Below, one piece after another: positions 1 through 64,000 of a stretch of DNA of 64,000 nucleotides. Position numbers and translations under genes: made by a program. Origin of the DNA: an uncultured archaeon. Its GTDB lineage: Archaea; Thermoproteota; Nitrososphaeria; Nitrososphaerales; Gagatemarchaeaceae. Position 1 is the first letter of the stretch. Each line of letters opens with the position of its first letter. The notes below the pieces were generated by a model. It was given only the letters and a program-made list of their open reading frames with translations. It did not search any database and was not told where the DNA came from. The stretch is taken from positions 704,001-768,000 of the forward strand of contig CAWFOU010000001.1 in NCBI GenBank assembly GCA_963817525.1, written 5' to 3'.

Positions 1-1228
1 CGAAGATGGCGGCCCCCACCATCACGTAGTGGAAGTGCCCCACGACGAAGTACGTGTTGTTGTAGACCACGTCAAGGACGAAGGACGAGAGGAACACCCC
101 AGTGATACCTCCGATGATGAACAGGAAGACCGAACCGATGCAGAAGAGCATCGGCGTCGTGAGCCTGATGGAGGATTTGGTCAGGGTCTTGATGAACGCG
201 AGCGTGATCACGTCGAAGGGGAGCGATATCAGGATGGTGGCCACGCTGAAGGCCTCGTCCTCGCTGAGGGTCACCCCCGTGAGGAACATGTGGTGCGACC
301 ACACCATGTAGCTCAGCGGGATTATGATCGCGCCGGTGCAGATGAGTATGACGTTCTTCTCGGCGAGCGGCCTCCCCGAGAAGACGGGGAAGATCTCGGC
401 GATGAGGCCGAAGGCGGGGAGGAGCACCACGTACACCTCCGGGTGCCCGAAGAACCAGAACAGGTCGTCCCAGAGTATCGAGCCTCCCGCCGAGGCGGTG
501 AAGTACATCGTCCCCAGCACTCGGTCGGATACGAGGAGGAGCAGCGCCGCGAGGAGGGCTGGGAACGAGAAGAGCATCGCGAGTATCGTGAAGAGTATGA
601 ACCAGCTGAACATGGGGATCTTGCGCCAGGTCATGCCGGGGCCGCGGTTCGTGGCCACCGTGAGCACGATGTTGATGCTGCCGATGGTGATCGAGGTGGC
701 GAGCATTATCAGACCGACGAAGGCCATCGTCGGTCCTGGGCCAGGCGTGAACTGCGACCCGGACAGTGGGGCGTACACGGTCCAACCTCCGTCCGCATTT
801 CCGCCGGGTAGGAAGAACCCGAGCGTTGCGATGACCCCTCCGAAGAGCCACAGCCAGTAGCCGAGCGCGTTGACCCTGGGGAGCGCGAGGTCGGTCGCGC
901 CTATCTGCAGCGGCATGAAGTAGTTGGCAAAGCCGATCGCCAGTGGCGACAGGAACCAGAGTATCATGATGAGGCCGTGGAGAGTGACGGCCTGGTCGAA
1001 CGCCGCGGCGCTCAAGAAGGTCGACGACGAGCTCGAGTAGCACAGGCCGAGGAACGCGCCGGGCGCGCTCGTCGTCCCAGGGGCGCAGGTCGGGATCGCG
1101 AGCTGGACGCGGACCAGGAGGATCAGGATCGACCCGATGAAGCCGAAGTACATCGAGCCGACGATGTAGAGGATCCCGATGTCCTTGTGGTTGGTGGTGT
1201 AGAGCCACCGCTTTAGCCAATCGTTCAT
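1..1228 (-). CDS. coxA: Heme-copper oxidase subunit I, A-type (runs off window start)
   Basis: Manual translation: MNDWLKRWLYTTNHKDIG, LHGLIMI, DLALPRVN, GGWTVYAPL, WFFGHPEVY, VWSHHMF, VVGHFHYV. Absent from the ORF track because no stop lies in the window. Confidence 0.97.
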   Translation of the reverse strand, partial: MNDWLKRWLYTTNHKDIGILYIVGSMYFGFIGSILILLVRVQLAIPTCAPGTTSAPGAFLGLCYSSSSSTFLSAAAFDQAVTLHGLIMILWFLSPLAIGFANYFMPLQIGATDLALPRVNALGYWLWLFGGVIATLGFFLPGGNADGGWTVYAPLSGSQFTPGPGPTMAFVGLIMLATSITIGSINIVLTVATNRGPGMTWRKIPMFSWFILFTILAMLFSFPALLAALLLLVSDRVLGTMYFTASAGGSILWDDLFWFFGHPEVYVVLLPAFGLIAEIFPVFSGRPLAEKNVILICTGAIIIPLSYMVWSHHMFLTGVTLSEDEAFSVATILISLPFDVITLAFIKTLTKSSIRLTTPMLFCIGSVFLFIIGGITGVFLSSFVLDVVYNNTYFVVGHFHYVMVGAAIF

Positions 1229-1234
1229 GCTGCC

Positions 1235-1951
1235 CTAGTTACCTCCGCTCGTCGACGTGCTGGTCGTCGTGATGGAGGAGGAGGTCGCGAAAAGCGCCGG
1301 CGGAGTCTGCGACGGGAGCTTGGAGTACCAGGTCTGGTACTGCTGGTCTGGCAGGACCACGAGCTTCGATATCATGAGCGCGTGCCCGACTCCGCAGAGC
1401 TGCCTGCACTGGATCGTGTAGACCCCGGTCTGGGTCGCGTTGAACCACACCTGGTTGTAGATCCCCGGCTGAGCGTCTTTCCCGACATCAAGGGCGGGGA
1501 TGAAGAACCCGTGCGTGACGTCTGCGGAGGTTATGTTCAGGATGATTATCTGGTTCTGGGGCACGGTGAGGTTCTGGAAGTCGGTGTACCCGTTGGGATA
1601 CACGTAGCTCCAGGAGAACTGCCGGCCGAGGACGCCCACGTTCACCCCGGGGTCGCTGGGCAGGGCGACGAGGTTCGCGGAGGCGAAGGTCTCGTACTCG
1701 ACGAAGGTGAGCACCGTGCCCGTCACGCAGAGGAGCATCAGGATGCCCTTCCAGTTCCCCCATTCTCCCTTCTCCTCGTGGAACGCGGGAACCGCGCGCC
1801 CCGGCCTCTCGCGGTTCTTCACGATCATGGCGACCATGTAGCCGATCGCGATGATCGCTGCGGCGCCGCCGAGGATGAGATAGTAGTTCTGGAGCGTGGT
1901 AAAGATTTGAACTGTAGGAGGTGTCGCGACTACGTCTGGCGAGACAAACAT
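1235..1951 (-). CDS. coxB: Cytochrome c oxidase subunit II (CuA)
   Basis: Two TM helices, GRQFSWSYVYP, DVTHGFFIP, CRQLCGVGHALM. ATG 1951 chosen because a TATA-like TTATATGAAA lies about 25 nt upstream. Confidence 0.95.
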   Translation of the reverse strand: MFVSPDVVATPPTVQIFTTLQNYYLILGGAAAIIAIGYMVAMIVKNRERPGRAVPAFHEEKGEWGNWKGILMLLCVTGTVLTFVEYETFASANLVALPSDPGVNVGVLGRQFSWSYVYPNGYTDFQNLTVPQNQIIILNITSADVTHGFFIPALDVGKDAQPGIYNQVWFNATQTGVYTIQCRQLCGVGHALMISKLVVLPDQQYQTWYSKLPSQTPPALFATSSSITTTSTSTSGGN

Positions 1952-2070
1952 GCAGCATGCAGGCCCCGTGAATATTTCATATAAGTCTTGTTCGCGTCGA
2001 GGGTCGGTGTCGTCGACCCTCGCCAACGCATATCTACTCGTCGGCGGGACAGACCTGTGCAAGAGAAAGT

Positions 2071-2159
2071 GGTGGGGTGGCGGAGCGGTTACGCGTGCGC
2101 CTGCAGTTGTCGGCGAGGCCGGGAGCGCATTCACGTGGGTTCGAGTCCCACCCCCACCT
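2071..2159 (+). tRNA. tRNA-Cys(GCA) with ~17-nt intron at 37/38 (2107-2123)
   Basis: Acceptor GGTGGGG/CCCCACC, U73 discriminator, anticodon stem TGCGC/GCGCA with CT-GCA-G, T arm GTGGG-TTCGAGT-CCCAC. Confidence 0.9.
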
Positions 2160-2232
2160 GACCCTGTACTCCTATCTTTTGCCCGCTTATGGGCATATCG
2201 TCTGGATTGCGCTCATTTCGGCGTTTACTAGC

Positions 2233-3065
2233 TCAATCCCGACTATTTCTTCTCGAAGAGTCTCCGATGAGACCCTCCAAATCTTTCTTCTTCCTTGCGA
2301 TAGAAAACCCTATCAAGTCTTGATAGCCGCGACGTGAACCAGCTCTCACGTAGATGTAGTACTGGTCTTTGTTCACTCGATATTCATGGCCCTTGATTAT
2401 GACCGTACCTCCTTTTTCCTTCGCCAGATGAGGACCGGTAACTTCAATAGCAAAACTCTCCAGTACCTCTGTCACGAGTGCCAGCTTCTCAAGGTCACCG
2501 TTCGAAGCGGCAAGTTTTCCACGCGCTGATCCTTCAGAATCAAAGAAGCCCCGAACGAAGGCACTCATGCAAGCTTTGCAATGGAAAATTGAACTTCGCA
2601 ACTCACTAATTGGTTGAAGAAGGAATCGTTGAAGGAGCAGGCTCGATGCCTGAACATGCCAAGCGCGAGTCTTGTCGTGCCATTTTACCTTCGGCGGACT
2701 TCTTTGCAGAATCTTCGAGAGGCATTTCGAGAATTCCTCCGCGAAGTCCTTGTCTGTCACCCTCAGTTTGATCATGTAATTGTAATGGCTGACGCTAGTA
2801 GAGGCATCTCCATCTTTACGCCTATGACATAGGCGAGGTCGGGCCTTGGAGCCGCGTCAAACCTTGACACATATCCGAACGGATTGTGTTTGCCGTTTAT
2901 CCATCCGGAGATGTGCGACTTTCTGAGAGTGACTCCATGCTCAGCCTCTATCTTCTTGATGATCTTGTTGTAGCTGAGCCCTTCCTTTCTCAGCTGGAGG
3001 ACAAGGCGGTAGAGCTTCTCCCTCTCGACCGTCGGCCTCAGCTTGACGCCAGCCCTGCTCGGCAC
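2233..3065 (-). pseudogene. Free-standing LAGLIDADG endonuclease with N-terminal HTH, frameshifted near 2810
   Basis: ORF 2772-3065 ends LAYVIGVKM and the next frame continues DASTS...AFVRGFFDSEG. Restoring one G (ATG GGA GAT) gives LAYVIGVKMGDAS. Confidence 0.85.
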
Positions 3066-3146
3066 AATCCCTTATGCGACTATTCCTAATAACGACCCAT
3101 TTCGCGCTGGAAAAGATAAAAACGCGACCGACGGCCCGCCTCCATC

Positions 3147-3521
3147 TTGAAGACCGTAAAGTCGAAGAAAGCGCCCGAGCCCATCGGGCCGTACTCTCAG
3201 GCAGTCGTCGTGAAGAACCTCGTCTTCGTATCGGGGATGATAGCCATCGACCCGGCGACGGGCAAGATGGTGAGCGGCGGGGTCAAGGAGCAGACCGAGC
3301 GCGCGCTTGTGAGCCTCAAGGCGGTCTTGAAGGCGGCAGGCACATCCGAAGAGAAGGTTGCGAAGACCACCGTCTTCATCAAGGAGGCATCGATGTTCAA
3401 GGAGATGAACGAGGCCTACGCGAAGTTCTTCGGCAAGCACAAGCCCGCTAGGGCCACCCTGGTGACCGGGTTCCCGAGGGACGACGTCCTCGTAGAGATA
3501 GAAGCGGTCGCCACGAGATAG
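3147..3521 (+). CDS. ridA: RidA/YjgF enamine deaminase
   Basis: APEPIGPYSQAV, FVSGMI, MNEAYAKFF, PARAT, VEIEAVA. Confidence 0.95.
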   Translation: MKTVKSKKAPEPIGPYSQAVVVKNLVFVSGMIAIDPATGKMVSGGVKEQTERALVSLKAVLKAAGTSEEKVAKTTVFIKEASMFKEMNEAYAKFFGKHKPARATLVTGFPRDDVLVEIEAVATR

Positions 3522-3542
3522 AAGACGGAGTCGCCGGGGTCG

Positions 3543-3659
3543 GTGACGTTGGATCGCTGCCCTTGCTGCGGGACTCCGATGGAAGTGGTCTCCGAGACGC
3601 AGACCAAGTTCACCCTGAGGTGCCCGAACTGCCTGACGACAGACCTCAGGATAAAGTAG
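3543..3659 (+). CDS. 38-aa CPxCG-type zinc-finger microprotein
   Basis: MTLDRCPCCGTPMEVVSETQTKFTLRCPNCLTTDLRIK*; two CxxC knuckles, fills the gap after ridA. Confidence 0.7.
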   Translation: MTLDRCPCCGTPMEVVSETQTKFTLRCPNCLTTDLRIK

Positions 3660-3705
3660 GAAGAGCCCAGGCCGCCTTTCCGCGTGAGACCTCTGTAGGC
3701 GTCGC

Positions 3706-5850
3706 TCAGACGAAGAGCGCGTAGATCACGATGGCGGAGACGAAGACGATGGATATCGTGTTGAGGACCTTGATCAGCGAGTTGATCGCGGGCCCCGCTG
3801 TGTCCTTGAACGGGTCGCCCACGGTGTCGCCCATCACGGCCGCGGCGTGCGTAGGCGTCCCCTTGCCTCCGTACGCGCCCGTCTCGATGTACTTCTTCGC
3901 GTTGTCCCAAGCGGCGCCGCCGTTGGTCATCGTAAAGGCCAGATATACTCCCGCGACCACGCTCCCTATCAGCACCCCTCCAAGAGAGAGAGGGCCGAGG
4001 ACGAAGCCGACCACTAGCGGCGTGAGCACGGCGAGCGTCGCCGGGGCAGCGAGCTCCTTGATGGCCGCGGCCGTGCTGATGTCCACGCACTTTGCATAGT
4101 CGGGCTTCCCCGTCCCTTCCATTATCCCGGGGATCTCCTTGAACTGCCGCCTGACTTCGTTGACCATCTTCATGGCGGCGCGGCCGACGGCCTGAATGAG
4201 GAAGCTGGAGAAGTAGAACGGGAGGAGGCTGCCTATGAAGAGGCCGATTATCACGTGGGGGTCGCTGAGCGTGAACGAGAGCGTCCCGCCCGGCGCGAGC
4301 CCGTACTTTGAGAAGAGGTTGTGAAGCGCGATCTGCCTGTTCACCTCGTACTGGAAGGCCTCGAAGATCGAGACCGCCGCCAGCGCGGCCGACATCACGG
4401 CGAACGCCTTGGTGGTGGCCTTGGTCGTGTTCCCGATGGCGTCGAGCTCGTCGGTGACGGTCCGCACGTTCCCCTCGAGCCCTGCCATCTCGGCGATCCC
4501 GTTGGCGTTGTCTGTGATAGGCCCGAAGGAGTCTATCGACATGATCACCCCGGTCAGGGAGAGCATCGACATCGTCGTGATGGCAGTGCTGTACACGCCC
4601 ATCAGGGTGTTGGAGCCGGAGCCGTAGAAGCCCAGGTAGTACGAGACGAGGAGTGCCACGACCAGGACGACGGCCGAGGGCGCGGTGCTCTGCAGGCCCG
4701 TCGAGAAGCCGGCCAAGAAGTTGGTCGCCGCCCCTGTCTGGCTCGCCTCTGCGATGTGCCTGACGGGCGGGTAGAGATACGACGTGAAGTAGTCCGCGAC
4801 CCTCTCTATCACCACCACGACGACGACGCCGACGATCGCGCTTCCGAAGAGATAGTATGAGATCGAGTTGCCGCCGAAGAGAGATTGCCCGAGGAAGTAG
4901 TCTATGGCGACGGTGATAACGGCGGCGATCATCAGGGCGACGTTGAGCGCGGCGAGGGGCCCGGATTTTATCGAGCGGCGAATGTAGAGCCCGCCTATTA
5001 TCGAGCCGATGATCCCGGCGACCCCCAGGGTGAGAGGATAGAGTATCAGGTCATTGGCGCTGATTATGGAGAGGAGGGAAGCTGGCTTGGCCAGCTGGAC
5101 GAGGCCTCCGAGTATCACCGCCGCTATTGCCGTGACCACGAACGACTCGTACACGTCCGCGCCCATCCCCGCGCAGTCGCCCACGTTGTCGCCGACGTTG
5201 TCCGCGATCACGGCGGGGTTGCGCGGGTCGTCCTCGGGGATGTTCGCCTCGACCTTGCCCACCAGGTCAGCGCCCACGTCAGCGGCCTTGGTGTAGATGC
5301 CACCTGAGACTCTCATGAACATGGCGATGAGCGACGCGCCGAAGCCCAGCCCCGCCATGGTGGCGGGGTTCGCCGTTATCGTCCCCTGATAGGCGATGTA
5401 GAACAGAGAGAGCCCCAAGAGCCCAAAGCCGACCACGGCCATGCCCATCACGCTTCCTCCCCTGAAGGAGACGGTGAGGGCTGGGCCCAGCCCGCTCTTC
5501 GCAGCCTCCGCGGTCCTCGAGCTCGTCCTAACGGTTATCGCCATCCCGACGTAGCCCGCGAAGGCCGAGAGTGCGGCGCCCACCACGAACCCGACTGCGA
5601 TTGCTCCGCCCGTACCGAGGGGGATGTCGATGAAGACGTAGATCGCGATGGCGACGATGACCGCGACCGGCGCGATCACGCGGTACTCCCTCGAGAGGAA
5701 CGCGTTCGCGCCCTCCTTGACCGCCCCCGCTATCTCCTGCATCTTTGGGGTGCCCGGGTTCTGCGACCTTACGTTGAAGATCAGGACGACCGCGTAGAGG
5801 AGCGCGATCAGCGCTCCCACCACGGCCAGAAGGCTATAGTCCATCGCCAT
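3706..5850 (-). CDS. hppA: Membrane H+-translocating pyrophosphatase, K+-independent signature
   Basis: GGIYTKAADVGADLVGKVE, DNVGDNVGD, GNTTKA (Lys = K+-independent type), GDTVGDPFKD. Confidence 0.97.
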   Translation of the reverse strand: MAMDYSLLAVVGALIALLYAVVLIFNVRSQNPGTPKMQEIAGAVKEGANAFLSREYRVIAPVAVIVAIAIYVFIDIPLGTGGAIAVGFVVGAALSAFAGYVGMAITVRTSSRTAEAAKSGLGPALTVSFRGGSVMGMAVVGFGLLGLSLFYIAYQGTITANPATMAGLGFGASLIAMFMRVSGGIYTKAADVGADLVGKVEANIPEDDPRNPAVIADNVGDNVGDCAGMGADVYESFVVTAIAAVILGGLVQLAKPASLLSIISANDLILYPLTLGVAGIIGSIIGGLYIRRSIKSGPLAALNVALMIAAVITVAIDYFLGQSLFGGNSISYYLFGSAIVGVVVVVVIERVADYFTSYLYPPVRHIAEASQTGAATNFLAGFSTGLQSTAPSAVVLVVALLVSYYLGFYGSGSNTLMGVYSTAITTMSMLSLTGVIMSIDSFGPITDNANGIAEMAGLEGNVRTVTDELDAIGNTTKATTKAFAVMSAALAAVSIFEAFQYEVNRQIALHNLFSKYGLAPGGTLSFTLSDPHVIIGLFIGSLLPFYFSSFLIQAVGRAAMKMVNEVRRQFKEIPGIMEGTGKPDYAKCVDISTAAAIKELAAPATLAVLTPLVVGFVLGPLSLGGVLIGSVVAGVYLAFTMTNGGAAWDNAKKYIETGAYGGKGTPTHAAAVMGDTVGDPFKDTAGPAINSLIKVLNTISIVFVSAIVIYALFV

Positions 5851-5896
5851 GTTATGGGAAACTGAGCGCTCTGGGCTTCGCGAACTGGTTATAAGT

Positions 5897-6898
5897 CTAC
5901 AGGCGATGTTTCCTTCTGGTCATCGCGTAGCACGCGATGAGAGGCAGTGAGGTCGTGGCGTCGGCGATGAGGGTGACCTTCTTCGCCGAAGGCCTCACCT
6001 TGCCCCAGGAAACGGCCTCCTTGACCTGGGCGCCGCTGAGGCTGCCGTCGTATTCAGTCGCTGTCGTGATATAGCAGGCGTAGTCAAGGCCTCCCTTGAA
6101 TTGGGACCACCACAACAGATGATGCTTCGATATCCCGCCGCCTATCACCAGCGCGCCGCTCTTCTTCGAGTCGAAGGTGATGTCCGCGAGCCTCTTCTCG
6201 TCCCCTATGACGTCGACCCGAAAGTCGCTCCGCCTGTTCGCGAATAGCCAGATCTGCGAGCCCACCGCGCCGTCCATCGGGCCGGGGACGAAGATCGGCA
6301 CCTTCTTCTTTCTCGCCCAGTAGAGTATCGAGTGCTCGTCCCCCAGCTCCCCGAGCTCGAAGCAGAGCTGCTCTGTGGTCATGCTCCTCGTCCCCTCCTG
6401 ATACTTGCGCTCCAGCCAGGGCTGGAGGCGCTTCTCGATGGCGGGGCCATAGGTCTCGAGGGGGACGAGGACGTTCCCCAGCCTGTGGTAGCCCATCTTC
6501 TTCACCTTCAAGTCGTCTAGGTCGAAGCTCCCGTGGTAGTAGTCCCCCCAGCTCCGCGCGAGGTCGTGGTCGAGGGTCCCCGAGGCCGTGATTATCACGT
6601 CCACCATCCCTTCGCGTATCATGTCGACGATCACCCCCCTCGTCCCCGTGGCCACCAGGGCGGCCGGGAAGGAGAGGAACTTCGTGCACTTTGTGTCGTC
6701 GAGCATCGCGGTGTAGACCTTCGCCGCCTCGGCGAGGTGCCTCCCCATGAAGCCCCCGGCTGCGTCCATCTGGTCGACGAGCGAGGCGACCTCCTTGGAG
6801 GGCTCGAGGCGGATGTCCCTGACCTTCTCTGGCAACTGGATTTCGGGCCAGGCCTTTCGTCCTTTAAAGTCGTTCGCGGCCGGAGCAGTTTCAGGCAT
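5897..6898 (-). CDS. dys: Deoxyhypusine synthase
   Basis: GYHRLGNVLVP, PGPMDGAVG, IGGGISKHH, EYDGSLSGA, EAVSWGK. Start MPETAP; the upstream part of the track ORF is antisense to the TFB gene. Confidence 0.95.
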   Translation of the reverse strand: MPETAPAANDFKGRKAWPEIQLPEKVRDIRLEPSKEVASLVDQMDAAGGFMGRHLAEAAKVYTAMLDDTKCTKFLSFPAALVATGTRGVIVDMIREGMVDVIITASGTLDHDLARSWGDYYHGSFDLDDLKVKKMGYHRLGNVLVPLETYGPAIEKRLQPWLERKYQEGTRSMTTEQLCFELGELGDEHSILYWARKKKVPIFVPGPMDGAVGSQIWLFANRRSDFRVDVIGDEKRLADITFDSKKSGALVIGGGISKHHLLWWSQFKGGLDYACYITTATEYDGSLSGAQVKEAVSWGKVRPSAKKVTLIADATTSLPLIACYAMTRRKHRL

Positions 6899-7006
6899 CC
6901 CGCCCCCCTCCGCAACGGGCCGACACCATGGAGGGCGATGAGGCCGAGCGCGACGGCTTCCCGGTAGCCGGCCCAGGAGATTACTCCGGGGCGCCTGGCT
7001 CCCCTC

Positions 7007-8038
7007 ATGCTTACTTCGGCTTACTCTGTGGACGACGTCAGGTGCGCGAACTGCTCGGGGAGGATGGTCGACATCGACGAGGAGATAGTCTGCTCGTCGT
7101 GCGGGAGCGTCAGGCCAAAGGAGGTCGTGGCCGGCGCGGGGGGCGGCCCGGCCGCCGCGAGGAGGGCGCACGCGGTGGACTACACCAACCACTCGCTCGG
7201 GAGCTTCCTCGGGCCCATCGAGCACGACCGAGACGAGCCGCCCTCCAAGGGGCTCTCCGGCTCCTCCTCGACGTTCAGGTACCTCAAGACCATCTCCGAC
7301 TACTCGCAGGTGGACGAGGCGGGGGTCTACCCCTGCGCGAAGCTCATCGAGAGGATATGCGAGAAGCTCTCGCTGCCCCCGGGGGTGACAGGCCAGGCCA
7401 TAGCCGTGTCCAAGGGGCTGCTCGTCATCAGGAAGCAGCGGACGGGGTACACGATAGCGGCGATCGCAGCGTTCTCGATTATCAGCGCCTGCAGGATCTG
7501 CGGCGTCCCGAGCGTCGGCGTGAAGGAGGTGGTCGCAGCTCACAGGGCGCTCGGGCACAACGTGAGGCCGTCCACGCTCATCAGGATGGGGTTCGACTCC
7601 CCGGTGAAGGCGAGCGCGATGAGGGCGGAGGAGCACCTGGGGAGGGTGGCGGCCCGCCTCTCGGAGACCCTGCCCGGGCTCGGCGCGCCCCCAGGCTACC
7701 AGTACAGGCTGCTCCATCTGGCGAGGAGGGCGCTCGCGACGCTGGACTCCTCGGTGAGGGGCGGGCACAGCCCCTGCGCCCTCGCCGCGACGAGCTTCTA
7801 CGCGGCGGAGATCGCAGTCTCGCAGAGCGAGTCCAGGAAGAGGTTCTTCACCCAGAGGGACGCCGCCAACTGCGTCAACGTGGCGGAGTACACGGTCAGG
7901 GAGCAGTTCTGCGAGCTCTTCAGGCCGAGGTGGGACGAGATCTACGACGAGCTCAGGCCTATGCTGTGGTCCCAGAGCCAAGGACCCTCCAGTCAAAGCT
8001 CCCTGTCGCCCCCTCGACTCCAGGCTCGACGAGCGTGA
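7007..8038 (+). CDS. Divergent transcription factor B (TFIIB-family) paralog
   Basis: N-terminal Zn ribbon (CANC...EIVCSSCGSV), two cyclin-like repeats (ICEKLSLP; GHSPCALAATSFY; TQRDAA..VAEYTVRE). Confidence 0.85.
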   Translation: MLTSAYSVDDVRCANCSGRMVDIDEEIVCSSCGSVRPKEVVAGAGGGPAAARRAHAVDYTNHSLGSFLGPIEHDRDEPPSKGLSGSSSTFRYLKTISDYSQVDEAGVYPCAKLIERICEKLSLPPGVTGQAIAVSKGLLVIRKQRTGYTIAAIAAFSIISACRICGVPSVGVKEVVAAHRALGHNVRPSTLIRMGFDSPVKASAMRAEEHLGRVAARLSETLPGLGAPPGYQYRLLHLARRALATLDSSVRGGHSPCALAATSFYAAEIAVSQSESRKRFFTQRDAANCVNVAEYTVREQFCELFRPRWDEIYDELRPMLWSQSQGPSSQSSLSPPRLQARRA

Positions 8039-8735
8039 ACCAGTAGGCCGCCGAGCACGAGGCGGCGTAGCTCCAGCCCGCGGACAAATCGAACCCTAGG
8101 CCGGACGCTACGTCCACCAGCCCCGGCAGAGCTGCATCGAACGCCTCCTCCTCCACTGTGGCATTGCAAGGCGAGGCCGAGAGCGCCGCGGCGAGGGCGC
8201 CCGCCGTAGAGGCGCAGAGCGAGGAGGCAGCGCTCACCCGAATCGGGAGGTTCAGGGCGTGGGTCTCTTGTCTCACGAGCGAGACGGAGCCGCCTCCCCC
8301 GACCTCCCTCACGCTCAGGACCTCACGCAGGCCCAGCGTCCCGGGGACGTACCCCGCGAAGGGCGCCACCAGCGTCAGGTTGTCCTCCACTGCTGTTGTG
8401 GTCGGCCACTCGTTGGCGGTCGCGTTCGCCTGGTAGGAGATCCCAGAGTCCTCTCCGGAGGTCGAGCTCGACGCGGCAAGCGAGCCCAGGTACTGCGGCA
8501 GATCAGCGCAATCGGCTGGGGTCGACGAGAGGTACCCCTGCGCCTGGGCGAGGACGTCGAGCGAGAGGCTCCCCGAGAGAGACCGCTCCAGCAGCAGCTC
8601 CCGGGACTCCGTGCCCGAGGCCTGGGCGCTCGCGGCGAGGTTGTCCTGGGCCGTCATCACGGTCGCGTCGGCCACCACCAAGACCGTGAGGAGGACGACC
8701 GAGGCGAGGGTCGCGGCTACCGCCTTACGAGCCAT
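7959..8735 (-). CDS. Large minor pilin / pilus-associated secreted protein
   Basis: Class III-like leader MARKA followed by a hydrophobic helix; paired Cys; last gene of the pilin-like operon. Confidence 0.65.
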   Translation of the reverse strand: MARKAVAATLASVVLLTVLVVADATVMTAQDNLAASAQASGTESRELLLERSLSGSLSLDVLAQAQGYLSSTPADCADLPQYLGSLAASSSTSGEDSGISYQANATANEWPTTTAVEDNLTLVAPFAGYVPGTLGLREVLSVREVGGGGSVSLVRQETHALNLPIRVSAASSLCASTAGALAAALSASPCNATVEEEAFDAALPGLVDVASGLGFDLSAGWSYAASCSAAYWFTLVEPGVEGATGSFDWRVLGSGTTA

Positions 8736-9082
8736 GCCTCTAACACCACGGTGCGGGATGGGAGGGTGAGGGTGAGCGAGGAGGACGCGAGGGGCGAGGA
8801 GGGCCCGGCCTGCGGGGAGCACGGCGAGCCTTGGATCAGGACGCCGATCTCCAGGGTGGAGTTGCTCGCCTCCGCGACTGAGGCGCAGACGGCCGATGTG
8901 GGCGAGGTCGCGAGGAAGGGCAGACCGACGTGTCCCATGTACGCCAGCATCGCGGAGTCGAGCGACGACTGAGCCCCTGCCTCCGCGGCTGTTTCTTGCG
9001 GGGCGACCGGGTTCATGAGGACGATGAGCGAGAGGCACAGCGCGGCGTAGCCGGACGCCACCGCGATGTCGATGATCTGCAA
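8717..9082 (-). CDS. Pilin-like protein
   Basis: MQIID plus N-terminal hydrophobic helix, small Cys-containing domain, overlaps neighbour. Confidence 0.6.
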   Translation of the reverse strand: MQIIDIAVASGYAALCLSLIVLMNPVAPQETAAEAGAQSSLDSAMLAYMGHVGLPFLATSPTSAVCASVAEASNSTLEIGVLIQGSPCSPQAGPSSPLASSSLTLTLPSRTVVLEAWLVRR

Positions 9083-9086
9083 AGGC

Positions 9087-9191
9087 CTAGCCCCCCAGCC
9101 CGAGGTGCGACAAGACCACCGAGAGCCCGAGGAGGGTCGCGCTCGTCAGCATCGCCAGGGCGATGCAGACCTCCACATAGTCCTCAATCAT
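9087..9191 (-). CDS. 34-aa single-helix pilin-like microprotein
   Basis: MIEDYVEVCIALAMLTSATLLGLSVVLSHLGLGG*; fills the gap, start overlaps upstream stop. Confidence 0.6.
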   Translation of the reverse strand: MIEDYVEVCIALAMLTSATLLGLSVVLSHLGLGG

Positions 9192-9570
9192 CCCGCGCCT
9201 GCGCAACCACCACTTCGCCTCCGCTCAGCGTAAAGTCGTAGGTCTCCCCCGGGTGAAGAGTCGTTTGGGGCAGCTCCCACCGCACCTGTGCCGTCGCCGT
9301 CGAGCTCCCGAAGGACGCGGCTATTGTCGTGCCCCCGAGCGCGACAGAGAGCTGCACGCCCGGGTAGCTCTCGAGGCCAGAGACCACCGTGGTCCCCGAC
9401 GACATCGAATCGATCATCGCCTGCAGGCCCGAGGCGACAGCCTGGGCTGACCTCTCCTGCGAGGCGGAGTAGACGAGATAGACCGGCCTGGCGAGCAGCA
9501 CCGCGAGCCCGATGATGGAGGCGAAGTAGATGGCTTGGGAGAGCTGAGAGGTGACGGCGACTGTGGGCAA
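9184..9570 (-). CDS. Pilin-like protein
   Basis: N-terminal hydrophobic helix followed by amphipathic helix and beta strands; operon context. Confidence 0.65.
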   Translation of the reverse strand: MPTVAVTSQLSQAIYFASIIGLAVLLARPVYLVYSASQERSAQAVASGLQAMIDSMSSGTTVVSGLESYPGVQLSVALGGTTIAASFGSSTATAQVRWELPQTTLHPGETYDFTLSGGEVVVAQARDD

Positions 9571-9571
9571 C

Positions 9572-9937
9572 TCAGCAGGACACCCCGAGGCTGAGCGAGT
9601 CGCCGGGCGCAGAAAATGCGAGAGTGCACGCCCCGGTCAAGCCCCGATAGTCGAAGGAGCACGGGAAGCCCACCTCGTAACCTCTGGACTGGTCGTCTAT
9701 GGTGACGGAGAGAGAGCCCGCGGAGCACGAGAGGGAGGCGCTCTGGAGCGGGAGGAGGAGGGTCACGTTCCTCCCCTCGACCGCAGCGATCCGCGCGGCG
9801 CCGGCAATCTGGTCCGAGGCGGAGGCAGAGGCGACGTCGTTGAGCCCAGGCATCGCCCCGCTCACGACCGCTATACTGGCCGCGGCCAGGCCCGCGGTGA
9901 TTCCCAACACGAGGACGTACTCTATGATCTCTACCAT
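9572..9937 (-). CDS. TadE/Flp-like minor pilin
   Basis: MVEIIEYVLVLG (E5-Y6 Flp motif after Met removal), hydrophobic helix, four Cys. Confidence 0.7.
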   Translation of the reverse strand: MVEIIEYVLVLGITAGLAAASIAVVSGAMPGLNDVASASASDQIAGAARIAAVEGRNVTLLLPLQSASLSCSAGSLSVTIDDQSRGYEVGFPCSFDYRGLTGACTLAFSAPGDSLSLGVSC

Positions 9938-10018
9938 CCGATTCCGACAGAGAAGGCTCCACGGAGATTTAAGCGGCCACGCGTTGGCGCTTTATTACCC
10001 GGCGACCCTCTTTCAGGG

Positions 10019-11491
10019 ATGATCGGCCGGGTCGAGAGGGCGCTCCTGCTCTTCGCCAGGAAGAAGAAAGGAAAGGGCGCCTCGAGCGGACCGCTCCTGA
10101 TAGAGCTGCTCCAGCCCTCCGACGGCGAGCTGACAGAGTCGTACCCGGTCGGGCTCTTCAGGTGCGAGGTCAGGAAGGGGGAGGAGGGGAACCTCTACGA
10201 CATCGTGCCCGTGCTCGGTGCGGAGAACCTCGCGATGCTGCGCGCAGCCGTCGGGCGGATAAGCGAGAGGCTCCGCGTCGAGCAGGTGGAGCCCCTGAGC
10301 TTCACGAGGCTCATCGAAGTCCTAGGCCAGATGGCGGCCCACGAGCTCTCGAAGGTCCGCGACCTCGGGATGGTGAGGGAGCTCTCGCGCCTCGCGGCCT
10401 TCGAGGCCGTGGGGCTCCCGACTGTCTTCGCGCTCTCCAGGGACAAGAACGTCCAAGAGTTCTTCCTCGACTCCCCGAACTCGCCCGTGTACCTCGACCA
10501 CGCGAAGTACGGCAGGTGCGAGAGCAGGATCTTCCTGACCGAGAGGGAGAGGCGGGCTCTCGAGACTCACATGGACACGTTCAAAGGCTACACTCTCGAC
10601 TACGCCAACCCGTCCCTCAAGAACGAGTTCGACGTCTTCGGGACGAGGCTCCGGGTATCGCTCGACCTCGACCCCCTCGCCGTGAGCGGGTTCTCCCTCG
10701 ACGTGCGCAAGCTCACCTCCAACGTCCTGACCCTCCGCGACCTCGTGGGGATGGACGTCCTCTCCGTTGAGGCCGCAGCGTTCCTTCTCGCCTCCCTTGA
10801 GGCCGGGGTGAACGTGACGATTGTGGGAGAGACGGGGACTGGCAAGACCACGCTCCTGAACTCGCTGGACGAGGCGCTCGACCCGAGGCTCAGGAGGATA
10901 TACATCGAGGACGCGGTCGAGACGAAGGACCTCCTGGAGAGGGGCTACCACCAGATGAAGCTGAGGGTGGACCCGTTCGAGAGGGGGGGCGAGGCGCAGC
11001 GGACCAAGTCAGAGGAGATAACGAAGATACTTCACAGGTCGCCCGACCTGGTGATCCTCGGCGAGATCCAGTCGGAGGAGCACAGCAGGGCGTTCTTCCA
11101 GGCCCTCTCCGCTGGAATAAGGGGGCTCCAGACCTTCCACTCGTCCTCGCCAGAGCAGGCGATCCGGAGGTGGCGGGAGCTCCACGGCATCTCGAAGGTC
11201 AACCTCCTCGACCTCGGAATAATCGTCCAGATGCTCAGGCCCCAGAGGCTCTCCCCGAGGAGGTGCGTCCAGGGCATCTCGGTCGTCACAGGCGGCCTGG
11301 AGGGGGAAGCCGAGCCTCGGCTCCTCAGGCTGTACTCGCGCGGGCCGGAGGGCCCGCTCCGGAGGAGCGCCCCCTGGGGCGAGATAGAGCTCCCGCTGCA
11401 GGCGACGGCGAGGGAGGCGTTCCTCTCGAGCCTGGAGAGGCAGATCGAGAGGATCGGGCAAGCCCAGGGCGCGAGGGCCTCGACGGGTTGA
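10019..11491 (+). CDS. Type IV pilus assembly ATPase (TadA/CpaF/FlaI family)
   Basis: Walker A GETGTGKT, IEDAVE Asp box, SPDLVILGEI Walker B, GLQTFHS His box; ATG about 21 nt after TTTATTA. Confidence 0.92.
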   Translation: MIGRVERALLLFARKKKGKGASSGPLLIELLQPSDGELTESYPVGLFRCEVRKGEEGNLYDIVPVLGAENLAMLRAAVGRISERLRVEQVEPLSFTRLIEVLGQMAAHELSKVRDLGMVRELSRLAAFEAVGLPTVFALSRDKNVQEFFLDSPNSPVYLDHAKYGRCESRIFLTERERRALETHMDTFKGYTLDYANPSLKNEFDVFGTRLRVSLDLDPLAVSGFSLDVRKLTSNVLTLRDLVGMDVLSVEAAAFLLASLEAGVNVTIVGETGTGKTTLLNSLDEALDPRLRRIYIEDAVETKDLLERGYHQMKLRVDPFERGGEAQRTKSEEITKILHRSPDLVILGEIQSEEHSRAFFQALSAGIRGLQTFHSSSPEQAIRRWRELHGISKVNLLDLGIIVQMLRPQRLSPRRCVQGISVVTGGLEGEAEPRLLRLYSRGPEGPLRRSAPWGEIELPLQATAREAFLSSLERQIERIGQAQGARASTG

Positions 11492-12207
11492 GGATCCAGT
11501 CCTGGGAGCAGGTGGGCCTCGACCAGGCCAGGGCGGCGGCGTTCACGCTCTGCTCGGCGGCGGCCCTCTTCGCCGTCGTGGCCGTGGTGGGAGGGGTGCT
11601 GCGCCTAGGCTCTGTCTCGCTCGTGCTGGGGGCGATGGCCGGCGCGGGCGCGGGGTACCTGATCTCCACAGGCCCGAGGCGGACGTTGCGCGTCGCGGCC
11701 TTCCGGCAGACGGTGGAGGCCCCGCCGTTCGCCGCTTCCTCAAACATCTACCTAAAGTCGACTGGCTCGCGCAGCAAGACCTTCCTGATGCTGCGGGCGG
11801 AGGAGCCCCTCCTGGGCTCTTTCCTGGCGGAGGTCCGGAGGAGGGTGCTTCTGGGCTACGATGCGTCCTCGGCGACAGCGGGCGCCCGGCCTGAGAGCCA
11901 CGTCTTCTCCGAGTCGGTGAAGACGGTCATCAACTCCGTGGTGGGGGTCGACGGGGAGAGGATAGACCAGGGTGGAGACGAGCTCGACGGCATCCTGAAC
12001 TCGGGCGGGCTCGACGAAGAGACGAAGATGCCCCTATTCATCGCGGTCTCGTTCTTCCTCCCGATAATGCTGATGCTGTTCGCGGCGATCACCAAGGGGA
12101 CGGGTCCGGAAGCGATGGCCGCGCTGGTCGTGCTAGAGGTGATCCTCCTCGACCTTACCCTCGCCGTCTCGGGGAGCTCCGTGAGCTGGGGGAAGGAGAA
12201 GGCGTGA
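11488..12207 (+). CDS. TadB-like membrane platform protein
   Basis: TTG overlaps ATPase stop; 2 TM, soluble helical domain, 2 TM. Confidence 0.7.
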   Translation: MRIQSWEQVGLDQARAAAFTLCSAAALFAVVAVVGGVLRLGSVSLVLGAMAGAGAGYLISTGPRRTLRVAAFRQTVEAPPFAASSNIYLKSTGSRSKTFLMLRAEEPLLGSFLAEVRRRVLLGYDASSATAGARPESHVFSESVKTVINSVVGVDGERIDQGGDELDGILNSGGLDEETKMPLFIAVSFFLPIMLMLFAAITKGTGPEAMAALVVLEVILLDLTLAVSGSSVSWGKEKA

Positions 12208-12842
12208 GCGCCCGCACGGCGGCCGAGCTTGAGGTGATGAGGAGGCTCCGGACGGTCCTCAAGCGCTCGTCGAGGGGCCTCGGGCTCGCGGCCGCGTTCG
12301 TCGGCGTCTTCTCCAGGTCGAAGGACGGTGCGGAGAGGGACGCGGTGAGGAGGATTCTTCTCGGGACGCCCGTGGACAGGGCGCTGGCCGGCCTCATGAA
12401 AGAGGCCGGGTCCTCGGGGGAGCTCCTCAGGTTCGTCGCCACCCTCGCCAGGATAAGCTCGCTAGAGGCGAGCAGGGGAGCGGAGAGGCTCTCCTCCCTC
12501 TTCGACAGGTGGACGCTCCTCAAGGAGAAGCGGGCGATGGAGCAGAAGGTGATGGCGTTCAGGGGGATGATCGTGTCGGTCGTCGCGGGTGTGGTCGTGG
12601 GGATGCTGGCGACGCTAGCCCCTGTCATCTCCGGGTTCCAGATAGCGCTGGGGACGACGCCTCAGGCGACGTCCAGCTTCCCGCCTTACGAAGGGGCGCT
12701 CTTCCTCCTCCCCAGCGCGCTCTGCCTCGGGCTCTTCCTTTCGCCCAAGAGGCCCTACGTCAACCTCGCGGTCTCCCTGCTGGCCTTCGCTGGGGTGGTC
12801 TACTTCCTGGGCCCCCTCGCGGACTTTAGCCTGGGGCCGTGA
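12204..12842 (+). CDS. TadC-like membrane platform protein
   Basis: T2SSF-like RRILLGTPVDRAL segment then 3 TM; coupled start. Confidence 0.7.
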   Translation: MSARTAAELEVMRRLRTVLKRSSRGLGLAAAFVGVFSRSKDGAERDAVRRILLGTPVDRALAGLMKEAGSSGELLRFVATLARISSLEASRGAERLSSLFDRWTLLKEKRAMEQKVMAFRGMIVSVVAGVVVGMLATLAPVISGFQIALGTTPQATSSFPPYEGALFLLPSALCLGLFLSPKRPYVNLAVSLLAFAGVVYFLGPLADFSLGP

Positions 12843-12882
12843 GCCCGTGGGAGGTTAAATAACGCAAGGCACTATCTAAGGG

Positions 12883-13101
12883 ATGATCGTCGAAAGGTTA
12901 GTTCCAAGACTGAAGAAGAACAGGAGGGCGGCGCAGCTCATCGAGGAGGCGCTGCTCCTGTCCGTGGCGCTGGTCGCGCTGTCCCTGCTCGTGGGCGGGG
13001 TGGACTCGATTCTGAAGCAGGCGAGCAGCCTCACTTCGAACATCTGGACGTCCATCGACTCGAGCCTCAACGACCTATTCAGCACCGCGTTCCACTGGTG
13101 A
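12883..13101 (+). CDS. Flp-like major pilin
   Basis: 72 aa, class III leader ...KKNRRA|AQLIEEALLL with E at +5; own TATA (TTAAATA near 12855). Confidence 0.8.
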   Translation: MIVERLVPRLKKNRRAAQLIEEALLLSVALVALSLLVGGVDSILKQASSLTSNIWTSIDSSLNDLFSTAFHW

Positions 13102-14897
13102 GGGTCGGGACCATGGTCGCGGAGGAGGACTCGGTCTCGGCGGTGGGCAGGGGCGCGGGGAACCTCTTCTCGCGCTTCAAGTGGAGGTTGGCGAGCAGCG
13201 TCCCCATCAGGGTCGACTCCGTCTCCGTGGTCGATGGCAGGTACCTCGCGACGACGCGGTCCAACAACGTCCGGCTCTTCTCGCTCCTCAGGGTCCACCT
13301 CTCCGACTCGGTCGAGGAGCCCAAGCTCGACTACTCGGCCGCCGTCAGGATCACGCTGCAGCACCAGCGGATGAAGGGCCTTCTGGACGGCCTCCACAGG
13401 GCGAAGATACCCTTCCTCTACACGATGATGGTAAAGCCGTCAAACCAGGACGAGGACGAGGAGAACCAGATCTTCGAGTTCGACCTTGTCGTCGGGACGT
13501 GGGTCGACGCAAGAGGGAAGGAGCTGAAGGACGCGAGGTCCGAGTGCGAGCAGAATGCCGCCACCCTCGCGGCCACGCTCTCGGTCGGCCTTCCCAACTC
13601 GTCCGTGAGGCGCCTCACCCGGAGCGAGCTGGCAGGCTTCGCGAAGGCGCTGCTCCTCCCCGAGGAGCCGAAGCTCCGGCAGGTGGCGGACTCGGCCACG
13701 CTGAGCACGCTAGAGTCGTTCGAGGGGCACGGTCCCAGCGTCGCGCCCGCGAGCGTGTCTCCCGACTTTTACCTCCCCAACTCGAAGGAGTCCGGGGAGC
13801 GCGGGGAGGGGATAGTGCTGGGGCGCGTAAAGGCGAGGTCGGGGAGCGCGCACGAGTTCAGGCTCCAGCTGGAAGACCTCAGGCGCCACGTGACGCTCAT
13901 GGGGATGACGGGCTCGGGCAAGTCCACCACGGCGGGGGTGATAGTCCGGCAGGTCGCCGCGATGGGCCTCCCGGTGATGATCCTCGACTGGCACACAGAA
14001 CACGCCGAACTCGTGAAGTCGGTCGGCGGCCAAGTCCTCTCACCCGGGAAGGACGATTTCGCGATAAACCCGCTCGACGTCGGCCCTGCAACGGAGCCAT
14101 CCGAACACATCGAAATGATCACCGACATCTTCTCCGACACGTATCACTTCACCCATCCGCAGGCGTACATGTTCAGGAACGCGCTCCAGCGGTGCCTCGG
14201 AGAATCGTCCGAGCGCGAGGTCCCGACCCTGGCCTCGCTTGTCAGCACCATCGAGAGCTACCCTCTCAGGTCGGCATACGATAACGAGACCAAGGTCGCC
14301 CTCCTGAGGCGGCTGGTGCCGCTGACTCAGGGGAGCGTTGGGAGAGCATTCAACTCTCCTTCTAGCCACACCGTTGATGAGCTCCTGGACAAGGTCCTCT
14401 GCGTCGAACTCGGGCAAATTAGAGACATCCAGTCCAGGAGCATCTTCGCAGACATCCTGATGAAGCTCATCTACGAGACCAGACTCTCGAGGAAGGCGAG
14501 GATGGAGCACCTCATGATGATCGAGGAGGCGCGCAACATCGCGCCGGTCAGGAGGGACGAGGACCCTCCGAGCGTTGGAGAGAGGATGATATCGGAGTTG
14601 AGGAAGTTCGGGGAATCGATGCTCTTCATCGCACAGTTCCCCAGCCAGGTGGCGCCGGAGGTAGTGAAGAACTCCGGCGTGAGGATAATCCACAGGGTGG
14701 CATGGGCGGAGGACCTCCGGCTGGTGCGCGACTCGCTAAACCTCACCCCGGAGCAGCTGGCGTACGTCTCGACCTTGGGCGTGGGCGAGGCTGTCGTGAG
14801 CCTCACCAGGCTCCAGAAGCCGCTCTTGGTTCAGGTCGAGGCGGGAAGCTCTGTCCTGCCCGTGAGGAGAGACATCAGCCTGGCAGAGGAATCGTAG
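13098..14897 (+). CDS. HerA/VirB4-like (DUF87) ATPase; chimeric, 3' half supplied by the integrated element
   Basis: Walker A GMTGSGKS, ILDWHxEH, MMIEEAR Walker B, ELRKFG, IAQFP; GTG overlaps the pilin stop. Confidence 0.92.
   Translation: MRVGTMVAEEDSVSAVGRGAGNLFSRFKWRLASSVPIRVDSVSVVDGRYLATTRSNNVRLFSLLRVHLSDSVEEPKLDYSAAVRITLQHQRMKGLLDGLHRAKIPFLYTMMVKPSNQDEDEENQIFEFDLVVGTWVDARGKELKDARSECEQNAATLAATLSVGLPNSSVRRLTRSELAGFAKALLLPEEPKLRQVADSATLSTLESFEGHGPSVAPASVSPDFYLPNSKESGERGEGIVLGRVKARSGSAHEFRLQLEDLRRHVTLMGMTGSGKSTTAGVIVRQVAAMGLPVMILDWHTEHAELVKSVGGQVLSPGKDDFAINPLDVGPATEPSEHIEMITDIFSDTYHFTHPQAYMFRNALQRCLGESSEREVPTLASLVSTIESYPLRSAYDNETKVALLRRLVPLTQGSVGRAFNSPSSHTVDELLDKVLCVELGQIRDIQSRSIFADILMKLIYETRLSRKARMEHLMMIEEARNIAPVRRDEDPPSVGERMISELRKFGESMLFIAQFPSQVAPEVVKNSGVRIIHRVAWAEDLRLVRDSLNLTPEQLAYVSTLGVGEAVVSLTRLQKPLLVQVEAGSSVLPVRRDISLAEES
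13989..14897 (+). repeat. 909-bp element-borne replacement copy of the HerA 3' half (direct repeat of 33402-34310)
   Basis: Gap-free alignment; 37 of 302 aa differ by manual count; many synonymous changes. Confidence 0.95.
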
Positions 14898-14930
14898 CCC
14901 TCGGTCCGGTAGATCTATCTCGTGGGTCGG
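14831..14930 (-). pseudogene. Decayed C-terminal remnant of adenylate kinase
   Basis: *IYRTEGYDSSARLMSLLTGRTELPAST* versus WIDWTLSYDSSSKLRSLLAGDRELPAST* of 34244-34822. Confidence 0.75.
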
Positions 14931-15063
14931 CGCTTCCTCCCTATCGGCAACACTGCCCGGGCCGCCATCTTGGCGGAAATGGACGTGCTTCCAGCGGCAG
15001 AGGCACTCGCGAAATTCGAGGCCTTTGACAGGCACCTCCGTTCGCAGGTAGGTCCTTGACTCG

Positions 15064-15561
15064 CTAGCTGCTGAACGCAGAGACCACATTCTTCAGTTCG
15101 GCTGATTCCATCGGCGTCGCCAGTGCGTCGACGACGTCCCAGCGTATGGCCGTCCCCAGTCGCCGGCAGAGCGTTTGGACATCCTCGATATCCTGAGGAC
15201 GTGATGCGCGCATCTTTGCTATCAGCAAGGCCTCCAGACACATGACCCGTATCTCGCCCGATCCCACTCGTTTCATGACTGCTGTCGAGAACACCTCAGA
15301 GACCGGAATCCCGCTGACGTCTCTGGTGTACACGTCCAGCTTCACCCCTTCCGGCGTTCTGATCACCTTCTTCCCGCTTTCATGAAAGATGCGGTACCCC
15401 AGCCCTTCGAACTCTTCGTCGCTCAGTGGGGTGGCGAGGGCCAGGTCGATGTCCCGCGTGCGGCGGTACGGGCCGACGTGGCAGATGACAGCGAAGGCGC
15501 CGACGAAGACCACCTCTTTCAGGTCCCGCGAGACCCTCACGGCTATGCTCTCGAGGCTCAC
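15064..15561 (-). CDS. Nucleotidyltransferase toxin (AbiEii-like)
   Basis: VFVGAFAV, RRTRDIDL, LLIAKMRASRPQDIED motifs. Confidence 0.8.
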   Translation of the reverse strand: MSLESIAVRVSRDLKEVVFVGAFAVICHVGPYRRTRDIDLALATPLSDEEFEGLGYRIFHESGKKVIRTPEGVKLDVYTRDVSGIPVSEVFSTAVMKRVGSGEIRVMCLEALLIAKMRASRPQDIEDVQTLCRRLGTAIRWDVVDALATPMESAELKNVVSAFSS

Positions 15562-16199
15562 GCGGGAAGGTCCTCCCTCACCTTCAGGACAAGGTCGGTC
15601 GGGAACTCGCCTCTGACGGAGAGCCGGTCGCCATATAGGAGCTCGATGGCGATGGCGTCGAGCGTGCTCCTCCCGCCGAACGCCAGGCAGTCCAGGTAGA
15701 CCCTCTGGATCTCGTTCTCGAAACCGCCGTCCTCCTTCGGCAGAATCGCCACCCTCCCTTTGCTGCCCTCGGAGAATCCTGCGGACCTAAGGGACTTGGC
15801 CTGCTTGTCGGGGTCTTCAGCATAGACGAAGAAGGTGTGCGGCGTTTGAAATCGGGTGAGTTCGTAGGCACGGTAGTCCAGCGTGACCATCCCCCTCAGG
15901 GACCTCCTGGCGTAGTTGACGTCGCTTTCGTCGTACGCCCGCCCGAAGTACCTGGCCTGCTTCAGCGCCCGGAGAGAGGGCAGCAGGTGGAGCAGCGTCT
16001 GGTAGGGTTGGAACGCAGACGACCTCACCGTGAAGTGACCCCTCCTCTGCGTCTCGGCGGCAAGCCCGAGCTCCTGGAGACGGCGTATGAATCTGTACGC
16101 CGTCGCCCTCGACCCTGCAGGCCCGAAGAGCTCGCTAGCGCGATAGACGGGCTTCTGCCCCAATGCTTGCACTACCGCCAGCGACGGCTCCATTTTCAC
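15558..16199 (-). CDS. wHTH antitoxin / regulator (AbiEi-like)
   Basis: N-terminal wHTH (SRATAYRFIRRLQELGL), C-terminal RVYLDCL; coupled to the NTase gene. Confidence 0.7.
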   Translation of the reverse strand: MKMEPSLAVVQALGQKPVYRASELFGPAGSRATAYRFIRRLQELGLAAETQRRGHFTVRSSAFQPYQTLLHLLPSLRALKQARYFGRAYDESDVNYARRSLRGMVTLDYRAYELTRFQTPHTFFVYAEDPDKQAKSLRSAGFSEGSKGRVAILPKEDGGFENEIQRVYLDCLAFGGRSTLDAIAIELLYGDRLSVRGEFPTDLVLKVREDLPA

Positions 16200-16233
16200 G
16201 AGGAAGCTGGTCTCCTGGCAGCTATATAAGAAT

Positions 16234-16249
16234 GTCTCAATTATGAGAC
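16234..16249. promoter_or_regulatory. Inverted-repeat operator GTCTCA-ATTA-TGAGAC
   Basis: Perfect 6-bp arms directly upstream of the TTATATA box of the TA operon. Confidence 0.6.
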
Positions 16250-16297
16250 TATAAACGGAGAAACCAGCCTATGAGCGCTGCCGCGAGCAAGATGCGA

Positions 16298-17647
16298 TCA
16301 AACGCTTGTTCGCGGTCTCCTAGCGAACATGACTAACAGGATTGCGAAGAGAGCGACCAGTGTTACCCCCGTGCCTATCTCGAACAGAGTGAAGGACCCC
16401 GACTGGCTGTAGTTGGTCAACTTATCTTGGATGCCCAGCATCAAGCTCCCGTTTCCCGTTGTGCTGAAGAAGTAGAGCGTGCTGGGATGACCCGTTCCTC
16501 CCTGGCCGCTGAGACCTGAGGCCGCTGCCGCAAAAGAGCCGTCGCTGGAGACACCCTCTGTAAGGGCTGAGTAAAGTGGATCGCTCCAAATCAGCCTGCC
16601 CGCGGAGTTGATGAGCTCCATGCCGTTGCCGCCCGCTCCCCCGAGCAGGAACAGCCCGTTCGACGTGCGAAGCAGGTTCGATTCCCCGTAGGTGTAGTTG
16701 GCGAGCAGCTTTCCGCCGCCGTCGTAGAAGAGGGCGTTAGAGTCGGTGACGTAGGCGGCGGCCGTGCCGTTCGGAAGCAGGGCCTCGGAGAGCACTCCGC
16801 TGTCGACGTGATGCCCCCACAGCAAGCCGCCCTGTCCCGTTAGCAAGAACACCGTGCCGTTGGTGTCCGAGCTGAAGTTGCCGGCTGCGATCAAAGTTCC
16901 GTTCGGGGTGACAGCGATCGAACTCTCGGGGATCGGAGAGGGCGCTTCGTTAACCAAGATACTGTTCTCGCCGGTACCGAGCGTTGTTATCCCGTTCGTG
17001 CCGACCGGCACGCGGGTTCCGTTCTGCGACACGAAGAAGGTGGGAGGACCCTCCTGAGCGGAGTTGTTCCCGGTGGGATAACCTCCGGCGGTGTAGGTCC
17101 ACACGACCTGGCCTTGCCAGGTGAGCAGGGTGAGCGAGTCTGAGCTAGCGACCGCTATCCTGGACCCGTCAGCTGACATGGTGGCAGACCATGGGGAGCT
17201 GGCGGTCCGGTTCCAAAGCATGTTCCCGTTAGAGTCGAACGCGTACACCTCGGCGTTTGCGTAGACTCCGGCAGGTCCGGTGAGTATCTGATATCCGTTC
17301 GCCTCGATGCGGGAGCCGTTTCCAGATATGGCGACCTCGCCTATTATCCTGCTCGTCTGATGCTCCCACAGAAGGTTGCCGGCGCTGTCGAACAGGAGCA
17401 CCGCTCCGCTGGTCAGGTTGAAACCGACCCCGACGGCGACATAGCTCCCGTTGTCGGTGATCGCCACAGAGTTGACCGTCCCGCTCGTATGGTAAACCCA
17501 AAGCGGGGTCTTTGCCGTGACAAGAGGATTGCCCGCCGTCACGATGAAGAGCGACAAGATCACGAGCGCGGCCAGGGCTACGGCCAGGGTAATTCTGCGC
17601 CGTGTGGGGCCTCTACGGCTCTCGTAGCCTGCCGAGAGGTCAGTCAT
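16298..17647 (-). CDS. Membrane-anchored PQQ/WD-like beta-propeller surface protein
   Basis: N- and C-terminal TM, repeated FDSxGNxLW and VAIxxxGSxxA blades. Confidence 0.8.
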   Translation of the reverse strand: MTDLSAGYESRRGPTRRRITLAVALAALVILSLFIVTAGNPLVTAKTPLWVYHTSGTVNSVAITDNGSYVAVGVGFNLTSGAVLLFDSAGNLLWEHQTSRIIGEVAISGNGSRIEANGYQILTGPAGVYANAEVYAFDSNGNMLWNRTASSPWSATMSADGSRIAVASSDSLTLLTWQGQVVWTYTAGGYPTGNNSAQEGPPTFFVSQNGTRVPVGTNGITTLGTGENSILVNEAPSPIPESSIAVTPNGTLIAAGNFSSDTNGTVFLLTGQGGLLWGHHVDSGVLSEALLPNGTAAAYVTDSNALFYDGGGKLLANYTYGESNLLRTSNGLFLLGGAGGNGMELINSAGRLIWSDPLYSALTEGVSSDGSFAAAASGLSGQGGTGHPSTLYFFSTTGNGSLMLGIQDKLTNYSQSGSFTLFEIGTGVTLVALFAILLVMFARRPRTSV

Positions 17648-17897
17648 GATGAGATTCCCCCTTGTTGGCCATGTGGAGGAACCGCTTGAAGCCAATTCCA
17701 TAGGCGATGCCACCGAAAATCAAGACATCGACAACCAATAGGCACCACGCAAAGATATCTCCGAGATATCCAGTGGGGAACCAAGGGTCGAGTGCGTAGG
17801 CTTCGAGTGCGATTGCCTCCGGGACGAAAAGAGCGATTCCGCCTACTATCGCTATCAACGTAAGAACGTAGAAGTATCTGTTGAATCTAGTCATCAT
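17640..17897 (-). CDS. Small 2-TM membrane protein
   Basis: Two hydrophobic helices; stop overlaps downstream start. Confidence 0.6.
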   Translation of the reverse strand: MMTRFNRYFYVLTLIAIVGGIALFVPEAIALEAYALDPWFPTGYLGDIFAWCLLVVDVLIFGGIAYGIGFKRFLHMANKGESHHD

Positions 17898-18109
17898 TCT
17901 TTCTTCCCGATCTTACAATCTGTCTTCATACGAAGAGCCTTCTCATTAACCATGCCCTGAATGCTGTGTTAGCCCGTTGGCGACGCAAACAGTGGGGTCA
18001 GGAACTCTAGGCAAGTCACCAGAGCCCCCTCTCCTCGGAAGAGAGTTCTTCGCAGCTCGAGTCAGTCCTGAGTGTGACGAGTCTGCAAAGGGAACGCGCG
18101 CTTCGGTTC

Positions 18110-19285
18110 TCACCCTATCTCATTATTCTGGCATGGCCCGGAGATGGTTTGGAGCTGTCCGGAGATGCTCACGGGGAAATACGCGGCGATGGCATAAAGA
18201 CCCTGCTGGCTTCCGGAGACCTCAGCGTAGAGGGTCGGGTCGATTGCCGTGAAGCTTGCGATGGGACCCGAAATCAGCATCGAGAAGCTGTACGTGGCGT
18301 TCGAGTAGGTGCCCAGCTGAATCGCCGGGGCGTCGACCTGCATGAAATTGCTGGGCAGCTTCTGGAACGTCGTGGTTGTCATGTCGTTCACTGCGGCCTG
18401 ATTATTGGGATACCAGGAGCAGGAGTCGTTCGCGGGGAGGGTGGTCAGGTCGGGATTGGCATCGAAGGCCCTCACGATGCTCTCGTTCAACGACAACCCC
18501 GCAGTGAGGGGATGGCTGAAGCTCTGGAGGCTCATCCTGAAAGTGACGTTCTCGGCTCCCTGGGAGGTTGGGAAAGCAGATACGGATACGCCCGTGATGT
18601 TGATCGTCGGGTTGAAGCTCGACTCGGTCTCGAGGTACGTGATGCTCGCTCCCGTATATCCGACGATCTGGGCATCAAGGGAATTGGCGGGACAGCCAAA
18701 GCGCACGCCGAATAGTCCCGGGAAGTCCGTGGAGTTGACCTGGGAAGTCCCGTAGCCGACCGCTAGCGGGACCGGGATGCACATCTGCAGTAGGGAAAGC
18801 CCGTAGAACCCTACCGAGTCCTGTCCAGCCGCAACCGTGTATTCCACCACTGCACGCTGTCCGTTGGCTATCGAGACGCTCGCGGGCAAGGCGTTGATAT
18901 TGACGTTCTGAGTCGGCTGCATTTGCCCGTTGGATTCCCAGGCATTGATAGAGTTGTAGACTGACCCCGAGTAGCTTGATCCCCCGTAGCTGACGCAAAG
19001 AGCCATCGAAGAGTTGGGGCTCATTACGAGCGCCGGGAACGCGACATCCGTGATTTCGGTCCCGTTCGAGAGAGTCGTTCGGTTCGTAATTTGAGAAGGA
19101 TAGGCCTGCGCGCAGGGCGTTGGCGAAGTCGTGGTGGACTGACTCGCCGAAACGGAGGTGCTCGTCCTCGGCGACGCTGAATTCGTCCTTAGGTATTGAG
19201 CCCCGACGAGGCTTGCTCCTATCACCACCAGGAGAACTATGGAAGCCGCGAGCTTGGCATGACTGTGCGACTCTTGGTTCTCCAT
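18110..19285 (-). CDS. N-anchored surface glycoprotein (module A)
   Basis: TM, S/T linker, many NxS/T sequons; similar to 40389-41156. Confidence 0.8.
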   Translation of the reverse strand: MENQESHSHAKLAASIVLLVVIGASLVGAQYLRTNSASPRTSTSVSASQSTTTSPTPCAQAYPSQITNRTTLSNGTEITDVAFPALVMSPNSSMALCVSYGGSSYSGSVYNSINAWESNGQMQPTQNVNINALPASVSIANGQRAVVEYTVAAGQDSVGFYGLSLLQMCIPVPLAVGYGTSQVNSTDFPGLFGVRFGCPANSLDAQIVGYTGASITYLETESSFNPTINITGVSVSAFPTSQGAENVTFRMSLQSFSHPLTAGLSLNESIVRAFDANPDLTTLPANDSCSWYPNNQAAVNDMTTTTFQKLPSNFMQVDAPAIQLGTYSNATYSFSMLISGPIASFTAIDPTLYAEVSGSQQGLYAIAAYFPVSISGQLQTISGPCQNNEIG

Positions 19286-19323
19286 GCTGGCAAGACTTCC
19301 TTGCTGATTCGCTCGGGTTTCTG

Positions 19324-19343
19324 ATTAATAGTTTTGTCCGAAC
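19324..19343 (-). repeat. 20-bp motif GTTCGGACAAAACTATTAAT, copy 1
   Basis: Identical at 25706-25725 and 25868-25887; degenerate at 19869-19888 (+) and 29367-29386 (-). Confidence 0.9.
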
Positions 19344-19348
19344 GGCCT

Positions 19349-19825
19349 TCAAAACCTGCCGTAGTCAGCCGATGTTACATTGGCGAAAGAAAGGTATTGT
19401 ATCGTTCCGTTCCCAACATAGACGTCTGCCTCGATTTGGCCGCTTCCGTTCGGAGAGAAGAATATGATGCGCTCGGTCGGAGCGATGTTGGCGCCCCATG
19501 TATACCCGAAGCTCCTGCTTTGGTCCACGTGATAAGTCAGTCCATCAGCCAACTCTTGGAATTGCGCCGAGCTCTCGACCGCCTGAACCATCGAGTTGCC
19601 GATGCTGGCTACCTGAGAACCTCCGGGGAACCCGGGAGGAGCGGGAGGTGGGGCATCTGAGGAGACTTGACCCGTCTGAGAGGACTCGTTCGCACCGGCA
19701 TGCGTCGATGAGGCAGACTGAGTGGCTCCTGCCGCGGTTCCAATCGATGTCAGACTCGACAGCATGAGCGCGAGCACGACCGACGCGATCGTACCGCTGG
19801 TTCCTACAGGCCTGCCGCGTCTCAT
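19349..19825 (-). CDS. Secreted protein, partner of membrane wHTH regulator
   Basis: Signal peptide; MVQAVESSAQFQELA resembles LLKVAETSSQYQAFA of 28127-28942. Confidence 0.7.
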   Translation of the reverse strand: MRRGRPVGTSGTIASVVLALMLSSLTSIGTAAGATQSASSTHAGANESSQTGQVSSDAPPPAPPGFPGGSQVASIGNSMVQAVESSAQFQELADGLTYHVDQSRSFGYTWGANIAPTERIIFFSPNGSGQIEADVYVGNGTIQYLSFANVTSADYGRF

Positions 19826-19912
19826 AGTGGCGAACCGGCACGAATTCTATTTGAAGGATTGCCATAGCAATCGGACAAAAGTATTTAACAGAAATCGCGG
19901 CTTTAGGAAAGG

Positions 19913-20596
19913 TTGTCCAAGTTCGCGGTCATATTCGCAGTGGCGCTGGGCTTGGCGATTGTGAGCACGGCGTTCGCCGGAGTGCAACTTACCTCCTCTC
20001 CCAATCCGACAGTGCAATCCAGTCTCACTACGACATCCACCACGGCCTCCAACGGAAGCGCGCTGACCGAGGCGGGGGGCGTCACCTTCGGCTTCGGGGC
20101 GAGCTCGAGTTACAATCTGCCCTCGGGGAACTCGGGGCATCCAAGCTCGGTTTTGGGGGTGGTCGTTCAGTTCTTCCAAGACCGTTCTCTGGCTCTCGCC
20201 CCGGGCGGCTGGATTTTCGTAGGAGGTCTGTGGATCTGGCGGGGCAGGATGAAGTCAAGGTGGGAGGCACTCGGCTTCGACTCGGAAGTATTCGAGCTCT
20301 TCGTGAGGATGAGGGGCGGGAAGACGAGGGTGAAGCTCCTCAACTCACTGCTGATACCGAAGGACAGGTTCCAGCTCGCGCAGGAGCTCGGGCTGGACTG
20401 GAAGGCCGTCGACAGGCACATCATGATGCTGGACAAGTTCGGGTTCGTGCGCGAGCAGACTGCGTACGGGCGAGTTAGGATCTACGAACTGACCTCGTCC
20501 GGGAAGATGCTTTTGCAGCTCTTCCAGAGCCTCAACGACGAGGAGAGCGCCGAGAATATTGTTAGAGTTGCCGAGCTTCATCATTCAGAGGCTTAG
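19913..20596 (+). CDS. Membrane-tethered wHTH (ArsR-like) regulator
   Basis: Signal/TM, S/T-rich external part, TM, then MRGGKTRVKLL...LAQELGLDWKAVDRHIMML...YELTSSG. Confidence 0.85.
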   Translation: MSKFAVIFAVALGLAIVSTAFAGVQLTSSPNPTVQSSLTTTSTTASNGSALTEAGGVTFGFGASSSYNLPSGNSGHPSSVLGVVVQFFQDRSLALAPGGWIFVGGLWIWRGRMKSRWEALGFDSEVFELFVRMRGGKTRVKLLNSLLIPKDRFQLAQELGLDWKAVDRHIMMLDKFGFVREQTAYGRVRIYELTSSGKMLLQLFQSLNDEESAENIVRVAELHHSEA

Positions 20597-20675
20597 AAAT
20601 GCTGGTCCAGGACTAGCTCGCGAGCTCGGAGCTGTGGCTGTTGCGGTGCTACCATCCTGAAATCTTGGGACGAAG

Positions 20676-20963
20676 TTGAAATCGCGCAAACATGAGATGA
20701 TAGTTTGGGATTCAAAAGGGCCAGTCCCGATAGCCAAGATAGTGGCGGCGATCAACAGGCTGGAGACACAGGTAGACCTCTACGAGATTGTTGGCGCGAA
20801 ATCGAGCGCGTTGGCTGTCATTCTCGTCCGGCACGGTCTGCTGAAGTCTGAAGAGAAGAGAAGGGCAGAAGCGTTGTCAATAGCGCGGAGGAAATTCCCA
20901 GCCGCGAAGGACGTAATTCTCCATCGTAACGATGACTGGAGTGTCTCGAAATCACAGTCTTAG
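20676..20963 (+). CDS. Hypothetical protein
   Basis: 95-aa ORF filling the gap; no motif recognised. Confidence 0.45.
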   Translation: MKSRKHEMIVWDSKGPVPIAKIVAAINRLETQVDLYEIVGAKSSALAVILVRHGLLKSEEKRRAEALSIARRKFPAAKDVILHRNDDWSVSKSQS

Positions 20964-20980
20964 GTTGATGCGGTGATTGA

Positions 20981-21394
20981 CTACACCGTGAATGGTGCAG
21001 CTGTGGTCGATGAGATTGCGTAACCCCCAGTGCTGACTACAAAGAAAGTCGCCGAATACTCTCCAGATGCCAGACCGAAAGCTATCGTGTAGGCTGTCCC
21101 ATTCGCACCTGCCGCGAGCTGGAGGACGCAAGTCGAGATCTGAACCGTTTGGCCCAGGGAATTGTGGACGACCATGAACACCACTCCGGTGACGGTCGCG
21201 TTGATCCCGTTGGCATACGTGGTCCCGAAAGAGGTATAGGGACCAAGCGGAGCATAGACCGGATCGCCCGTCTCGAACCAACAACCCGTGCTGCTGCACG
21301 CGCTGGTCGCGGCTGCCATCGTAGCTTGGAAAGGAATCGCAAGGAGAAATGCGAATAGGAATGCGATTGGAAGCGCTCCGACTCCTCTCTTCAA
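20981..21394 (-). CDS. Secreted beta-sandwich protein
   Basis: Signal peptide MKRGVG plus hydrophobic stretch; beta-rich body. Confidence 0.7.
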   Translation of the reverse strand: MKRGVGALPIAFLFAFLLAIPFQATMAAATSACSSTGCWFETGDPVYAPLGPYTSFGTTYANGINATVTGVVFMVVHNSLGQTVQISTCVLQLAAGANGTAYTIAFGLASGEYSATFFVVSTGGYAISSTTAAPFTV

Positions 21395-21530
21395 AGAAAT
21401 TAGACTCTTCCTAGAAATGCCGGTGGGTTTCGGACTCTTAAGATTTCTGGAACATTGGTCTCCTTTCCTCTCGTCCGGCGGAAGCGTTCCGGTGGGCGGC
21501 GCGAGGGGGGCCCGCGGTACGGCGAAGTGT

Positions 21531-22535
21531 TTAGTCCTTCAGTGGCTCGAGCGCGGCCATCGCGACGGGCGGCATCTTCTTGAACTCGTCCCACCGCTCC
21601 TGGGGCAGATTGAACAAGTCTGCGCCGAAGGCGAGGATTAGGTTCTGCCCGACGTCCGCGTGCCCCTTCGGGAAGTCCACTACGACGTGGAAGCTCAGCC
21701 CCGGGTCCTCGTGGAAGACGGTGACTGCGCTGAGCTCGCCTATCAGCTTTTCGGCCGAGTAGGGGGACCTTTTCATCTCCTCCTCGAGGGTCTCGACCAT
21801 CACCTTGTGGCCTCCTCTCGCGGAGTGGGTGGTGGCTCGGCCGGTCACACCCAGAGGCGGCAGGTCGTAGGACACGCCGTACGACTTCGCCAGCAGGTCG
21901 AGCTCCGGGCTCTTGAGGAAGCCGACGAGGTCTGGCAGCTCGGCGGCCGCCAACTGGGGGACCATGTAGTGCTCGGTCCTGTGGTACCTCGCAGAGACCG
22001 CGAGCCTCTTGTCGATGAGCGGCGGCGTCAGCGTCTCGCCGTACATCGCGTGGTGGCGGACGTGCTCCGGGAAGTAGCCGAGGGTGACCTCCCACCCGTC
22101 GTATTCCCTCCTGTAGACCTGGTCGCGGCCCGTCCACTCGGCGCTCGTCGCGGGACGGAGCCTGGCGTTGTCGGCTGCCCCGGCCACCAGCCGTTCCAGC
22201 CTGTCCAAGAGTATCATCCTCCTCATCATGGTGTCGACCTCGGCTTTGTTCGTCTCCAAGACGCCGAGCAGTACGTCCCTCACCTGCGCCTGCGAGAGGG
22301 ACTTCTCCTCCCCCGCCTCGGGGAATATCACCTCTATCAGCTTCTCCGTGATCACCGCGCGCCCCCTGGCGGGGTCCATGTACTCCTTCGAGCGGGCGAC
22401 CGCGGCGAGAGCCCTCCTCCTCGCCTCGTCCGTCTCCTCGCCCGCGGTAGGGCCGTAGAACGGGTCGAAGCCGTCCATGATCCCCCGCAGCGCCTCGACT
22501 ACGTTCACGTTTTCTCCCGCGCCTATCTTGAACAA
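21531..22535 (-). CDS. Hypothetical cytoplasmic protein ('gene X'), host-like codon usage
   Basis: 334-aa ORF with strong GC3 bias; 3' end duplicated at 25749-25819. Confidence 0.75.
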   Translation of the reverse strand: MFKIGAGENVNVVEALRGIMDGFDPFYGPTAGEETDEARRRALAAVARSKEYMDPARGRAVITEKLIEVIFPEAGEEKSLSQAQVRDVLLGVLETNKAEVDTMMRRMILLDRLERLVAGAADNARLRPATSAEWTGRDQVYRREYDGWEVTLGYFPEHVRHHAMYGETLTPPLIDKRLAVSARYHRTEHYMVPQLAAAELPDLVGFLKSPELDLLAKSYGVSYDLPPLGVTGRATTHSARGGHKVMVETLEEEMKRSPYSAEKLIGELSAVTVFHEDPGLSFHVVVDFPKGHADVGQNLILAFGADLFNLPQERWDEFKKMPPVAMAALEPLKD

Positions 22536-22722
22536 TTTATCTTTTGGAGCAAGTCTCTATTGGTCAGCCTTCCAATCCGTGACCCGGGCCCGGGTTTGCG
22601 GTCGGGGACGGAGCAACTAGTCGCTAGAGAGCGATGTAGGTCGCGTTCATGCCGTTCACGCTCACCGACGAGGCGACGTATCGGAAGAAGGAAGGTGGTC
22701 ATTCGGAAGCTCCACCATCAAG

Positions 22723-23949
22723 TCAGGCGGTAGCGACCACGACCGCGCTCGCTATTGCGGAGGACCCGTCATGGAAGGTGGCCACGAAGGTGACCACGTA
22801 CCTGTCCCCGACCACCGCGGGGATGAACGCATTTGGAATCGAACCCTTGTACATGTCCGCGAAGGTCGACAGGGTAGAAGCCGTCGCGACCGACCCGGTG
22901 CTGCAGGTCGTCTGGGTCCCGTTCAAGAAGCATCCTGGAGGGAGAGTGGTCGGGTTCAGGACCGTGCTTCCGTCGAAGGTCCCGTTGACGTACACGTCTA
23001 TCGTCACTGGGGTCGGGCCGTTTATGTTAAGCTGCCCGCTCAGGTAAGGGGACGGATAGACGCAGTTGGCGGCGCAGAGCGAGAGGCCGGACACGGAGAT
23101 TCCCGCGCTCGATGTGGCGCAAGCGATCCCTTCGGTCGCAGTCTGGGTCGTCGTGACGTTCACGAAGGTGGTCGTAATGGTCACCATGCACGCGGTCTCC
23201 GTGGCCCCTTGGGAGGTCGAGGTCGATTGAGAAGAAGCGCTCCCGGCCTGGAAGTGTTGGATCACCAGGTCGCCCCACTCGTCGCCGCTGACAACGGTGA
23301 ATACTCCGGAGGAGTTTGAGAACAGGGAGGGTTTGAGAAGCGCGGTCTCGCTCATGATTGCTTCCTGATTGGCGGTTTGGAAACCGGTGGCTATCCACTG
23401 CGCCCGGTCGCTCGTGGGGCTGAAGATGTAGTTGTTTGTGGAGTAAGTATAGAAGAGAGGCGGCGCGGTATTATTCGCGGCTATGATGTAGAGGAGGCAC
23501 TGGTTGAAGCCGAGGGGAGGTTGGAACACGGTGAAGACCAGGGGCGCTCCTTTCGAGAAGTTGCCCAGGTCGTAATAGCCCGCGAGCACCTCGGTCCTAA
23601 AGGGGTCATTCTGGGCGCAATTCATGCTGGGACCGGACTCGGACTCGTTGGTAAGCCGCCAGTCGTCGGCACCCGATACGTTATTGATCCTACCGAGGGT
23701 GTTATACAGATTCAAAGAAACCGTCAGGTTGCTCCCTCGCTCCAGGGTCGACGAGTTAAGGGACATCGTGAACTCGAGGCCGTTGCTGTTCAAGAGGCTC
23801 GCGGTCTGACTCGTGGATGTGCTCGAAGCCGCCTGACTTGGGCTGGTCGTGGGCTTTGTGCCCACCGGCGAGACTAGCAAAGCGTAACCGACGGCGGTCC
23901 CTATCACCACAACAAGGATAATCGAAGCCACAAGCCTGGCGTGACTCAC
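22723..23949 (-). CDS. N-anchored surface glycoprotein (module B plus Cys-rich domain)
   Basis: Leader SHARLVASI resembles SHAKLAASI of 18110-19285; NLYNTL...GDEWG...HF module. Confidence 0.8.
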   Translation of the reverse strand: MSHARLVASIILVVVIGTAVGYALLVSPVGTKPTTSPSQAASSTSTSQTASLLNSNGLEFTMSLNSSTLERGSNLTVSLNLYNTLGRINNVSGADDWRLTNESESGPSMNCAQNDPFRTEVLAGYYDLGNFSKGAPLVFTVFQPPLGFNQCLLYIIAANNTAPPLFYTYSTNNYIFSPTSDRAQWIATGFQTANQEAIMSETALLKPSLFSNSSGVFTVVSGDEWGDLVIQHFQAGSASSQSTSTSQGATETACMVTITTTFVNVTTTQTATEGIACATSSAGISVSGLSLCAANCVYPSPYLSGQLNINGPTPVTIDVYVNGTFDGSTVLNPTTLPPGCFLNGTQTTCSTGSVATASTLSTFADMYKGSIPNAFIPAVVGDRYVVTFVATFHDGSSAIASAVVVATA

Positions 23950-23973
23950 CGGAGATTGCTCGGTCGTTCGCCA

Positions 23974-25674
23974 TCACCCTATGGAGCTGGCTACGCCGAC
24001 TATCCGGAAGTAGAGGTCGCCGCGGATCAATTGATACGGTATCCCAGGGATTGTTGGGGCGCTTGAGCTGGTGGTGGCCGAGGAACTTGACTCGTTAGTC
24101 GTCGTGTAGGTTATGCAGCCGGTGGGCTGGACGTAGTTCGGCTGCCCGTCCCCTGAGACGAGCTGGCCGTAGTACCCGCACTGCTCGGGCTCTTGGGCGC
24201 CGAGCATCCATGTGTCAAGGCTACTCGAGGGAAGGAAGCCGAGCTGGTACGTGCCGCTCGCGCCCGCCTTGGCCGCCACCGCGTAGGCAACGACCGTCCC
24301 CTCGTTCTCGTCGTTCGGTCCTCCAATCGTCAACTGAGACTGGCTCACCGACACGGTGAAGTTGGACGCGCCGCTGAACGACCGGGGCGTGCCGACGCTG
24401 CCGTTGAAGACGTATTGGAGTGCCTGAATCGAGAGCGCTGCGGTGAGGTTGACGGTGAGCGGAGTAGCCGAATAGTAGTAGAGCTGGACGCAGATCAGGG
24501 CGGGCGAGCCCGTCCCGGCGATCACCGTCCCGAAGCCGGAGCCAGGGCTCGTGTCGGGGCACTGCTCTACGAGGGCGGAGTCGGTTGTGGACGCTCCCGA
24601 AGACGTATTCGACGTCGTGCCGTCTCGGAGATCGACGGCAAAGTGACCGACCGCGGTCTGCCCCCACGCGTCGAACACGACAAGCGTGTAGTTCCCCACC
24701 GGGAAGGTGTAGTTCTGGCCGGAGCCCGTCCAATAGCCGGCGAGCGTCGACATCTCGCTCACCGGCCCTGTCGTGGTCTGCCCGCCTGGAATCTGTTCGA
24801 CGGTCGCGTTGTCGCTGTTTGGGGCGAAAGAATACTGGAACGTGAAGACTTCTGGGCAGGTGTATATCAGGACGGGGTTGTAGAGCAGCAGCTCTGTCCC
24901 CTGCGTCAGGTTCGCCGCGGAATAGTCTCCCTGATAGACGTCGACTCCCGTCGCGAATCTCTGCTGGCAGGGGCCGTAGGCAGGGTTGGCCATCGACGTG
25001 GCGTTCACCTCGACCTCCGTCGGCAGCGTGTTGTAGACCTGTGCCGACACCGTGACGTTGCTGCCTTGGGCGACCACGGGACTGAAGGCGGCGGTCAGCT
25101 GCAGGCCGTCGATGTTGGTCCCTGTTACGACCCCTGGCTGGGCATCTACCTCGAAGAATATCGCAGTACAGGTAGCGACCCACTGCATGTGAACGTTGCC
25201 ATCAAACGCCGTTGCCGTTGACGGTGAGGGGACGCCCGGTGGATAAGGAGCAGGCGGCGCTGATCCGAACATGACCGTCTGGGTTTCGCTTCCCTGGGTG
25301 ATGTTGAAGACCAGATTATAGCCGAGATTCACCATAGGCGAGCCATTGGAAGTGTAGCCATATCCCGTGCCGTTGTACACCATCACGAACCGGTAGTCGC
25401 CTACTGTGAAGTTCGAAGGCATGGTCTGCAGGTTGAAGACTGCTGATTCGTTCGTTGAGGTTGTCGCAACCAGGGAATATGAAGCGCATGTGCTGGAGGC
25501 AGGACTTGGCGAGGAGCTTGAGGATGATACTGACGAGGTGTCCAATGACGTACCATGGGGCGGCGTGCTCGTTTGTAAGCTAAGGACCACGAACGCCATC
25601 GTAGCTACCACAAGGACGACGATGACGGCCACGACCACTATGGTCGTCCCGATTCCCCTCCGTGGCTGTGTCAT
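23974..25674 (-). CDS. N-anchored multi-domain surface glycoprotein (modules B and A)
   Basis: MTQPRRG|IG class III-like leader; VYNTL...DAWG...HF and PALICVQLYY modules. Confidence 0.8.
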   Translation of the reverse strand: MTQPRRGIGTTIVVVAVIVVLVVATMAFVVLSLQTSTPPHGTSLDTSSVSSSSSSPSPASSTCASYSLVATTSTNESAVFNLQTMPSNFTVGDYRFVMVYNGTGYGYTSNGSPMVNLGYNLVFNITQGSETQTVMFGSAPPAPYPPGVPSPSTATAFDGNVHMQWVATCTAIFFEVDAQPGVVTGTNIDGLQLTAAFSPVVAQGSNVTVSAQVYNTLPTEVEVNATSMANPAYGPCQQRFATGVDVYQGDYSAANLTQGTELLLYNPVLIYTCPEVFTFQYSFAPNSDNATVEQIPGGQTTTGPVSEMSTLAGYWTGSGQNYTFPVGNYTLVVFDAWGQTAVGHFAVDLRDGTTSNTSSGASTTDSALVEQCPDTSPGSGFGTVIAGTGSPALICVQLYYYSATPLTVNLTAALSIQALQYVFNGSVGTPRSFSGASNFTVSVSQSQLTIGGPNDENEGTVVAYAVAAKAGASGTYQLGFLPSSSLDTWMLGAQEPEQCGYYGQLVSGDGQPNYVQPTGCITYTTTNESSSSATTSSSAPTIPGIPYQLIRGDLYFRIVGVASSIG

Positions 25675-25705
25675 CCCAACTCGAAGCTTGCGACTGTGAT
25701 TCTTG

Positions 25706-25887
25706 ATTAATAGTTTTGTCCGAACGGGTGATGTCCTACTGGCGTTCTCTAGCCCTTCAGGGTTTCGAGCGCGGCCATGGCGACGGGTGGCACCTTCTTG
25801 GACTCGGGACACCTCTCCTTCGAGTGACCACTATTGCGATTCAGCGAACGCTGCGCGCTCGTTTTCAATTAATAGTTTTGTCCGAAC
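25706..25887 (-). repeat. 20-bp motif copies 2 and 3 bracketing a gene-X 3' remnant
   Basis: Exact copies at 25706-25725 and 25868-25887. Confidence 0.9.
25749..25819 (-). pseudogene. 3' remnant of gene X
   Basis: 58/71 nt identical, gap-free, to 21531-21601; KKVPPVAMAALETLKG* versus KKMPPVAMAALEPLKD*. Confidence 0.85.
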
Positions 25888-26004
25888 CGTTCGTGATGGC
25901 GGCCGAGGCAAGATGAACCCCTATGCACGGCCAGTCTTCGATACGATTTCCGCCGCCTTCCGAACCCGCTCTCACGGACTCGGCGAACGCAGAATCATGG
26001 AAGC

Positions 26005-26442
26005 CTACAACCGCTTCAATGTCTTACTCGCTTCATACATCGAGACTCCAATTGCAGCGACATTTACGATGATCGCAAAGAAGTAGAGCGAGTTTACGGT
26101 CGCGGGCCTCAGAAATACCAACAGGATGATGAGTGTAACTCCAAAAAAGGCCACATAGGCCATATGCACAGGGATCGAGATTCTCCTTATCCTGACGACG
26201 TTCTCGAGCGTAACTTTGTCGACCACGTAACCTCCCTGCTCTTCTTTGACGAGCCCGAGAAGCACCAGCTTTCTAAGATGATACTGGGCAACAGAGGGAG
26301 AGCTGAGAGTCACTCCCTTCTGAACTTCGCGGATGCCTACGGGGCCCCTTTGTTTCAGCATGTAGCGATAGACCTTGTACGACGTGCCAGATAGGCGAGT
26401 GTCGGAGCGTTCGTCGGCGTCGTTCGGTCCCTCGTCTGCCAA
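26005..26442 (-). CDS. wHTH regulator with two C-terminal TM helices
   Basis: LSGTSYKVYRYM...GIREVQ...SSPSVAQYHLRKL..LGLV followed by 2 TM. Confidence 0.85.
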   Translation of the reverse strand: MADEGPNDADERSDTRLSGTSYKVYRYMLKQRGPVGIREVQKGVTLSSPSVAQYHLRKLVLLGLVKEEQGGYVVDKVTLENVVRIRRISIPVHMAYVAFFGVTLIILLVFLRPATVNSLYFFAIIVNVAAIGVSMYEASKTLKRL

Positions 26443-26571
26443 GCTGAACTCCTAACCGTCCGCAAGTCTATTGAAGATATAATACTACATGTTAGTACGG
26501 TCGCGAACTCACGTCCTAAAGCGTAGTAATGTATAGCCTGCCAAGCGTGCATAGAGATAAGGTAAGTCGAA

Positions 26572-27234
26572 TTGGCGGAATACAAGAAGGAAATCACCGC
26601 TGCGGTGGCTGTGGCGGTGCTAGCAGCCCTTACGGTGGGCATACTGGCAATCACAGTGTTCCCGAATGGACTTGGTACGACCAGTACCAGTGCCACCACC
26701 CCTGGTGGCTTTGGCGCCCTCGGTATCTCGCCGTTGGCGGGGGAACTATCCGGGCGTGATGTCTCTTGCTCCCTCGCCGGCGGCGTCTGCACCCTGACGA
26801 TAGTGAATAACAGCACAACGCCTCTGGAGCTTGAGACATGTTATGTCCAAGGAATAACAAGTGTCAACGTGATTACTACCACGTACGCCGCAAGTACCGA
26901 ATCGACCACTACGACCTACATCGCTCTTCCAAACGGGACGACAGTAACCGTGACCTCCGTCCCGAGTAGCTCTGTCGCTGCAGCTTCGACGGTCACCGAG
27001 ACTGTTCCGCAATCCAACATTGTCAACGGGACGGTGGGCGGCCCGGCCACGGCGGGCATCCAAGCCAATTCCCAAGTCACCGCGACCTGCACGGTGCCTA
27101 CCACGCAGTTCGCACCTCAGACAGTTGGTTCCGTCGCCAGTGGGGGCTTCAGGGTGAAGCTCGTCAATTCCGCTGATGGCTCCCCTGCTGGCGCGACGAC
27201 CGTGGCTGGGTTCGAAGGCACATGGGGCCCGTAG
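26572..27234 (+). CDS. N-anchored secreted protein
   Basis: TM, T/S-rich, four Cys; divergent from the wHTH gene. Confidence 0.75.
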   Translation: MAEYKKEITAAVAVAVLAALTVGILAITVFPNGLGTTSTSATTPGGFGALGISPLAGELSGRDVSCSLAGGVCTLTIVNNSTTPLELETCYVQGITSVNVITTTYAASTESTTTTYIALPNGTTVTVTSVPSSSVAAASTVTETVPQSNIVNGTVGGPATAGIQANSQVTATCTVPTTQFAPQTVGSVASGGFRVKLVNSADGSPAGATTVAGFEGTWGP

Positions 27235-27440
27235 TAGACGCCCGATGAAAAGCCGTTCATACTATGCCTCCACGAAGTAGGAATCAGAAAGAAGACAGGG
27301 TTCTGCTCAACGGGCGGCTCACCCTTCTCAACTTGCCTCTGTTGGGGTAAGCGCATAGGTGAGCAGGGCAAGCCATTTCTGCTCTCCCCGGGCACCGATT
27401 CCCGCCATCACCCGCCGACGCAACAGCACCGTCAGAACGA

Positions 27441-28022
27441 CTACGGACTGGAATTGAGTTGCGGATTCTCAATTTCGCTCGGTATCCTTTCTCGAAGTTC
27501 TGTTATGAGTTTTAGCATTAGCCTGCCTTGCTCACTTAGCTTGTAGAGCTTCACAGACCCTGATTCCGCATAGAGCGTAATCAAACCAAAGCGCTTGAGC
27601 AAGTCAATTTCTCTGTCTACCTCTTTCCAGTCCAGGCCTGAAAGTTTAGAAAGTTCTGCCCTTTGTCTGGGCTCACCCAGATAGTTTAGAAGCGTCAACC
27701 TCGATTTCGCTCCTCTCATGTTGATCATCAGCTGGAACACATCTTTGTCAAAGCCCAGTTCTCTCCATTTGCGGCTGATGCCTTTCCTGAAGAAAGTCAC
27801 GCCGAAGATAGCCCAGCTGGACGCAGACAATGACAGGGAGTTTCTCCAAAAGGGGAGGAAGACGTTCTGCAGAAGGGTCGGTTGCTGAGGGTTGAATGCT
27901 CCCCAGGTCACGCCTAAAGGACCGCTGCCGGCCGTGGAAAACAGAGAGTAATCGAACGCAAGGATGGTCTCTAATGAAGCGAATGCGAAAAGAATCCAGA
28001 GAGCCAGGCGAAGCTTCTTCAA
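27441..28022 (-). CDS. Membrane-tethered wHTH regulator, paralog of 19913-20596
   Basis: KWRELGFDKDVFQLMINMRGAKSR...GLDWKEVDR versus RWEALGFDSEVFELFVRMRGGKTR...GLDWKAVDR; TTG start inferred from TATA position. Confidence 0.85.
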   Translation of the reverse strand: MKKLRLALWILFAFASLETILAFDYSLFSTAGSGPLGVTWGAFNPQQPTLLQNVFLPFWRNSLSLSASSWAIFGVTFFRKGISRKWRELGFDKDVFQLMINMRGAKSRLTLLNYLGEPRQRAELSKLSGLDWKEVDREIDLLKRFGLITLYAESGSVKLYKLSEQGRLMLKLITELRERIPSEIENPQLNSSP

Positions 28023-28126
28023 AAGAGCTGACTTTTGGACTCGTTTATTATATTTGAGCGTTTCCCAGATCTTTCTGGCAAACCAATACGTATTTTCGAG
28101 TTCCTCTGTAATAGACGACTCTCGCG

Positions 28127-28942
28127 ATGAGCAAACTCGCATGCAAAGGCCGGATTTGGCCATTGGCCGCCATCATAACGCTGATGATGCTCTCGTTGGT
28201 AGCGGCGGCAGCCCTTGCCGCCCCAAGCCCGACGGCATTATCTCTCACACCCGCGTCGGACTCCCAAACCTGCTTTCAAAATATCAACGGCGCCCTAGCA
28301 CAACAAACTGCGTTGAGTCCTGGTACGGCTACCCAACTACTGAAAGTTGCTGAGACCTCCAGCCAGTATCAGGCTTTCGCTCAAGCTGGAGAAACAGTAT
28401 CATTGGTCTCAGCAAGCCCTGCAATTGAGTATGGCATGGCAACGGGATGCGCCGGAATCACAGTAGAAGCCTATACTTTCAGCTTCATATCTGGGGGGAA
28501 GGAGCTCTCAATCGGGGTTGACCCTAGCACAATGAGTGTGGTTAGGACACTTATAGTTCCGGCAGTCAGTTGGGGCGGCGCGCTCAACTCCTCATCGTAT
28601 CTGGGCGATGCAAGCAAAGGGGTTGGCTCCGGGACGGCATCCCTCACGGTCCTCCTCGTCCAAAGCACCTCCACGACATCCACATCCACAGCCTCAGCTT
28701 CTTCGTCGGCGACGATTTCCATCACGGTGAGTAATGGGACGACCACGGTGTATAACGACACTTCACCGTTCGGGGCAGCCACCCCGCCCAAGCCCACCGA
28801 GGTTCAGGCGTCAACTGCCTACCTGATCCTGGCAGCAGTCGCTGTCATCGTGGTCCTGTTCGGTGTGGTGATGTGGCGGAGGAAGGTCGCGTGCAATCAA
28901 AGAAGTCAGCTTAGGCGACCATCAGCGCCCAGCACCCGATGA
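28127..28942 (+). CDS. Secreted protein with C-terminal membrane anchor
   Basis: Signal peptide, S/T linker, C-terminal TM plus RRK. Confidence 0.75.
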   Translation: MSKLACKGRIWPLAAIITLMMLSLVAAAALAAPSPTALSLTPASDSQTCFQNINGALAQQTALSPGTATQLLKVAETSSQYQAFAQAGETVSLVSASPAIEYGMATGCAGITVEAYTFSFISGGKELSIGVDPSTMSVVRTLIVPAVSWGGALNSSSYLGDASKGVGSGTASLTVLLVQSTSTTSTSTASASSSATISITVSNGTTTVYNDTSPFGAATPPKPTEVQASTAYLILAAVAVIVVLFGVVMWRRKVACNQRSQLRRPSAPSTR

Positions 28943-29329
28943 AGGCTTGGTCGTTTGCCATCTGCCGACAATGATCATGGCCAACCCCGCAACGGCTGCC
29001 AAGAACCCCCCGTAGAAGAATTCGTAGTATCCTGCTAGACTGCAGACTCCCATGCACACCGTCTGGTTCAGCAGGAGGAACGCGCCCAAGGCGACTAGCA
29101 ATCCAACCGAGATGACCTTCCATCCCGCACCGATGAGAGCATTGGTTCTCTGACCTGGAGTCGTCCGCCTTCGAAGGAAACCAAGGCAAATGAAGAGCGC
29201 GCCCCCCAGGATGCTCAGCAGCCCCAAGTCTGCGAGAGCGGTGCTAGGATTGATCGGGCCGGCAAAAAAAAGGACCTGCGAGATCAGTCCAAGCGCAATG
29301 AGGAGCAGACCCAATCGGAGAAAGTTCAT
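28922..29329 (-). CDS. 4-TM membrane protein
   Basis: Four hydrophobic helices, CMGVC loop; preceded by a degenerate 20-bp motif. Confidence 0.7.
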   Translation of the reverse strand: MNFLRLGLLLIALGLISQVLFFAGPINPSTALADLGLLSILGGALFICLGFLRRRTTPGQRTNALIGAGWKVISVGLLVALGAFLLLNQTVCMGVCSLAGYYEFFYGGFLAAVAGLAMIIVGRWQTTKPSSGAGR

Positions 29330-29505
29330 CCTTCCACCTCGTGTGCGATTGTGTATCATGTCATCCCTAAATGGCTTTGTCCGAACCTTTCTGGGGTTGT
29401 GTTAACTCTTCGCGACATCGGCCTCTCCTGAGCAGCCGTTAATTGTCAGGACATGATCGGTTGTGGTAACCTAAAGGGTCACGTCTGAACGTTATAACTG
29501 CCGGG

Positions 29506-29757
29506 TCATTTAGCCGGAAGGCATCCGGTCTGACCTTGTATGAACGAATCCCTCGATACATTTGTCAATCCATCTGACAGGAAGAATACAGCGCAATGAT
29601 GAGATGGAACGTAACCGAGTCCAATACCCAACATCAGCCCCGTTGTGGAGACGTAAACTTCAGTCCCCTGCTGATTGTCAAAGAAGAGAGGAAAAATGGG
29701 AAATAGCGTTAGCAGGAGCCCAATAATGACGACGGCCACTGCGATTTTGCGACCCAT
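29506..29757 (-). CDS. Small N-anchored protein
   Basis: N-terminal TM, Cys pair; architecture like 31078-31317. Confidence 0.55.
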   Translation of the reverse strand: MGRKIAVAVVIIGLLLTLFPIFPLFFDNQQGTEVYVSTTGLMLGIGLGYVPSHHCAVFFLSDGLTNVSRDSFIQGQTGCLPAK

Positions 29758-29928
29758 TTCCTCAATGGTAGCTCAGAGTTCCAAAGCAGAGGTTCACCAT
29801 TAGTCTTTCTTTGAGGCGCCACAGGTTTTATGTCCAGAGGAGTTAGGAGAACCCTTTCTGGTGCGCCTTCAAGCGAGCGTATCTGCTTCAGTTCGGTATT
29901 GCCGCGCGGATTGTTCTGAGCGATTGAC

Positions 29929-30489
29929 CTATTGAACAGTCACGCTGACTATCGCCTGCGGAAGATTCTCGTAACCTACCACGACCTGGTAGATTCCGGG
30001 CGCTGACGCACCGAACAGGAAGCTGAACTGCAATGGTCCGTCGTAGGTCACGTTTGAGGAATAGAGGGCGTACGTGTCGTTAATGGCCTGGGCGTGGTAC
30101 TCCGGAGGAAGGTCTGCGAGCAGGAAGCTGCTCGGGGCCTCCAGGGTGAAGTTCGAGATCCCAGACCCCGCGATGTTGAGCTTTACGCAGACCCCGCCTC
30201 CCTGGCTGACCGTCATCTTGAGTGGAGGGGGAGAGAACTCCGAGCTCGAGGATGAGAAGGACCTGCTCGATGTAGTTAGGTCAGGCGTGGCAAAACTCGT
30301 AAGATTGAATGATGCACATGTGATCTGCCCGGTCACAGTGTAAGCTGTCTGGGTGTAGAGGCTTTGAGAGCTCGTGATGGTGCTCTGGCTCGATTTGGAT
30401 GGGCTGAAAGCGAGCAGGAGAGCGATGCCACCGACCAATATGACGAGAACGACGACGCCTAGCACGGCGTAGCGGTTCCTGCTCGGCAA
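29929..30489 (-). CDS. N-anchored secreted protein
   Basis: TM, S/T linker, Ig-like C-terminal APGIYQVVV; flanked by CGATTGAC repeats. Confidence 0.7.
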   Translation of the reverse strand: MPSRNRYAVLGVVVLVILVGGIALLLAFSPSKSSQSTITSSQSLYTQTAYTVTGQITCASFNLTSFATPDLTTSSRSFSSSSSEFSPPPLKMTVSQGGGVCVKLNIAGSGISNFTLEAPSSFLLADLPPEYHAQAINDTYALYSSNVTYDGPLQFSFLFGASAPGIYQVVVGYENLPQAIVSVTVQ

Positions 30490-30523
30490 CCCGATTGACT
30501 AGATGCGGAAATCCCTTATCAAT

Positions 30524-30805
30524 CTAGCGGGCAGGAGATTCTGTGAGATCTCCTGCGTGGAGCAGTTCTGTCGGTGACGAATGGCCTCTGTGCAATCCAT
30601 CGACTAGCAAAGCAATTCCGGCAAGGGAGGTAGCCCATACGGTTACGATGGATTCTTCCAGGGCCCGCAAAGAGATGATGGGGGCGAGGCCAACGATAAG
30701 CAAATTCCCGGACCCCAGACTACTGAGAGCCAACAGCAGCACCACAAGTCTCCATACGCCATACCCCAAAAGGGCGAACCCCGCCACAACCTCTAATCGA
30801 TTCAT
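30524..30805 (-). CDS. Small membrane protein
   Basis: Hydrophobic 93-aa ORF with GGTGAGG SD-like sequence upstream. Confidence 0.55.
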   Translation of the reverse strand: MNRLEVVAGFALLGYGVWRLVVLLLALSSLGSGNLLIVGLAPIISLRALEESIVTVWATSLAGIALLVDGLHRGHSSPTELLHAGDLTESPAR

Positions 30806-30939
30806 CCCCTCACCTGCGGGTTCTGGCGCGTCTTATGGACTTCCCGCCTTTTTGGGTTCCGCTCCGAAAGCGGGGGGATAGGCAAGGGTGCTCCGATTGG
30901 GGGATGGTTGCCAAAATCGCGGGCGCGGACCAGCGGACA

Positions 30940-31074
30940 TGGTCAAACTCAAAGCCACATGCGGCTTTGGAAGGCCAGACTCCGGCACAGAGGGCGGGCG
31001 TGGGCGTCCAAGGGAAGAACAAGTGGTTAGCCATCCTGACTGAGGCCGTAAATAGAGCGGAGCTCACAACTTGA
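30940..31074 (+). pseudogene. C-terminal remnant of archaeal IS6-like DDE transposase
   Basis: KPHAALEGQTPAQRAGVGVQGKNKWLAIL matches the PHxxLxGxTPAxxAG...NKW tail. Confidence 0.75.
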
Positions 31075-31077
31075 GCC

Positions 31078-31317
31078 ATGCGAAGAATAGTGGTCTTGTT
31101 CGTGCTGGTCGTCGCACTCGGCGTCTTCTTCTTCCTTCCTTTCTATTCCCCACCCGGTCCCTGCAACCGGCCCGGCGTGATATGCGCGGAGCAAGTTAGA
31201 CCAATTGAATCAGCTAGCTGCGCGGTCACGGGGGTCGGGACCTACATCCCCAGCAATCTCTACGCCCAGCCCGTAATTGTCCACTACCGTCTTGGCTGCA
31301 TCAACTATGCAAAGTGA
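31078..31317 (+). CDS. Small N-anchored Cys-rich protein (IS passenger)
   Basis: MRR plus TM plus four Cys; starts 3 nt after the transposase stop. Confidence 0.7.
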   Translation: MRRIVVLFVLVVALGVFFFLPFYSPPGPCNRPGVICAEQVRPIESASCAVTGVGTYIPSNLYAQPVIVHYRLGCINYAK

Positions 31318-31436
31318 AGCGCTAGGGGCTCGCCCCGCTGTGAGCGTCACTTATCCCCCCAAGCGGAGCGGCGAATTGAATCCCCCACTCTACGGAGCGG
31401 AACCCCTTTTTGTCGTGAGGTGGTGCAACTCGGGAC

Positions 31437-31634
31437 TCATGGCCCGTGCCAAATAGCGAAAGTGGCTTTACAATCGTTGCATTCCAATCCATGCCCGCAG
31501 AAGCGACTGGTTCCCCAATGAACTTTTCCTTCGACTCCGACTCCCGAATGGAAGACGAGGTTGGGTTTCCCGCATTTGGGACAGATGGCGTGAATTGTCG
31601 TGCCACACTCAGGACAAGTTAGACTCGCGCTCAA
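31437..31634 (-). CDS. Small multi-CxxC zinc-ribbon protein
   Basis: CPECG, CPKCG, CNDC. Confidence 0.6.
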   Translation of the reverse strand: MSASLTCPECGTTIHAICPKCGKPNLVFHSGVGVEGKVHWGTSRFCGHGLECNDCKATFAIWHGP

Positions 31635-31760
31635 CTTGTTTTTCCGTCGCCGACTCCGTTGCCCGCCTGATAAGTTCCTTCCACTTTATTTCCTCAAGGT
31701 CAAGGTCTAACCCCGCGACCTGAGTGGGAGTCTTTCCATCCAGGCCGAGCGTACAAATCC
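31609..31760 (-). pseudogene. Second IS6-like transposase C-terminal remnant
   Basis: LGLDGKTPTQVAGLDLDLEEIKWKELIRRA. Confidence 0.7.
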
Positions 31761-32163
31761 ACTGGGACAGGGCCCGAACCCGGTCAGCAGCCACAATTCA
31801 CTTTGTCAATCGGTCTTCACGCCGGGTGATTTTCGGACCGTTAGTTAGACATCCACGATGAAATCAGAGGACATGGCGAGAAGGGGCTTCGTGCGGGTCG
31901 AGGTGTCTGGATATCCCGGGCGGTCCTCTTTGCGCTTGAGCGGATCTCCAGAGAGCCCCAACCTCAGCTAGAACCATCCTAGGTGGCACCTGGCGCCCGA
32001 GCCCGGGACACGAATTCTTTTCCGTGTCAGTGAGTGAGCCCGTGGAATTCGGTAGTCCCCAGATTGGGCCATCCTACCGAGTCAACGGTCCCAAGGGCTC
32101 TCTGCCGTTAAAAGCCGCACAGCGCTTCTGGCGCGTTCACCTTGGCGGAAAAGCAGGAGTTCG

Positions 32164-33360
32164 TCAGGATCCCGAGGTCGCAGCTCGAGGCCTGGATCGA
32201 GGAGCTGTCTGCACTTCGGGAGGGGCTCGCCCCGGCGCAAACTCCCTCATCTGCTCCTCAAGGCGGGCGATCCTCTCGCCGTACTCGGCCTTGACCGCCT
32301 TTTCCTTCTCGTCCCGCTCCCTCTCCCTCTCCTTCAGCAGCAGCAACTCGAGCTGGATGTCCTTCCTCTCCTTCTCGCGCTCCTCCTTCTCTTTGGTCAG
32401 CTCCTTCCTCGCCTGCTCCGCCTCGGATATCGTCAGGAAGGGTACCGCCTTCAGGTACTCCTGCTCCAGGTGGTCGAGCGTCGGCTTGTAGTAGGCCATC
32501 CTGTGGCCCAGGAGCACCTCCTGGTCTTCCCACCTCAGCCCCGCCCTGCTCATCTGCGTCTTCGCGAACTTCCTGAACCCGTGGGCGCTCTTGAACTCGC
32601 CCTTCACGTCCGTCGACTTTAGCCCGGAGCAGAGCCAGGCGCGGCGCAGGATGTTCTTGACGACCATCCCCGCGAGGGGGTGGGCTATGTCCGGGGCGAT
32701 CTTCTGCTTGTCGTACCTCACGCCGTAGTCCCACTTGTCCCTGACCAGGGGCGACTCTGGATTGACCTTCTCCCCCACCAGCTCTCTCTCCGCCCTGTAC
32801 CTCCTCCAGGCCTCCGCCGCCTCCGGCGAGACGAGGGTGACGTACTCTTCTGGCTCGCCCCTGTAGATGGTGATGGCCCCGACCCCGGACTCCCTCAGCA
32901 AGAGGTGCCCCACCTTCAGCCAGGACCAGGCCCCCACCCTGAACCCGCCCGAGGCCATCGCGAGGACGATGAAGGCCAGCCGGTTGTCCTGCCCCTCGAG
33001 CACCTTCCTCACCTCCTCCACCGTGGGCGCCCTGTCCACGCCGACGTACCTCACGGGCGGCACCTTCCTCCTGATGATCTTCCAGTCGAGGTTGTACCCG
33101 TACTCCTCGCAGAAGGCCTTGACGTTGGAGACCCTGTTGGAGATCGTGGCCCCCGTGAACTTGTCCCTGCTGGCGATGATGTAGCCGACCAGGAGCTCCT
33201 TGGCCTTCGCCGGGTCGAGGGAGAGGAATGAATCAGGGTCGGGGCCAAGGACCTTCTTGATGCTCGACTCGTAGGTGACCCTGGTCGCCTCAGACCTGAG
33301 GCTGGCGATGAAGGCCTCGAACTTCGTCGTCGCGGTCGTGGTGGCGGTCACGGAAGACAC
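32164..33360 (-). CDS. Tyrosine recombinase/integrase with C-terminal coiled coil
   Basis: SGGFR, HGFRK, LLGH and YY catalytic set intact; start GTG 33360 or 33351, about 40-50 bp from the right core. Confidence 0.95.
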   Translation of the reverse strand: MSSVTATTTATTKFEAFIASLRSEATRVTYESSIKKVLGPDPDSFLSLDPAKAKELLVGYIIASRDKFTGATISNRVSNVKAFCEEYGYNLDWKIIRRKVPPVRYVGVDRAPTVEEVRKVLEGQDNRLAFIVLAMASGGFRVGAWSWLKVGHLLLRESGVGAITIYRGEPEEYVTLVSPEAAEAWRRYRAERELVGEKVNPESPLVRDKWDYGVRYDKQKIAPDIAHPLAGMVVKNILRRAWLCSGLKSTDVKGEFKSAHGFRKFAKTQMSRAGLRWEDQEVLLGHRMAYYKPTLDHLEQEYLKAVPFLTISEAEQARKELTKEKEEREKERKDIQLELLLLKERERERDEKEKAVKAEYGERIARLEEQMREFAPGRAPPEVQTAPRSRPRAATSGS

Positions 33361-33401
33361 AAGGTGCCCAGAGTATATTAGAACCAATTCTTGGGATAAA
33401 A

Positions 33402-34310
33402 TGGCACAACGAGCACGCGGAGCTGGTAAAGTCGGTCGGGGGGCAGGTCCTCTCGCCGGGGAAGGACGACTTTGCGATAAACCCGATGGACATGGGGCCG
33501 GGGACGGAGCCCGCGGAGCACGTGGAGATGGTCACGGACATATTCTCCGACACCTACCACTTCACCCACCCCCAGGCCTACATGTTCAGGAACGCGCTGC
33601 AGCGCTGCCTGAGCGAGGCGGCGGACAGGGAGGTCCCGACGCTGGCCTCCCTCGTGGGCACGATAGAGAGCTATCCCCTAAGGTCGGCGTACGACAACGA
33701 GACCAAGGTCGCGCTGCTGAGGAGGCTCGTGCCCTTGACCCAGGGGCACGTCGGGCGCGCGTTCAACTCCCCCTCCAGCCACACGGTGGACGAGCTCCTC
33801 GACAAGGTCCTCTGCGTCGAGCTCGGGAACATCAGGGAGACGCTCTCCAGGGGCATCTTCGCCGACATACTCCTGAAGCTGGTCTACGAGATGAGGGTAG
33901 CGAGGAAGGCCAGGATGGAGCACATCACGATGATCGAGGAGGCGCGCAACATCGCGCCCGTGAGGAGGGAGGAGGACCCGCCGAGCGTTGGGGAGAGGAT
34001 GATATCGGAGCTCAGGAAGTTCGGCGAGTCGATGCTCTTCGTCGCCCAGTTCCCGACCCAGGTGGCCCCGGAGGTCGTCAAGAACTCGGGAGTGAGGATA
34101 ATCCACAGAGTCGCCTGGGCGGAGGACCTCAGGCTCGTGCGCGACTCGCTCAACCTCACCCAGGAGCAGCTCGCGTACGTCTCGAACCTGGGCGTAGGGG
34201 AGGCGGTCGTGAGCCTGACCAGGCTGCAAAAGCCGGTGCTCGTTCAGGTCGAGGCGGGAAGCTCCCTGTCGCCCGCGAGGAGGGACCTCAACTTGCTCGA
34301 AGAGTCGTAG
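33402..34310 (+). pseudogene. Displaced native 3' half of the HerA-like gene (no Walker A, still open)
   Basis: Homology starts exactly at TGGCACA (WHNEHAEL...); host-like GC3; overlaps the intact adenylate kinase. Confidence 0.92.
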
Positions 34311-34822
34311 CTCAGGGTCCAGTCGATCCAAGCCCGGGTCGAGGGAGGACGCTTGGTCGGCCCCGCCGCCTCCGCGTCCCTAGCGAGCGCCCTGGCGACC
34401 TTCCCCGGCGGTGCGGTGGTGGTGTCGTACTCGTGGACGAGGGCGCTCCCGAACCTCCTTACGCACTCGTCGAGGACGACCCCGATGAGCTCGGCCTCCA
34501 CGTTCTCGGTGACCTTGGGGGCGGGATAGCCCCTCTTCAGCAGCCTCCCGCGGAGCACCGCTGGCTCGCACCTCAGGACGGCGACGAAACTAGCCTCTGG
34601 CTTCCTGAGAACATGGGGGAGAAGGTGCCCAAAGATGACGCCGCGGGGAGGGTCGAGCTCGAGGAGCCTGCGCCGCAGGAGGGCCGTGTCGACATCGCCC
34701 TCGACCTTCGCGAGCATGTTGACAGGAATCGGCGGCGGGAGCCCCATCACCTTCGCCACGATAGGGGCGACCGTCTTCTTCCCCGTCCCGGGGGTCCCGG
34801 ATATGCCGACCATCCCTAGCAT
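34244..34822 (-). CDS. Archaeal adenylate kinase (AK6/Fap7 family)
   Basis: ISGTPGTGKKT, GHL, VLRCEP..L..RL..RGY...KV.EN..AE. Confidence 0.92.
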   Translation of the reverse strand: MLGMVGISGTPGTGKKTVAPIVAKVMGLPPPIPVNMLAKVEGDVDTALLRRRLLELDPPRGVIFGHLLPHVLRKPEASFVAVLRCEPAVLRGRLLKRGYPAPKVTENVEAELIGVVLDECVRRFGSALVHEYDTTTAPPGKVARALARDAEAAGPTKRPPSTRAWIDWTLSYDSSSKLRSLLAGDRELPAST

Positions 34823-34862
34823 GGGGATTCGGCCGGGCGGGCGGTAAAAATGGCTATCGCGC

Positions 34863-35411
34863 CTAGGCGGTCTTCAGCATCTCGAGGTACTTCTTCCTGA
34901 GCTTCGAGACCTTGGGGCGGATCACGAAGAGGCAGTAGGGCTGCAGCGGGTTCTTCTTGTAGTAGCCCTGGTGGTAGCCTTCGGCCGGGTAGAACGACTC
35001 GAAGGGCTTCACCTCGGTGACGGCCTTCGCGTCCCAGACGCCAGAGTCGTCGATCTCCTTGATGGCGTCCTCTGCCGCCCTCTTCTGCTCCTCGTTGCGA
35101 TAGAGCACGATGGAACGGTATTGCGTCCCCACGTCGTTGCCCTGCCTGTCCTTTGTGGTGGGGTCGTGCAGCGTGAAGAAGACGTGCAGGAGCTCGCGCA
35201 GGGAGACCACGCTGGGGTCGAACGTTATCTGGGCGACCTCCGCGTGGCCGGTCGACCCCGAGCACACCTGCTCGTACGACGGGCTCGGGACGCTCCCTCC
35301 CGAGTAGCCCGAGACGACCTGCTCGACGCCCTTCAAGTCGGCGAAGACGGCGTCCACGCACCAGAAGCAGCCCCCGCCGAGCGTTATGACCTCGTTCTTT
35401 GAAGACGACAC
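34863..35411 (-). CDS. msrA: Peptide methionine sulfoxide reductase A
   Basis: GGGCFWC, GYSGG, HDPT..RQGNDVGTQYRS, AEGYHQ. Confidence 0.97.
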   Translation of the reverse strand: MSSSKNEVITLGGGCFWCVDAVFADLKGVEQVVSGYSGGSVPSPSYEQVCSGSTGHAEVAQITFDPSVVSLRELLHVFFTLHDPTTKDRQGNDVGTQYRSIVLYRNEEQKRAAEDAIKEIDDSGVWDAKAVTEVKPFESFYPAEGYHQGYYKKNPLQPYCLFVIRPKVSKLRKKYLEMLKTA

Positions 35412-35456
35412 TTCAGTGAATGTTGGCAGGTCCCGGGCTATAATCCTTGTTCATAA

Positions 35457-36434
35457 TTAGGCGCGGCAGGCGCCCCCGCCCGCGACTCGGAGGCTCTTCC
35501 CGTTCAGGTCGACCACGCCGACGCGCATCCCGTCCCACGCCGGGACGACCGACGGCAGCGAGGCGGTGACCTGGCCGGCCCCCGTTCCCTCCGTCTTGAG
35601 CCTGCACGTGAGGATCTCGCCCGGCAGCTGGACGTGGAGGTCCCTCCCGTCCACCCCCTGCTTGTAGAACGGGCTCTGCCTAAAGCCGAAGGTGACCGAG
35701 TCCTTGAGCTGGAAGCTTCCGTCGTCCATCCACGAGACCTTGTCGAGGTCCTTGAGCTCGACTCCCTTGAGGGAGAGCCCGACCCTGAGGCCCCTCCCCA
35801 CGGTCTGCTGGTCCTCGTCGCTAACCTGGATCCCCCTCACCTCGGCCAGCTTACCTTCGGCGCTCGGGATCAGACGAAGCTCGTCGTGGACGCTGACCGT
35901 CCCCCCGAGCACAAAGCCCAGGACGACCACGCCCACGCCCTTCACGCTGAACGCCCTGTCGATGTAGATCAGGGTCCCCTTCGGGGGCACGTTCGGCCCC
36001 GCCTTTACCGCGGAGAGGTCGAACACCGACGACTTTGAGCTTCGGCTGCTCGCGGGATACCCCTCGAGCCTGGTCCCTTTGAAGTACGAGCCTATTGCGG
36101 ACGGTGGCTCCTCGTCGACCGCGACGATAGAGCCGTCGAGGCCGAACGCGTCCAGGATGACCGCGAGCTCCCCGTCGGGCGCGGAGATCCTGCCGAACTT
36201 CGGGAGGACGTATATGGCATAGTCCGAGATGGAGGCGATCCGGGAGTAGCCCTGGACCTTGTCTGGGAACTGCGCGTCCTCCAGGAAGGAGTAGCTTATC
36301 CCCGCATCGACCCTCCGGTGCACGACCATCGCTCCCTCCGCCTCGCTCTTCTTCGTGACCGGCCCCAGGAGGCCTGCCTTCGCCCCCGCGTCCGTCCCGA
36401 ATACTCCGACTATCCTGCCTTCCAGCTCTCCCAA
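35457..36434 (-). CDS. EF-Tu/SelB domain II-containing protein with degenerate G domain
   Basis: IDRAFSVKGVGVVVLG, VRGIQ, G.RVGL.LK; no intact P-loop. Confidence 0.85.
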   Translation of the reverse strand: MGELEGRIVGVFGTDAGAKAGLLGPVTKKSEAEGAMVVHRRVDAGISYSFLEDAQFPDKVQGYSRIASISDYAIYVLPKFGRISAPDGELAVILDAFGLDGSIVAVDEEPPSAIGSYFKGTRLEGYPASSRSSKSSVFDLSAVKAGPNVPPKGTLIYIDRAFSVKGVGVVVLGFVLGGTVSVHDELRLIPSAEGKLAEVRGIQVSDEDQQTVGRGLRVGLSLKGVELKDLDKVSWMDDGSFQLKDSVTFGFRQSPFYKQGVDGRDLHVQLPGEILTCRLKTEGTGAGQVTASLPSVVPAWDGMRVGVVDLNGKSLRVAGGGACRA

Positions 36435-36456
36435 CCCTCGAACCGTCTCAAGGACG

Positions 36457-37713
36457 TTACCCCCTCGGCCGCCTCTCCTTAATCAAAGCGGATAGGTACC
36501 AGAGGTTCAGTCCCGAGAACGTCAGCCCCTCGGCGTATAGCAGGACGTTCCTCAGCTGCCCCGTGGAGGCGATGATGCTCGCCTCGAGCTGGAGGGCGTT
36601 GGGATAGACCGGGGAGAGGAACCTGATGAGGAGGACGTTGTTGGTGACGATGGCCGCGAGGACGACGGCCGAGACCGCGTAGAAGAGCCTCATCCTCCCT
36701 GGGTTCCAGAGAGAGGCGTCCACGAGGAGCAGGGCGAGGAGGTAGATGGAGTACTGTTCGTTGACCTGGCCGCGGACTAGTAGGAACGTCAGGGTTATGA
36801 CGAGCAGGGACTGCACCACGCCTCTGTCGGAGTCGGAGCCGAACCAGGTGCGCGCGGCGAGGCTCGCCACGACCACGGCAGGTATCCAGAGGTAGGCGCC
36901 CCAGTTTATGACGCTGTAGAACGTCGAGTTGGAGACCACGTTCAGGCTGTTGAGGAACACCCATGTCCCCCAGAGGGAAAGGGGGAACCCGTAGACGTGC
37001 AGCGTGTTCTCGAGGGTGCTGATGACCGTGTAGTGCAATCCCGTGACGGGCCAGCCCGCGAGGTAGACGATCACCGCGGTGGAGAGCACCGGCACGCCGA
37101 GGGCGATCGCGAAGTTCGCCCACCTCCTCTCCCTGGAGAAGGACAGTGGCAGGATGTAGATCACGGGGATGGATTTTACGAAGGTCGCGAGACCGCTCCA
37201 CGCCGACCTTGCCTTTCCCGCGGGCGCGAGGAGGGCGAGCATGACGAGGGACATCGCCATCGAGTCGAAGGTCCCCCAAATCGAGGAGATGATTATCGTG
37301 ATTGGGGAGAAGAGCCACAGAGCCATGACCTTCGGGGCGAGCTCCGGGTTCTGCCTCCTCACGTAGAGGAACAGGAGGAACGCCAGCAGCACGTCGGCGA
37401 ATATTATCGGCTGCTTCAGGAGGAAGTAGTAGACGAACCTGTCGCCGAATCCCACCCCGGAGTAGAGCTCGTATATCGCTCCCAGGAGGAGTGGCCAGAA
37501 CGGGAGGTAGCCGATTGCTGCGTTGCTGCCGTTGCCAAAGTCGTTGGCGAAGGTCACCCCCGGCGCGGGTGGCAGCGGCGCGTAGGGGCTGAGCCCCCTC
37601 ACCACCCAGTAGCCGGTCCTCACCCATACCTCAAAGTCGAAGGGGTGGCCCGTCCAGAAGCTGAAGACCTCGCGCACGAGGATCCCCAACACGAGGAGCG
37701 TCCTGACCCTCAT
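36457..37713 (-). CDS. GT-C membrane glycosyltransferase (GT87/PIG-M-like)
   Basis: GHPFD, YLPFW, LKQPII.AD, SSIWGTFD, VNEQY; multi-TM. Confidence 0.8.
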   Translation of the reverse strand: MRVRTLLVLGILVREVFSFWTGHPFDFEVWVRTGYWVVRGLSPYAPLPPAPGVTFANDFGNGSNAAIGYLPFWPLLLGAIYELYSGVGFGDRFVYYFLLKQPIIFADVLLAFLLFLYVRRQNPELAPKVMALWLFSPITIIISSIWGTFDSMAMSLVMLALLAPAGKARSAWSGLATFVKSIPVIYILPLSFSRERRWANFAIALGVPVLSTAVIVYLAGWPVTGLHYTVISTLENTLHVYGFPLSLWGTWVFLNSLNVVSNSTFYSVINWGAYLWIPAVVVASLAARTWFGSDSDRGVVQSLLVITLTFLLVRGQVNEQYSIYLLALLLVDASLWNPGRMRLFYAVSAVVLAAIVTNNVLLIRFLSPVYPNALQLEASIIASTGQLRNVLLYAEGLTFSGLNLWYLSALIKERRPRG

Positions 37714-37851
37714 CGACTCACCCCGAGACCCGAGCGCACGGACGCGTCGAGGCACCCGTTGGATCGCTTTCCAAGTGCGTCCGACCAACGGTCGAAGGGG
37801 CATGGTACTTGAACTTGACACACCGGCGGGCGGTCGGGCTCATGCCGGGCC

Positions 37852-39135
37852 TCAGGCGCGGGCCGGGGACGCAGCGGAGGGTGGGCCGCTCCGTGTCTTT
37901 CGACGGCGGACCTCCAGCAGCCTAGCGGCGAAGAGGCCCGCGAGTATCGCCCCGTCGATCACCCCGAACTCTATTGCGTTGGAGCTCAGGGCCAGCGCGC
38001 CCGGGGCGCCGGGGGTGACCAGTGCGGTGGAGGAGGTGGCGGAGGCGGATGACGAAACCGAGGTCGTGGTAGAGAAATCGGAAGGAGGGGTGATGACCGC
38101 AACCGTGTTGTCGTCCACGTCGGCCACGAAGACCTCCCCCTTGGAGGAGTCGTACGCGAGGGCGAAGGGGCCCGGCCCGACGACGACCGTCCCGAGGACA
38201 GAGTCGGTAGTGTCGGAGATCACCGAGGTGGTGTTGTCTTGCGAGTTGGCGACGAACATCTCTCCGTTCGAGGGGTCGTACGCGAGGGCGTCGGGCCCTT
38301 CACCTACCTCCACGCTGGCGATTATCGAGTCGTTCGAGCTCGAGATGACCGTGACCGTGCTCCCGCCGATGTCCGCGACGAAGACGTCTCCAGTGACGGG
38401 GTCGTACGCGAGGGCGATGGGCTCGGTCGCCGACTCCCTGAACCCGCCGCCCTGGCCGGCCGCCGCCGCCAAGGTCAGCGAAACGGTCTTGAGGACAGAG
38501 TCGTTCGCGTCGGAGATGATTGAGACGCTCCCGTTCCCAAAGTTCCCGACGAAGACCTCTCCCGTGGAGGGGTCGTAGGCGAGGGCGCGCGGGGTGTCCA
38601 CGCCCAGGAAGCTTGAGACGCCGACGGTCACCGTCGCCACCGCCTTGTCGGTGGAGTCGGAGATGACCGAGATGGTGTCGTCGTTGTGGTTGGCCACGAA
38701 GACCTCCCCCTTGGAGGAGTCGTATGCTAGGGCGATGGGTCCTGACCCGACGGGAATCGTCGCCACTACCTCGTTGGTGGCGTCTGAGATGACGGAGACG
38801 CTGGAGTTCCCGTTGTTCGCCACGAAGACCTCCCCTTTGGCGGGGTCGTAGGCGAGGGCAAAGGGGTCTATGCCAACCGGGATGGTTGCGACGACCGAGT
38901 CATTCGAGTCGGAGATGACGGTGACCGTGTTGTCCTGATAGTTGGCGACGAAGACCTCTCCTTTGAGGGGGTCATACGCCAGGGCGACGGGGCCGGGGGT
39001 CTTGACCGTCGCGACGACGGCGGACGGAGCGCCAGCGGCCCCGGCGAGGAGGGCGGAAGGCGCCAGGAGCGACGCGATGAGAAGTGCCGCGACGAGCGCC
39101 GGGCCTGGACCCCGAAGCACACTCCTACGGGTCAA
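37852..39135 (-). CDS. YVTN/YncE beta-propeller surface protein with C-terminal anchor (start uncertain)
   Basis: Seven ~42-aa PxALAYDxxxGEVFVAN repeats. Confidence 0.9.
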   Translation of the reverse strand: MTRRSVLRGPGPALVAALLIASLLAPSALLAGAAGAPSAVVATVKTPGPVALAYDPLKGEVFVANYQDNTVTVISDSNDSVVATIPVGIDPFALAYDPAKGEVFVANNGNSSVSVISDATNEVVATIPVGSGPIALAYDSSKGEVFVANHNDDTISVISDSTDKAVATVTVGVSSFLGVDTPRALAYDPSTGEVFVGNFGNGSVSIISDANDSVLKTVSLTLAAAAGQGGGFRESATEPIALAYDPVTGDVFVADIGGSTVTVISSSNDSIIASVEVGEGPDALAYDPSNGEMFVANSQDNTTSVISDTTDSVLGTVVVGPGPFALAYDSSKGEVFVADVDDNTVAVITPPSDFSTTTSVSSSASATSSTALVTPGAPGALALSSNAIEFGVIDGAILAGLFAARLLEVRRRKTRSGPPSAASPARA

Positions 39136-39389
39136 TCTGGAGCAAAATCGTGCCGCCCGATATAGATGTATCATCAGCTCACCGCCAGGAGCGGGCGTCT
39201 CCCACCCCTGCCGCACAGGCCTTTTCCTGCTTTGTAGTCACGCTCTATAAGATGTAATAACGAAAGGCTCCCGGATACGCCGGCTATAACGAAATGAGTC
39301 AATCCGAAACGACCCTGACCCATTCACCTGGCTTCGAATCCATGACACCAACTTTCTACTCACCAGCCAGAAGCCGCCGCACGTTGTAG

Positions 39390-39830
39390 TTATCCCGGCT
39401 TCTTGGTGTTGAACGAAGCAGAACTCTCTCTCCTGATTTCTTTGACGACATCCAGGTCAGAGTCGTCAGAGACCAGAGAATCCACTGTCTTACCAATAGC
39501 CGAGGTCACGTGTATTGCATCTCTCGGCGCAATATTGTATTGTGAAAGCAGGCGCTGGGCGGACCGGATGACCTCCTCCGAGGTCGCTACAAACCGCAGA
39601 TTTGGATAGGAAACGAGCTTCTCGCCCGCCTGAATCGAGTCTGCTCTCCCAAGAACTCGTCTTACCACCCACACGACTTCATCCCAAGTCAGGGTCGAGG
39701 TGTACGCCGTCACCTCGCCTCTCTCCACGGCAGCGAGTACCTTCTTTGAATTCGTAGCTTCCGAAGAGCGCTCGTAGATCACTGGAGAGATGAATATGTT
39801 CGAGTCAATGTAGATGCTTTTGGCGTCCAA
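39390..39830 (-). CDS. vapC: VapC PIN-domain toxin
   Basis: IYIDSNIF, TWDE, PRDAIH, SDDSDLD. Confidence 0.92.
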   Translation of the reverse strand: MDAKSIYIDSNIFISPVIYERSSEATNSKKVLAAVERGEVTAYTSTLTWDEVVWVVRRVLGRADSIQAGEKLVSYPNLRFVATSEEVIRSAQRLLSQYNIAPRDAIHVTSAIGKTVDSLVSDDSDLDVVKEIRRESSASFNTKKPG

Positions 39831-40065
39831 GTCGTTCCTCCTCCAGTAGTTTCTTGATGTTCACTGCGTGGTCGAGTTTTCGGGAGTATGTCGTCGTGAA
39901 ATAGTCGACGTAATTCTCCGTAGGGGGACCTGCTCTCCTTATCATGACCGTCCCACTTTTCGCTTCGACGACCACCTCCGTCCCCTCCTTTATCCCGGTC
40001 TGCTCCCTTATGGTCTTGGGAATTACTATCTGGCCCTTCTCCCCGACCTTCATCCGGCTTTTCAT
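39805..40065 (-). CDS. vapB: AbrB-fold VapB antitoxin
   Basis: KVGEKGQIVIPKTIREQTGIKEG; overlaps vapC. Confidence 0.92.
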   Translation of the reverse strand: MKSRMKVGEKGQIVIPKTIREQTGIKEGTEVVVEAKSGTVMIRRAGPPTENYVDYFTTTYSRKLDHAVNIKKLLEEERLGRQKHLH

Positions 40066-40388
40066 ACATGTAGTTGGAAGTATAACTATCTTTTATACTT
40101 TCTAAGGCGCTGCTGAACCGGTTCCAGAGCGGGCGTGGCCTCGCAAAAAGGAGCGCGGATTCCCGGCGCATGACATGCGGAAGAATCATAGTGCCTCGGC
40201 CGGGAGTGGAACCCCCATATGGGTGCTTTTCAACTCGTGAGACTTGTCAGGAACCCACTTCTTCCATGCTAAAGGTATGCGGTCCATGCGCTGCCTCGGG
40301 GTATCGTCGAACGGACTGACCTTTTCGCCTCCTCCACGAAAATTGGTCGGAAAGAGGTATTCAACCCACTGGAACGACTTGGTCACGG

Positions 40389-41156
40389 TCACTCGTTGGG
40401 GAAGCTCACGTCGACATAGGTGGCAGGCGCCGAGATTTCCAATGACTGTAGATGGAAGCCAATAGAAATGCATAGGCTAGGTCCCCCGACCGCACGAGAA
40501 AAGTCCGAGGCATTGACCTCAGCCGCGGAGTAGCCGACCGCGAGCGGAAGGTAATAGCAGCCGCTGAAGCCCTGGAACGACCGGTCGAGAAACCCTGTCG
40601 TCCCAGGCACGGGCTCGACCAAGTAGTCTACCGTGAACGTGGAGTTCTGAGGGATCTCCGTAAGATTCTCGGAGGGAGGAATTACGCTTAGTTGAAAGGA
40701 ACTATTGTCGTTCTCAAACTCACCTCCTGGTCCGTAGTCACCAATCCCGATGCTGTTGCCGAGCGTTCCGTTCGGGAAGTTTTTGGCCAATTGGGGATTG
40801 GTTACGATATACGTAAGTCGTACGCAGAAGGTCGCTCCAGAATAGGGGATCACGAGCGCGGGTAAGGTGCTTGTGAAGTTCCCCGTATTGGTGAAGTTCG
40901 AATAAGTAGCGGGACCGACGGGCACGCTGTGAAAGGCCCCGCAATGGACGGAGGACGTCTCTACGAGGGTTGTCGTCGAGGTGACCGTGGAGTTCGACTG
41001 GGTCGTGATCATCGCCGTGCTCGAGACCGTAGCGGTAAGTGTCCCTGTCTGCCGGACGCCGGTCCCCGCCAGGTACCCTGCGCCAAGGCTCGCAATCACG
41101 AGGATCACGATCAGGCCCACCAGGGCTTCGCTCCGCATCGCTCCCCGGAAGCGCAA
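40389..41156 (-). CDS. N-anchored surface glycoprotein (module A)
   Basis: PALVIP..FCV, LPLAVGY...VNASDF shared with 18110-19285. Confidence 0.8.
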   Translation of the reverse strand: MRFRGAMRSEALVGLIVILVIASLGAGYLAGTGVRQTGTLTATVSSTAMITTQSNSTVTSTTTLVETSSVHCGAFHSVPVGPATYSNFTNTGNFTSTLPALVIPYSGATFCVRLTYIVTNPQLAKNFPNGTLGNSIGIGDYGPGGEFENDNSSFQLSVIPPSENLTEIPQNSTFTVDYLVEPVPGTTGFLDRSFQGFSGCYYLPLAVGYSAAEVNASDFSRAVGGPSLCISIGFHLQSLEISAPATYVDVSFPNE

Positions 41157-41239
41157 GACGGGTGGGGCGCCTATTCAACCCCTGGGTAGAATGTTCTATC
41201 TCCCGTTTGGGCATGAGGTTATTTGAGAATCAATATGGA

Positions 41240-41314
41240 TGCCCCGGCCGGGATTTGAACCCAGGTCACTACCTCGAGAGGGTAGTATGCTTGGCCGGAC
41301 TACACCACCGGGGC
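41240..41314 (-). tRNA. tRNA-Glu(CTC)
   Basis: GCCCCGG acceptor, anticodon arm CTACC-CTCTCGA-GGTAG, T loop TTCAAAT. Confidence 0.96.
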
Positions 41315-41356
41315 GCATGCAAGCGCCCCATCAAGACCGGATTAAAAGTTAAGTTG

Positions 41357-41581
41357 CTACTGCGTCTTCAGCACGGCCTTGGCCGCGAGCTTGACGTCCG
41401 AGGGCTTCACGGTCTTCCTCCCCGCGTGCTTCGCGAATTCCGTCGCCTGCCTCGCGATCTGGAGCCCCACCTCCTCGAGCACAACGCGGAGCTCGATAGC
41501 CGCGTCGTCTCCCACTCGCTCGGCGCCCGCCTTCTTAATGAGGCGATAGACCGCGGCCAACCCGAACTCAGACTCGGACAT
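41357..41581 (-). CDS. Archaeal histone (HMf family)
   Basis: [11 protein letters not shown]...[13 protein letters not shown]. Confidence 0.96.
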
Positions 41582-41777
41582 GCTGACGATTTTGACTGAT
41601 GCGCGGTTAATTATTAAACCTTTGGACTAAAATGTTTGCAACCTTGCTCTGTTAGCATTCTCTCGCGGTCTTCTTGCCGATTGGAAGCGTGGCGGCAGCG
41701 GTAGCTGACTTTAGGCCCTAATACCACGAAATCGACCTTACAATGGATATATCAGGCCTCTGCGGCGTATTAGGATT

Positions 41778-42527
41778 ATGCCTTCCAGCGAGCCCAACGC
41801 GCTTTGGGACGCCCACGTTCACCTCCCGGCATACCCAGACCCGGAGGCGGTGGTTTCCAGCGCCGCGAGGAGGGGGATGCGGCTCGCCTTGGTCTGCGTC
41901 GCCCCGGCCGAGGCGGCACCCAGCCTAGATCTCCGGACGAGGCACCCCAACATCCTGAAGTGCTTCGTGGGAGTGCACCCCTCGGAGGCCGCATCCTCGC
42001 CTCGCGCTCTGGAAGAGCTGTCACCGTTCTGGGATGCCGCCGACGGGGTCGGGGAGGTCGGGCTCGACCCAAAGTATTCCGAGGTCTCCGCTTCGAGCGC
42101 CCAGATGAGGCTGTTTAGGGGGCAGGTGGAGGTCGCGGCGCGGACGAAGAAGCCCATCCAGGTCCACTCGAGGGGAGCGGAGGCCGCCTGCATAGACGTT
42201 CTCGACGGATACCCGATGGGCCCGGTGCTCATGCACTGGTTCGAGGGCGAGGAGGTCATCGGGCGGGTGCTCTCGCGGGCGCGAACCTACGTCTCGTTCG
42301 GGCCGGCCCTACTGTATTCGAAGAAGCTCCAGCGGGTCGCGTTGCGCTGCCCACCTGAGACCGTCCTCGTCGAGAGCGACGGGCCGGTGACCTTCGCCGC
42401 CCTGGGAGGCCCCCAGGGGCCGGGGCTGGTCCCCAGCGTGGCGTTTCGGCTGGCCGAGCTGTGGGGGAGGAGCTTCGACGAGGCCGCCGTGCAGCTCTCC
42501 TCGAACGCGAAGGGCTATTTTGGGTAA
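41778..42527 (+). CDS. tatD: TatD-family nuclease
   Basis: DAHVHL, GVHP, VGEVGLD, VHSR, MHWF, ESDGP. Confidence 0.93.
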   Translation: MPSSEPNALWDAHVHLPAYPDPEAVVSSAARRGMRLALVCVAPAEAAPSLDLRTRHPNILKCFVGVHPSEAASSPRALEELSPFWDAADGVGEVGLDPKYSEVSASSAQMRLFRGQVEVAARTKKPIQVHSRGAEAACIDVLDGYPMGPVLMHWFEGEEVIGRVLSRARTYVSFGPALLYSKKLQRVALRCPPETVLVESDGPVTFAALGGPQGPGLVPSVAFRLAELWGRSFDEAAVQLSSNAKGYFG

Positions 42528-42565
42528 AAAGGTTATCTCCACCCTCGCGGGGGGGCCTTCGAGAC

Positions 42566-42811
42566 ATGGACAGAGTTCGCAGGCTATCCCAGGAGATACT
42601 CCAAAAGTACCCCGGGATGTTCGGGACCGATTACACGGCCAACAAGACGCAGCTTGCGAAGATCGCGACCGTCCATTCCAAGATGATACGCAACAAGCTG
42701 GTCGGGAAGATAACCAAGGCAATGATAGCCGCCAACGCGGAGAAGGAGGAGGCCGCGGAGGCAGCCGCGCCGCCGACCGAGCCCGCACAAATCGAAGCAG
42801 AGACGGCGTGA
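42566..42811 (+). CDS. rps17e: 30S ribosomal protein S17e
   Basis: FGTDYTANK...SKMIRNKLVGKITK. Confidence 0.92.
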   Translation: MDRVRRLSQEILQKYPGMFGTDYTANKTQLAKIATVHSKMIRNKLVGKITKAMIAANAEKEEAAEAAAPPTEPAQIEAETA

Positions 42812-42882
42812 CGCCATCCCCTGGCTTCGAGCCCTCGCGCAAGCCATAAACCCGGCCGGCTAGCCGACAGGCAGTGGGGACG

Positions 42883-43146
42883 ATGATACACCTGAAGTTC
42901 TTGGGGCACATCAAGACGAGCATGGGCTCCGAGGAGGCCGACGTCCCCGGGGACGGCATCAGCGTGGACGAGCTCTTCGCGCTCCTCCTCTCTGACAAGC
43001 CCGCCCGGCTCGACCACGGGTTCACAAAGTACAACACCCTAGTGGTGATCAACGACGAGGAGGTCGTCTCGGCCTCGGCGCAGAGGGGCAGGCGCCTGCG
43101 GGACGGCGACTCGGTGCTCCTGGTGCCATTCTCGCACGGAGGCTGA
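42883..43146 (+). CDS. MoaD/ThiS/SAMP ubiquitin-like protein
   Basis: Ends LRDGDSVLLVPFSHGG. Confidence 0.9.
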   Translation: MIHLKFLGHIKTSMGSEEADVPGDGISVDELFALLLSDKPARLDHGFTKYNTLVVINDEEVVSASAQRGRRLRDGDSVLLVPFSHGG

Positions 43147-43157
43147 GGCGAGGAGAC

Positions 43158-43619
43158 TTGCGAGAGGGCCAGTTCCACTCTGCCTGCTGGGAGGTCGAGG
43201 CCGACCCCGCAGAGATAGAGCCCCTCCTCGCAAAGACGAGGGAGAAGAGCCCCGGGGTCATCCTACAGGTCGTCGGGGCAGAGAGGGCCCCCAACCCGAG
43301 GGCGGTCGAGCTGATCGCCGCCCAGACCCTGAGTGCTACAAGGTCGGGAGCGACGCTCGCCGAGAAGCCCGAGCTAGACCTGCTGCTCCGCCTCGCGGGG
43401 ACGAGGCAGATAGGCGAGGCCTTCGCGAGGGTGGGCTACAAGTCGAGCGCGAAGAGGCTCTTCATGGTCGCCGCGTGCGAGGGTGGTGGGGCAGCGCTGC
43501 GGAGCCTGAGCAAGAGGCTGGCAGGCGACGGGAGGTTCAAGGAGGTACCGCGGACGGAGATGGGCGAGGCCGACCTCGATATGGTGGAGCGCGCGGCACT
43601 TCTTTCCGCCGGGCTCTAG
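43158..43619 (+). CDS. cgi121: KEOPS subunit Cgi121
   Basis: ELDLLLRLAGTRQI.EA..RVG. Confidence 0.88.
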   Translation: MREGQFHSACWEVEADPAEIEPLLAKTREKSPGVILQVVGAERAPNPRAVELIAAQTLSATRSGATLAEKPELDLLLRLAGTRQIGEAFARVGYKSSAKRLFMVAACEGGGAALRSLSKRLAGDGRFKEVPRTEMGEADLDMVERAALLSAGL

Positions 43620-44128
43620 GAAGAACGCTTCAGTTTCGTGATGCTCAATATCTCGTCGGGCCTCGCGACCGACATGGCCGTGTACTCGCCGAGGACCTCT
43701 ACGTCGAAGACCTTGTCCGGAGAGTTCAGGTTGACCTTGCGGTCGACGACCCCCGCTATGGTGTCGATGAGCTCCTTCCTTGAGACGGGGGAGTCTCTCT
43801 CAGTGATGTCGATCCTGAAAGACTCCCCTGGAAGGACCTGAGCCGCGATCTGGGCCGCGGCCTCCTTTATCTGCTCGAGGTGGGTGTCCACCACTACGTC
43901 GACAGGGATCAGCCTCTGGATGTAGTGGACCCTGAACGGCTCCGACCTCACATAGTCCCTCATGAAGGCGATGAAGTCCCTCGAGTTCTCTATCTCGATC
44001 TCCAGGATGCCGTCGAACCCGGCCTTTTCGATGTGGAGCTTCCTGTGGCCCCTCTGCAGGGCGATCTCCTTGAACTCGGCGGAGGCCTTCGCCTCGCTCC
44101 CCTTCTGCGAGGTGACCAATAGGTTCAA
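43616..44128 (-). CDS. Stand-alone THUMP-domain protein
   Basis: ESFRIDITER, RKVNLNSPDK..VEVLG. Confidence 0.9.
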   Translation of the reverse strand: MNLLVTSQKGSEAKASAEFKEIALQRGHRKLHIEKAGFDGILEIEIENSRDFIAFMRDYVRSEPFRVHYIQRLIPVDVVVDTHLEQIKEAAAQIAAQVLPGESFRIDITERDSPVSRKELIDTIAGVVDRKVNLNSPDKVFDVEVLGEYTAMSVARPDEILSITKLKRSS

Positions 44129-44739
44129 GCGCCCAACTCACCCTCCTGAATCCTGACCGACCCCTCCCTTAAAACCTCGACAGTGCCTCCGGAGACTTTT
44201 ACCACCGTCGACTCCTTGCCGTTCAGCTCCCCGCCGTCAATCACGAGCTGCACCCTGCCGCCCAGAGACTTCACCACCTGCGCCGCGGTTCGGCACGAGG
44301 GCTCCCCTGAGAGGTTTGCACTGGTCCCCGTGATCGCGCCGCCTACCTTCCCGGAAAGAGCGAGGCAGACAGGGCTGTCAGGCACCCTCACCCCGAGGAA
44401 CCCGCTCCCCTGGTCCAAGAGGCTCGAGAGGCCGCCCTTCTTCTTGAGCGGGGCGACTATGGTGAGCGCGCCGGGCCAGTGGAGCTCGGCGAGCTTCCGC
44501 GCCACGCCGTTGAGGACCACGAGAGCCTCCGCTGCCGCCGAATCGGTGCACAGCAACGGGACTGGCTTCGCCTGCCGGTCCTTGGCAGCGAAAAGGCGGC
44601 CCACCGCCTTGTCGCTCGTGGGGTCGCAGCCAAGGCCGTATACCGTGTCGGTCGGGATGGCCACCACGCCTCCGTTCTTGACGATGCGTGCCGCCTCGGC
44701 GACCGCCTTGGGCCCCGCGGGGATGCATCGGACTGTCAT
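44125..44739 (-). CDS. tsaC: L-threonylcarbamoyladenylate synthase (TsaC/YrdC)
   Basis: PTDTVYGL, WPGALT, GVRVP, TSANLSG. Confidence 0.95.
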   Translation of the reverse strand: MTVRCIPAGPKAVAEAARIVKNGGVVAIPTDTVYGLGCDPTSDKAVGRLFAAKDRQAKPVPLLCTDSAAAEALVVLNGVARKLAELHWPGALTIVAPLKKKGGLSSLLDQGSGFLGVRVPDSPVCLALSGKVGGAITGTSANLSGEPSCRTAAQVVKSLGGRVQLVIDGGELNGKESTVVKVSGGTVEVLREGSVRIQEGELGA

Positions 44740-44870
44740 CTGGTCGGCGGTCGTTTCGGGGCGCAGTTAAGCTGTTTGGCCGGTCGGGGGGTCTCGGCGC
44801 GAGGCGCAGGGTCGGGTGCCGGGACTCGATTTATACCCCCTCCCGGACGGAGGCCCTCGGACCGCACCGC

Positions 44871-45545
44871 ATGTCGCCCCGGACATTCATCGTTAACTTC
44901 AAGAACTATCCCGAGGTCATGGGCGAAGGCTCCCTCCGGCTCGCGAAGGCCGCGGCAGGCCTTAGCTGGGAGTTGGGGATCGACGTGGTGGTGGCCCCTC
45001 CCACCCCGATGCTCCACACGGTCGCCTCCACAGTGAAGATCCCGGTCTTCGCGCAGAGGGCGGATCTCGGCGAGCAAGGCAAGAGCACGGGGGCCACGAT
45101 CCCAGAGTCCATCAAGGCGGCCGGGTGCGCGGGCTCCCTCCTGAACCACAGCGAGTCGAGGGTCCCTCTCGAAGTCCTGGGGCAGACCATGGAGAGGATG
45201 AGGGGGATCGGGCTGACGAGCTGCGCCTGCGCCGAGACAACGGAGGAGGCCGTCGCGATAGCCGCCCTGATGCCGGAGTACCTCGCCATAGAGCCCCCCG
45301 AGCTCATCGGGACCGGCAGGGCGGTCTCCAAGGCAAGGCCGGAGCTGCTCACAGAGACCGCCCAGGCGCTCAAGGCCTCGGGGTTCAGGGGAACGCTTCT
45401 CTGCGGGGCGGGGATCGTCACCGCCGACGACGTGGCCGCGGCGATCAGGCTCGGCACTCAGGGGATCCTGGTCGCGAGCAGCGTCGTGAAGGCCCAGGAC
45501 TGGCCCGCCAAGCTCAGGGAGCTCGGCACCGCAATGCACGTCTGA
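44871..45545 (+). CDS. tpiA: Archaeal triosephosphate isomerase
   Basis: VNFKNY, NHSE, AIEPPELIG, CGAGI. Confidence 0.96.
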   Translation: MSPRTFIVNFKNYPEVMGEGSLRLAKAAAGLSWELGIDVVVAPPTPMLHTVASTVKIPVFAQRADLGEQGKSTGATIPESIKAAGCAGSLLNHSESRVPLEVLGQTMERMRGIGLTSCACAETTEEAVAIAALMPEYLAIEPPELIGTGRAVSKARPELLTETAQALKASGFRGTLLCGAGIVTADDVAAAIRLGTQGILVASSVVKAQDWPAKLRELGTAMHV

Positions 45546-45609
45546 TCGCCGACGGCCGCCGACAAGCCGGAAACCTGTAAATACAAACCGGAAGCCCGTC
45601 ACCTCGCAA

Positions 45610-46866
45610 TTGTCCCAAAGGAAGCCCGACGCATTCGCGAACGCCCTGGAGCAGCTCAGGATAGCCGCAGAGGAGCTCAAGCTCGAAGACGGGATACACC
45701 GTCTGCTCCGCGAGCCGAAGAAGGTGATCAGGGTGACATTCCCCGTGAAGATGGACGACGGAAAGACCAGGATATTCAAGGGATACCGGGTGCAATACAA
45801 CGATGCGAGGGGCCCGTTCAAGGGAGGGATCAGGTACCACCCCCAGGTCTCCCTCGACGAGGTGAAGGCGCTCGCTGCCTGGATGACGTGGAAGTGCAGC
45901 ATCGCGGACATCCCGTTCGGCGGGGCCAAGGGAGGGGTGGTCTGCGACCCCAAGCGCATGTCGCAGGGGGAGCTCGAGAGGATGACCCGGAGGTACACGG
46001 CGGCGCTGGGTGACTCCATCGGTCCCGACGTCGACATCCCTGCCCCTGACGTCTACACCAACGCCCAGACGATGGCGTGGATCCTCGACACCTACAGCCA
46101 GATGAGGGGGCGCATGATCCCCGCGGTGGTTACGGGCAAGCCGGTCTCGCTGGGAGGGTCGCTGGGCAGGGAGGCCGCGACGGGGAGGGGGGCGGCCATC
46201 TGCACACGAGAGGCGGCCAAGATCAATAGGCTCACGCTCAAGGGTGCTTCCTTCGCCGTACAGGGATACGGCAACGTGGGCTCGAACTACGCGGTGGTGC
46301 TCGAGGAGCTGGCGGGGTCCAGGATGGTCGCCGTGAGCGACTCAAGGGGCGGGATCTATAACAAGAGGGGTCTTGACGCCAAGAAAGTCCTCGCGCACAA
46401 GGAGAAGACGGGCTCGGTGGTGGGCTTCCCGGGGGCCGAGGAGGTCTCCAACGAGGAGGTCCTGAAGACTGAGTGCGACGTGCTGTGCCCCGGCGCGTTC
46501 GAGAACGTCATCACCTCCGACGTGGCGAAGGGGGTGCGCGCAAAGATGATCATAGAGGCCGCCAACGGCCCGACGACCCCGGAGGCTGACAAGGTCCTCG
46601 ACAAGAACAAGGTCTTCCTCGTGCCCGACATCCTCGCCAACTCGGGTGGCGTGATGGTGAGCTACCTCGAGTGGGTCCAGGACCTCGAGAGGCTCCGCTG
46701 GACCGAGGAGGAGGTGAACAGCATGCTCGAGACCAAGATGACTGGGGCGTTCGCGCAGGTGCACAAGGAGGCGACGTCGAGGGGCGTCTCGATGAGGACA
46801 GGCGCGCTCGTCGTCGGCGTGAGCAGGGTGGCGGACGCGGTGCGGACACTCGGCATCTGGCCGTAA
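45610..46866 (+). CDS. gdhA: Glutamate dehydrogenase
   Basis: GPFKGGIRYHP, GGAKGG, VQGYGNVG, EAANGP. Confidence 0.97.
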   Translation: MSQRKPDAFANALEQLRIAAEELKLEDGIHRLLREPKKVIRVTFPVKMDDGKTRIFKGYRVQYNDARGPFKGGIRYHPQVSLDEVKALAAWMTWKCSIADIPFGGAKGGVVCDPKRMSQGELERMTRRYTAALGDSIGPDVDIPAPDVYTNAQTMAWILDTYSQMRGRMIPAVVTGKPVSLGGSLGREAATGRGAAICTREAAKINRLTLKGASFAVQGYGNVGSNYAVVLEELAGSRMVAVSDSRGGIYNKRGLDAKKVLAHKEKTGSVVGFPGAEEVSNEEVLKTECDVLCPGAFENVITSDVAKGVRAKMIIEAANGPTTPEADKVLDKNKVFLVPDILANSGGVMVSYLEWVQDLERLRWTEEEVNSMLETKMTGAFAQVHKEATSRGVSMRTGALVVGVSRVADAVRTLGIWP

Positions 46867-46875
46867 GGCCCTCGG

Positions 46876-47901
46876 CTACCTGACCCCAGAGAACGAGTTC
46901 GCTATGGAGTGCAGGTGGGTGTCGACCAGCTTCTGGGCGAGGGCTCCCCCGATCTTGACCGGGACGACCTCGTTGCCCTTGAGCGCGACCATCACCCCGA
47001 ACTTGCCCTGCTTGATCATCTCCGCGGCGGCGACCCCGAACCTGGTGGCGAGGACGCGGTCGTAGGCACTGGGCGCCCCTCCCCTCACTATGTGGCCTAG
47101 CACCACCTCGCGCGTCTCCAGCCCGGTCCTCTTCTCGATCTCCTTGGCGATGAGCTGCCCCACCCCGCCGAGGATCGGGTTCCCGAACGCGTCGACGGCG
47201 CCGCCCTTGGTCACCTTGGTTCCCTTGGCCTTGGCGCCCTCGGCGACGACCACGAGCGAGAACCTTTTCCCGCTCTTCCACCTCTTGGTAAGCGTCTTGC
47301 AGACTTCGGCGATGTCGAAGGGCTTCTCCGGGAGCAGGACGACGTGCGCGCCCGAGGCTATCCCCGCGTATGCGGCGACCCAGCCCGCGTCCCTGCCCAT
47401 CACCTCGACGACGATGACCCTCTCGTGCGACAAGCCCGTCGTCTTGACCCTGTCGATGCACTCCACCGCCACGTTGACCGCGGAGTCGAACCCGAAGGTA
47501 AAGTCGGTGCTAGAGAGGTCGTTGTCCATGGTCTTGGGGACGCCCACCACCTTGATCCCCATCTCGGAGAGCTTGTGGGCGACGCCGAGCGTGTCGTTCC
47601 CGCCTATCGCCACGAGGCAGTCCAGCCCGAGCTTCTTGATGCTCGCGACCACCTTCTCCGGGCCTCCCTCCATCTTGAACGGGTTGGTCCTCGAGGTGAG
47701 GAGGAACGTCCCCCCTACGCCGACGAGCTCGTCTACCATCTCGTAGGTTATCTTCCTGCCTGCCGGCTCGATGAGCCCCTTCCACCCGCGCTCGATGCCG
47801 ACGACCTCGTAGCCGTATTTCTCAGCGCGAGCCACCAGCCCGCGGATCGTGGCGTTCAGGCCTGCGCAGTCCCCGCCGCCCGTCAATACACCGATCTTCA
47901 T
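46876..47901 (-). CDS. PfkA-family phosphofructokinase, PPi-type signature
   Basis: LTGGGD, GGNDT, PKTMDND, VEVMGR, LGHIVRGG. Confidence 0.93.
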   Translation of the reverse strand: MKIGVLTGGGDCAGLNATIRGLVARAEKYGYEVVGIERGWKGLIEPAGRKITYEMVDELVGVGGTFLLTSRTNPFKMEGGPEKVVASIKKLGLDCLVAIGGNDTLGVAHKLSEMGIKVVGVPKTMDNDLSSTDFTFGFDSAVNVAVECIDRVKTTGLSHERVIVVEVMGRDAGWVAAYAGIASGAHVVLLPEKPFDIAEVCKTLTKRWKSGKRFSLVVVAEGAKAKGTKVTKGGAVDAFGNPILGGVGQLIAKEIEKRTGLETREVVLGHIVRGGAPSAYDRVLATRFGVAAAEMIKQGKFGVMVALKGNEVVPVKIGGALAQKLVDTHLHSIANSFSGVR

Positions 47902-47954
47902 GGTTTCTAGACGACCGGAGAAAACCGTGCTGTTATAATCGTTAACGTGCCTTC

Positions 47955-48990
47955 AGGCGTGTCGAATAACCCGACGATGCGCCATTTCTCGCCTCCAGGT
48001 CTTTCTGGCCTGCGTCCTCGCTACGGGTTCATCCCCACGAACAGGTTGTAGACGGACGCCTTGAGGAGCAGCTCGTTCACTATGCTGCTCCACTTCACGG
48101 ACGTTATGTGCTCCCCGAACGTCCTCTTGAAGGACGATATCGCGGACTCGACCCTCGCCCTGTTCCCGTACCCGCGCCTCGTCTTCCATCTCTCGTAGTC
48201 TCTCAGCTGCTCCATCGCTACGAGCTTCCTGGGCATGCACCCGTGCGCGTGCATCGAGGCGTTCTTCCTTACCTTGATGACGGGCTCTATCCCCTTGCGG
48301 TCGAGGTACCTGAAGATCTCCCTCGAGTCGTACGCGCCGTCACCCATCGCCCTCGTGACGTTCGCGCTCGACGACGCCCCCTCCACCAGAGGGACGAGCA
48401 TCCTCCCATCAGGGACGTCCTCCTTGGTCACCTCCATCGAGAGTATCTTCCCCGTCTTCACATCGACGGCGAGGTGGGCCTTGATGAACCCCCTCTTCAC
48501 CGCCCACTTCTGCCGTATCCACTCCCCGCGGTTCGAGACCTTGATGCCAGTGGAGTCAACCGCTATGGTGACGTCCTTTTCTGGGTCTACGTCCGGGTCG
48601 AGCTCGATCTTTACTCGCGATATCCTCCACCACATCGTGGTGTAGTCTGGGACCTTGAGGCCTTCTACGTGCCCCGCGAACATCCGGAGGAACCCTTCCA
48701 GCTCCCGGTACGGGAGCAGGTACACGTGGATGGCCGCGAGCATACTCATTAATGAGGCGGGATAGCGGTATCTTGCGCCCTCCTTCCCCTCGTTGAGCTT
48801 CCCTAGTTCTCTGCTCCATCCAGATAAAAAATCGGTGTCGAAGAGGAGCTCTCCCCTCCTCACGAGCGACTCGTTGTACTCCTTCCAGTTGCGCTTCTTC
48901 TTCTCGGGCATGAGAGAGTTGGATTCTCTCAATCCCATGAGAGAGCGGATGAAAGAAGCTTGACAGAGGAGTTAGTTATTCGACACAGTT
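47955..48990 (-). mobile_element. IS5-family element (ISH1-like), 1036 bp
   Basis: TIRs AGGCGTGTCGAATAAC / AACTGTGTCGAATAAC; 8-bp TSD GTGCCTTC at 47947-47954 and 48991-48998. Confidence 0.93.
48021..48938 (-). CDS. IS5-family DDE transposase, intact
   Basis: RNWKEYNESLVRRG, PDYTT, AVDSTG, GDGAYD, Y..R..VESAIS.FK. Confidence 0.95.
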   Translation of the reverse strand: MGLRESNSLMPEKKKRNWKEYNESLVRRGELLFDTDFLSGWSRELGKLNEGKEGARYRYPASLMSMLAAIHVYLLPYRELEGFLRMFAGHVEGLKVPDYTTMWWRISRVKIELDPDVDPEKDVTIAVDSTGIKVSNRGEWIRQKWAVKRGFIKAHLAVDVKTGKILSMEVTKEDVPDGRMLVPLVEGASSSANVTRAMGDGAYDSREIFRYLDRKGIEPVIKVRKNASMHAHGCMPRKLVAMEQLRDYERWKTRRGYGNRARVESAISSFKRTFGEHITSVKWSSIVNELLLKASVYNLFVGMNP

Positions 48991-49038
48991 GTGCCTTCGG
49001 TTAATTTATATGGTCGGCCTCGGCGCGCCGAGGTCAAC

Positions 49039-49830
49039 ATGAACAACCGAGACTTCGCCGCGCCGTTCCTGAAGAACGGGCGCTGTTTGATCCTGGCGTA
49101 TGACCAGGGGTTGGAGCACGGGCCTACCGAGGACTTCAACGACCGGAACGCCGACCCGGCGTTCATCGTAGACATAGCCAACAAGGGTGGCTACACGGGG
49201 TTAGCGCTTCAGAAGGGGACCGCCGAGAAGTACTACGACGGAAAGACGCCCCTGATACTCAAGCTCAACGGCAAGAGCGTATTGGTGAAGGCCGAGCCCA
49301 TCTCGAGGCAGCACTGCTCGGTAAAGTACGCGCACGAGCTCGGCGCCAAGGGAGTCGGGTACACGATATTCCTCGGCAGCGGGCGCGAGTCGGAGATGGT
49401 CGCCGAATGGGGGCACATCCAGGAGGAGGCCCACGCCCTAGGGATGGGCGCAATCCTTTGGGTCTACCCAAGGGGCACGGGAGTCCCGACGGACACCAAC
49501 CCTGACATCGTGGCCTACGCCGCTCGCGCGGGCCTCGAGTTCGGGGCGGACATCGTCAAGATAAAGTACAGCGGCGACGCGAAGTCCTTCGCTTGGGCGG
49601 TCAAGTGCGCCGGCAAGGCCAAGGTCGTGATGTCGGGAGGGCCCAAGACCCCGACCGACGAGGGATTCCTCTCGCAGGTGAGCGGAACCATCGAGGCCGG
49701 AGGCGCAGGGCTGGCCGTGGGAAGGAACGTCTGGCAGCACCCGGAGCCGCTCAAGATTTCCGAGGCCCTCCGCAAGATCATCTTCGAGACAAAGGCCGTC
49801 ACGCCAGCGATGTCGTCTATCTCGCGATAG
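49039..49830 (+). CDS. fba: Class I (archaeal-type) fructose-bisphosphate aldolase
   Basis: LAYDQGLEHGP, WVYPRG, GADIVKIKY, SGGPK, VGRNVWQ. Confidence 0.92.
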   Translation: MNNRDFAAPFLKNGRCLILAYDQGLEHGPTEDFNDRNADPAFIVDIANKGGYTGLALQKGTAEKYYDGKTPLILKLNGKSVLVKAEPISRQHCSVKYAHELGAKGVGYTIFLGSGRESEMVAEWGHIQEEAHALGMGAILWVYPRGTGVPTDTNPDIVAYAARAGLEFGADIVKIKYSGDAKSFAWAVKCAGKAKVVMSGGPKTPTDEGFLSQVSGTIEAGGAGLAVGRNVWQHPEPLKISEALRKIIFETKAVTPAMSSISR

Positions 49831-49897
49831 ACGAGACGACCTCTCTCCTCTCGCGGCCAGGAAGAAAGGATAAAGAGGGAGAGGACTCGGCGAGACT

Positions 49898-50283
49898 TTG
49901 GAGGAGCGAGGCCCTCGAAGATATTCATCATCGACATCGACGGGACCATCTCCGAGCACATCAGGAACGAGGACGGGATAGAGAGGATGAGGGTCGCGAA
50001 GCCCTACCCGGATGTCATCCTGGAGATCAACAAGTGGTACGAGCTGGGGCACTACATCTGCTTCTTCACCGCTCGGACGACCGAGCACGAGCCGGTGACG
50101 CGGGAATGGCTCAAGAAGCACAATGTCTCGTACCACCAGCTCATCATGAACAAGCCGAGGAAGCTCCCTCCGTACACCGAGTACCACTTCATCGACGACG
50201 CGCACGTGAAGGCGACCACCTTCAAGGGAAAGATCACACCCTTCGTAAGGAAGAAGGTGGAGATCGAGGTCTTCGAGGAATAG
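49898..50283 (+). CDS. HAD-like phosphatase with apparent 5' frameshift or no in-frame start
   Basis: IFIIDIDGT at 49921 lies upstream of the first in-frame ATG; FTAR, MNKPR, FIDD motifs. Confidence 0.75.
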
Positions 50284-50336
50284 CCGCGTATCGCCACCGA
50301 GAGCGTTTTATACTCAAATCCGGCATCGTGAAGGGC

Positions 50337-50639
50337 GTGTCCCTCCCGAAGCTCCAAACGGGGCTTGAAAAACTGGAAGCACAGATTTCCGAGATGCATT
50401 CCGAGGTCAGGCGGATATCGGAGCAGATTCGGACCAACAGGGGCGAGACGAACACGAAGTTCGAGTCCACGGCGCAGGACCAGCAGGCGAAGCATACCGC
50501 CGTCCGGTCCGACCTAGGGGCGGTGCGAGGCGACCTCAACACCATGAGGTCGGAGACTTCGATGAAGCTGAACTCCCTCGAGAAGCGGCTCATGGGGCTC
50601 GAAGAGAGCCTGAAGAGCCTCGAGAAGAGCCTAAAGTGA
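50337..50639 (+). CDS. Coiled-coil hypothetical protein
   Basis: Heptad pattern; GTG about 25 nt after TTTTATAC. Confidence 0.6.
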   Translation: MSLPKLQTGLEKLEAQISEMHSEVRRISEQIRTNRGETNTKFESTAQDQQAKHTAVRSDLGAVRGDLNTMRSETSMKLNSLEKRLMGLEESLKSLEKSLK

Positions 50640-50643
50640 GGCT

Positions 50644-50910
50644 CTAGGTCCCGGAGTAGGTTCCCCGGGCCTCGACCGGGGTCAGGCATTCGACCGCGAC
50701 GAAACCGCACCTCACGCAGATGGCCAGGACCTTCGGCACCAGAGAGAGATTCTTGACGTAGTCCCACTCGAGCTTGTCCAGGTCGTCGGGGACGATGACA
50801 GGAGGGTTCTCGAGGAAGTCGAGGTTCGTGCCGCAGTTCGGGCACGCCTTTCCGATGAGGGCGAGGGTGGAACTCGGCTTGCTCCTCTCCGCTGGCTGCT
50901 CGGCTTTCAA
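50644..50910 (-). CDS. Small zinc-ribbon protein
   Basis: CPNCG...CVRCG. Confidence 0.65.
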   Translation of the reverse strand: MKAEQPAERSKPSSTLALIGKACPNCGTNLDFLENPPVIVPDDLDKLEWDYVKNLSLVPKVLAICVRCGFVAVECLTPVEARGTYSGT

Positions 50911-50962
50911 CTCGCCCGCCTAGACCGATCTTGCGCCGTCGCGATAAAAAGTTCCGCGGCGA

Positions 50963-51910
50963 CTACTTGCTGAGCAGTCTCCACGACATCACGATGCCCA
51001 CGACGGAGAAGAACGCCGCGAACCCTATGGCGACGGAGAAGTCGACCCACAGCGCGTACGTCCCTGTCGCCCCTATCAGGAGTTGGCGTATCGCGTCGAT
51101 GCAGTAGCTGATTGGGTTGACCTTCACCACGTCCTGGAGCCACGCGGGCATTATCTTGACCGGGAAGAGGGCGTTGCTCGCGAATAGCAGCGGGAGGTTG
51201 AGGAGGTTGATTATGGCCATCTGGGTCTGCCAGTTGCTCGACCTCAGCGAGAGCATGACGAACAGGCCCGAGAGCCCCATCGCCACCAGGAAGATGACCA
51301 CGAAGGTCCCGGCGATCCCGAGGACGCTGAGGTGGCTCGTGTCCATGCCCAGGGCTATGCCGATGAAAAGGACGACCACGGCCTGGATGAGCGAACGCCC
51401 CACGCTCTGGAAGATCTTCGCCATCACGATGGTTCCCCTGCTGATCGGCGTGCTCAGCGCCTTGTTCATGAAGCCGAACCTCCTGTCCCAGACCACAGAC
51501 ATCCCGCTGAACGCCGAGTTGAAGACGACGATGAACACGAGCATCCCACACACGAGGTACGAGAAGTAGCTCGTCGTCCCGAAGAAGCTCAGGAGGGCCG
51601 CGTTTACCGCGGCCTGGCTCGCCCCGCTCGCCCCTGCCCCCGCGGTGATGAAGGAGCCGAAGTTCAGGGCCTTGCCGAACAGTCCCATCCATATCACAGG
51701 CTGGATGAGGGAGATGATGAGCTGGTACGGGTTCGTGTACCACTTCCTCAGGTCCCGTTTGGTGAGCGCCCACAGGCCGTGCATGGGACTCTTGTTGATC
51801 TTCGGGGTAGGCATGGACACGACGTCGTGGGTGGCCGGCGCTGCGGTCGGCTCCAGCTTCGCGTCCTGCGCCGCCGCCTCCTTGATTGTCGACCTTTCGC
51901 TCTCTACCAA
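50963..51910 (-). CDS. ABC-2 exporter permease (DrrB-like)
   Basis: WDRRFGFM..TPISR, PLLFASNALFP, NPISY. Confidence 0.93.
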   Translation of the reverse strand: MVESERSTIKEAAAQDAKLEPTAAPATHDVVSMPTPKINKSPMHGLWALTKRDLRKWYTNPYQLIISLIQPVIWMGLFGKALNFGSFITAGAGASGASQAAVNAALLSFFGTTSYFSYLVCGMLVFIVVFNSAFSGMSVVWDRRFGFMNKALSTPISRGTIVMAKIFQSVGRSLIQAVVVLFIGIALGMDTSHLSVLGIAGTFVVIFLVAMGLSGLFVMLSLRSSNWQTQMAIINLLNLPLLFASNALFPVKIMPAWLQDVVKVNPISYCIDAIRQLLIGATGTYALWVDFSVAIGFAAFFSVVGIVMSWRLLSK

Positions 51911-51925
51911 ACCAATCTACCCCGC

Positions 51926-52960
51926 TTAGGACCTCGCGGTCGACATCGTCCTTCTCTGGCTCATCATGGCCCACCTGTTGGTCTCCTCTTCCCTCAGGGT
52001 GCGGCCGGTGAGCTCGAGGTACGCCTCGTCGAGGGTCGGCCTCGAGAGCGAAATCTTCGAGACGTGGAGCCCCTTGGACCGGATGAGGTCGATTATCGCC
52101 GGGGTGGCCTCCGCTCCGTCGTCCGCTTTTATGCGGTAGTCGTTCCCCGTCTTGGTGACGTCCTTCACCAGGTCTACCTTCGCTATCTCTGGCGAGAGGT
52201 CGGCGCCCGCCTCTTTCACCCCGAGGAGGATCACGTCTCCGCCGACGCTGGCCTTGAGCTCGTCTGGGGTCCCTATTTTCACGATGTGCCCGTGGTCGAT
52301 GATCGCGATCCTGTCGCAGAGGGAGTCAGCCTCCTCGAGGTAGTGGGTGGTCAGGAAGAGCGTCATGTTGTAGTCCTGCTTGAGCTGGCGGATGTACTTC
52401 CAGACCGCGGTGCGCGTCTGGACGTCGAGGCCCAAGGTGGGCTCGTCCAGGAAGAGCAGCTTAGGGTAGTTGATGAGGCCGCAGGCCAGCTCGAGCCTCC
52501 TGCGCATCCCTCCCGAGAAGGTGCTGACCTTCCTCTTCGCGGCGTCCTGGAGCTCAACGAGCTGGAGGAGCTCTGCTGCGTGGCGCGTCGAGTCGCTACG
52601 CGGAATCCCATACATGTCCCCGCAGAGGATGATGTTCTCGTAGCCGGTCATGTCCTCGTCCGCCGTATAGTCTTGTGGGACGACCCCCACATTCCTCCGG
52701 ACGTCGTTCGCCTGCTTGTGGACGTCGTAGCCGCAGACCTCGGCCCTGCCCGAGGTGGGGGGGAGGAGCGTCGTGAGCATGTTGATGGTGGTGCTCTTCC
52801 CCGCGCCGTTGGGCCCGAGGAACCCGAAGATCTCCCCCTGCCTGATCTCGAAGCTGATGTTGTCCACCGCTCTTTGCTGCCCGAAGCTCTTAGAGAGCCC
52901 CTCCACCTTGACTATCGGGGAGCTACTGTCCCCGCCCGTCTTGCTTTGCTCGGTGATCAT
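51926..52960 (-). CDS. ABC exporter ATPase (DrrA-like)
   Basis: GPNGAGKS, FSGGM, LFLDEPT, TTHY. Confidence 0.96.
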   Translation of the reverse strand: MITEQSKTGGDSSSPIVKVEGLSKSFGQQRAVDNISFEIRQGEIFGFLGPNGAGKSTTINMLTTLLPPTSGRAEVCGYDVHKQANDVRRNVGVVPQDYTADEDMTGYENIILCGDMYGIPRSDSTRHAAELLQLVELQDAAKRKVSTFSGGMRRRLELACGLINYPKLLFLDEPTLGLDVQTRTAVWKYIRQLKQDYNMTLFLTTHYLEEADSLCDRIAIIDHGHIVKIGTPDELKASVGGDVILLGVKEAGADLSPEIAKVDLVKDVTKTGNDYRIKADDGAEATPAIIDLIRSKGLHVSKISLSRPTLDEAYLELTGRTLREEETNRWAMMSQRRTMSTARS

Positions 52961-53580
52961 TCTCGCATGACCCTTGATCTCGCGCCATACCGCAATCCCG
53001 GCGAGGCGGGCCTTTGCCTGAGGCCCCTGAGCTGGCCCTGGGTCCAGTCCAGCTGCCTCTCCAGGTTCAACGAGTACTCGCGTAGCATAAAGTCCATGTC
53101 GTTGCGGGAGATCGAGTCCCTCCTCGCCTCCATCAACTCCTTTGTCATCTCGAACTGCTTCTTCGAGCCCTCGACAAACATGCTGCTGAAGCCGGCGGGA
53201 TCGAGGAGGTCGTAGAAGAGCCGCCGCATCGCCGCCCATCTCTCCCAAGAGATTGCGAACATCTGGCCTCGCTCCTTCATCTCGTCCAGGCCCTTGGACG
53301 TGATGCTGTACACTCGGCGGTTGTCCGAAGAGCCCCTCTGGTCGGTTATGATGTAGCCGTCCGCGAGGAGCCTCTTGAGCACCGGGTAGACGGAGCCCAC
53401 GCCAGGCCTCCATGTCCCGTTGGTCTTCCCCTCGATATCCTGCAGTATCTCGTAGCCGTGCTTCGGCTTGACGGAGATGCTGTGGAGGATGTAGTGAAGC
53501 AGAAGCCCCCTCGGCGCTCCCTTCAGTTCCGTGAGCGGAGCGCAGTCATTCGCCACTGACTTGGTCTTGCGGACAGACAT
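52957..53580 (-). CDS. PadR-family regulator
   Basis: PKHGYEI...GSVYPVLKRL...RRVYSITSKG. Confidence 0.92.
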   Translation of the reverse strand: MSVRKTKSVANDCAPLTELKGAPRGLLLHYILHSISVKPKHGYEILQDIEGKTNGTWRPGVGSVYPVLKRLLADGYIITDQRGSSDNRRVYSITSKGLDEMKERGQMFAISWERWAAMRRLFYDLLDPAGFSSMFVEGSKKQFEMTKELMEARRDSISRNDMDFMLREYSLNLERQLDWTQGQLRGLRQRPASPGLRYGARSRVMRE

Positions 53581-53661
53581 TGACGGGCGGCGTCCGGCCG
53601 AGGATTATTTACGTATATCGCGTTTGATATAGTGAAGATAGTGAACGCGGAGGGGCCACGG

Positions 53662-56016
53662 TCAGGGCGCGAAGGAAGGAGGCGCATCTTGCGGGCTGCT
53701 GCCCCAGCTCGAGGCGTTGGCGCCCAAGGTAAAGTCGAGAGTCGCTCCGCCTTGTACGGCGGACCACGGAAGCCACAGACTGCTCGTCGGGTTTCCGTCG
53801 AGATCGAGGCTCTGCACGTATGGGTTGCCGACCGCGGCGTTCGTCGCGTCGACCTGGAGCATGCGCCCTCCGGAGAGGCTGACCGTCATCGAGGAGAAGA
53901 GCGGGCTGCCGATCACAAAACCCCCGACCCCGGGGATCTCGGGGTAGAGTCCCATCGCGGCGAAGATGTACCAGGAGGACATCTCTCCGCCGTCGTCGTT
54001 CCCGGGCATGCCACCTGGAGTGTCTGACCAGAGCTGGGTCTCGATCTCCCTGACGACCTCCTGGGTCTGCGCGGGGGCCTGGGCGAAGTCGTACTCCCAA
54101 GGGACCTCGACGGTGGGCTCGTCGCCAATCCAGCAGTACATGCTCGACGGCCCGGCGTTCAGCGCGGTGAGGAAGTTGTCGAGACGCGCGACCGCCGTCG
54201 AGTTGCCGCCCATGAGGTTGAACAGACCGGCAAGGTCGAACGGGACCATCCAAGTGTACTGCGCCGAGTCGCCCTCCTCGTAGCCGTTCTCGCTCGTGGG
54301 AGAGAACCCCTGCCCCCAGCTCCCGTTCGCGTCCCTGGGCTGGACGAATCCGCTAGCTGTGTCGAAGACGTTCTCCCAGTCGGCCGACCGCTGAAGGTAA
54401 GTGTTGTAGTAGCCAGTGTCACCGAGGGCATTCGCGAACTGGGCGATCGCAAAGTCGTCGGTGGCGTATTCCAGCGTCTCGGACGCGGTGGCGAGACCTA
54501 GGAGGGTGTCGTTGGGAAGGTACCCCAGCTTGACGTAGTACGAGTAGCCTTCGCGCTCCTGAGACTGCCCGTTGACCATGGCCTGAAGGGCCGCCGCGGC
54601 ATCGAAGTTGGTGGCTCCGAACGCGTAGGCGTCCTCTATCAGCGGGTCACCGTCGTCGCCGCTCATCCCGTGGGAGTCGGCGTTGGCCTGCTCCCAGCGC
54701 GGGAGGGCGCCGTCCCCCTGCTGCGCATCGTTGACGAGCGACTGGGCGATGTCGCTCGCGATGGACGGAGCCAGGATAGAGAGGAACTGCATGTGGGTGC
54801 GGTAGTCATCCCAGCTGTTGATGTTCTCGAACTGGACGTGGCCCGCAGTCACCGTGTGCACCTTCCCGTCGAATCCGATGTACTGTCCGTTGGCGTCGCT
54901 GAAGATGTTGGGCTGGAAGAACGAGTGGTATAGAGCGGTGTAGAGGGTCACGGTCTGGTTCTGCGTCCCTCCCTGCACATGGACGGTGTTCAGCAGGTCG
55001 TTCCACATGGATGCGGTGCTCTCCGCCACGGAGGTGAGGTTGAAGTCTGCGTATTCCGCGGCGAGGTTGAGCTTGGCGTTCGCCACGCTCACGAAGGAGA
55101 TCGCCACCTGGACGTCGACCACCGGGTTCGACATGGTGTCGAAAACGAGGAAGGCGCCGACGTTCTGCCCTTGGCTGCCGCTGTAACTGGGGTAGAGCTT
55201 CGCCGCATTCCAGACGCCGTAGCTCGAGAACGGGCGGTCGAACTTGGCCGCGAAGTAGATCTCATAGGGGTTGCTGCCGCAGCCCACCGTGCTCCCGGCC
55301 AAGCCCGTCACCTCATCCTGCGCGGGGATGACGGTCACGTTGGAGTTGGTGTTCCCATTCACGCTGCCCCCGGCGTTGATTATCATGGTCGAGGAGATCG
55401 AGGGGGGGTAGACGAACCGCCCCACTCCGGTGTGCGGGGTGGCGCTCAGCTCGGCAGTGACGTTGGGGCCTTCGAGGTGCACCTCGTAGTAGCCTGGGCG
55501 CGCCACCTCGCTGCTGTGCGAGAAGCTGGAGTAGTAGAGCGAGGCGTTGGTCACCGGGGAGACCGTGAAGTCGCCCACGTAAGGCATGAAGGGAACGTCC
55601 TGGTACACCTCGCACCCCCTGCCGCTGAAGTGTGTGAGGCTCAGGTCCTTGATGACAGAGTCGCCGTAGTAGTAGCCCCCCGGAGGATTCGAGATGGTGT
55701 CGGGGCTCCACTGGACCATCCCCATGGGATAGGCCGCCCCGGGGAAGACGTCGCCGTCGCACGCCCCTCCGCACGGGTAGGGGAAGCTGTTCCCCGTGCC
55801 GATGAACGGGTTTACGAACTGGGTGATGTTCTCGGTGGGCGACAGGCCGGTGGGGAAGGCGCTGCTCAGCGAAGATCCTGACGGAGCGCTCACCTCGACG
55901 GAGTTGCTCAGGCTATAGTCCACGACGACCCCGAGGAGCAGCCCGATGACTAGGGCCGCGAGGAAGACTGCGCCGCGCCGCCCGACTCTGCGCGACAAAC
56001 TCCAAAGACCAAGCAC
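53662..56016 (-). CDS. GH92 alpha-mannosidase, N-anchored
   Basis: VNPFIGT, FPGA.YPMGMVQWSPDT, WDDYR, SETLEYA.DD, GDEP, PGNDDGG.MSSW. Confidence 0.94.
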   Translation of the reverse strand: MLGLWSLSRRVGRRGAVFLAALVIGLLLGVVVDYSLSNSVEVSAPSGSSLSSAFPTGLSPTENITQFVNPFIGTGNSFPYPCGGACDGDVFPGAAYPMGMVQWSPDTISNPPGGYYYGDSVIKDLSLTHFSGRGCEVYQDVPFMPYVGDFTVSPVTNASLYYSSFSHSSEVARPGYYEVHLEGPNVTAELSATPHTGVGRFVYPPSISSTMIINAGGSVNGNTNSNVTVIPAQDEVTGLAGSTVGCGSNPYEIYFAAKFDRPFSSYGVWNAAKLYPSYSGSQGQNVGAFLVFDTMSNPVVDVQVAISFVSVANAKLNLAAEYADFNLTSVAESTASMWNDLLNTVHVQGGTQNQTVTLYTALYHSFFQPNIFSDANGQYIGFDGKVHTVTAGHVQFENINSWDDYRTHMQFLSILAPSIASDIAQSLVNDAQQGDGALPRWEQANADSHGMSGDDGDPLIEDAYAFGATNFDAAAALQAMVNGQSQEREGYSYYVKLGYLPNDTLLGLATASETLEYATDDFAIAQFANALGDTGYYNTYLQRSADWENVFDTASGFVQPRDANGSWGQGFSPTSENGYEEGDSAQYTWMVPFDLAGLFNLMGGNSTAVARLDNFLTALNAGPSSMYCWIGDEPTVEVPWEYDFAQAPAQTQEVVREIETQLWSDTPGGMPGNDDGGEMSSWYIFAAMGLYPEIPGVGGFVIGSPLFSSMTVSLSGGRMLQVDATNAAVGNPYVQSLDLDGNPTSSLWLPWSAVQGGATLDFTLGANASSWGSSPQDAPPSFAP

Positions 56017-56219
56017 GCCCCGCGTTATATAATTCTAGAGAGCGACCATCTTCCCTCTCCTGTGCGTGTTCTCGCTATCGTGAGGCGCCTCGGAAGACAG
56101 CTCGACCAAGAGAGATTCAGCTGTAGACAAACCCGCGACACGAGAACAAGCGCACTTCGACCGATGTCTTGGTAAATTCGGCCCGAGGACTTAATTTGCT
56201 CTGACCGCACTGGCGCGGC

Positions 56220-57491
56220 GTGGCTGTCGCGACGATCGAGCTGGCGTTGACCGCGTTCGTGGCAGTCATGCTTCTCTCGCAGATCCTCTCGCTCAAGGCC
56301 AAGGTGCCGTACACGCTAATCCTGGTGTTCGTCGGCGTCGGGATTACGGCGCTGGCAACGGTCCCCTCATTGGGTTCGAACTCGGTCACGGACACGGTGC
56401 AAGGCGTGATCTCGCAGATGGGCTCCTTCTACACCACCCTAGTGGAAGGGGGCCTCTTCGTGGGCCTCGTCGTCCCGCCTCTGATCTTCGAGGCTATGGT
56501 GCACATCAAGGCTCCGGACTTGAGAGCCGTTATCAGACCCTCGGTCGTGCTCGCCACGGCTGGCGTGGTCGTCGCCACAATCGTTGGAGGATTGGTCCTC
56601 TGGCAGTGGGCGGGGTTGTCGTTTACTGTCTCCTTTCTTTTTGCTGCAATCGTAGCGCCAACCGATGTCGTGACCGTGCTCGAGGTTTTTCGCCGCGCTG
56701 ACGTCCCTTCAGAGCTCGCCACGCTCATGGACACGGAGGCGGCGTTCAACGACGCGACCGGCATCGTCATCTTCACGCTCGTTCTTTCGTCGATAGGGCT
56801 GTCGAGAGTCTCCATCCTCTCGGGTCTCTCCGTCTTTGGTTTCACCACGTTGGGAGGCGCCGTTGTCGGTTTCCTGATCGCCTTCGCGGCCAGAAGAGTC
56901 AGTAATTCAATCCAGGACAAGATGGCAACTGTGATTCTTACCATCTCGGCGGTCTATGGTTCCTATGTGTTCGCGAGCGGGGTTGGCGCCTCTGGACTAA
57001 TCGCCGTTGCGGTGGTCGGTCTGTACTTCGGCAACGTGACCATGAAGGCGGCGATGGGGCAGGAGACGCGAGACGCCGTGCTCTTCTTCTGGCAGATAGC
57101 GGCGTTCATCGGGACCTCGGTAGCCTTCCTCCTAATCGGATTCGAGACCAACCTTGTCATCCTCTCCCAATCGTTCTTCCTGATCATAACGGCATTTCTG
57201 GTGGTAACCCTGGCCAGAGCCGCCTCGGTATATCCCATACTCGCCATCTTCAATCAGGTTCGCGAAAAGATCCCCATCGTTTGGAGCAACGTGGCCATGT
57301 TGGGCGGTGTACGAGGGGCTCTCTCGATCGCACTTGCAGCATCCCTGACTGGGTCGGCTGTTGTCTCGGGTTCTGACGTCCGCACCATCACTACGATGGT
57401 TTTCGGTGTGGCCTTCTTGTCGATTGCGATTCAAACACCCTTACTGTCGCGGTACATCAAGAGAAAGTTTGGGAACCAGCAACTGTCCTGA
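56220..57491 (+). CDS. CPA1 (NhaP-like) Na+/H+ antiporter
   Basis: PPLIFEA, APTDVV, TEAAFNDATG, GGVRGAL. Confidence 0.93.
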   Translation: MAVATIELALTAFVAVMLLSQILSLKAKVPYTLILVFVGVGITALATVPSLGSNSVTDTVQGVISQMGSFYTTLVEGGLFVGLVVPPLIFEAMVHIKAPDLRAVIRPSVVLATAGVVVATIVGGLVLWQWAGLSFTVSFLFAAIVAPTDVVTVLEVFRRADVPSELATLMDTEAAFNDATGIVIFTLVLSSIGLSRVSILSGLSVFGFTTLGGAVVGFLIAFAARRVSNSIQDKMATVILTISAVYGSYVFASGVGASGLIAVAVVGLYFGNVTMKAAMGQETRDAVLFFWQIAAFIGTSVAFLLIGFETNLVILSQSFFLIITAFLVVTLARAASVYPILAIFNQVREKIPIVWSNVAMLGGVRGALSIALAASLTGSAVVSGSDVRTITTMVFGVAFLSIAIQTPLLSRYIKRKFGNQQLS

Positions 57492-57519
57492 GCTGTTCCA
57501 CTTTCCCAAAGTCGAGGGC

Positions 57520-58251
57520 CTACTTCCACTTCGTTAGTATCTCCTCTCTGTGGAAGGAGGCTGTCGAGACGAAGAAGAGCAGCGCGTCCACCGCGACCAA
57601 GGCTCCCGCGATTATCACCAGGTTGGTGGCGTCTCCCAGGTTGATCAAGTTCAGTTCTCCGGCGACGTACACCCCAATGAATGGAACGGCTGTCAGCCCC
57701 CCGAGTTGTTGTCCAGCCCTGACGTCGGTCACCCTCGAGGACATGATTACGCTCATCTGTACGCTCATCAACAGCGCGAGCGGAAGAAGCAACAGTATGA
57801 CGATGGCCGAATTCCAGTCCGGGAAGTAGTAGTAACCAAGCTTGCCCTTGGTGGTCAGGTCCATGAGAAGCATGAAGAGCGCGGATCCCCCCAGCGTCGT
57901 GGCCAGCGGTGGAAGGAAGGCGGTCATGCCCTTTCCGAGCAGTATCTCGCCGTCCGTCGTCGGCGTCGCAAGCAGCGGCTCGAGGCTCTTCTCGACCTTT
58001 TCGCCGGCGATGGTGTAGGATGCTATCGGAGTAGAGAGATACGAGCCCAGGATGACGTAGAAGAAGAGGAACGCAGGTAGCAGGACCATCAGCTCTGCGG
58101 GGGACTTCCTCTGGCCGACGAAGCCTATGACCGCGGGGATGAGAATGGCGACGAAAAGCGGAATGAAGACCAGCAAATAGACGATGCCCTTCTTCTTGCG
58201 GATAGTCTTGAAGTCCTTCGCCGCTATGATCCAGGACTGGGAGAGCCGCAC
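57520..58251 (-). CDS. ABC-2 permease lacking an intact ATPase partner
   Basis: AGEKVEKSLEPLLATP...EILLGK, FHREEIL. Confidence 0.9.
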   Translation of the reverse strand: MRLSQSWIIAAKDFKTIRKKKGIVYLLVFIPLFVAILIPAVIGFVGQRKSPAELMVLLPAFLFFYVILGSYLSTPIASYTIAGEKVEKSLEPLLATPTTDGEILLGKGMTAFLPPLATTLGGSALFMLLMDLTTKGKLGYYYFPDWNSAIVILLLLPLALLMSVQMSVIMSSRVTDVRAGQQLGGLTAVPFIGVYVAGELNLINLGDATNLVIIAGALVAVDALLFFVSTASFHREEILTKWK

Positions 58252-58256
58252 GGTCC

Positions 58257-58343
58257 TTAACTTTCCCCTTCCCTCACCAGCTTCGTGTAGACGTCTTCAA
58301 ACGAGAGGCCGGATCTCTTCGTGAGATTTTCAGGTTCAACCAT
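58257..58343 (-). pseudogene. Internally deleted ABC ATPase (N- and C-termini fused)
   Basis: MVEPENLTKR joined to SGLSFEDVYTKLVREGES*, directly upstream of the permease. Confidence 0.7.
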
Positions 58344-58373
58344 CCACCGGCATCACCGATGACGTGCCCCGCT

Positions 58374-58652
58374 CTACATACCCGCGCCTGAGCTCTGGAT
58401 AGGCTTGCCATCCACGAGCACGGTGAGTTTTCTCCCAAAGGCCCAGCGCGTCATTCCGAAGTCGACTTCGACCTTGTGGACCTCTGAACTCCCGACATCG
58501 AACGCGAACTTCTTCGCGCCGGGCGAGAAGAGGGATTCGTCAATGACCTTCTGGCCATCCACTTCGATACGGATTGTCTTCATGACCCGGTCGCTATCGA
58601 CTGTGAGCGAGTGCTTCTCCCCCTCGCCCACCTCGAACTTGGATTTTCCCAT
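58374..58652 (-). CDS. Hypothetical protein, internal two-fold repeat
   Basis: FEVGEGEKH / FDVGSSEVH and VDGQ / VDGK repeats. Confidence 0.65.
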   Translation of the reverse strand: MGKSKFEVGEGEKHSLTVDSDRVMKTIRIEVDGQKVIDESLFSPGAKKFAFDVGSSEVHKVEVDFGMTRWAFGRKLTVLVDGKPIQSSGAGM

Positions 58653-58840
58653 GGCCTTCCAAAGGGTCGAAGCGGATATAAGAAGTCTAAAAAGTAAAAA
58701 TTTTGTACCTGTGGCCGCATTTCATAATGTGGAAGCAGTAAGACAAAGAATGCACATGGTAGAGCCGAAATGATGGACTCGCTCAATAATCCAAAAAAAG
58801 CGGACCCAGGCGCTTAGCAAGCCGGTTGGGCGTGAAAAGT

Positions 58841-58862
58841 TGGCGGGCCCGGTAGGATTTGA
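58841..58862 (-). repeat. tRNA 3'-end fragment TCAAATCCTACCGGGCCCGCCA (att-type, probably tRNA-Arg)
   Basis: T loop, T stem, acceptor 3' strand, G73 and CCA with no matching 5' half; composition drops to the right. Confidence 0.75.
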
Positions 58863-59054
58863 CCACTTCAGTGTTCACATCTGCCAATCAAAAAGACCTG
58901 CGACGTCCAAGTCGACCATTGAACTTGGAGTAATCAGGTCGAGCCCGCCCAGTTCATATCAAAATCAACTGATCCCAAACCAATTGATTGGATTTATTTC
59001 AAACTCCTTGTGGGTTCGTCTGAACTCACCTTCTGCGACCTATTCTTAGCTACT

Positions 59055-59080
59055 GTCTTTTTACTCACTCCCAAGTTATT
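59055..59080 (+). promoter_or_regulatory. CTTTTACTCACT-type motif abutting TATA, copy 1 of 4
   Basis: Also at 61024-61047 (-), 63346-63361 (-), 63446-63461 (+). Confidence 0.75.
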
Positions 59081-59105
59081 AGTATGCTTAGTAAATCTCA
59101 ATCTT

Positions 59106-59414
59106 ATGGACTTCATAGTCGAGTTCGAACATTCGCCGGAATTTTGCCCGCATTCCAATACAGTGGCAAGGAAGCAATTTGAGGCAACCAGAAATCTATC
59201 CATGGCAAAGAAACTGGGCATAGAAGTGGTATTTGCGGGGATAGCAGTTCCGGAGCACAAGACCTTCATGGTTCTAAGGGCGTCGGATTTTAAGTCGGTA
59301 AGGAGTCTGTTCGTTAAAAGCGGAATTGTGCAAACAAACGATGTTAGGATTCGTATACTCGAATCTTTTGAGGAATTTGCAGAGGAGATCAAGTCTTCAA
59401 CTCCAATGTTCTAG
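59106..59414 (+). CDS. Small hypothetical protein with HxPExCP motif
   Basis: ATG about 25 nt after TTATTA. Confidence 0.7.
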   Translation: MDFIVEFEHSPEFCPHSNTVARKQFEATRNLSMAKKLGIEVVFAGIAVPEHKTFMVLRASDFKSVRSLFVKSGIVQTNDVRIRILESFEEFAEEIKSSTPMF

Positions 59415-59694
59415 ATGCATGACGAGGCTATCGAACATTGGCTTGAGATTTGGTGTGGGTTATTCAGGAAACCAGTAATGCCCGAGCGACCATCAGAAGG
59501 AGCACCATGGCAAGTTGCTCTAACTGGGACGACAATCTTGTTGCATGTTTCGAATCCATCCAACGGAAGTATAGAAGTCGAATCACAACAGCGCGACCAG
59601 GTTTACCTGTCAAACCCACGAATGAAGCACACTAGTCAATTGAATCTCGTGTCGCTGGATGACGGTACTGTAAGCAGGTCCGGCCCTTCAACTT

Positions 59695-60108
59695 CTATTG
59701 GGCCGAGTGAAACTCCTCGAGTATCGTGAACATTGGGTTGCCAGCCACCGTCTTTTCCACAGGAACCTCTTCCTGCAGCACGTCCCAATGCTCGACGACT
59801 GTATCGTTCTCAAATGGGAATATGTCTGCGCCCACAAGCGTTTTTGCCGTGCCCCCTACATAGCGGCCGTAAATCATGGCAATGTTTCCTTCAGCGAGGA
59901 CCACACTGGGCTCATAGCGCCGCCCCTCGGGGAGATTCTTAAGATAATTTCGCAATCCGTCCCGCTTGTCGGGGATGAGAGGATTGTGCTGAACGTAATC
60001 TGGCGAGAACCACTTCTCCAGTGCAGTAAAGTCTCGTCTTGCATAAGCACTAGTCAATACTTCAACAATCGCGGACTTGTTGCGCGATTCGAACCCTGAG
60101 CCTATCAT
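59695..60108 (-). CDS. SnoaL/NTF2-like protein
   Basis: DYVQHNP, ADIF, VVEHWDV. Confidence 0.85.
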   Translation of the reverse strand: MIGSGFESRNKSAIVEVLTSAYARRDFTALEKWFSPDYVQHNPLIPDKRDGLRNYLKNLPEGRRYEPSVVLAEGNIAMIYGRYVGGTAKTLVGADIFPFENDTVVEHWDVLQEEVPVEKTVAGNPMFTILEEFHSAQ

Positions 60109-60127
60109 CTGCTAAGTGGCCCCATGA

Positions 60128-60997
60128 TCAGGCCCTCGCCTTCACGGCGCTCGCCGAGGACCAGAGGATGAAGCGGTTGAGCCGCTCCGGATATAGCTCT
60201 AGCATCTCGTCATAAAGTTCTCTCGGCGTTGAACTTCTTCCGGCGAGAATGTCGAAATCACGGATATACTGCCGGGTCTCTTCGATGGCCTCGGGGCCGT
60301 TATCCGTCCCGGGCCGCTTGTGACCCGCTATCACAGCGCGGGGTTTGAGCGACTCGATCTTGTCCAAGGCCGAAATCCACTCGCTACGCCTCTGCGGATC
60401 CGACTCGGCGAGATACTGGTGGACGTCGTTGTATACGGCGTCACCCGCGACCACCAATCCAATCGACGGAACGTGCAGACACGTCGTGTCGTCCTTATCG
60501 CTGTGACCGAGTTCTACTGCAGTCAAACTATGTCCTTCCAGGTCGATAGTTTTCCCATCGAGTTCTTCAGCTATCTCGAGCCGGTCCGGTATCTGTCCAG
60601 GAAACATGCTCTTCCAGAAGCTCACCACTTCGGGAGAGACCTGCTGGCGCATTGCTTTGACTACGGCCGGGACGGCGACCACCTTTACGTTCGGAAAGCG
60701 GGCTCGGAGAGCCGAGGTGCCGAAGAAATGGTCACCGTGACCGTGCGTTATGTACACTGTCGTAAGTCTCTTGCCGCTATCAGCGACCCAATTTGCCAGG
60801 GTCTCACCCTGCTGGGAGGTGGTCGGGATATCGACGAGCACCGCATCTGTTTTGCCTGAAATGAGGGTCGACGAGGTAGGGGACCAGAACGTTTCCTTGA
60901 CTCCAGGCGGGGGATTGTTCGTGGCTATTGGGATCCCCGGGGTGACGAAGACGTCCCATCTTAATGGGACTTCCTGGTATTTGTTGTCGCGATCCAC
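60128..60997 (-). CDS. Metallo-beta-lactamase-fold hydrolase
   Basis: THGHGDHFFG, AGD, IAGH. Confidence 0.93.
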   Translation of the reverse strand: MDRDNKYQEVPLRWDVFVTPGIPIATNNPPPGVKETFWSPTSSTLISGKTDAVLVDIPTTSQQGETLANWVADSGKRLTTVYITHGHGDHFFGTSALRARFPNVKVVAVPAVVKAMRQQVSPEVVSFWKSMFPGQIPDRLEIAEELDGKTIDLEGHSLTAVELGHSDKDDTTCLHVPSIGLVVAGDAVYNDVHQYLAESDPQRRSEWISALDKIESLKPRAVIAGHKRPGTDNGPEAIEETRQYIRDFDILAGRSSTPRELYDEMLELYPERLNRFILWSSASAVKARA

Positions 60998-61050
60998 AAT
61001 TCAAAAAGCACGAAGTGTATTTATAACATGAAAGTGAGTAAAAAGACAGC

Positions 61051-61521
61051 TTGCAATCTCTGAGCCTAGAAAGCGAGTTCAGAAGAACGCACAAGAACTT
61101 GGAGACGAGGTACAAGAACGAGAATATCACGTACATGAATTGTCCTGTCGAGGCTTCTCTCGGAGTTTTGGGTAAGAAATGGACGATGGTGATCATCCGG
61201 GATATCGGTGTCTATGGGAGAGACAGGTTCAACCTCCTTCTCAAGTCATTGACTGGGATTCCTCCGAAGGTTCTCGCCACTCGGCTCAAGGAACTCCAGC
61301 AGGAAGGGTTCGTTACGAGAAACGCGGAGAAACGCGTTCCCCCTATGGTTGTAAGGTGGTCGCTCACGGAGAAGGGCATGGACGCGATAAGAATTGGGAT
61401 GATGCTCGCAGCTTTCGGGTCAAAATGGGATGCCGACACGGTATTCGAGGACAAGAAGCCTCGGAAGATGCTTGAGATCTTCAACCGAGAGGGAATGGAA
61501 CTGCTCATGAAGGACTTTTAA
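61051..61521 (+). CDS. HxlR-family regulator
   Basis: CPVEASLGVLGKKW, RFN.L, L..RLKEL, LTEKG. Confidence 0.93.
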   Translation: MQSLSLESEFRRTHKNLETRYKNENITYMNCPVEASLGVLGKKWTMVIIRDIGVYGRDRFNLLLKSLTGIPPKVLATRLKELQQEGFVTRNAEKRVPPMVVRWSLTEKGMDAIRIGMMLAAFGSKWDADTVFEDKKPRKMLEIFNREGMELLMKDF

Positions 61522-61599
61522 TCGATACTGGCTCTCGAAGCTCCGAACTTGTTCTGAATGGCTGAGTTTGTCGTGCTAAGCGGATGCTCCTAGAATCGG

Positions 61600-62451
61600 T
61601 CATTCGTTAAGAAAGATGCTCGCGTGTGACACGAACAGCTCCGGGTACTGAAACAGCGACGCGTGGCCGGAGTCTGGGAATAGGATGAGCTGCGCATCGG
61701 GGATGTGCTGAGCGAGCGTGAAAGAATTGACGGTCGGAATCATGATATCATGGCTTCCGTTCACGACCAGCGTCGGTTGAGTGATCGACCGGAGCTCAGC
61801 AAATCTTTCCCCTCTGGGCTCCAGCCACTCCCTTCTCGCCGCCTGCTGGGCCGCCATCGTCTGAGCTGAACTCGGGACATCGACGTCGGTCTTTCTACTA
61901 TGTCGACGTTCCCAGAAGGCCCTCCCGGCGGTCTGACCGCGCGGAGACGGGGAGAAGAACAGATACAGGAAGGCATCTAGACCGGTCTCGCCCGTAGAGG
62001 GGTCGGTCGAGGCTGCCAGGGGAGGGTAGTTTGTGTCCGACGACGGCTCGCCGTTGCGCGGACCGGTGCCCACGAGGAGAAGACGCCTGATGATTTTCGG
62101 GTGGCGAAGCGCCATAGTCTGAGCGATGTACCCGCCAATCGAGAATCCGAGGATGTCAACCAAGGAGAGTCCGAGGGCTCCAATGAAGTCGGAGGCATAA
62201 TCTCCCATCGCCTCGAACGTACTGGGCGTTTCACCGCTCGAACTCGCGACTCCTGCGTTATCGAATAAGATGACCTGGCGTTCCACGGCGAATCCGTCAG
62301 TGACAGCGGGATCCCAGTGGTCCATCCCGGCTCGGAAGTGCGGCATCAGGACCAGCGGCACTCCGACCTGTTTTCCGAACCGCCGATAGGCAAAACGGGT
62401 GCCATCCGCCTCTACGAACTGAGTCGGGGCGGTAACGTGCGTGCAGCTCAT
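61600..62451 (-). CDS. Alpha/beta hydrolase
   Basis: GFSIGG, NGSHD, PDSGH. Confidence 0.93.
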   Translation of the reverse strand: MSCTHVTAPTQFVEADGTRFAYRRFGKQVGVPLVLMPHFRAGMDHWDPAVTDGFAVERQVILFDNAGVASSSGETPSTFEAMGDYASDFIGALGLSLVDILGFSIGGYIAQTMALRHPKIIRRLLLVGTGPRNGEPSSDTNYPPLAASTDPSTGETGLDAFLYLFFSPSPRGQTAGRAFWERRHSRKTDVDVPSSAQTMAAQQAARREWLEPRGERFAELRSITQPTLVVNGSHDIMIPTVNSFTLAQHIPDAQLILFPDSGHASLFQYPELFVSHASIFLNE

Positions 62452-62458
62452 CTGGCCA

Positions 62459-63304
62459 TCAAGCGCCTAGAAACTCCGCTACATCGGCAGCGAACTCCGC
62501 GGCGTGCTGGAAAAGAAAGCCGTGCGCCGAGTCTGGATAGACTTTGATAGCGGATTGCGGTATCAGGCCCGCCAACAAATGCGAGTAGTGCGGGAGGATC
62601 ATCGGATCGCTGTCTCCGTTAACGATGAACACCGGCACGTCGATGGCGCACGCTTTTTGGAGTAACCCGTGGTTCGGAATCCCCCACTCGCAGACGGCGT
62701 CATACTGGCTCAAACGCGTCTCCCAGCTCACTGCCTTGTCTCGGTTTTCTTTTCTGGCATACATGCGGCCCAGCGCGCTCTTTCCCGATTGCCGGCTCGC
62801 CTCGGACGAAGTGAAGAAAACGCTCAGGTACTCTTCGGCGCTCGTCTCGGGTTTACCTACCGCCCCTATGACCTCTGGTGCCCAGCCGTGCATGCCCAGC
62901 GCGCCCTCCGGCGCCGAGGACGCCAGAACCAGCCTCCGCACTACGCCCGGCCGCAAGAGCGCAACTTCTTGTGCGACAAAGCTGCCGATGGAAAACCCGA
63001 GCAGGTCGACCTGCTTGAACCCCATCGAGGCAATGAAGGCCGTGGCCCCGTGTGCCATGTCCCTTATCGAGTGCGGGGTAGCGCCGGACGTGCCGCCCAC
63101 TCCGACGTTGTCGAACGCCACGACCCTGCGCACCGCGGCCAACGCGTCCACCAACGCCGGGTCCCAGCTGTCGAGGTTCCCTCTGAAATGCTGGAGGAGT
63201 ATCAGGGGCAAAGGTCCATTTCCTGCGTCCCGATAGGCGTATTCGACGCCGTTCGTTGCGCTGATTCGCTGGTTCGGAAGTTCGGAATAGGACTCGATTG
63301 TCAT
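62459..63304 (-). CDS. Alpha/beta hydrolase, paralog of the downstream gene
   Basis: HFRG..D.WDP, GFSIGS, PDSAHG; start MTIES after AAGGAG. Confidence 0.92.
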   Translation of the reverse strand: MTIESYSELPNQRISATNGVEYAYRDAGNGPLPLILLQHFRGNLDSWDPALVDALAAVRRVVAFDNVGVGGTSGATPHSIRDMAHGATAFIASMGFKQVDLLGFSIGSFVAQEVALLRPGVVRRLVLASSAPEGALGMHGWAPEVIGAVGKPETSAEEYLSVFFTSSEASRQSGKSALGRMYARKENRDKAVSWETRLSQYDAVCEWGIPNHGLLQKACAIDVPVFIVNGDSDPMILPHYSHLLAGLIPQSAIKVYPDSAHGFLFQHAAEFAADVAEFLGA

Positions 63305-63501
63305 TTCGGTTCTCCTTCCGTAGGAAGGCGTCTCGTAATAAGTAAGAAAGTGAGTAAAAGGAAAGTTTGCCTCCATTCCCTTCGAAAGTTCGAAGGGGCG
63401 ACGAGCCCAAGGAAAATACGCGCTTGCACCGTGCTGGGTAACTATCCTTTTACTCACTTTCTCATTTAATACGCAAATTCCTGAAGCAGACGGCGATAAA
63501 T

Positions 63502-64000
63502 ATGGCGCAGAAAGGTTCTCAGGTCAAGAACGTAGTTCTAGTACACGGCGCATGGGCAGATGGCTCCTCTTGGAGCGATGTGATCGAGAAGCTCCAGGAC
63601 AAGGGCTACAAGGTCAGCGCGCCTCAGTTTCCGATGAGTTCGCTGGCAAACGATGTCGCCCGGCTGCGCCAGGTGCTCGCTCTGCAAGATGCCCCGACCA
63701 TCGTCGCCGGCCATTCCTACGGCGGTCAAATCATGACCGCTCTCGGCACAGACGCCCAGAATGTGGTCGGTCTCGTCTACATCGCCGCGTTCGGAATAGA
63801 CCAAGGGGAGTCACTCGGCAAACTGTCTCAGGGACCTCCAACCCCAGCGCTTGCGCACGCATCCGTGGACAAACAGGGCTTCATGTGGCTGTCGGAGGAC
63901 GACTTTGTCAACCACTTCGCGGCCGACGTTAATCATAAAAAGGCGAAGGTCATGTTTGCCGTTCAGCAAGCCTTGTCGGCGACGGCCTTCACGGACGTCA
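63502..64000 (+). CDS. Alpha/beta hydrolase (runs off window end)
   Basis: Manual translation: VVLVHGAWADGSSW...VAGHSYGG. Confidence 0.9.
   Translation, partial: MAQKGSQVKNVVLVHGAWADGSSWSDVIEKLQDKGYKVSAPQFPMSSLANDVARLRQVLALQDAPTIVAGHSYGGQIMTALGTDAQNVVGLVYIAAFGIDQGESLGKLSQGPPTPALAHASVDKQGFMWLSEDDFVNHFAADVNHKKAKVMFAVQQALSATAFTDV

Follow-up and report, generated by a model that had tools for sequence, protein, structure and literature searches.

How can an integrative element come to lie in the middle of a conserved protein-coding gene with the reading frame kept, and which of the two copies of the gene's 3′ half then belongs to the host? These questions are raised by the window analyzed here, a 64-kb stretch of DNA from a soil archaeon of the Nitrososphaerota, in which the gene of a HerA/CedD-like ATPase runs into a low-GC insert and a second copy of its 3′ half lies at the far end of that insert (Table 1). 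The reading we consider most probable (roughly 0.85) is that a cryptic element of ~19.4 kb was integrated by a tyrosine integrase at the heptamer TGGCACA, bringing with it a replacement 3′ half for the gene.

Table 1. Features of the ATPase locus and of the inserted element (positions in the window).
Feature	Position	Strand	Remarks
T2SSE-type (PilB/FlaI-like) secretion/pilus ATPase gene, host	9551..11491	+	Pfam PF00437, E=4.6e-21; first gene of a conserved cluster whose last member is the target gene
Two small host genes (~239 and ~212 aa)	11488..12842	+	Hydrophobic segments predicted; homologues at the equivalent position in G041 and G276
Host 5′ half of HerA/CedD-like ATPase gene, 297 codons	13098..13988	+	Walker A (GSGKS); GC3 0.936; Pfam DUF87, NCBIfam CedD
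attL core TGGCACA	13989..13995	+	W-H codons of LDWHxEH; same core at G041 and G276 junctions
Element-borne 3′ half, 302 codons + stop	13989..14897	+	Walker B (MMIEEA); GC3 0.828; completes the 599-aa ORF
Element cargo	14898..32163		Low-GC, mostly ORFan; encodes several winged-helix regulators and one beta-propeller protein; promoter-like motifs recur
Tyrosine integrase, 395 aa	32164..33351	-	GTG start at 33351 likely; open frame reaches 33387; ~50 nt from right core
Integrase-side arm of att site	33352..33401		~50 nt, conserved with G041 element (alignment)
attR core TGGCACA	33402..33408	+	Second end of the element
Displaced native 3′ half, 5′-truncated, reading frame intact	33402..34310	+	GC3 0.937; 94% aa identity to the G006 orthologue
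AAA_18/PRK03839-type putative (adenylate) kinase gene, host	34244..34822	-	Pfam PF13238, NCBIfam NF003012

The ATPase gene and its two 3′ halves

The target gene is the last member of a cluster, T2SSE-unkA-unkB-herA, whose order is maintained in two relatives, G041 and G276. A Kyte–Doolittle scan of the ~239- and ~212-aa proteins revealed four and two hydrophobic segments, respectively, and a Pfam search with these two neighbors returned no family match. The target ATPase matches PF01935, the central DUF87/HerA domain that holds Walker A and Walker B, at 1.4e-15, over the cut-off, and its alignment to S. solfataricus HerA (4d2i) pairs GSGKS, as well as DWHTEH with DYHGEY and MMIEEA with VIEEAH; GSGKS and MMIEEA are the Walker A and Walker B motifs. 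By these similarities, the protein is assigned to the HerA/FtsK superfamily of P-loop ATPases. Its top NCBIfam family, by far, is CedD (NF053655, an equivalog; E=2.3e-57, residues 239–581), and the score of 194.9 bits lies far under the model cut-off of 600, so that the gene is called CedD-like here and not CedD. [quoted passage not shown] The likeness to CedD/TedD, the VirD4-like ATPase of the crenarchaeal Ced/Ted DNA import systems, thus consists in the best family match, whereas the neighbors of the target—the T2SSE ATPase and two small membrane proteins—are not known ced genes. The label "pilus" given to the ATPase in the initial annotation derives solely from the neighboring T2SSE-type ATPase and the two small membrane-protein genes, and the label "DNA-transfer motor" from the sub-threshold CedD match; both go beyond the evidence.

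On the + strand of the window, TGGCACA occurs only at the two positions listed in Table 1, in the W-H codons of the conserved motif at each, and a sequence search confirmed the initial annotation on this point as well as on the gap-free copy that starts at each core. Counted over both strands, the heptamer has three matches in the window against 4.45 expected by chance, and is thus not significant by itself; it is the placement of TGGCACA, not its count, that carries weight. An ungapped direct repeat of 909 bp begins exactly at each core and ends at the stop codon. In 30-nt windows, the identity between the copies is 20–28/30 within the repeat and 6–10/30 in the four windows upstream of it, while past repeat position 900 it is 22/30 in the first window and at most 12/30 from offset 930, the homology of the element-borne half to the native copy extending ~20 nt beyond the stop codon. 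The identical sequence common to both junctions amounts to 7 bp only, which is short; for thaumarchaeal elements, att sites down to 8 bp, with a median of 17 bp, are given in the survey text (PMC6563490). The two copies differ at 160 of 906 nucleotides (~82% nucleotide identity) and at 37 of 302 amino acids, with many of the changes synonymous (dN 0.074, dS 0.885, dN/dS 0.083). The left copy continues the 5′ half in frame, giving a single ORF of 599 aa (13098–14897), and the exchanged fragment, as had been claimed, makes up half of the protein (302/599 codons) and includes Walker B, since MMIEEA falls within it in the 4d2i alignment.

The right copy, which had been taken to be the native one, indeed agrees in GC3 with the 5′ half (0.937 and 0.936, respectively, vs 0.828 for the left copy). 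It is native-like in all ten 90-nt windows, has neither stop nor frameshift, and is as native-like as its orthologues, while the GC3 of the left copy is lower from the first window onward. Moreover, the kinase ORF, whose matches to PF13238 and NF003012 are both under or near the cut-offs, is convergent with the right copy and overlaps its 3′ end by 67 bp, and this herA-kinase overlap is kept in 17 of 19 relatives' loci, making it the ancestral arrangement. In the phylogenetic comparison proposed for the two halves, the left copy is nearer to the copies in G017 and G012 than to its own right copy, and groups as sister to the G017 copy (93/92). GC3, phylogeny, and synteny together place the right copy with the host and the left copy, which is thus foreign, with the element. 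Its dN/dS against all natives is 0.06–0.09, with no change at positions invariant across the native rows and five conservative unique changes, a pattern that shows purifying selection at the sequence level; the low ratio could largely have accrued in a donor host before capture.

The insert and its integrase

The insert extends over ~19.4 kb, from 13989 to about 33408, with a GC content of 0.51–0.62 vs ~0.65 in the flanks, which marks it as foreign. The cargo contains three repeat families (D3, D4, and D6). Scans of 20 cargo ORFs returned no match to any family of transfer, capsid, replication, or defense proteins, which agrees with the earlier description of an element devoid of transfer genes; specifically, no VirB4/VirD4-type transfer ATPase was matched among these 20 ORFs, so that the element is not classed as integrative-conjugative, and no excisionase was recognized among the element ORFs scanned.

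The integrase beside the right core is, as had been stated, intact, with a full-length ORF and conserved catalytic columns. Searched alone, it matches Pfam PF00589 with E=0.0091, below the curated cut-off, and PHROG phrog_1 ("integrase") with E=5.3e-7; a 20-sequence integrase profile (A1) matches the archaeal XerA structures 4a8e (1.9e-7) and 5hxy (1.4e-6). Many of the homologues have a precomputed PF00589 match and are named "site-specific integrase" at source. At least 90% of 20 aligned homologues share the residues R138, H257, R260, H283, and Y287, the catalytic positions being placed by alignment to XerA, in which the match of the C-terminal segment is weak on its own. Similarity and the R...H-x-x-R...H...Y residues together identify the protein as a predicted tyrosine recombinase. 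For its role in attP × attB recombination the support is only indirect and comes from the core shared by the G000, G041, and G276 junctions. In SSV-type archaeal integrases, attP lies within the int gene, which is split upon integration (PMC7253208); this "suicidal" type is ruled out for the window, where int is uninterrupted and the whole ORF falls to one side of the core. A pattern derived from the integrase-side arm was found, among 97 family genomes, only in G000, G225, G276, and G315, with no control hits, and the G315 match (contig C24) is an attP-like site from a related element, with an arm on either side of the core.

Relatives, excision, and alternative histories

The initial annotation had predicted an attB of the form CTCGAC-TGGCACA-ACGAGC, relatives with herA and the kinase gene contiguous, and a homologous integrase next to a 5′-truncated herA, all of which were found. 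The 17 loci with herA followed by the overlapping convergent kinase gene are empty sites, and of 16 relatives aligned, 15 have TGGCACA as the core, in flanks like those predicted.

A second occupied site is that of G041, the same genome as G225, which belongs to the same family as the host of the window and to a different genus. There, a 71%-identical integrase adjoins this core at the identical codon of herA, next to the 5′-truncated herA and the kinase gene. The 5′ half of herA lies 78.4 kb away and ends in LDWHI-stop; both gene halves are intact, each junction carries the 7-bp core, and the arm on the integrase side is conserved. These features bear out the claim of a crossover at the 7-bp core. 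Since the G041 element is without a spare half, herA is truncated there. The 78-kb insert encodes TraG/VirD4-like, AAA_10/TraG-P-loop, T2SSE, and T2SSF proteins (10 of 34 ORFs of at least 300 aa were scanned), by which the element is assigned to a conjugative, ICE-like type.

A third lineage, with the spare-half layout, is that of G276, from another genus, in which the attached 3′ half of herA has a GC3 of 0.75 vs 0.86 in the 5′ half, and is followed by a 7.3-kb low-GC insert, the arm, the core, a decayed native 3′ half with a deletion of ~315 nt and frame breaks, and the kinase gene; this island is without an integrase. The same left junction is present on a contig from the genus of the window's host (G017), where ~110 nt after herA are similar to the left end of the element in the window and are followed by DNA of GC 0.52, the kinase gene being absent from the contig. 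The spare halves group with the natives of their own host genus, which points to recurrent capture or to refreshing by gene conversion.

The anatomy and polarity of the insertion, the conserved core and arm, and the empty sites are direct observations, from which the following history may be reconstructed. The element would have entered the chromosome by tyrosine-integrase recombination, with the crossover in the 7-bp core within the conserved LDWHNEH, between Walker A and Walker B. One arm of its attP would have been the 909-bp diverged copy of the 3′ half, so that integration produced a gene with a 5′ half from the host and a 3′ half from the element, kept the 599-aa ORF, and left the native 3′ half promoterless beside the integrase. 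A related host may have been the source of the spare half, captured when an ancestral disruptive element of the G041 kind excised imprecisely, in the manner of specialized transduction. The chimeric ATPase is presumably functional. Excision, if it still occurs, would restore the native allele, and the two states would thus differ at 37 residues; the proposed "toggle" between two alleles would follow logically from this arrangement, and the idea that the element "preserves or retunes" the machine by which it spreads is speculation.

An alternative that shares the integration step holds that the element is a fixed fossil no longer capable of excision, the spare half being the working allele and the native half decaying. 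We regard it as unlikely, although it retains a real share of the probability. No excised circle, attP, or re-formed attB, and no joint across the element, was found in contigs of four runs (~3x depth), and with contigs only, at such depth and with rare variants dropped, rare excised forms could not show. The G276 layout, with its integrase lost and its displaced native half broken, speaks for a fossil, as does the lack of a recognized excisionase; in the window, however, the integrase is encoded at full length and keeps the conserved catalytic columns, both cores are intact, and the displaced native half is free of stops and frameshifts and native-like.

Very improbable is an origin by homologous (Campbell-type) recombination with an element-borne herA fragment, or by in-situ duplication plus an unrelated insertion, with the integrase inactive at the core. 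A stretch of 909 bp at ~82% identity could support such recombination, and the heptamer is no rarer in the window than expected by chance, but mosaic copies would be predicted, the left with a host-like and the right with an element-like 5′ part. Neither copy is mosaic, in keeping with a crossover at the core and not with homologous recombination inside the repeat. Furthermore, the same core bounds the G276 junctions and those of G041, where no half is duplicated, and the adjacent arm is conserved across genera; that the left copy is more closely allied with its counterparts in G017 and G012 than with the right copy also argues against a recent in-situ duplication.

Support from reads bears mainly on the left junction, which is crossed without a single difference by Logan contigs (X2 record 9, 13936–14440; X3 record 17, 13731–14070) of two short-read runs on soil, both from one study that may be the source of the assembly, and thus not independent; the right junction is bridged by none of the listed Logan contig records. 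A mis-join within a metagenome contig, bringing together the herA alleles of two strains and a low-GC contig unrelated to them, is scarcely credible: the source MAG has an estimated contamination of 8.75%, and repeats this long are a common cause of broken or mis-joined assemblies (the contigs of G017, G020, and G001 stop within or beside herA), but besides the exact left-junction contigs, the element is covered in 28–30 of 30 bins in all four runs, and the independent G041 and G276 assemblies give the same junction types, core, and arm.

With integration at the core as the preferred reading, a wider proposal can be made, which we consider doubtful: that one integrase lineage is dedicated to one codon pair in the core of a CedD-like ATPase and occurs in three states, namely a self-transmissible, ICE-like element by which the host pump is knocked out, repeated capture of a spare half by forms without recognizable transfer genes, and an integrase-less remnant with permanent replacement. 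If so, the small spare-half form would keep, or alter, the pump that it may need for its spread; site-specific recombination would act as a natural domain-swapping device, moving Walker-B/C-terminal translocase halves between species; and the state of a DNA-exchange machine would depend on the resident element.

Comparison with known systems

Integrative elements are known to restore the genes that they split, the restored part usually being a few to a few dozen 3′ codons. In the present case, half of a protein is restored and the cut falls within the catalytic core; the restored half differs from the native one at 37 residues and is apparently under purifying selection. The disruptive ICE-like relative, the spare-part form, and the decayed remnant make up a natural series illustrating how the fragment may be gained and how it may become a permanent allele, and thereby a concrete route for horizontal replacement of partial genes by site-specific recombination in archaea. 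A 5′-truncated herA beside an integrase also offers a simple way of delimiting elements in a poorly studied soil lineage. The finding further suggests a link, open to testing, of mobile elements to an ATPase that is CedD-like and may translocate DNA.

In the thaumarchaeal survey of Krupovic et al. (2019), 14 of 68 elements are reported to lie in protein genes, all in 3′-distal regions, and the element classes described include cryptic integrated elements and ICEs (PMC6563490). Those elements resemble the present one in phylum, in the use of tyrosine integrases, and in having very short att sites; they differ in that the site here is mid-gene and the replacement 909 bp long, compared with the 8 nt replaced where NitEve-E2 remakes the end of an ORF with element sequence. 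A HerA-like ATPase is not among the targets named in the text of that paper, in which three targets are "conserved hypothetical".

Islands in tRNA and tmRNA genes (the Islander principle) carry fragments of tens of bases of a near-identical RNA gene, unlike the diverged protein-coding half of 302 codons, with its own signature of purifying selection, found here. SPbeta in spsM and skin in sigK are, as described, likewise inserted mid-gene, and the truncated herA of G041 has the same layout (PMC5499854; PMC5025042); unlike these, the element in the window leaves the gene undisrupted, with no developmental or regulated excision known here.

The closest parallel is the cryptic prophage e14 in icd of E. 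coli, where the gene extends into the element, which supplies the C-terminal end, and the displaced fragment, a C-terminal pseudogene, is icdC (PMC13626634). Excision of e14 is stated there to rejoin icd with the displaced fragment and yield a second functional allele (citing Hill et al., 1989), the excised-form icd showing D417E, D429E, and a short duplicated stretch. Both are tyrosine-integrase elements inside a protein-coding gene, with the C-terminal end supplied and the displaced fragment at the far end; the window likewise has the same core at both ends together with an integrase, an ORF-completing fragment together with a displaced native one, and empty sites in relatives. In contrast to the short C-terminal end replaced by e14 according to that account, 302 of 599 codons are replaced here, the host is an archaeon, the junction lies between Walker A and Walker B, and the element is known from sequence alone. 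Because the allele-swap principle is already that of e14 and icd/icdC, current ideas are not overturned, and by analogy the present element is best described as a large-scale version of e14-type gene restoration.

The target gene and its two 3′ halves

The product of the split gene (herA) matches Pfam DUF87 (1.4e-15), assigning it to the HerA/FtsK-superfamily ATPases, and its best NCBIfam model is CedD (2.3e-57), with a score of 194.9 bits that lies far under the 600-bit cut-off. On its 5′ side lie a gene for a T2SSE-type ATPase and two small genes, unkA and unkB, that encode hydrophobic segments, and the order T2SSE-unkA-unkB-herA also occurs in two genomes of another genus. In an alignment with Sulfolobus solfataricus HerA (4d2i, E 2.4e-11), the Walker A sequence GSGKS is paired, the junction motif DWHTEH pairs with DYHGEY, and MMIEEA, 3′ of the junction motif, pairs with the Walker B sequence VIEEAH. 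Thus, the core TGGCACA lies within the ATPase core, with Walker A before it and Walker B after it, and Walker B does belong to the swapped half, as the initial annotation had stated.

On the plus strand of the window, TGGCACA occurs at the two junctions alone (see the table). Counting both strands, three occurrences were found against 4.45 expected, so the heptamer by itself is not rarer than chance; its significance rests on its position. When the two junctions were anchored at their cores and compared without gaps, only 6–10 of 30 nt were identical in each of the four preceding windows, and 20–28 per 30 nt were identical across the 900 nt 3′ of the cores (repeat family D1). The first window past position 900, which spans the final codons, the stop, and about 20 nt further, still showed 22 of 30 identities, and beyond offset 930 identity between the copies dropped to at most 12 of 30. 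In all, 160 of 906 nt and 37 of 302 residues differ between the copies. This anchored comparison bears out as written the earlier description of two cores, each followed by a gap-free 909-bp copy with 37 of 302 amino acids changed.

Coordinates of features in the window and at related loci
Feature	Sequence	Position	Strand	Remarks
Core TGGCACA, left	window	13989	plus	
Core TGGCACA, right	window	33402	plus	
Chimeric ORF	window	13098-14897		599 aa; upstream sequence and left copy in the same frame
Left copy	window	13989-14897		element-borne 3′ half
Right copy	window	33402-34310		displaced native 3′ half
Tyrosine integrase	window	32164-33387	minus	395-aa form P0002 from GTG at 33351
Motif copies ending TTGATTAATAGTTTTGTCCGAAC	window	19310-19343, 25692-25725, 25854-25887		79-82% identity over 34 nt
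Paralogous pair	window	19218-19264 with 23900-23946		
Paralogous pair	window	21532-21601 with 25750-25819		
tRNA-Leu(CAG) gene	window	2071-2159		called at 89 nt
tRNA-Leu(CAG) gene with adjoining ORF	window	2071-2775	minus (ORF)	ORF of 180 aa; LAGLIDADG_3 domain (E 1.8e-5)
Deoxyhypusine synthase ORF	window	5897-7996	minus	open for 699 aa
Two core-like sites	G315:C24 (L227-L230, L232)	21387-21411, 28100-28124		6.7 kb apart
Homologues of three window-element genes	G315:C24	26005-27234		
herA 3′-half fragment	metagenome locus L196	5704-5919		52-71 codons
Paralogue cluster	G000:C7	~26-151 kb		

Several lines of evidence distinguish the host's copy from the imported one. With a GC3 of 0.937, the right copy is like the 5′ half of the gene (0.936) and unlike the left copy (0.828), and the DNA between the copies has a GC content of 0.51–0.62 against about 0.65 outside. 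The native 3′ end shares 67 bp with a convergent AAA_18/PRK03839-type kinase gene, and this arrangement of the right copy, with an overlapping kinase gene directly after herA, was found at 17 of 19 relatives' loci, the exceptions being G017 (a genome of the window's genus) and G020, whose contig stops there. The right copy shares 94% protein identity with its orthologue in G006, whereas the left copy reaches at most 92% with any sequence compared. Across ten 90-nt windows, the identity of the right copy to four native sequences (0.84–0.91) equals that of the natives among themselves (0.84–0.91), with GC3 of 0.87–1.0 throughout; GC3 of the left copy is lower, starting with the first window. Therefore, the right copy is the host's, as initially proposed, and the left copy arrived with the insert; the contiguous herA–kinase loci that had been sought as empty sites are those same 17. 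Neither copy is mosaic, which favours the core over the interior of the repeat as the crossover point.

In nucleotide and protein trees, the left copy falls in the right copy's nine-sequence host-genus sub-clade, next to G017 and G012: it groups with both in the nucleotide tree (support 91/94) and is sister to G017 in the protein tree (93/92). The attached half in G276, a genome from a different genus of the family, groups with the native half of G041, a member of its own genus (100/100). From these placements, spare halves were either captured from same-genus hosts at least twice or refreshed by gene conversion. Pairwise dN/dS of the left copy is 0.06–0.09 against every native sequence, in the same range as native–native pairs; its terminal branch (0.15) is the longest of its sub-clade. 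The left copy has no changes at positions invariant in all native sequences, and its five unique changes within the sub-clade are all conservative. Low dN/dS, retained invariant sites, and shifted GC3 together suggest that constraint went on while the fragment travelled with the element, a signal from which divergence before capture is not separable.

Two further features of the window lie apart from the element. A tRNA-Leu(CAG) gene adjoins a LAGLIDADG_3 ORF, and a deoxyhypusine synthase ORF carries a long N-terminal extension that is probably an open-frame artefact of GC-rich DNA, because the DS domain covers residues 406–689 only and the orthologue in G001 (window's genus) has 327 aa.

The integrase, its cargo, and its range

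The presence of an intact tyrosine integrase beside the right core was corroborated: the ORF is full-length, and at least 90% of 20 homologues share R138, H257, R260, H283, and Y287. As a single sequence it scores under the Pfam cut-off (E 0.009), matching the PHROG integrase phrog_1 at 5.3e-7, and a profile built from the 20 homologues matches archaeal XerA structures (1.9e-7). An SSV-type self-splitting integrase was ruled out because the gene is intact. The predicted empty site, CTCGAC-TGGCACA-ACGAGC, occurs in relatives; the core itself is present in 15 of 16 aligned intact herA genes (three loci with gapped or split matches, L016, L018, and L020, being omitted), and G017 has TGGCACG.

Metagenome proteins P0003–P0015 are 61–90% identical to the window's integrase. 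By the names that homologues carry, the host belongs to Nitrososphaerota. No close relatives were found by a single-protein scan of genome contigs or by a scan of viral contigs, and the best match in a profile scan of metagenome contigs was 43% identical. The expectation that homologous integrases sit beside 5′-truncated herA held for the 71%-identical one in G041 and failed for those at 38–47% identity (G338, G234, G056, G192, G010, and G015), none of which adjoins herA. Thus, specificity for herA is shown only within the clade of at least 71% identity, which comprises two of 401 genomes of the order.

Twenty element ORFs searched against Pfam, PHROGs, and PADLOC gave weak winged-helix, beta-propeller, and marginal matches alone; they were taken by length from a GC-rich six-frame list, and some may not be genes. 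The TTGATTAATAGTTTTGTCCGAAC-ending motif copies stand before divergent element ORFs and, together with the paralogous pairs in the table, look like repeated promoter/operator regions and duplicated gene modules. In addition, contig C7 of the window's genome (G000) carries a cluster of many paralogues of element ORFs (391, 227, 145, 220, 408, 471, and 612 aa), as well as a 528-nt stretch 87.5% identical to DNA 3′ of herA in G017; it may be a second, larger related island.

Logan contigs from four soil runs—all of one study, labelled soil metagenomes, and perhaps the assembly's own source—were mapped to 13700–33699 at about 3x depth and showed no joints, attB, or attP, contigs being unable to show rare forms. 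None of the contigs listed bridges the right junction. A loose end at 14414 in run X1, which runs on as right-copy sequence, was considered as a recombinant and rejected; it is read as a right-copy contig that, at the 90% threshold, was in part aligned to the left copy.

Related insertions and remnants

G041, reached via locus L047 and the same as G225 (contig and coordinates coincide), belongs to another genus of the window's family. Its 71%-identical integrase abuts TGGCACA, followed by a 5′-truncated herA starting from the identical W-H codons and then by the kinase gene; the 50-nt arm from integrase to core is conserved with the window. The herA 5′ half, found 78.4 kb upstream, has the end sequence CTCGAC-TGGCACA-TTTAG..., read as LDWHI-stop; both halves remain open, and no second herA 3′ half was found in this genome. 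Among the ORFs scanned (10 of 34 of at least 300 aa) are TraG/VirD4-like, AAA_10/TraG-P-loop, T2SSE, and T2SSF proteins, a type III restriction-modification pair, and a DEAD helicase. The insert is an ICE-like, herA-disrupting element, possibly composite. No remnant of its far arm was found in the window's element.

G276 was found by a pattern of arm plus core, which matched four of 97 family genomes (reversed control, 0). Here, the T2SSE-unkA-unkB-herA order is kept and herA is whole, with GC3 of 0.75 in the attached 3′ half versus 0.86 in the 5′ half. A lower-GC insert of 7.3 kb follows, which encodes two Na+/H+ exchangers and a P-type ATPase and gave no integrase match; past it lie the arm, TGGCACA, a native-type 3′ half, and finally the kinase gene. 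That native-type half can be aligned as two blocks, lacks about 315 nt, and has breaks in its frame. In G017, the left end of the window's element has a match in the roughly 110 nt after the herA stop; beyond them is DNA of GC 0.52 without the kinase gene, and the contig stops 883 nt past the herA stop.

Several other loci were noted. G315:C24, a 32.5-kb low-GC contig, carries two sites, one of them attP-like (integrase-type arm, TGGCACA, and a far arm very similar to the left junction arm of G041) and the other decayed (arm plus TGACACA-ACGAG); no related integrase was found on the contig, nor any tRNA near the sites by ARAGORN. The metagenome fragment at L196 starts from the identical W codon with a core of TGGCGCG, and has unrelated sequence on both sides; with an integrase of 31% identity 4.5 kb away, it is probably what remains of a decayed junction. 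In G001, the last 2.5 kb of contig C89 (L043) hold deoxyhypusine synthase and TFIIB-like genes and then herA directly, its sequence not beginning until some 35 nt past the core position (around residue 308), after which the contig ends; the remaining 3′ half and the kinase gene are at the end of contig C10 (L042). Neither the 5′ half nor T2SSE, unkA, or unkB was found at these two loci, which may reflect a deletion, for example by aberrant excision taking the left flank. Finally, in G018:C1, G021:C1, and G015:C7 (L018, L020), from assemblies of few contigs in the window's genus, herA matches in two or three overlapping pieces or has in-frame TGA codons, the cause being either pseudogenisation or indel errors in long-read assembly; G018 and G021, with herA in two pieces, are among the 17 kinase-overlap loci.

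Proposed mechanism and comparison with known systems

The window holds a foreign segment between equal 7-bp cores, with an intact integrase by one and a chimeric complete ORF at the other, and a displaced native half; relatives have empty sites, and the identical core and arm recur in other genera. In the mechanism we propose, the integrase would exchange strands within TGGCACA. The ancestral attP would have had a far arm not derived from herA, like those of G041 and G315. Imprecise excision, ending about 20 nt beyond the herA stop, could then have swapped that arm for the host's 3′ half, a capture in the manner of specialised transduction, after which every integration would rebuild the gene and excision would bring back the native allele. 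G276 shows the other endpoint, with the integrase lost, the imported half retained, and the native half decaying. An element that lacks transfer genes might preserve the putative machine on which it rides; a single contrast, between the window's element and the ICE-like insert of G041, agrees with this.

One study that mapped integrative elements precisely reportedly arrived at 'regulated gene integrity'. A phrase search of the literature for herA as an integration target returned nothing relevant. The closest case is e14 in Escherichia coli icd, where icd continues into the prophage and a displaced icdC fragment is found at the far end; on excision, recombination between icd and icdC yields a functional variant of the gene (PMC13626634). 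Islands in tRNA genes follow the same general rule (PMC4383910). A survey of thaumarchaeal elements reports att sites down to 8 bp (median 17 bp), which the 7-bp core fits in its shortness; insertions in protein genes there are 3′-distal, with one example of an 8-nt replacement, and the targets named in that text include no HerA-like gene (PMC6563490). A review of archaeal elements gives shared att sequences of 8 to 243 bp (PMC8371274). Overall, the window's element differs from the known cases in scale (302 of 599 codons replaced and 37 residues changed), in its position inside a catalytic core, in its target, a CedD-like ATPase, and in the evidence of repeated capture and of a disruptive sister element.
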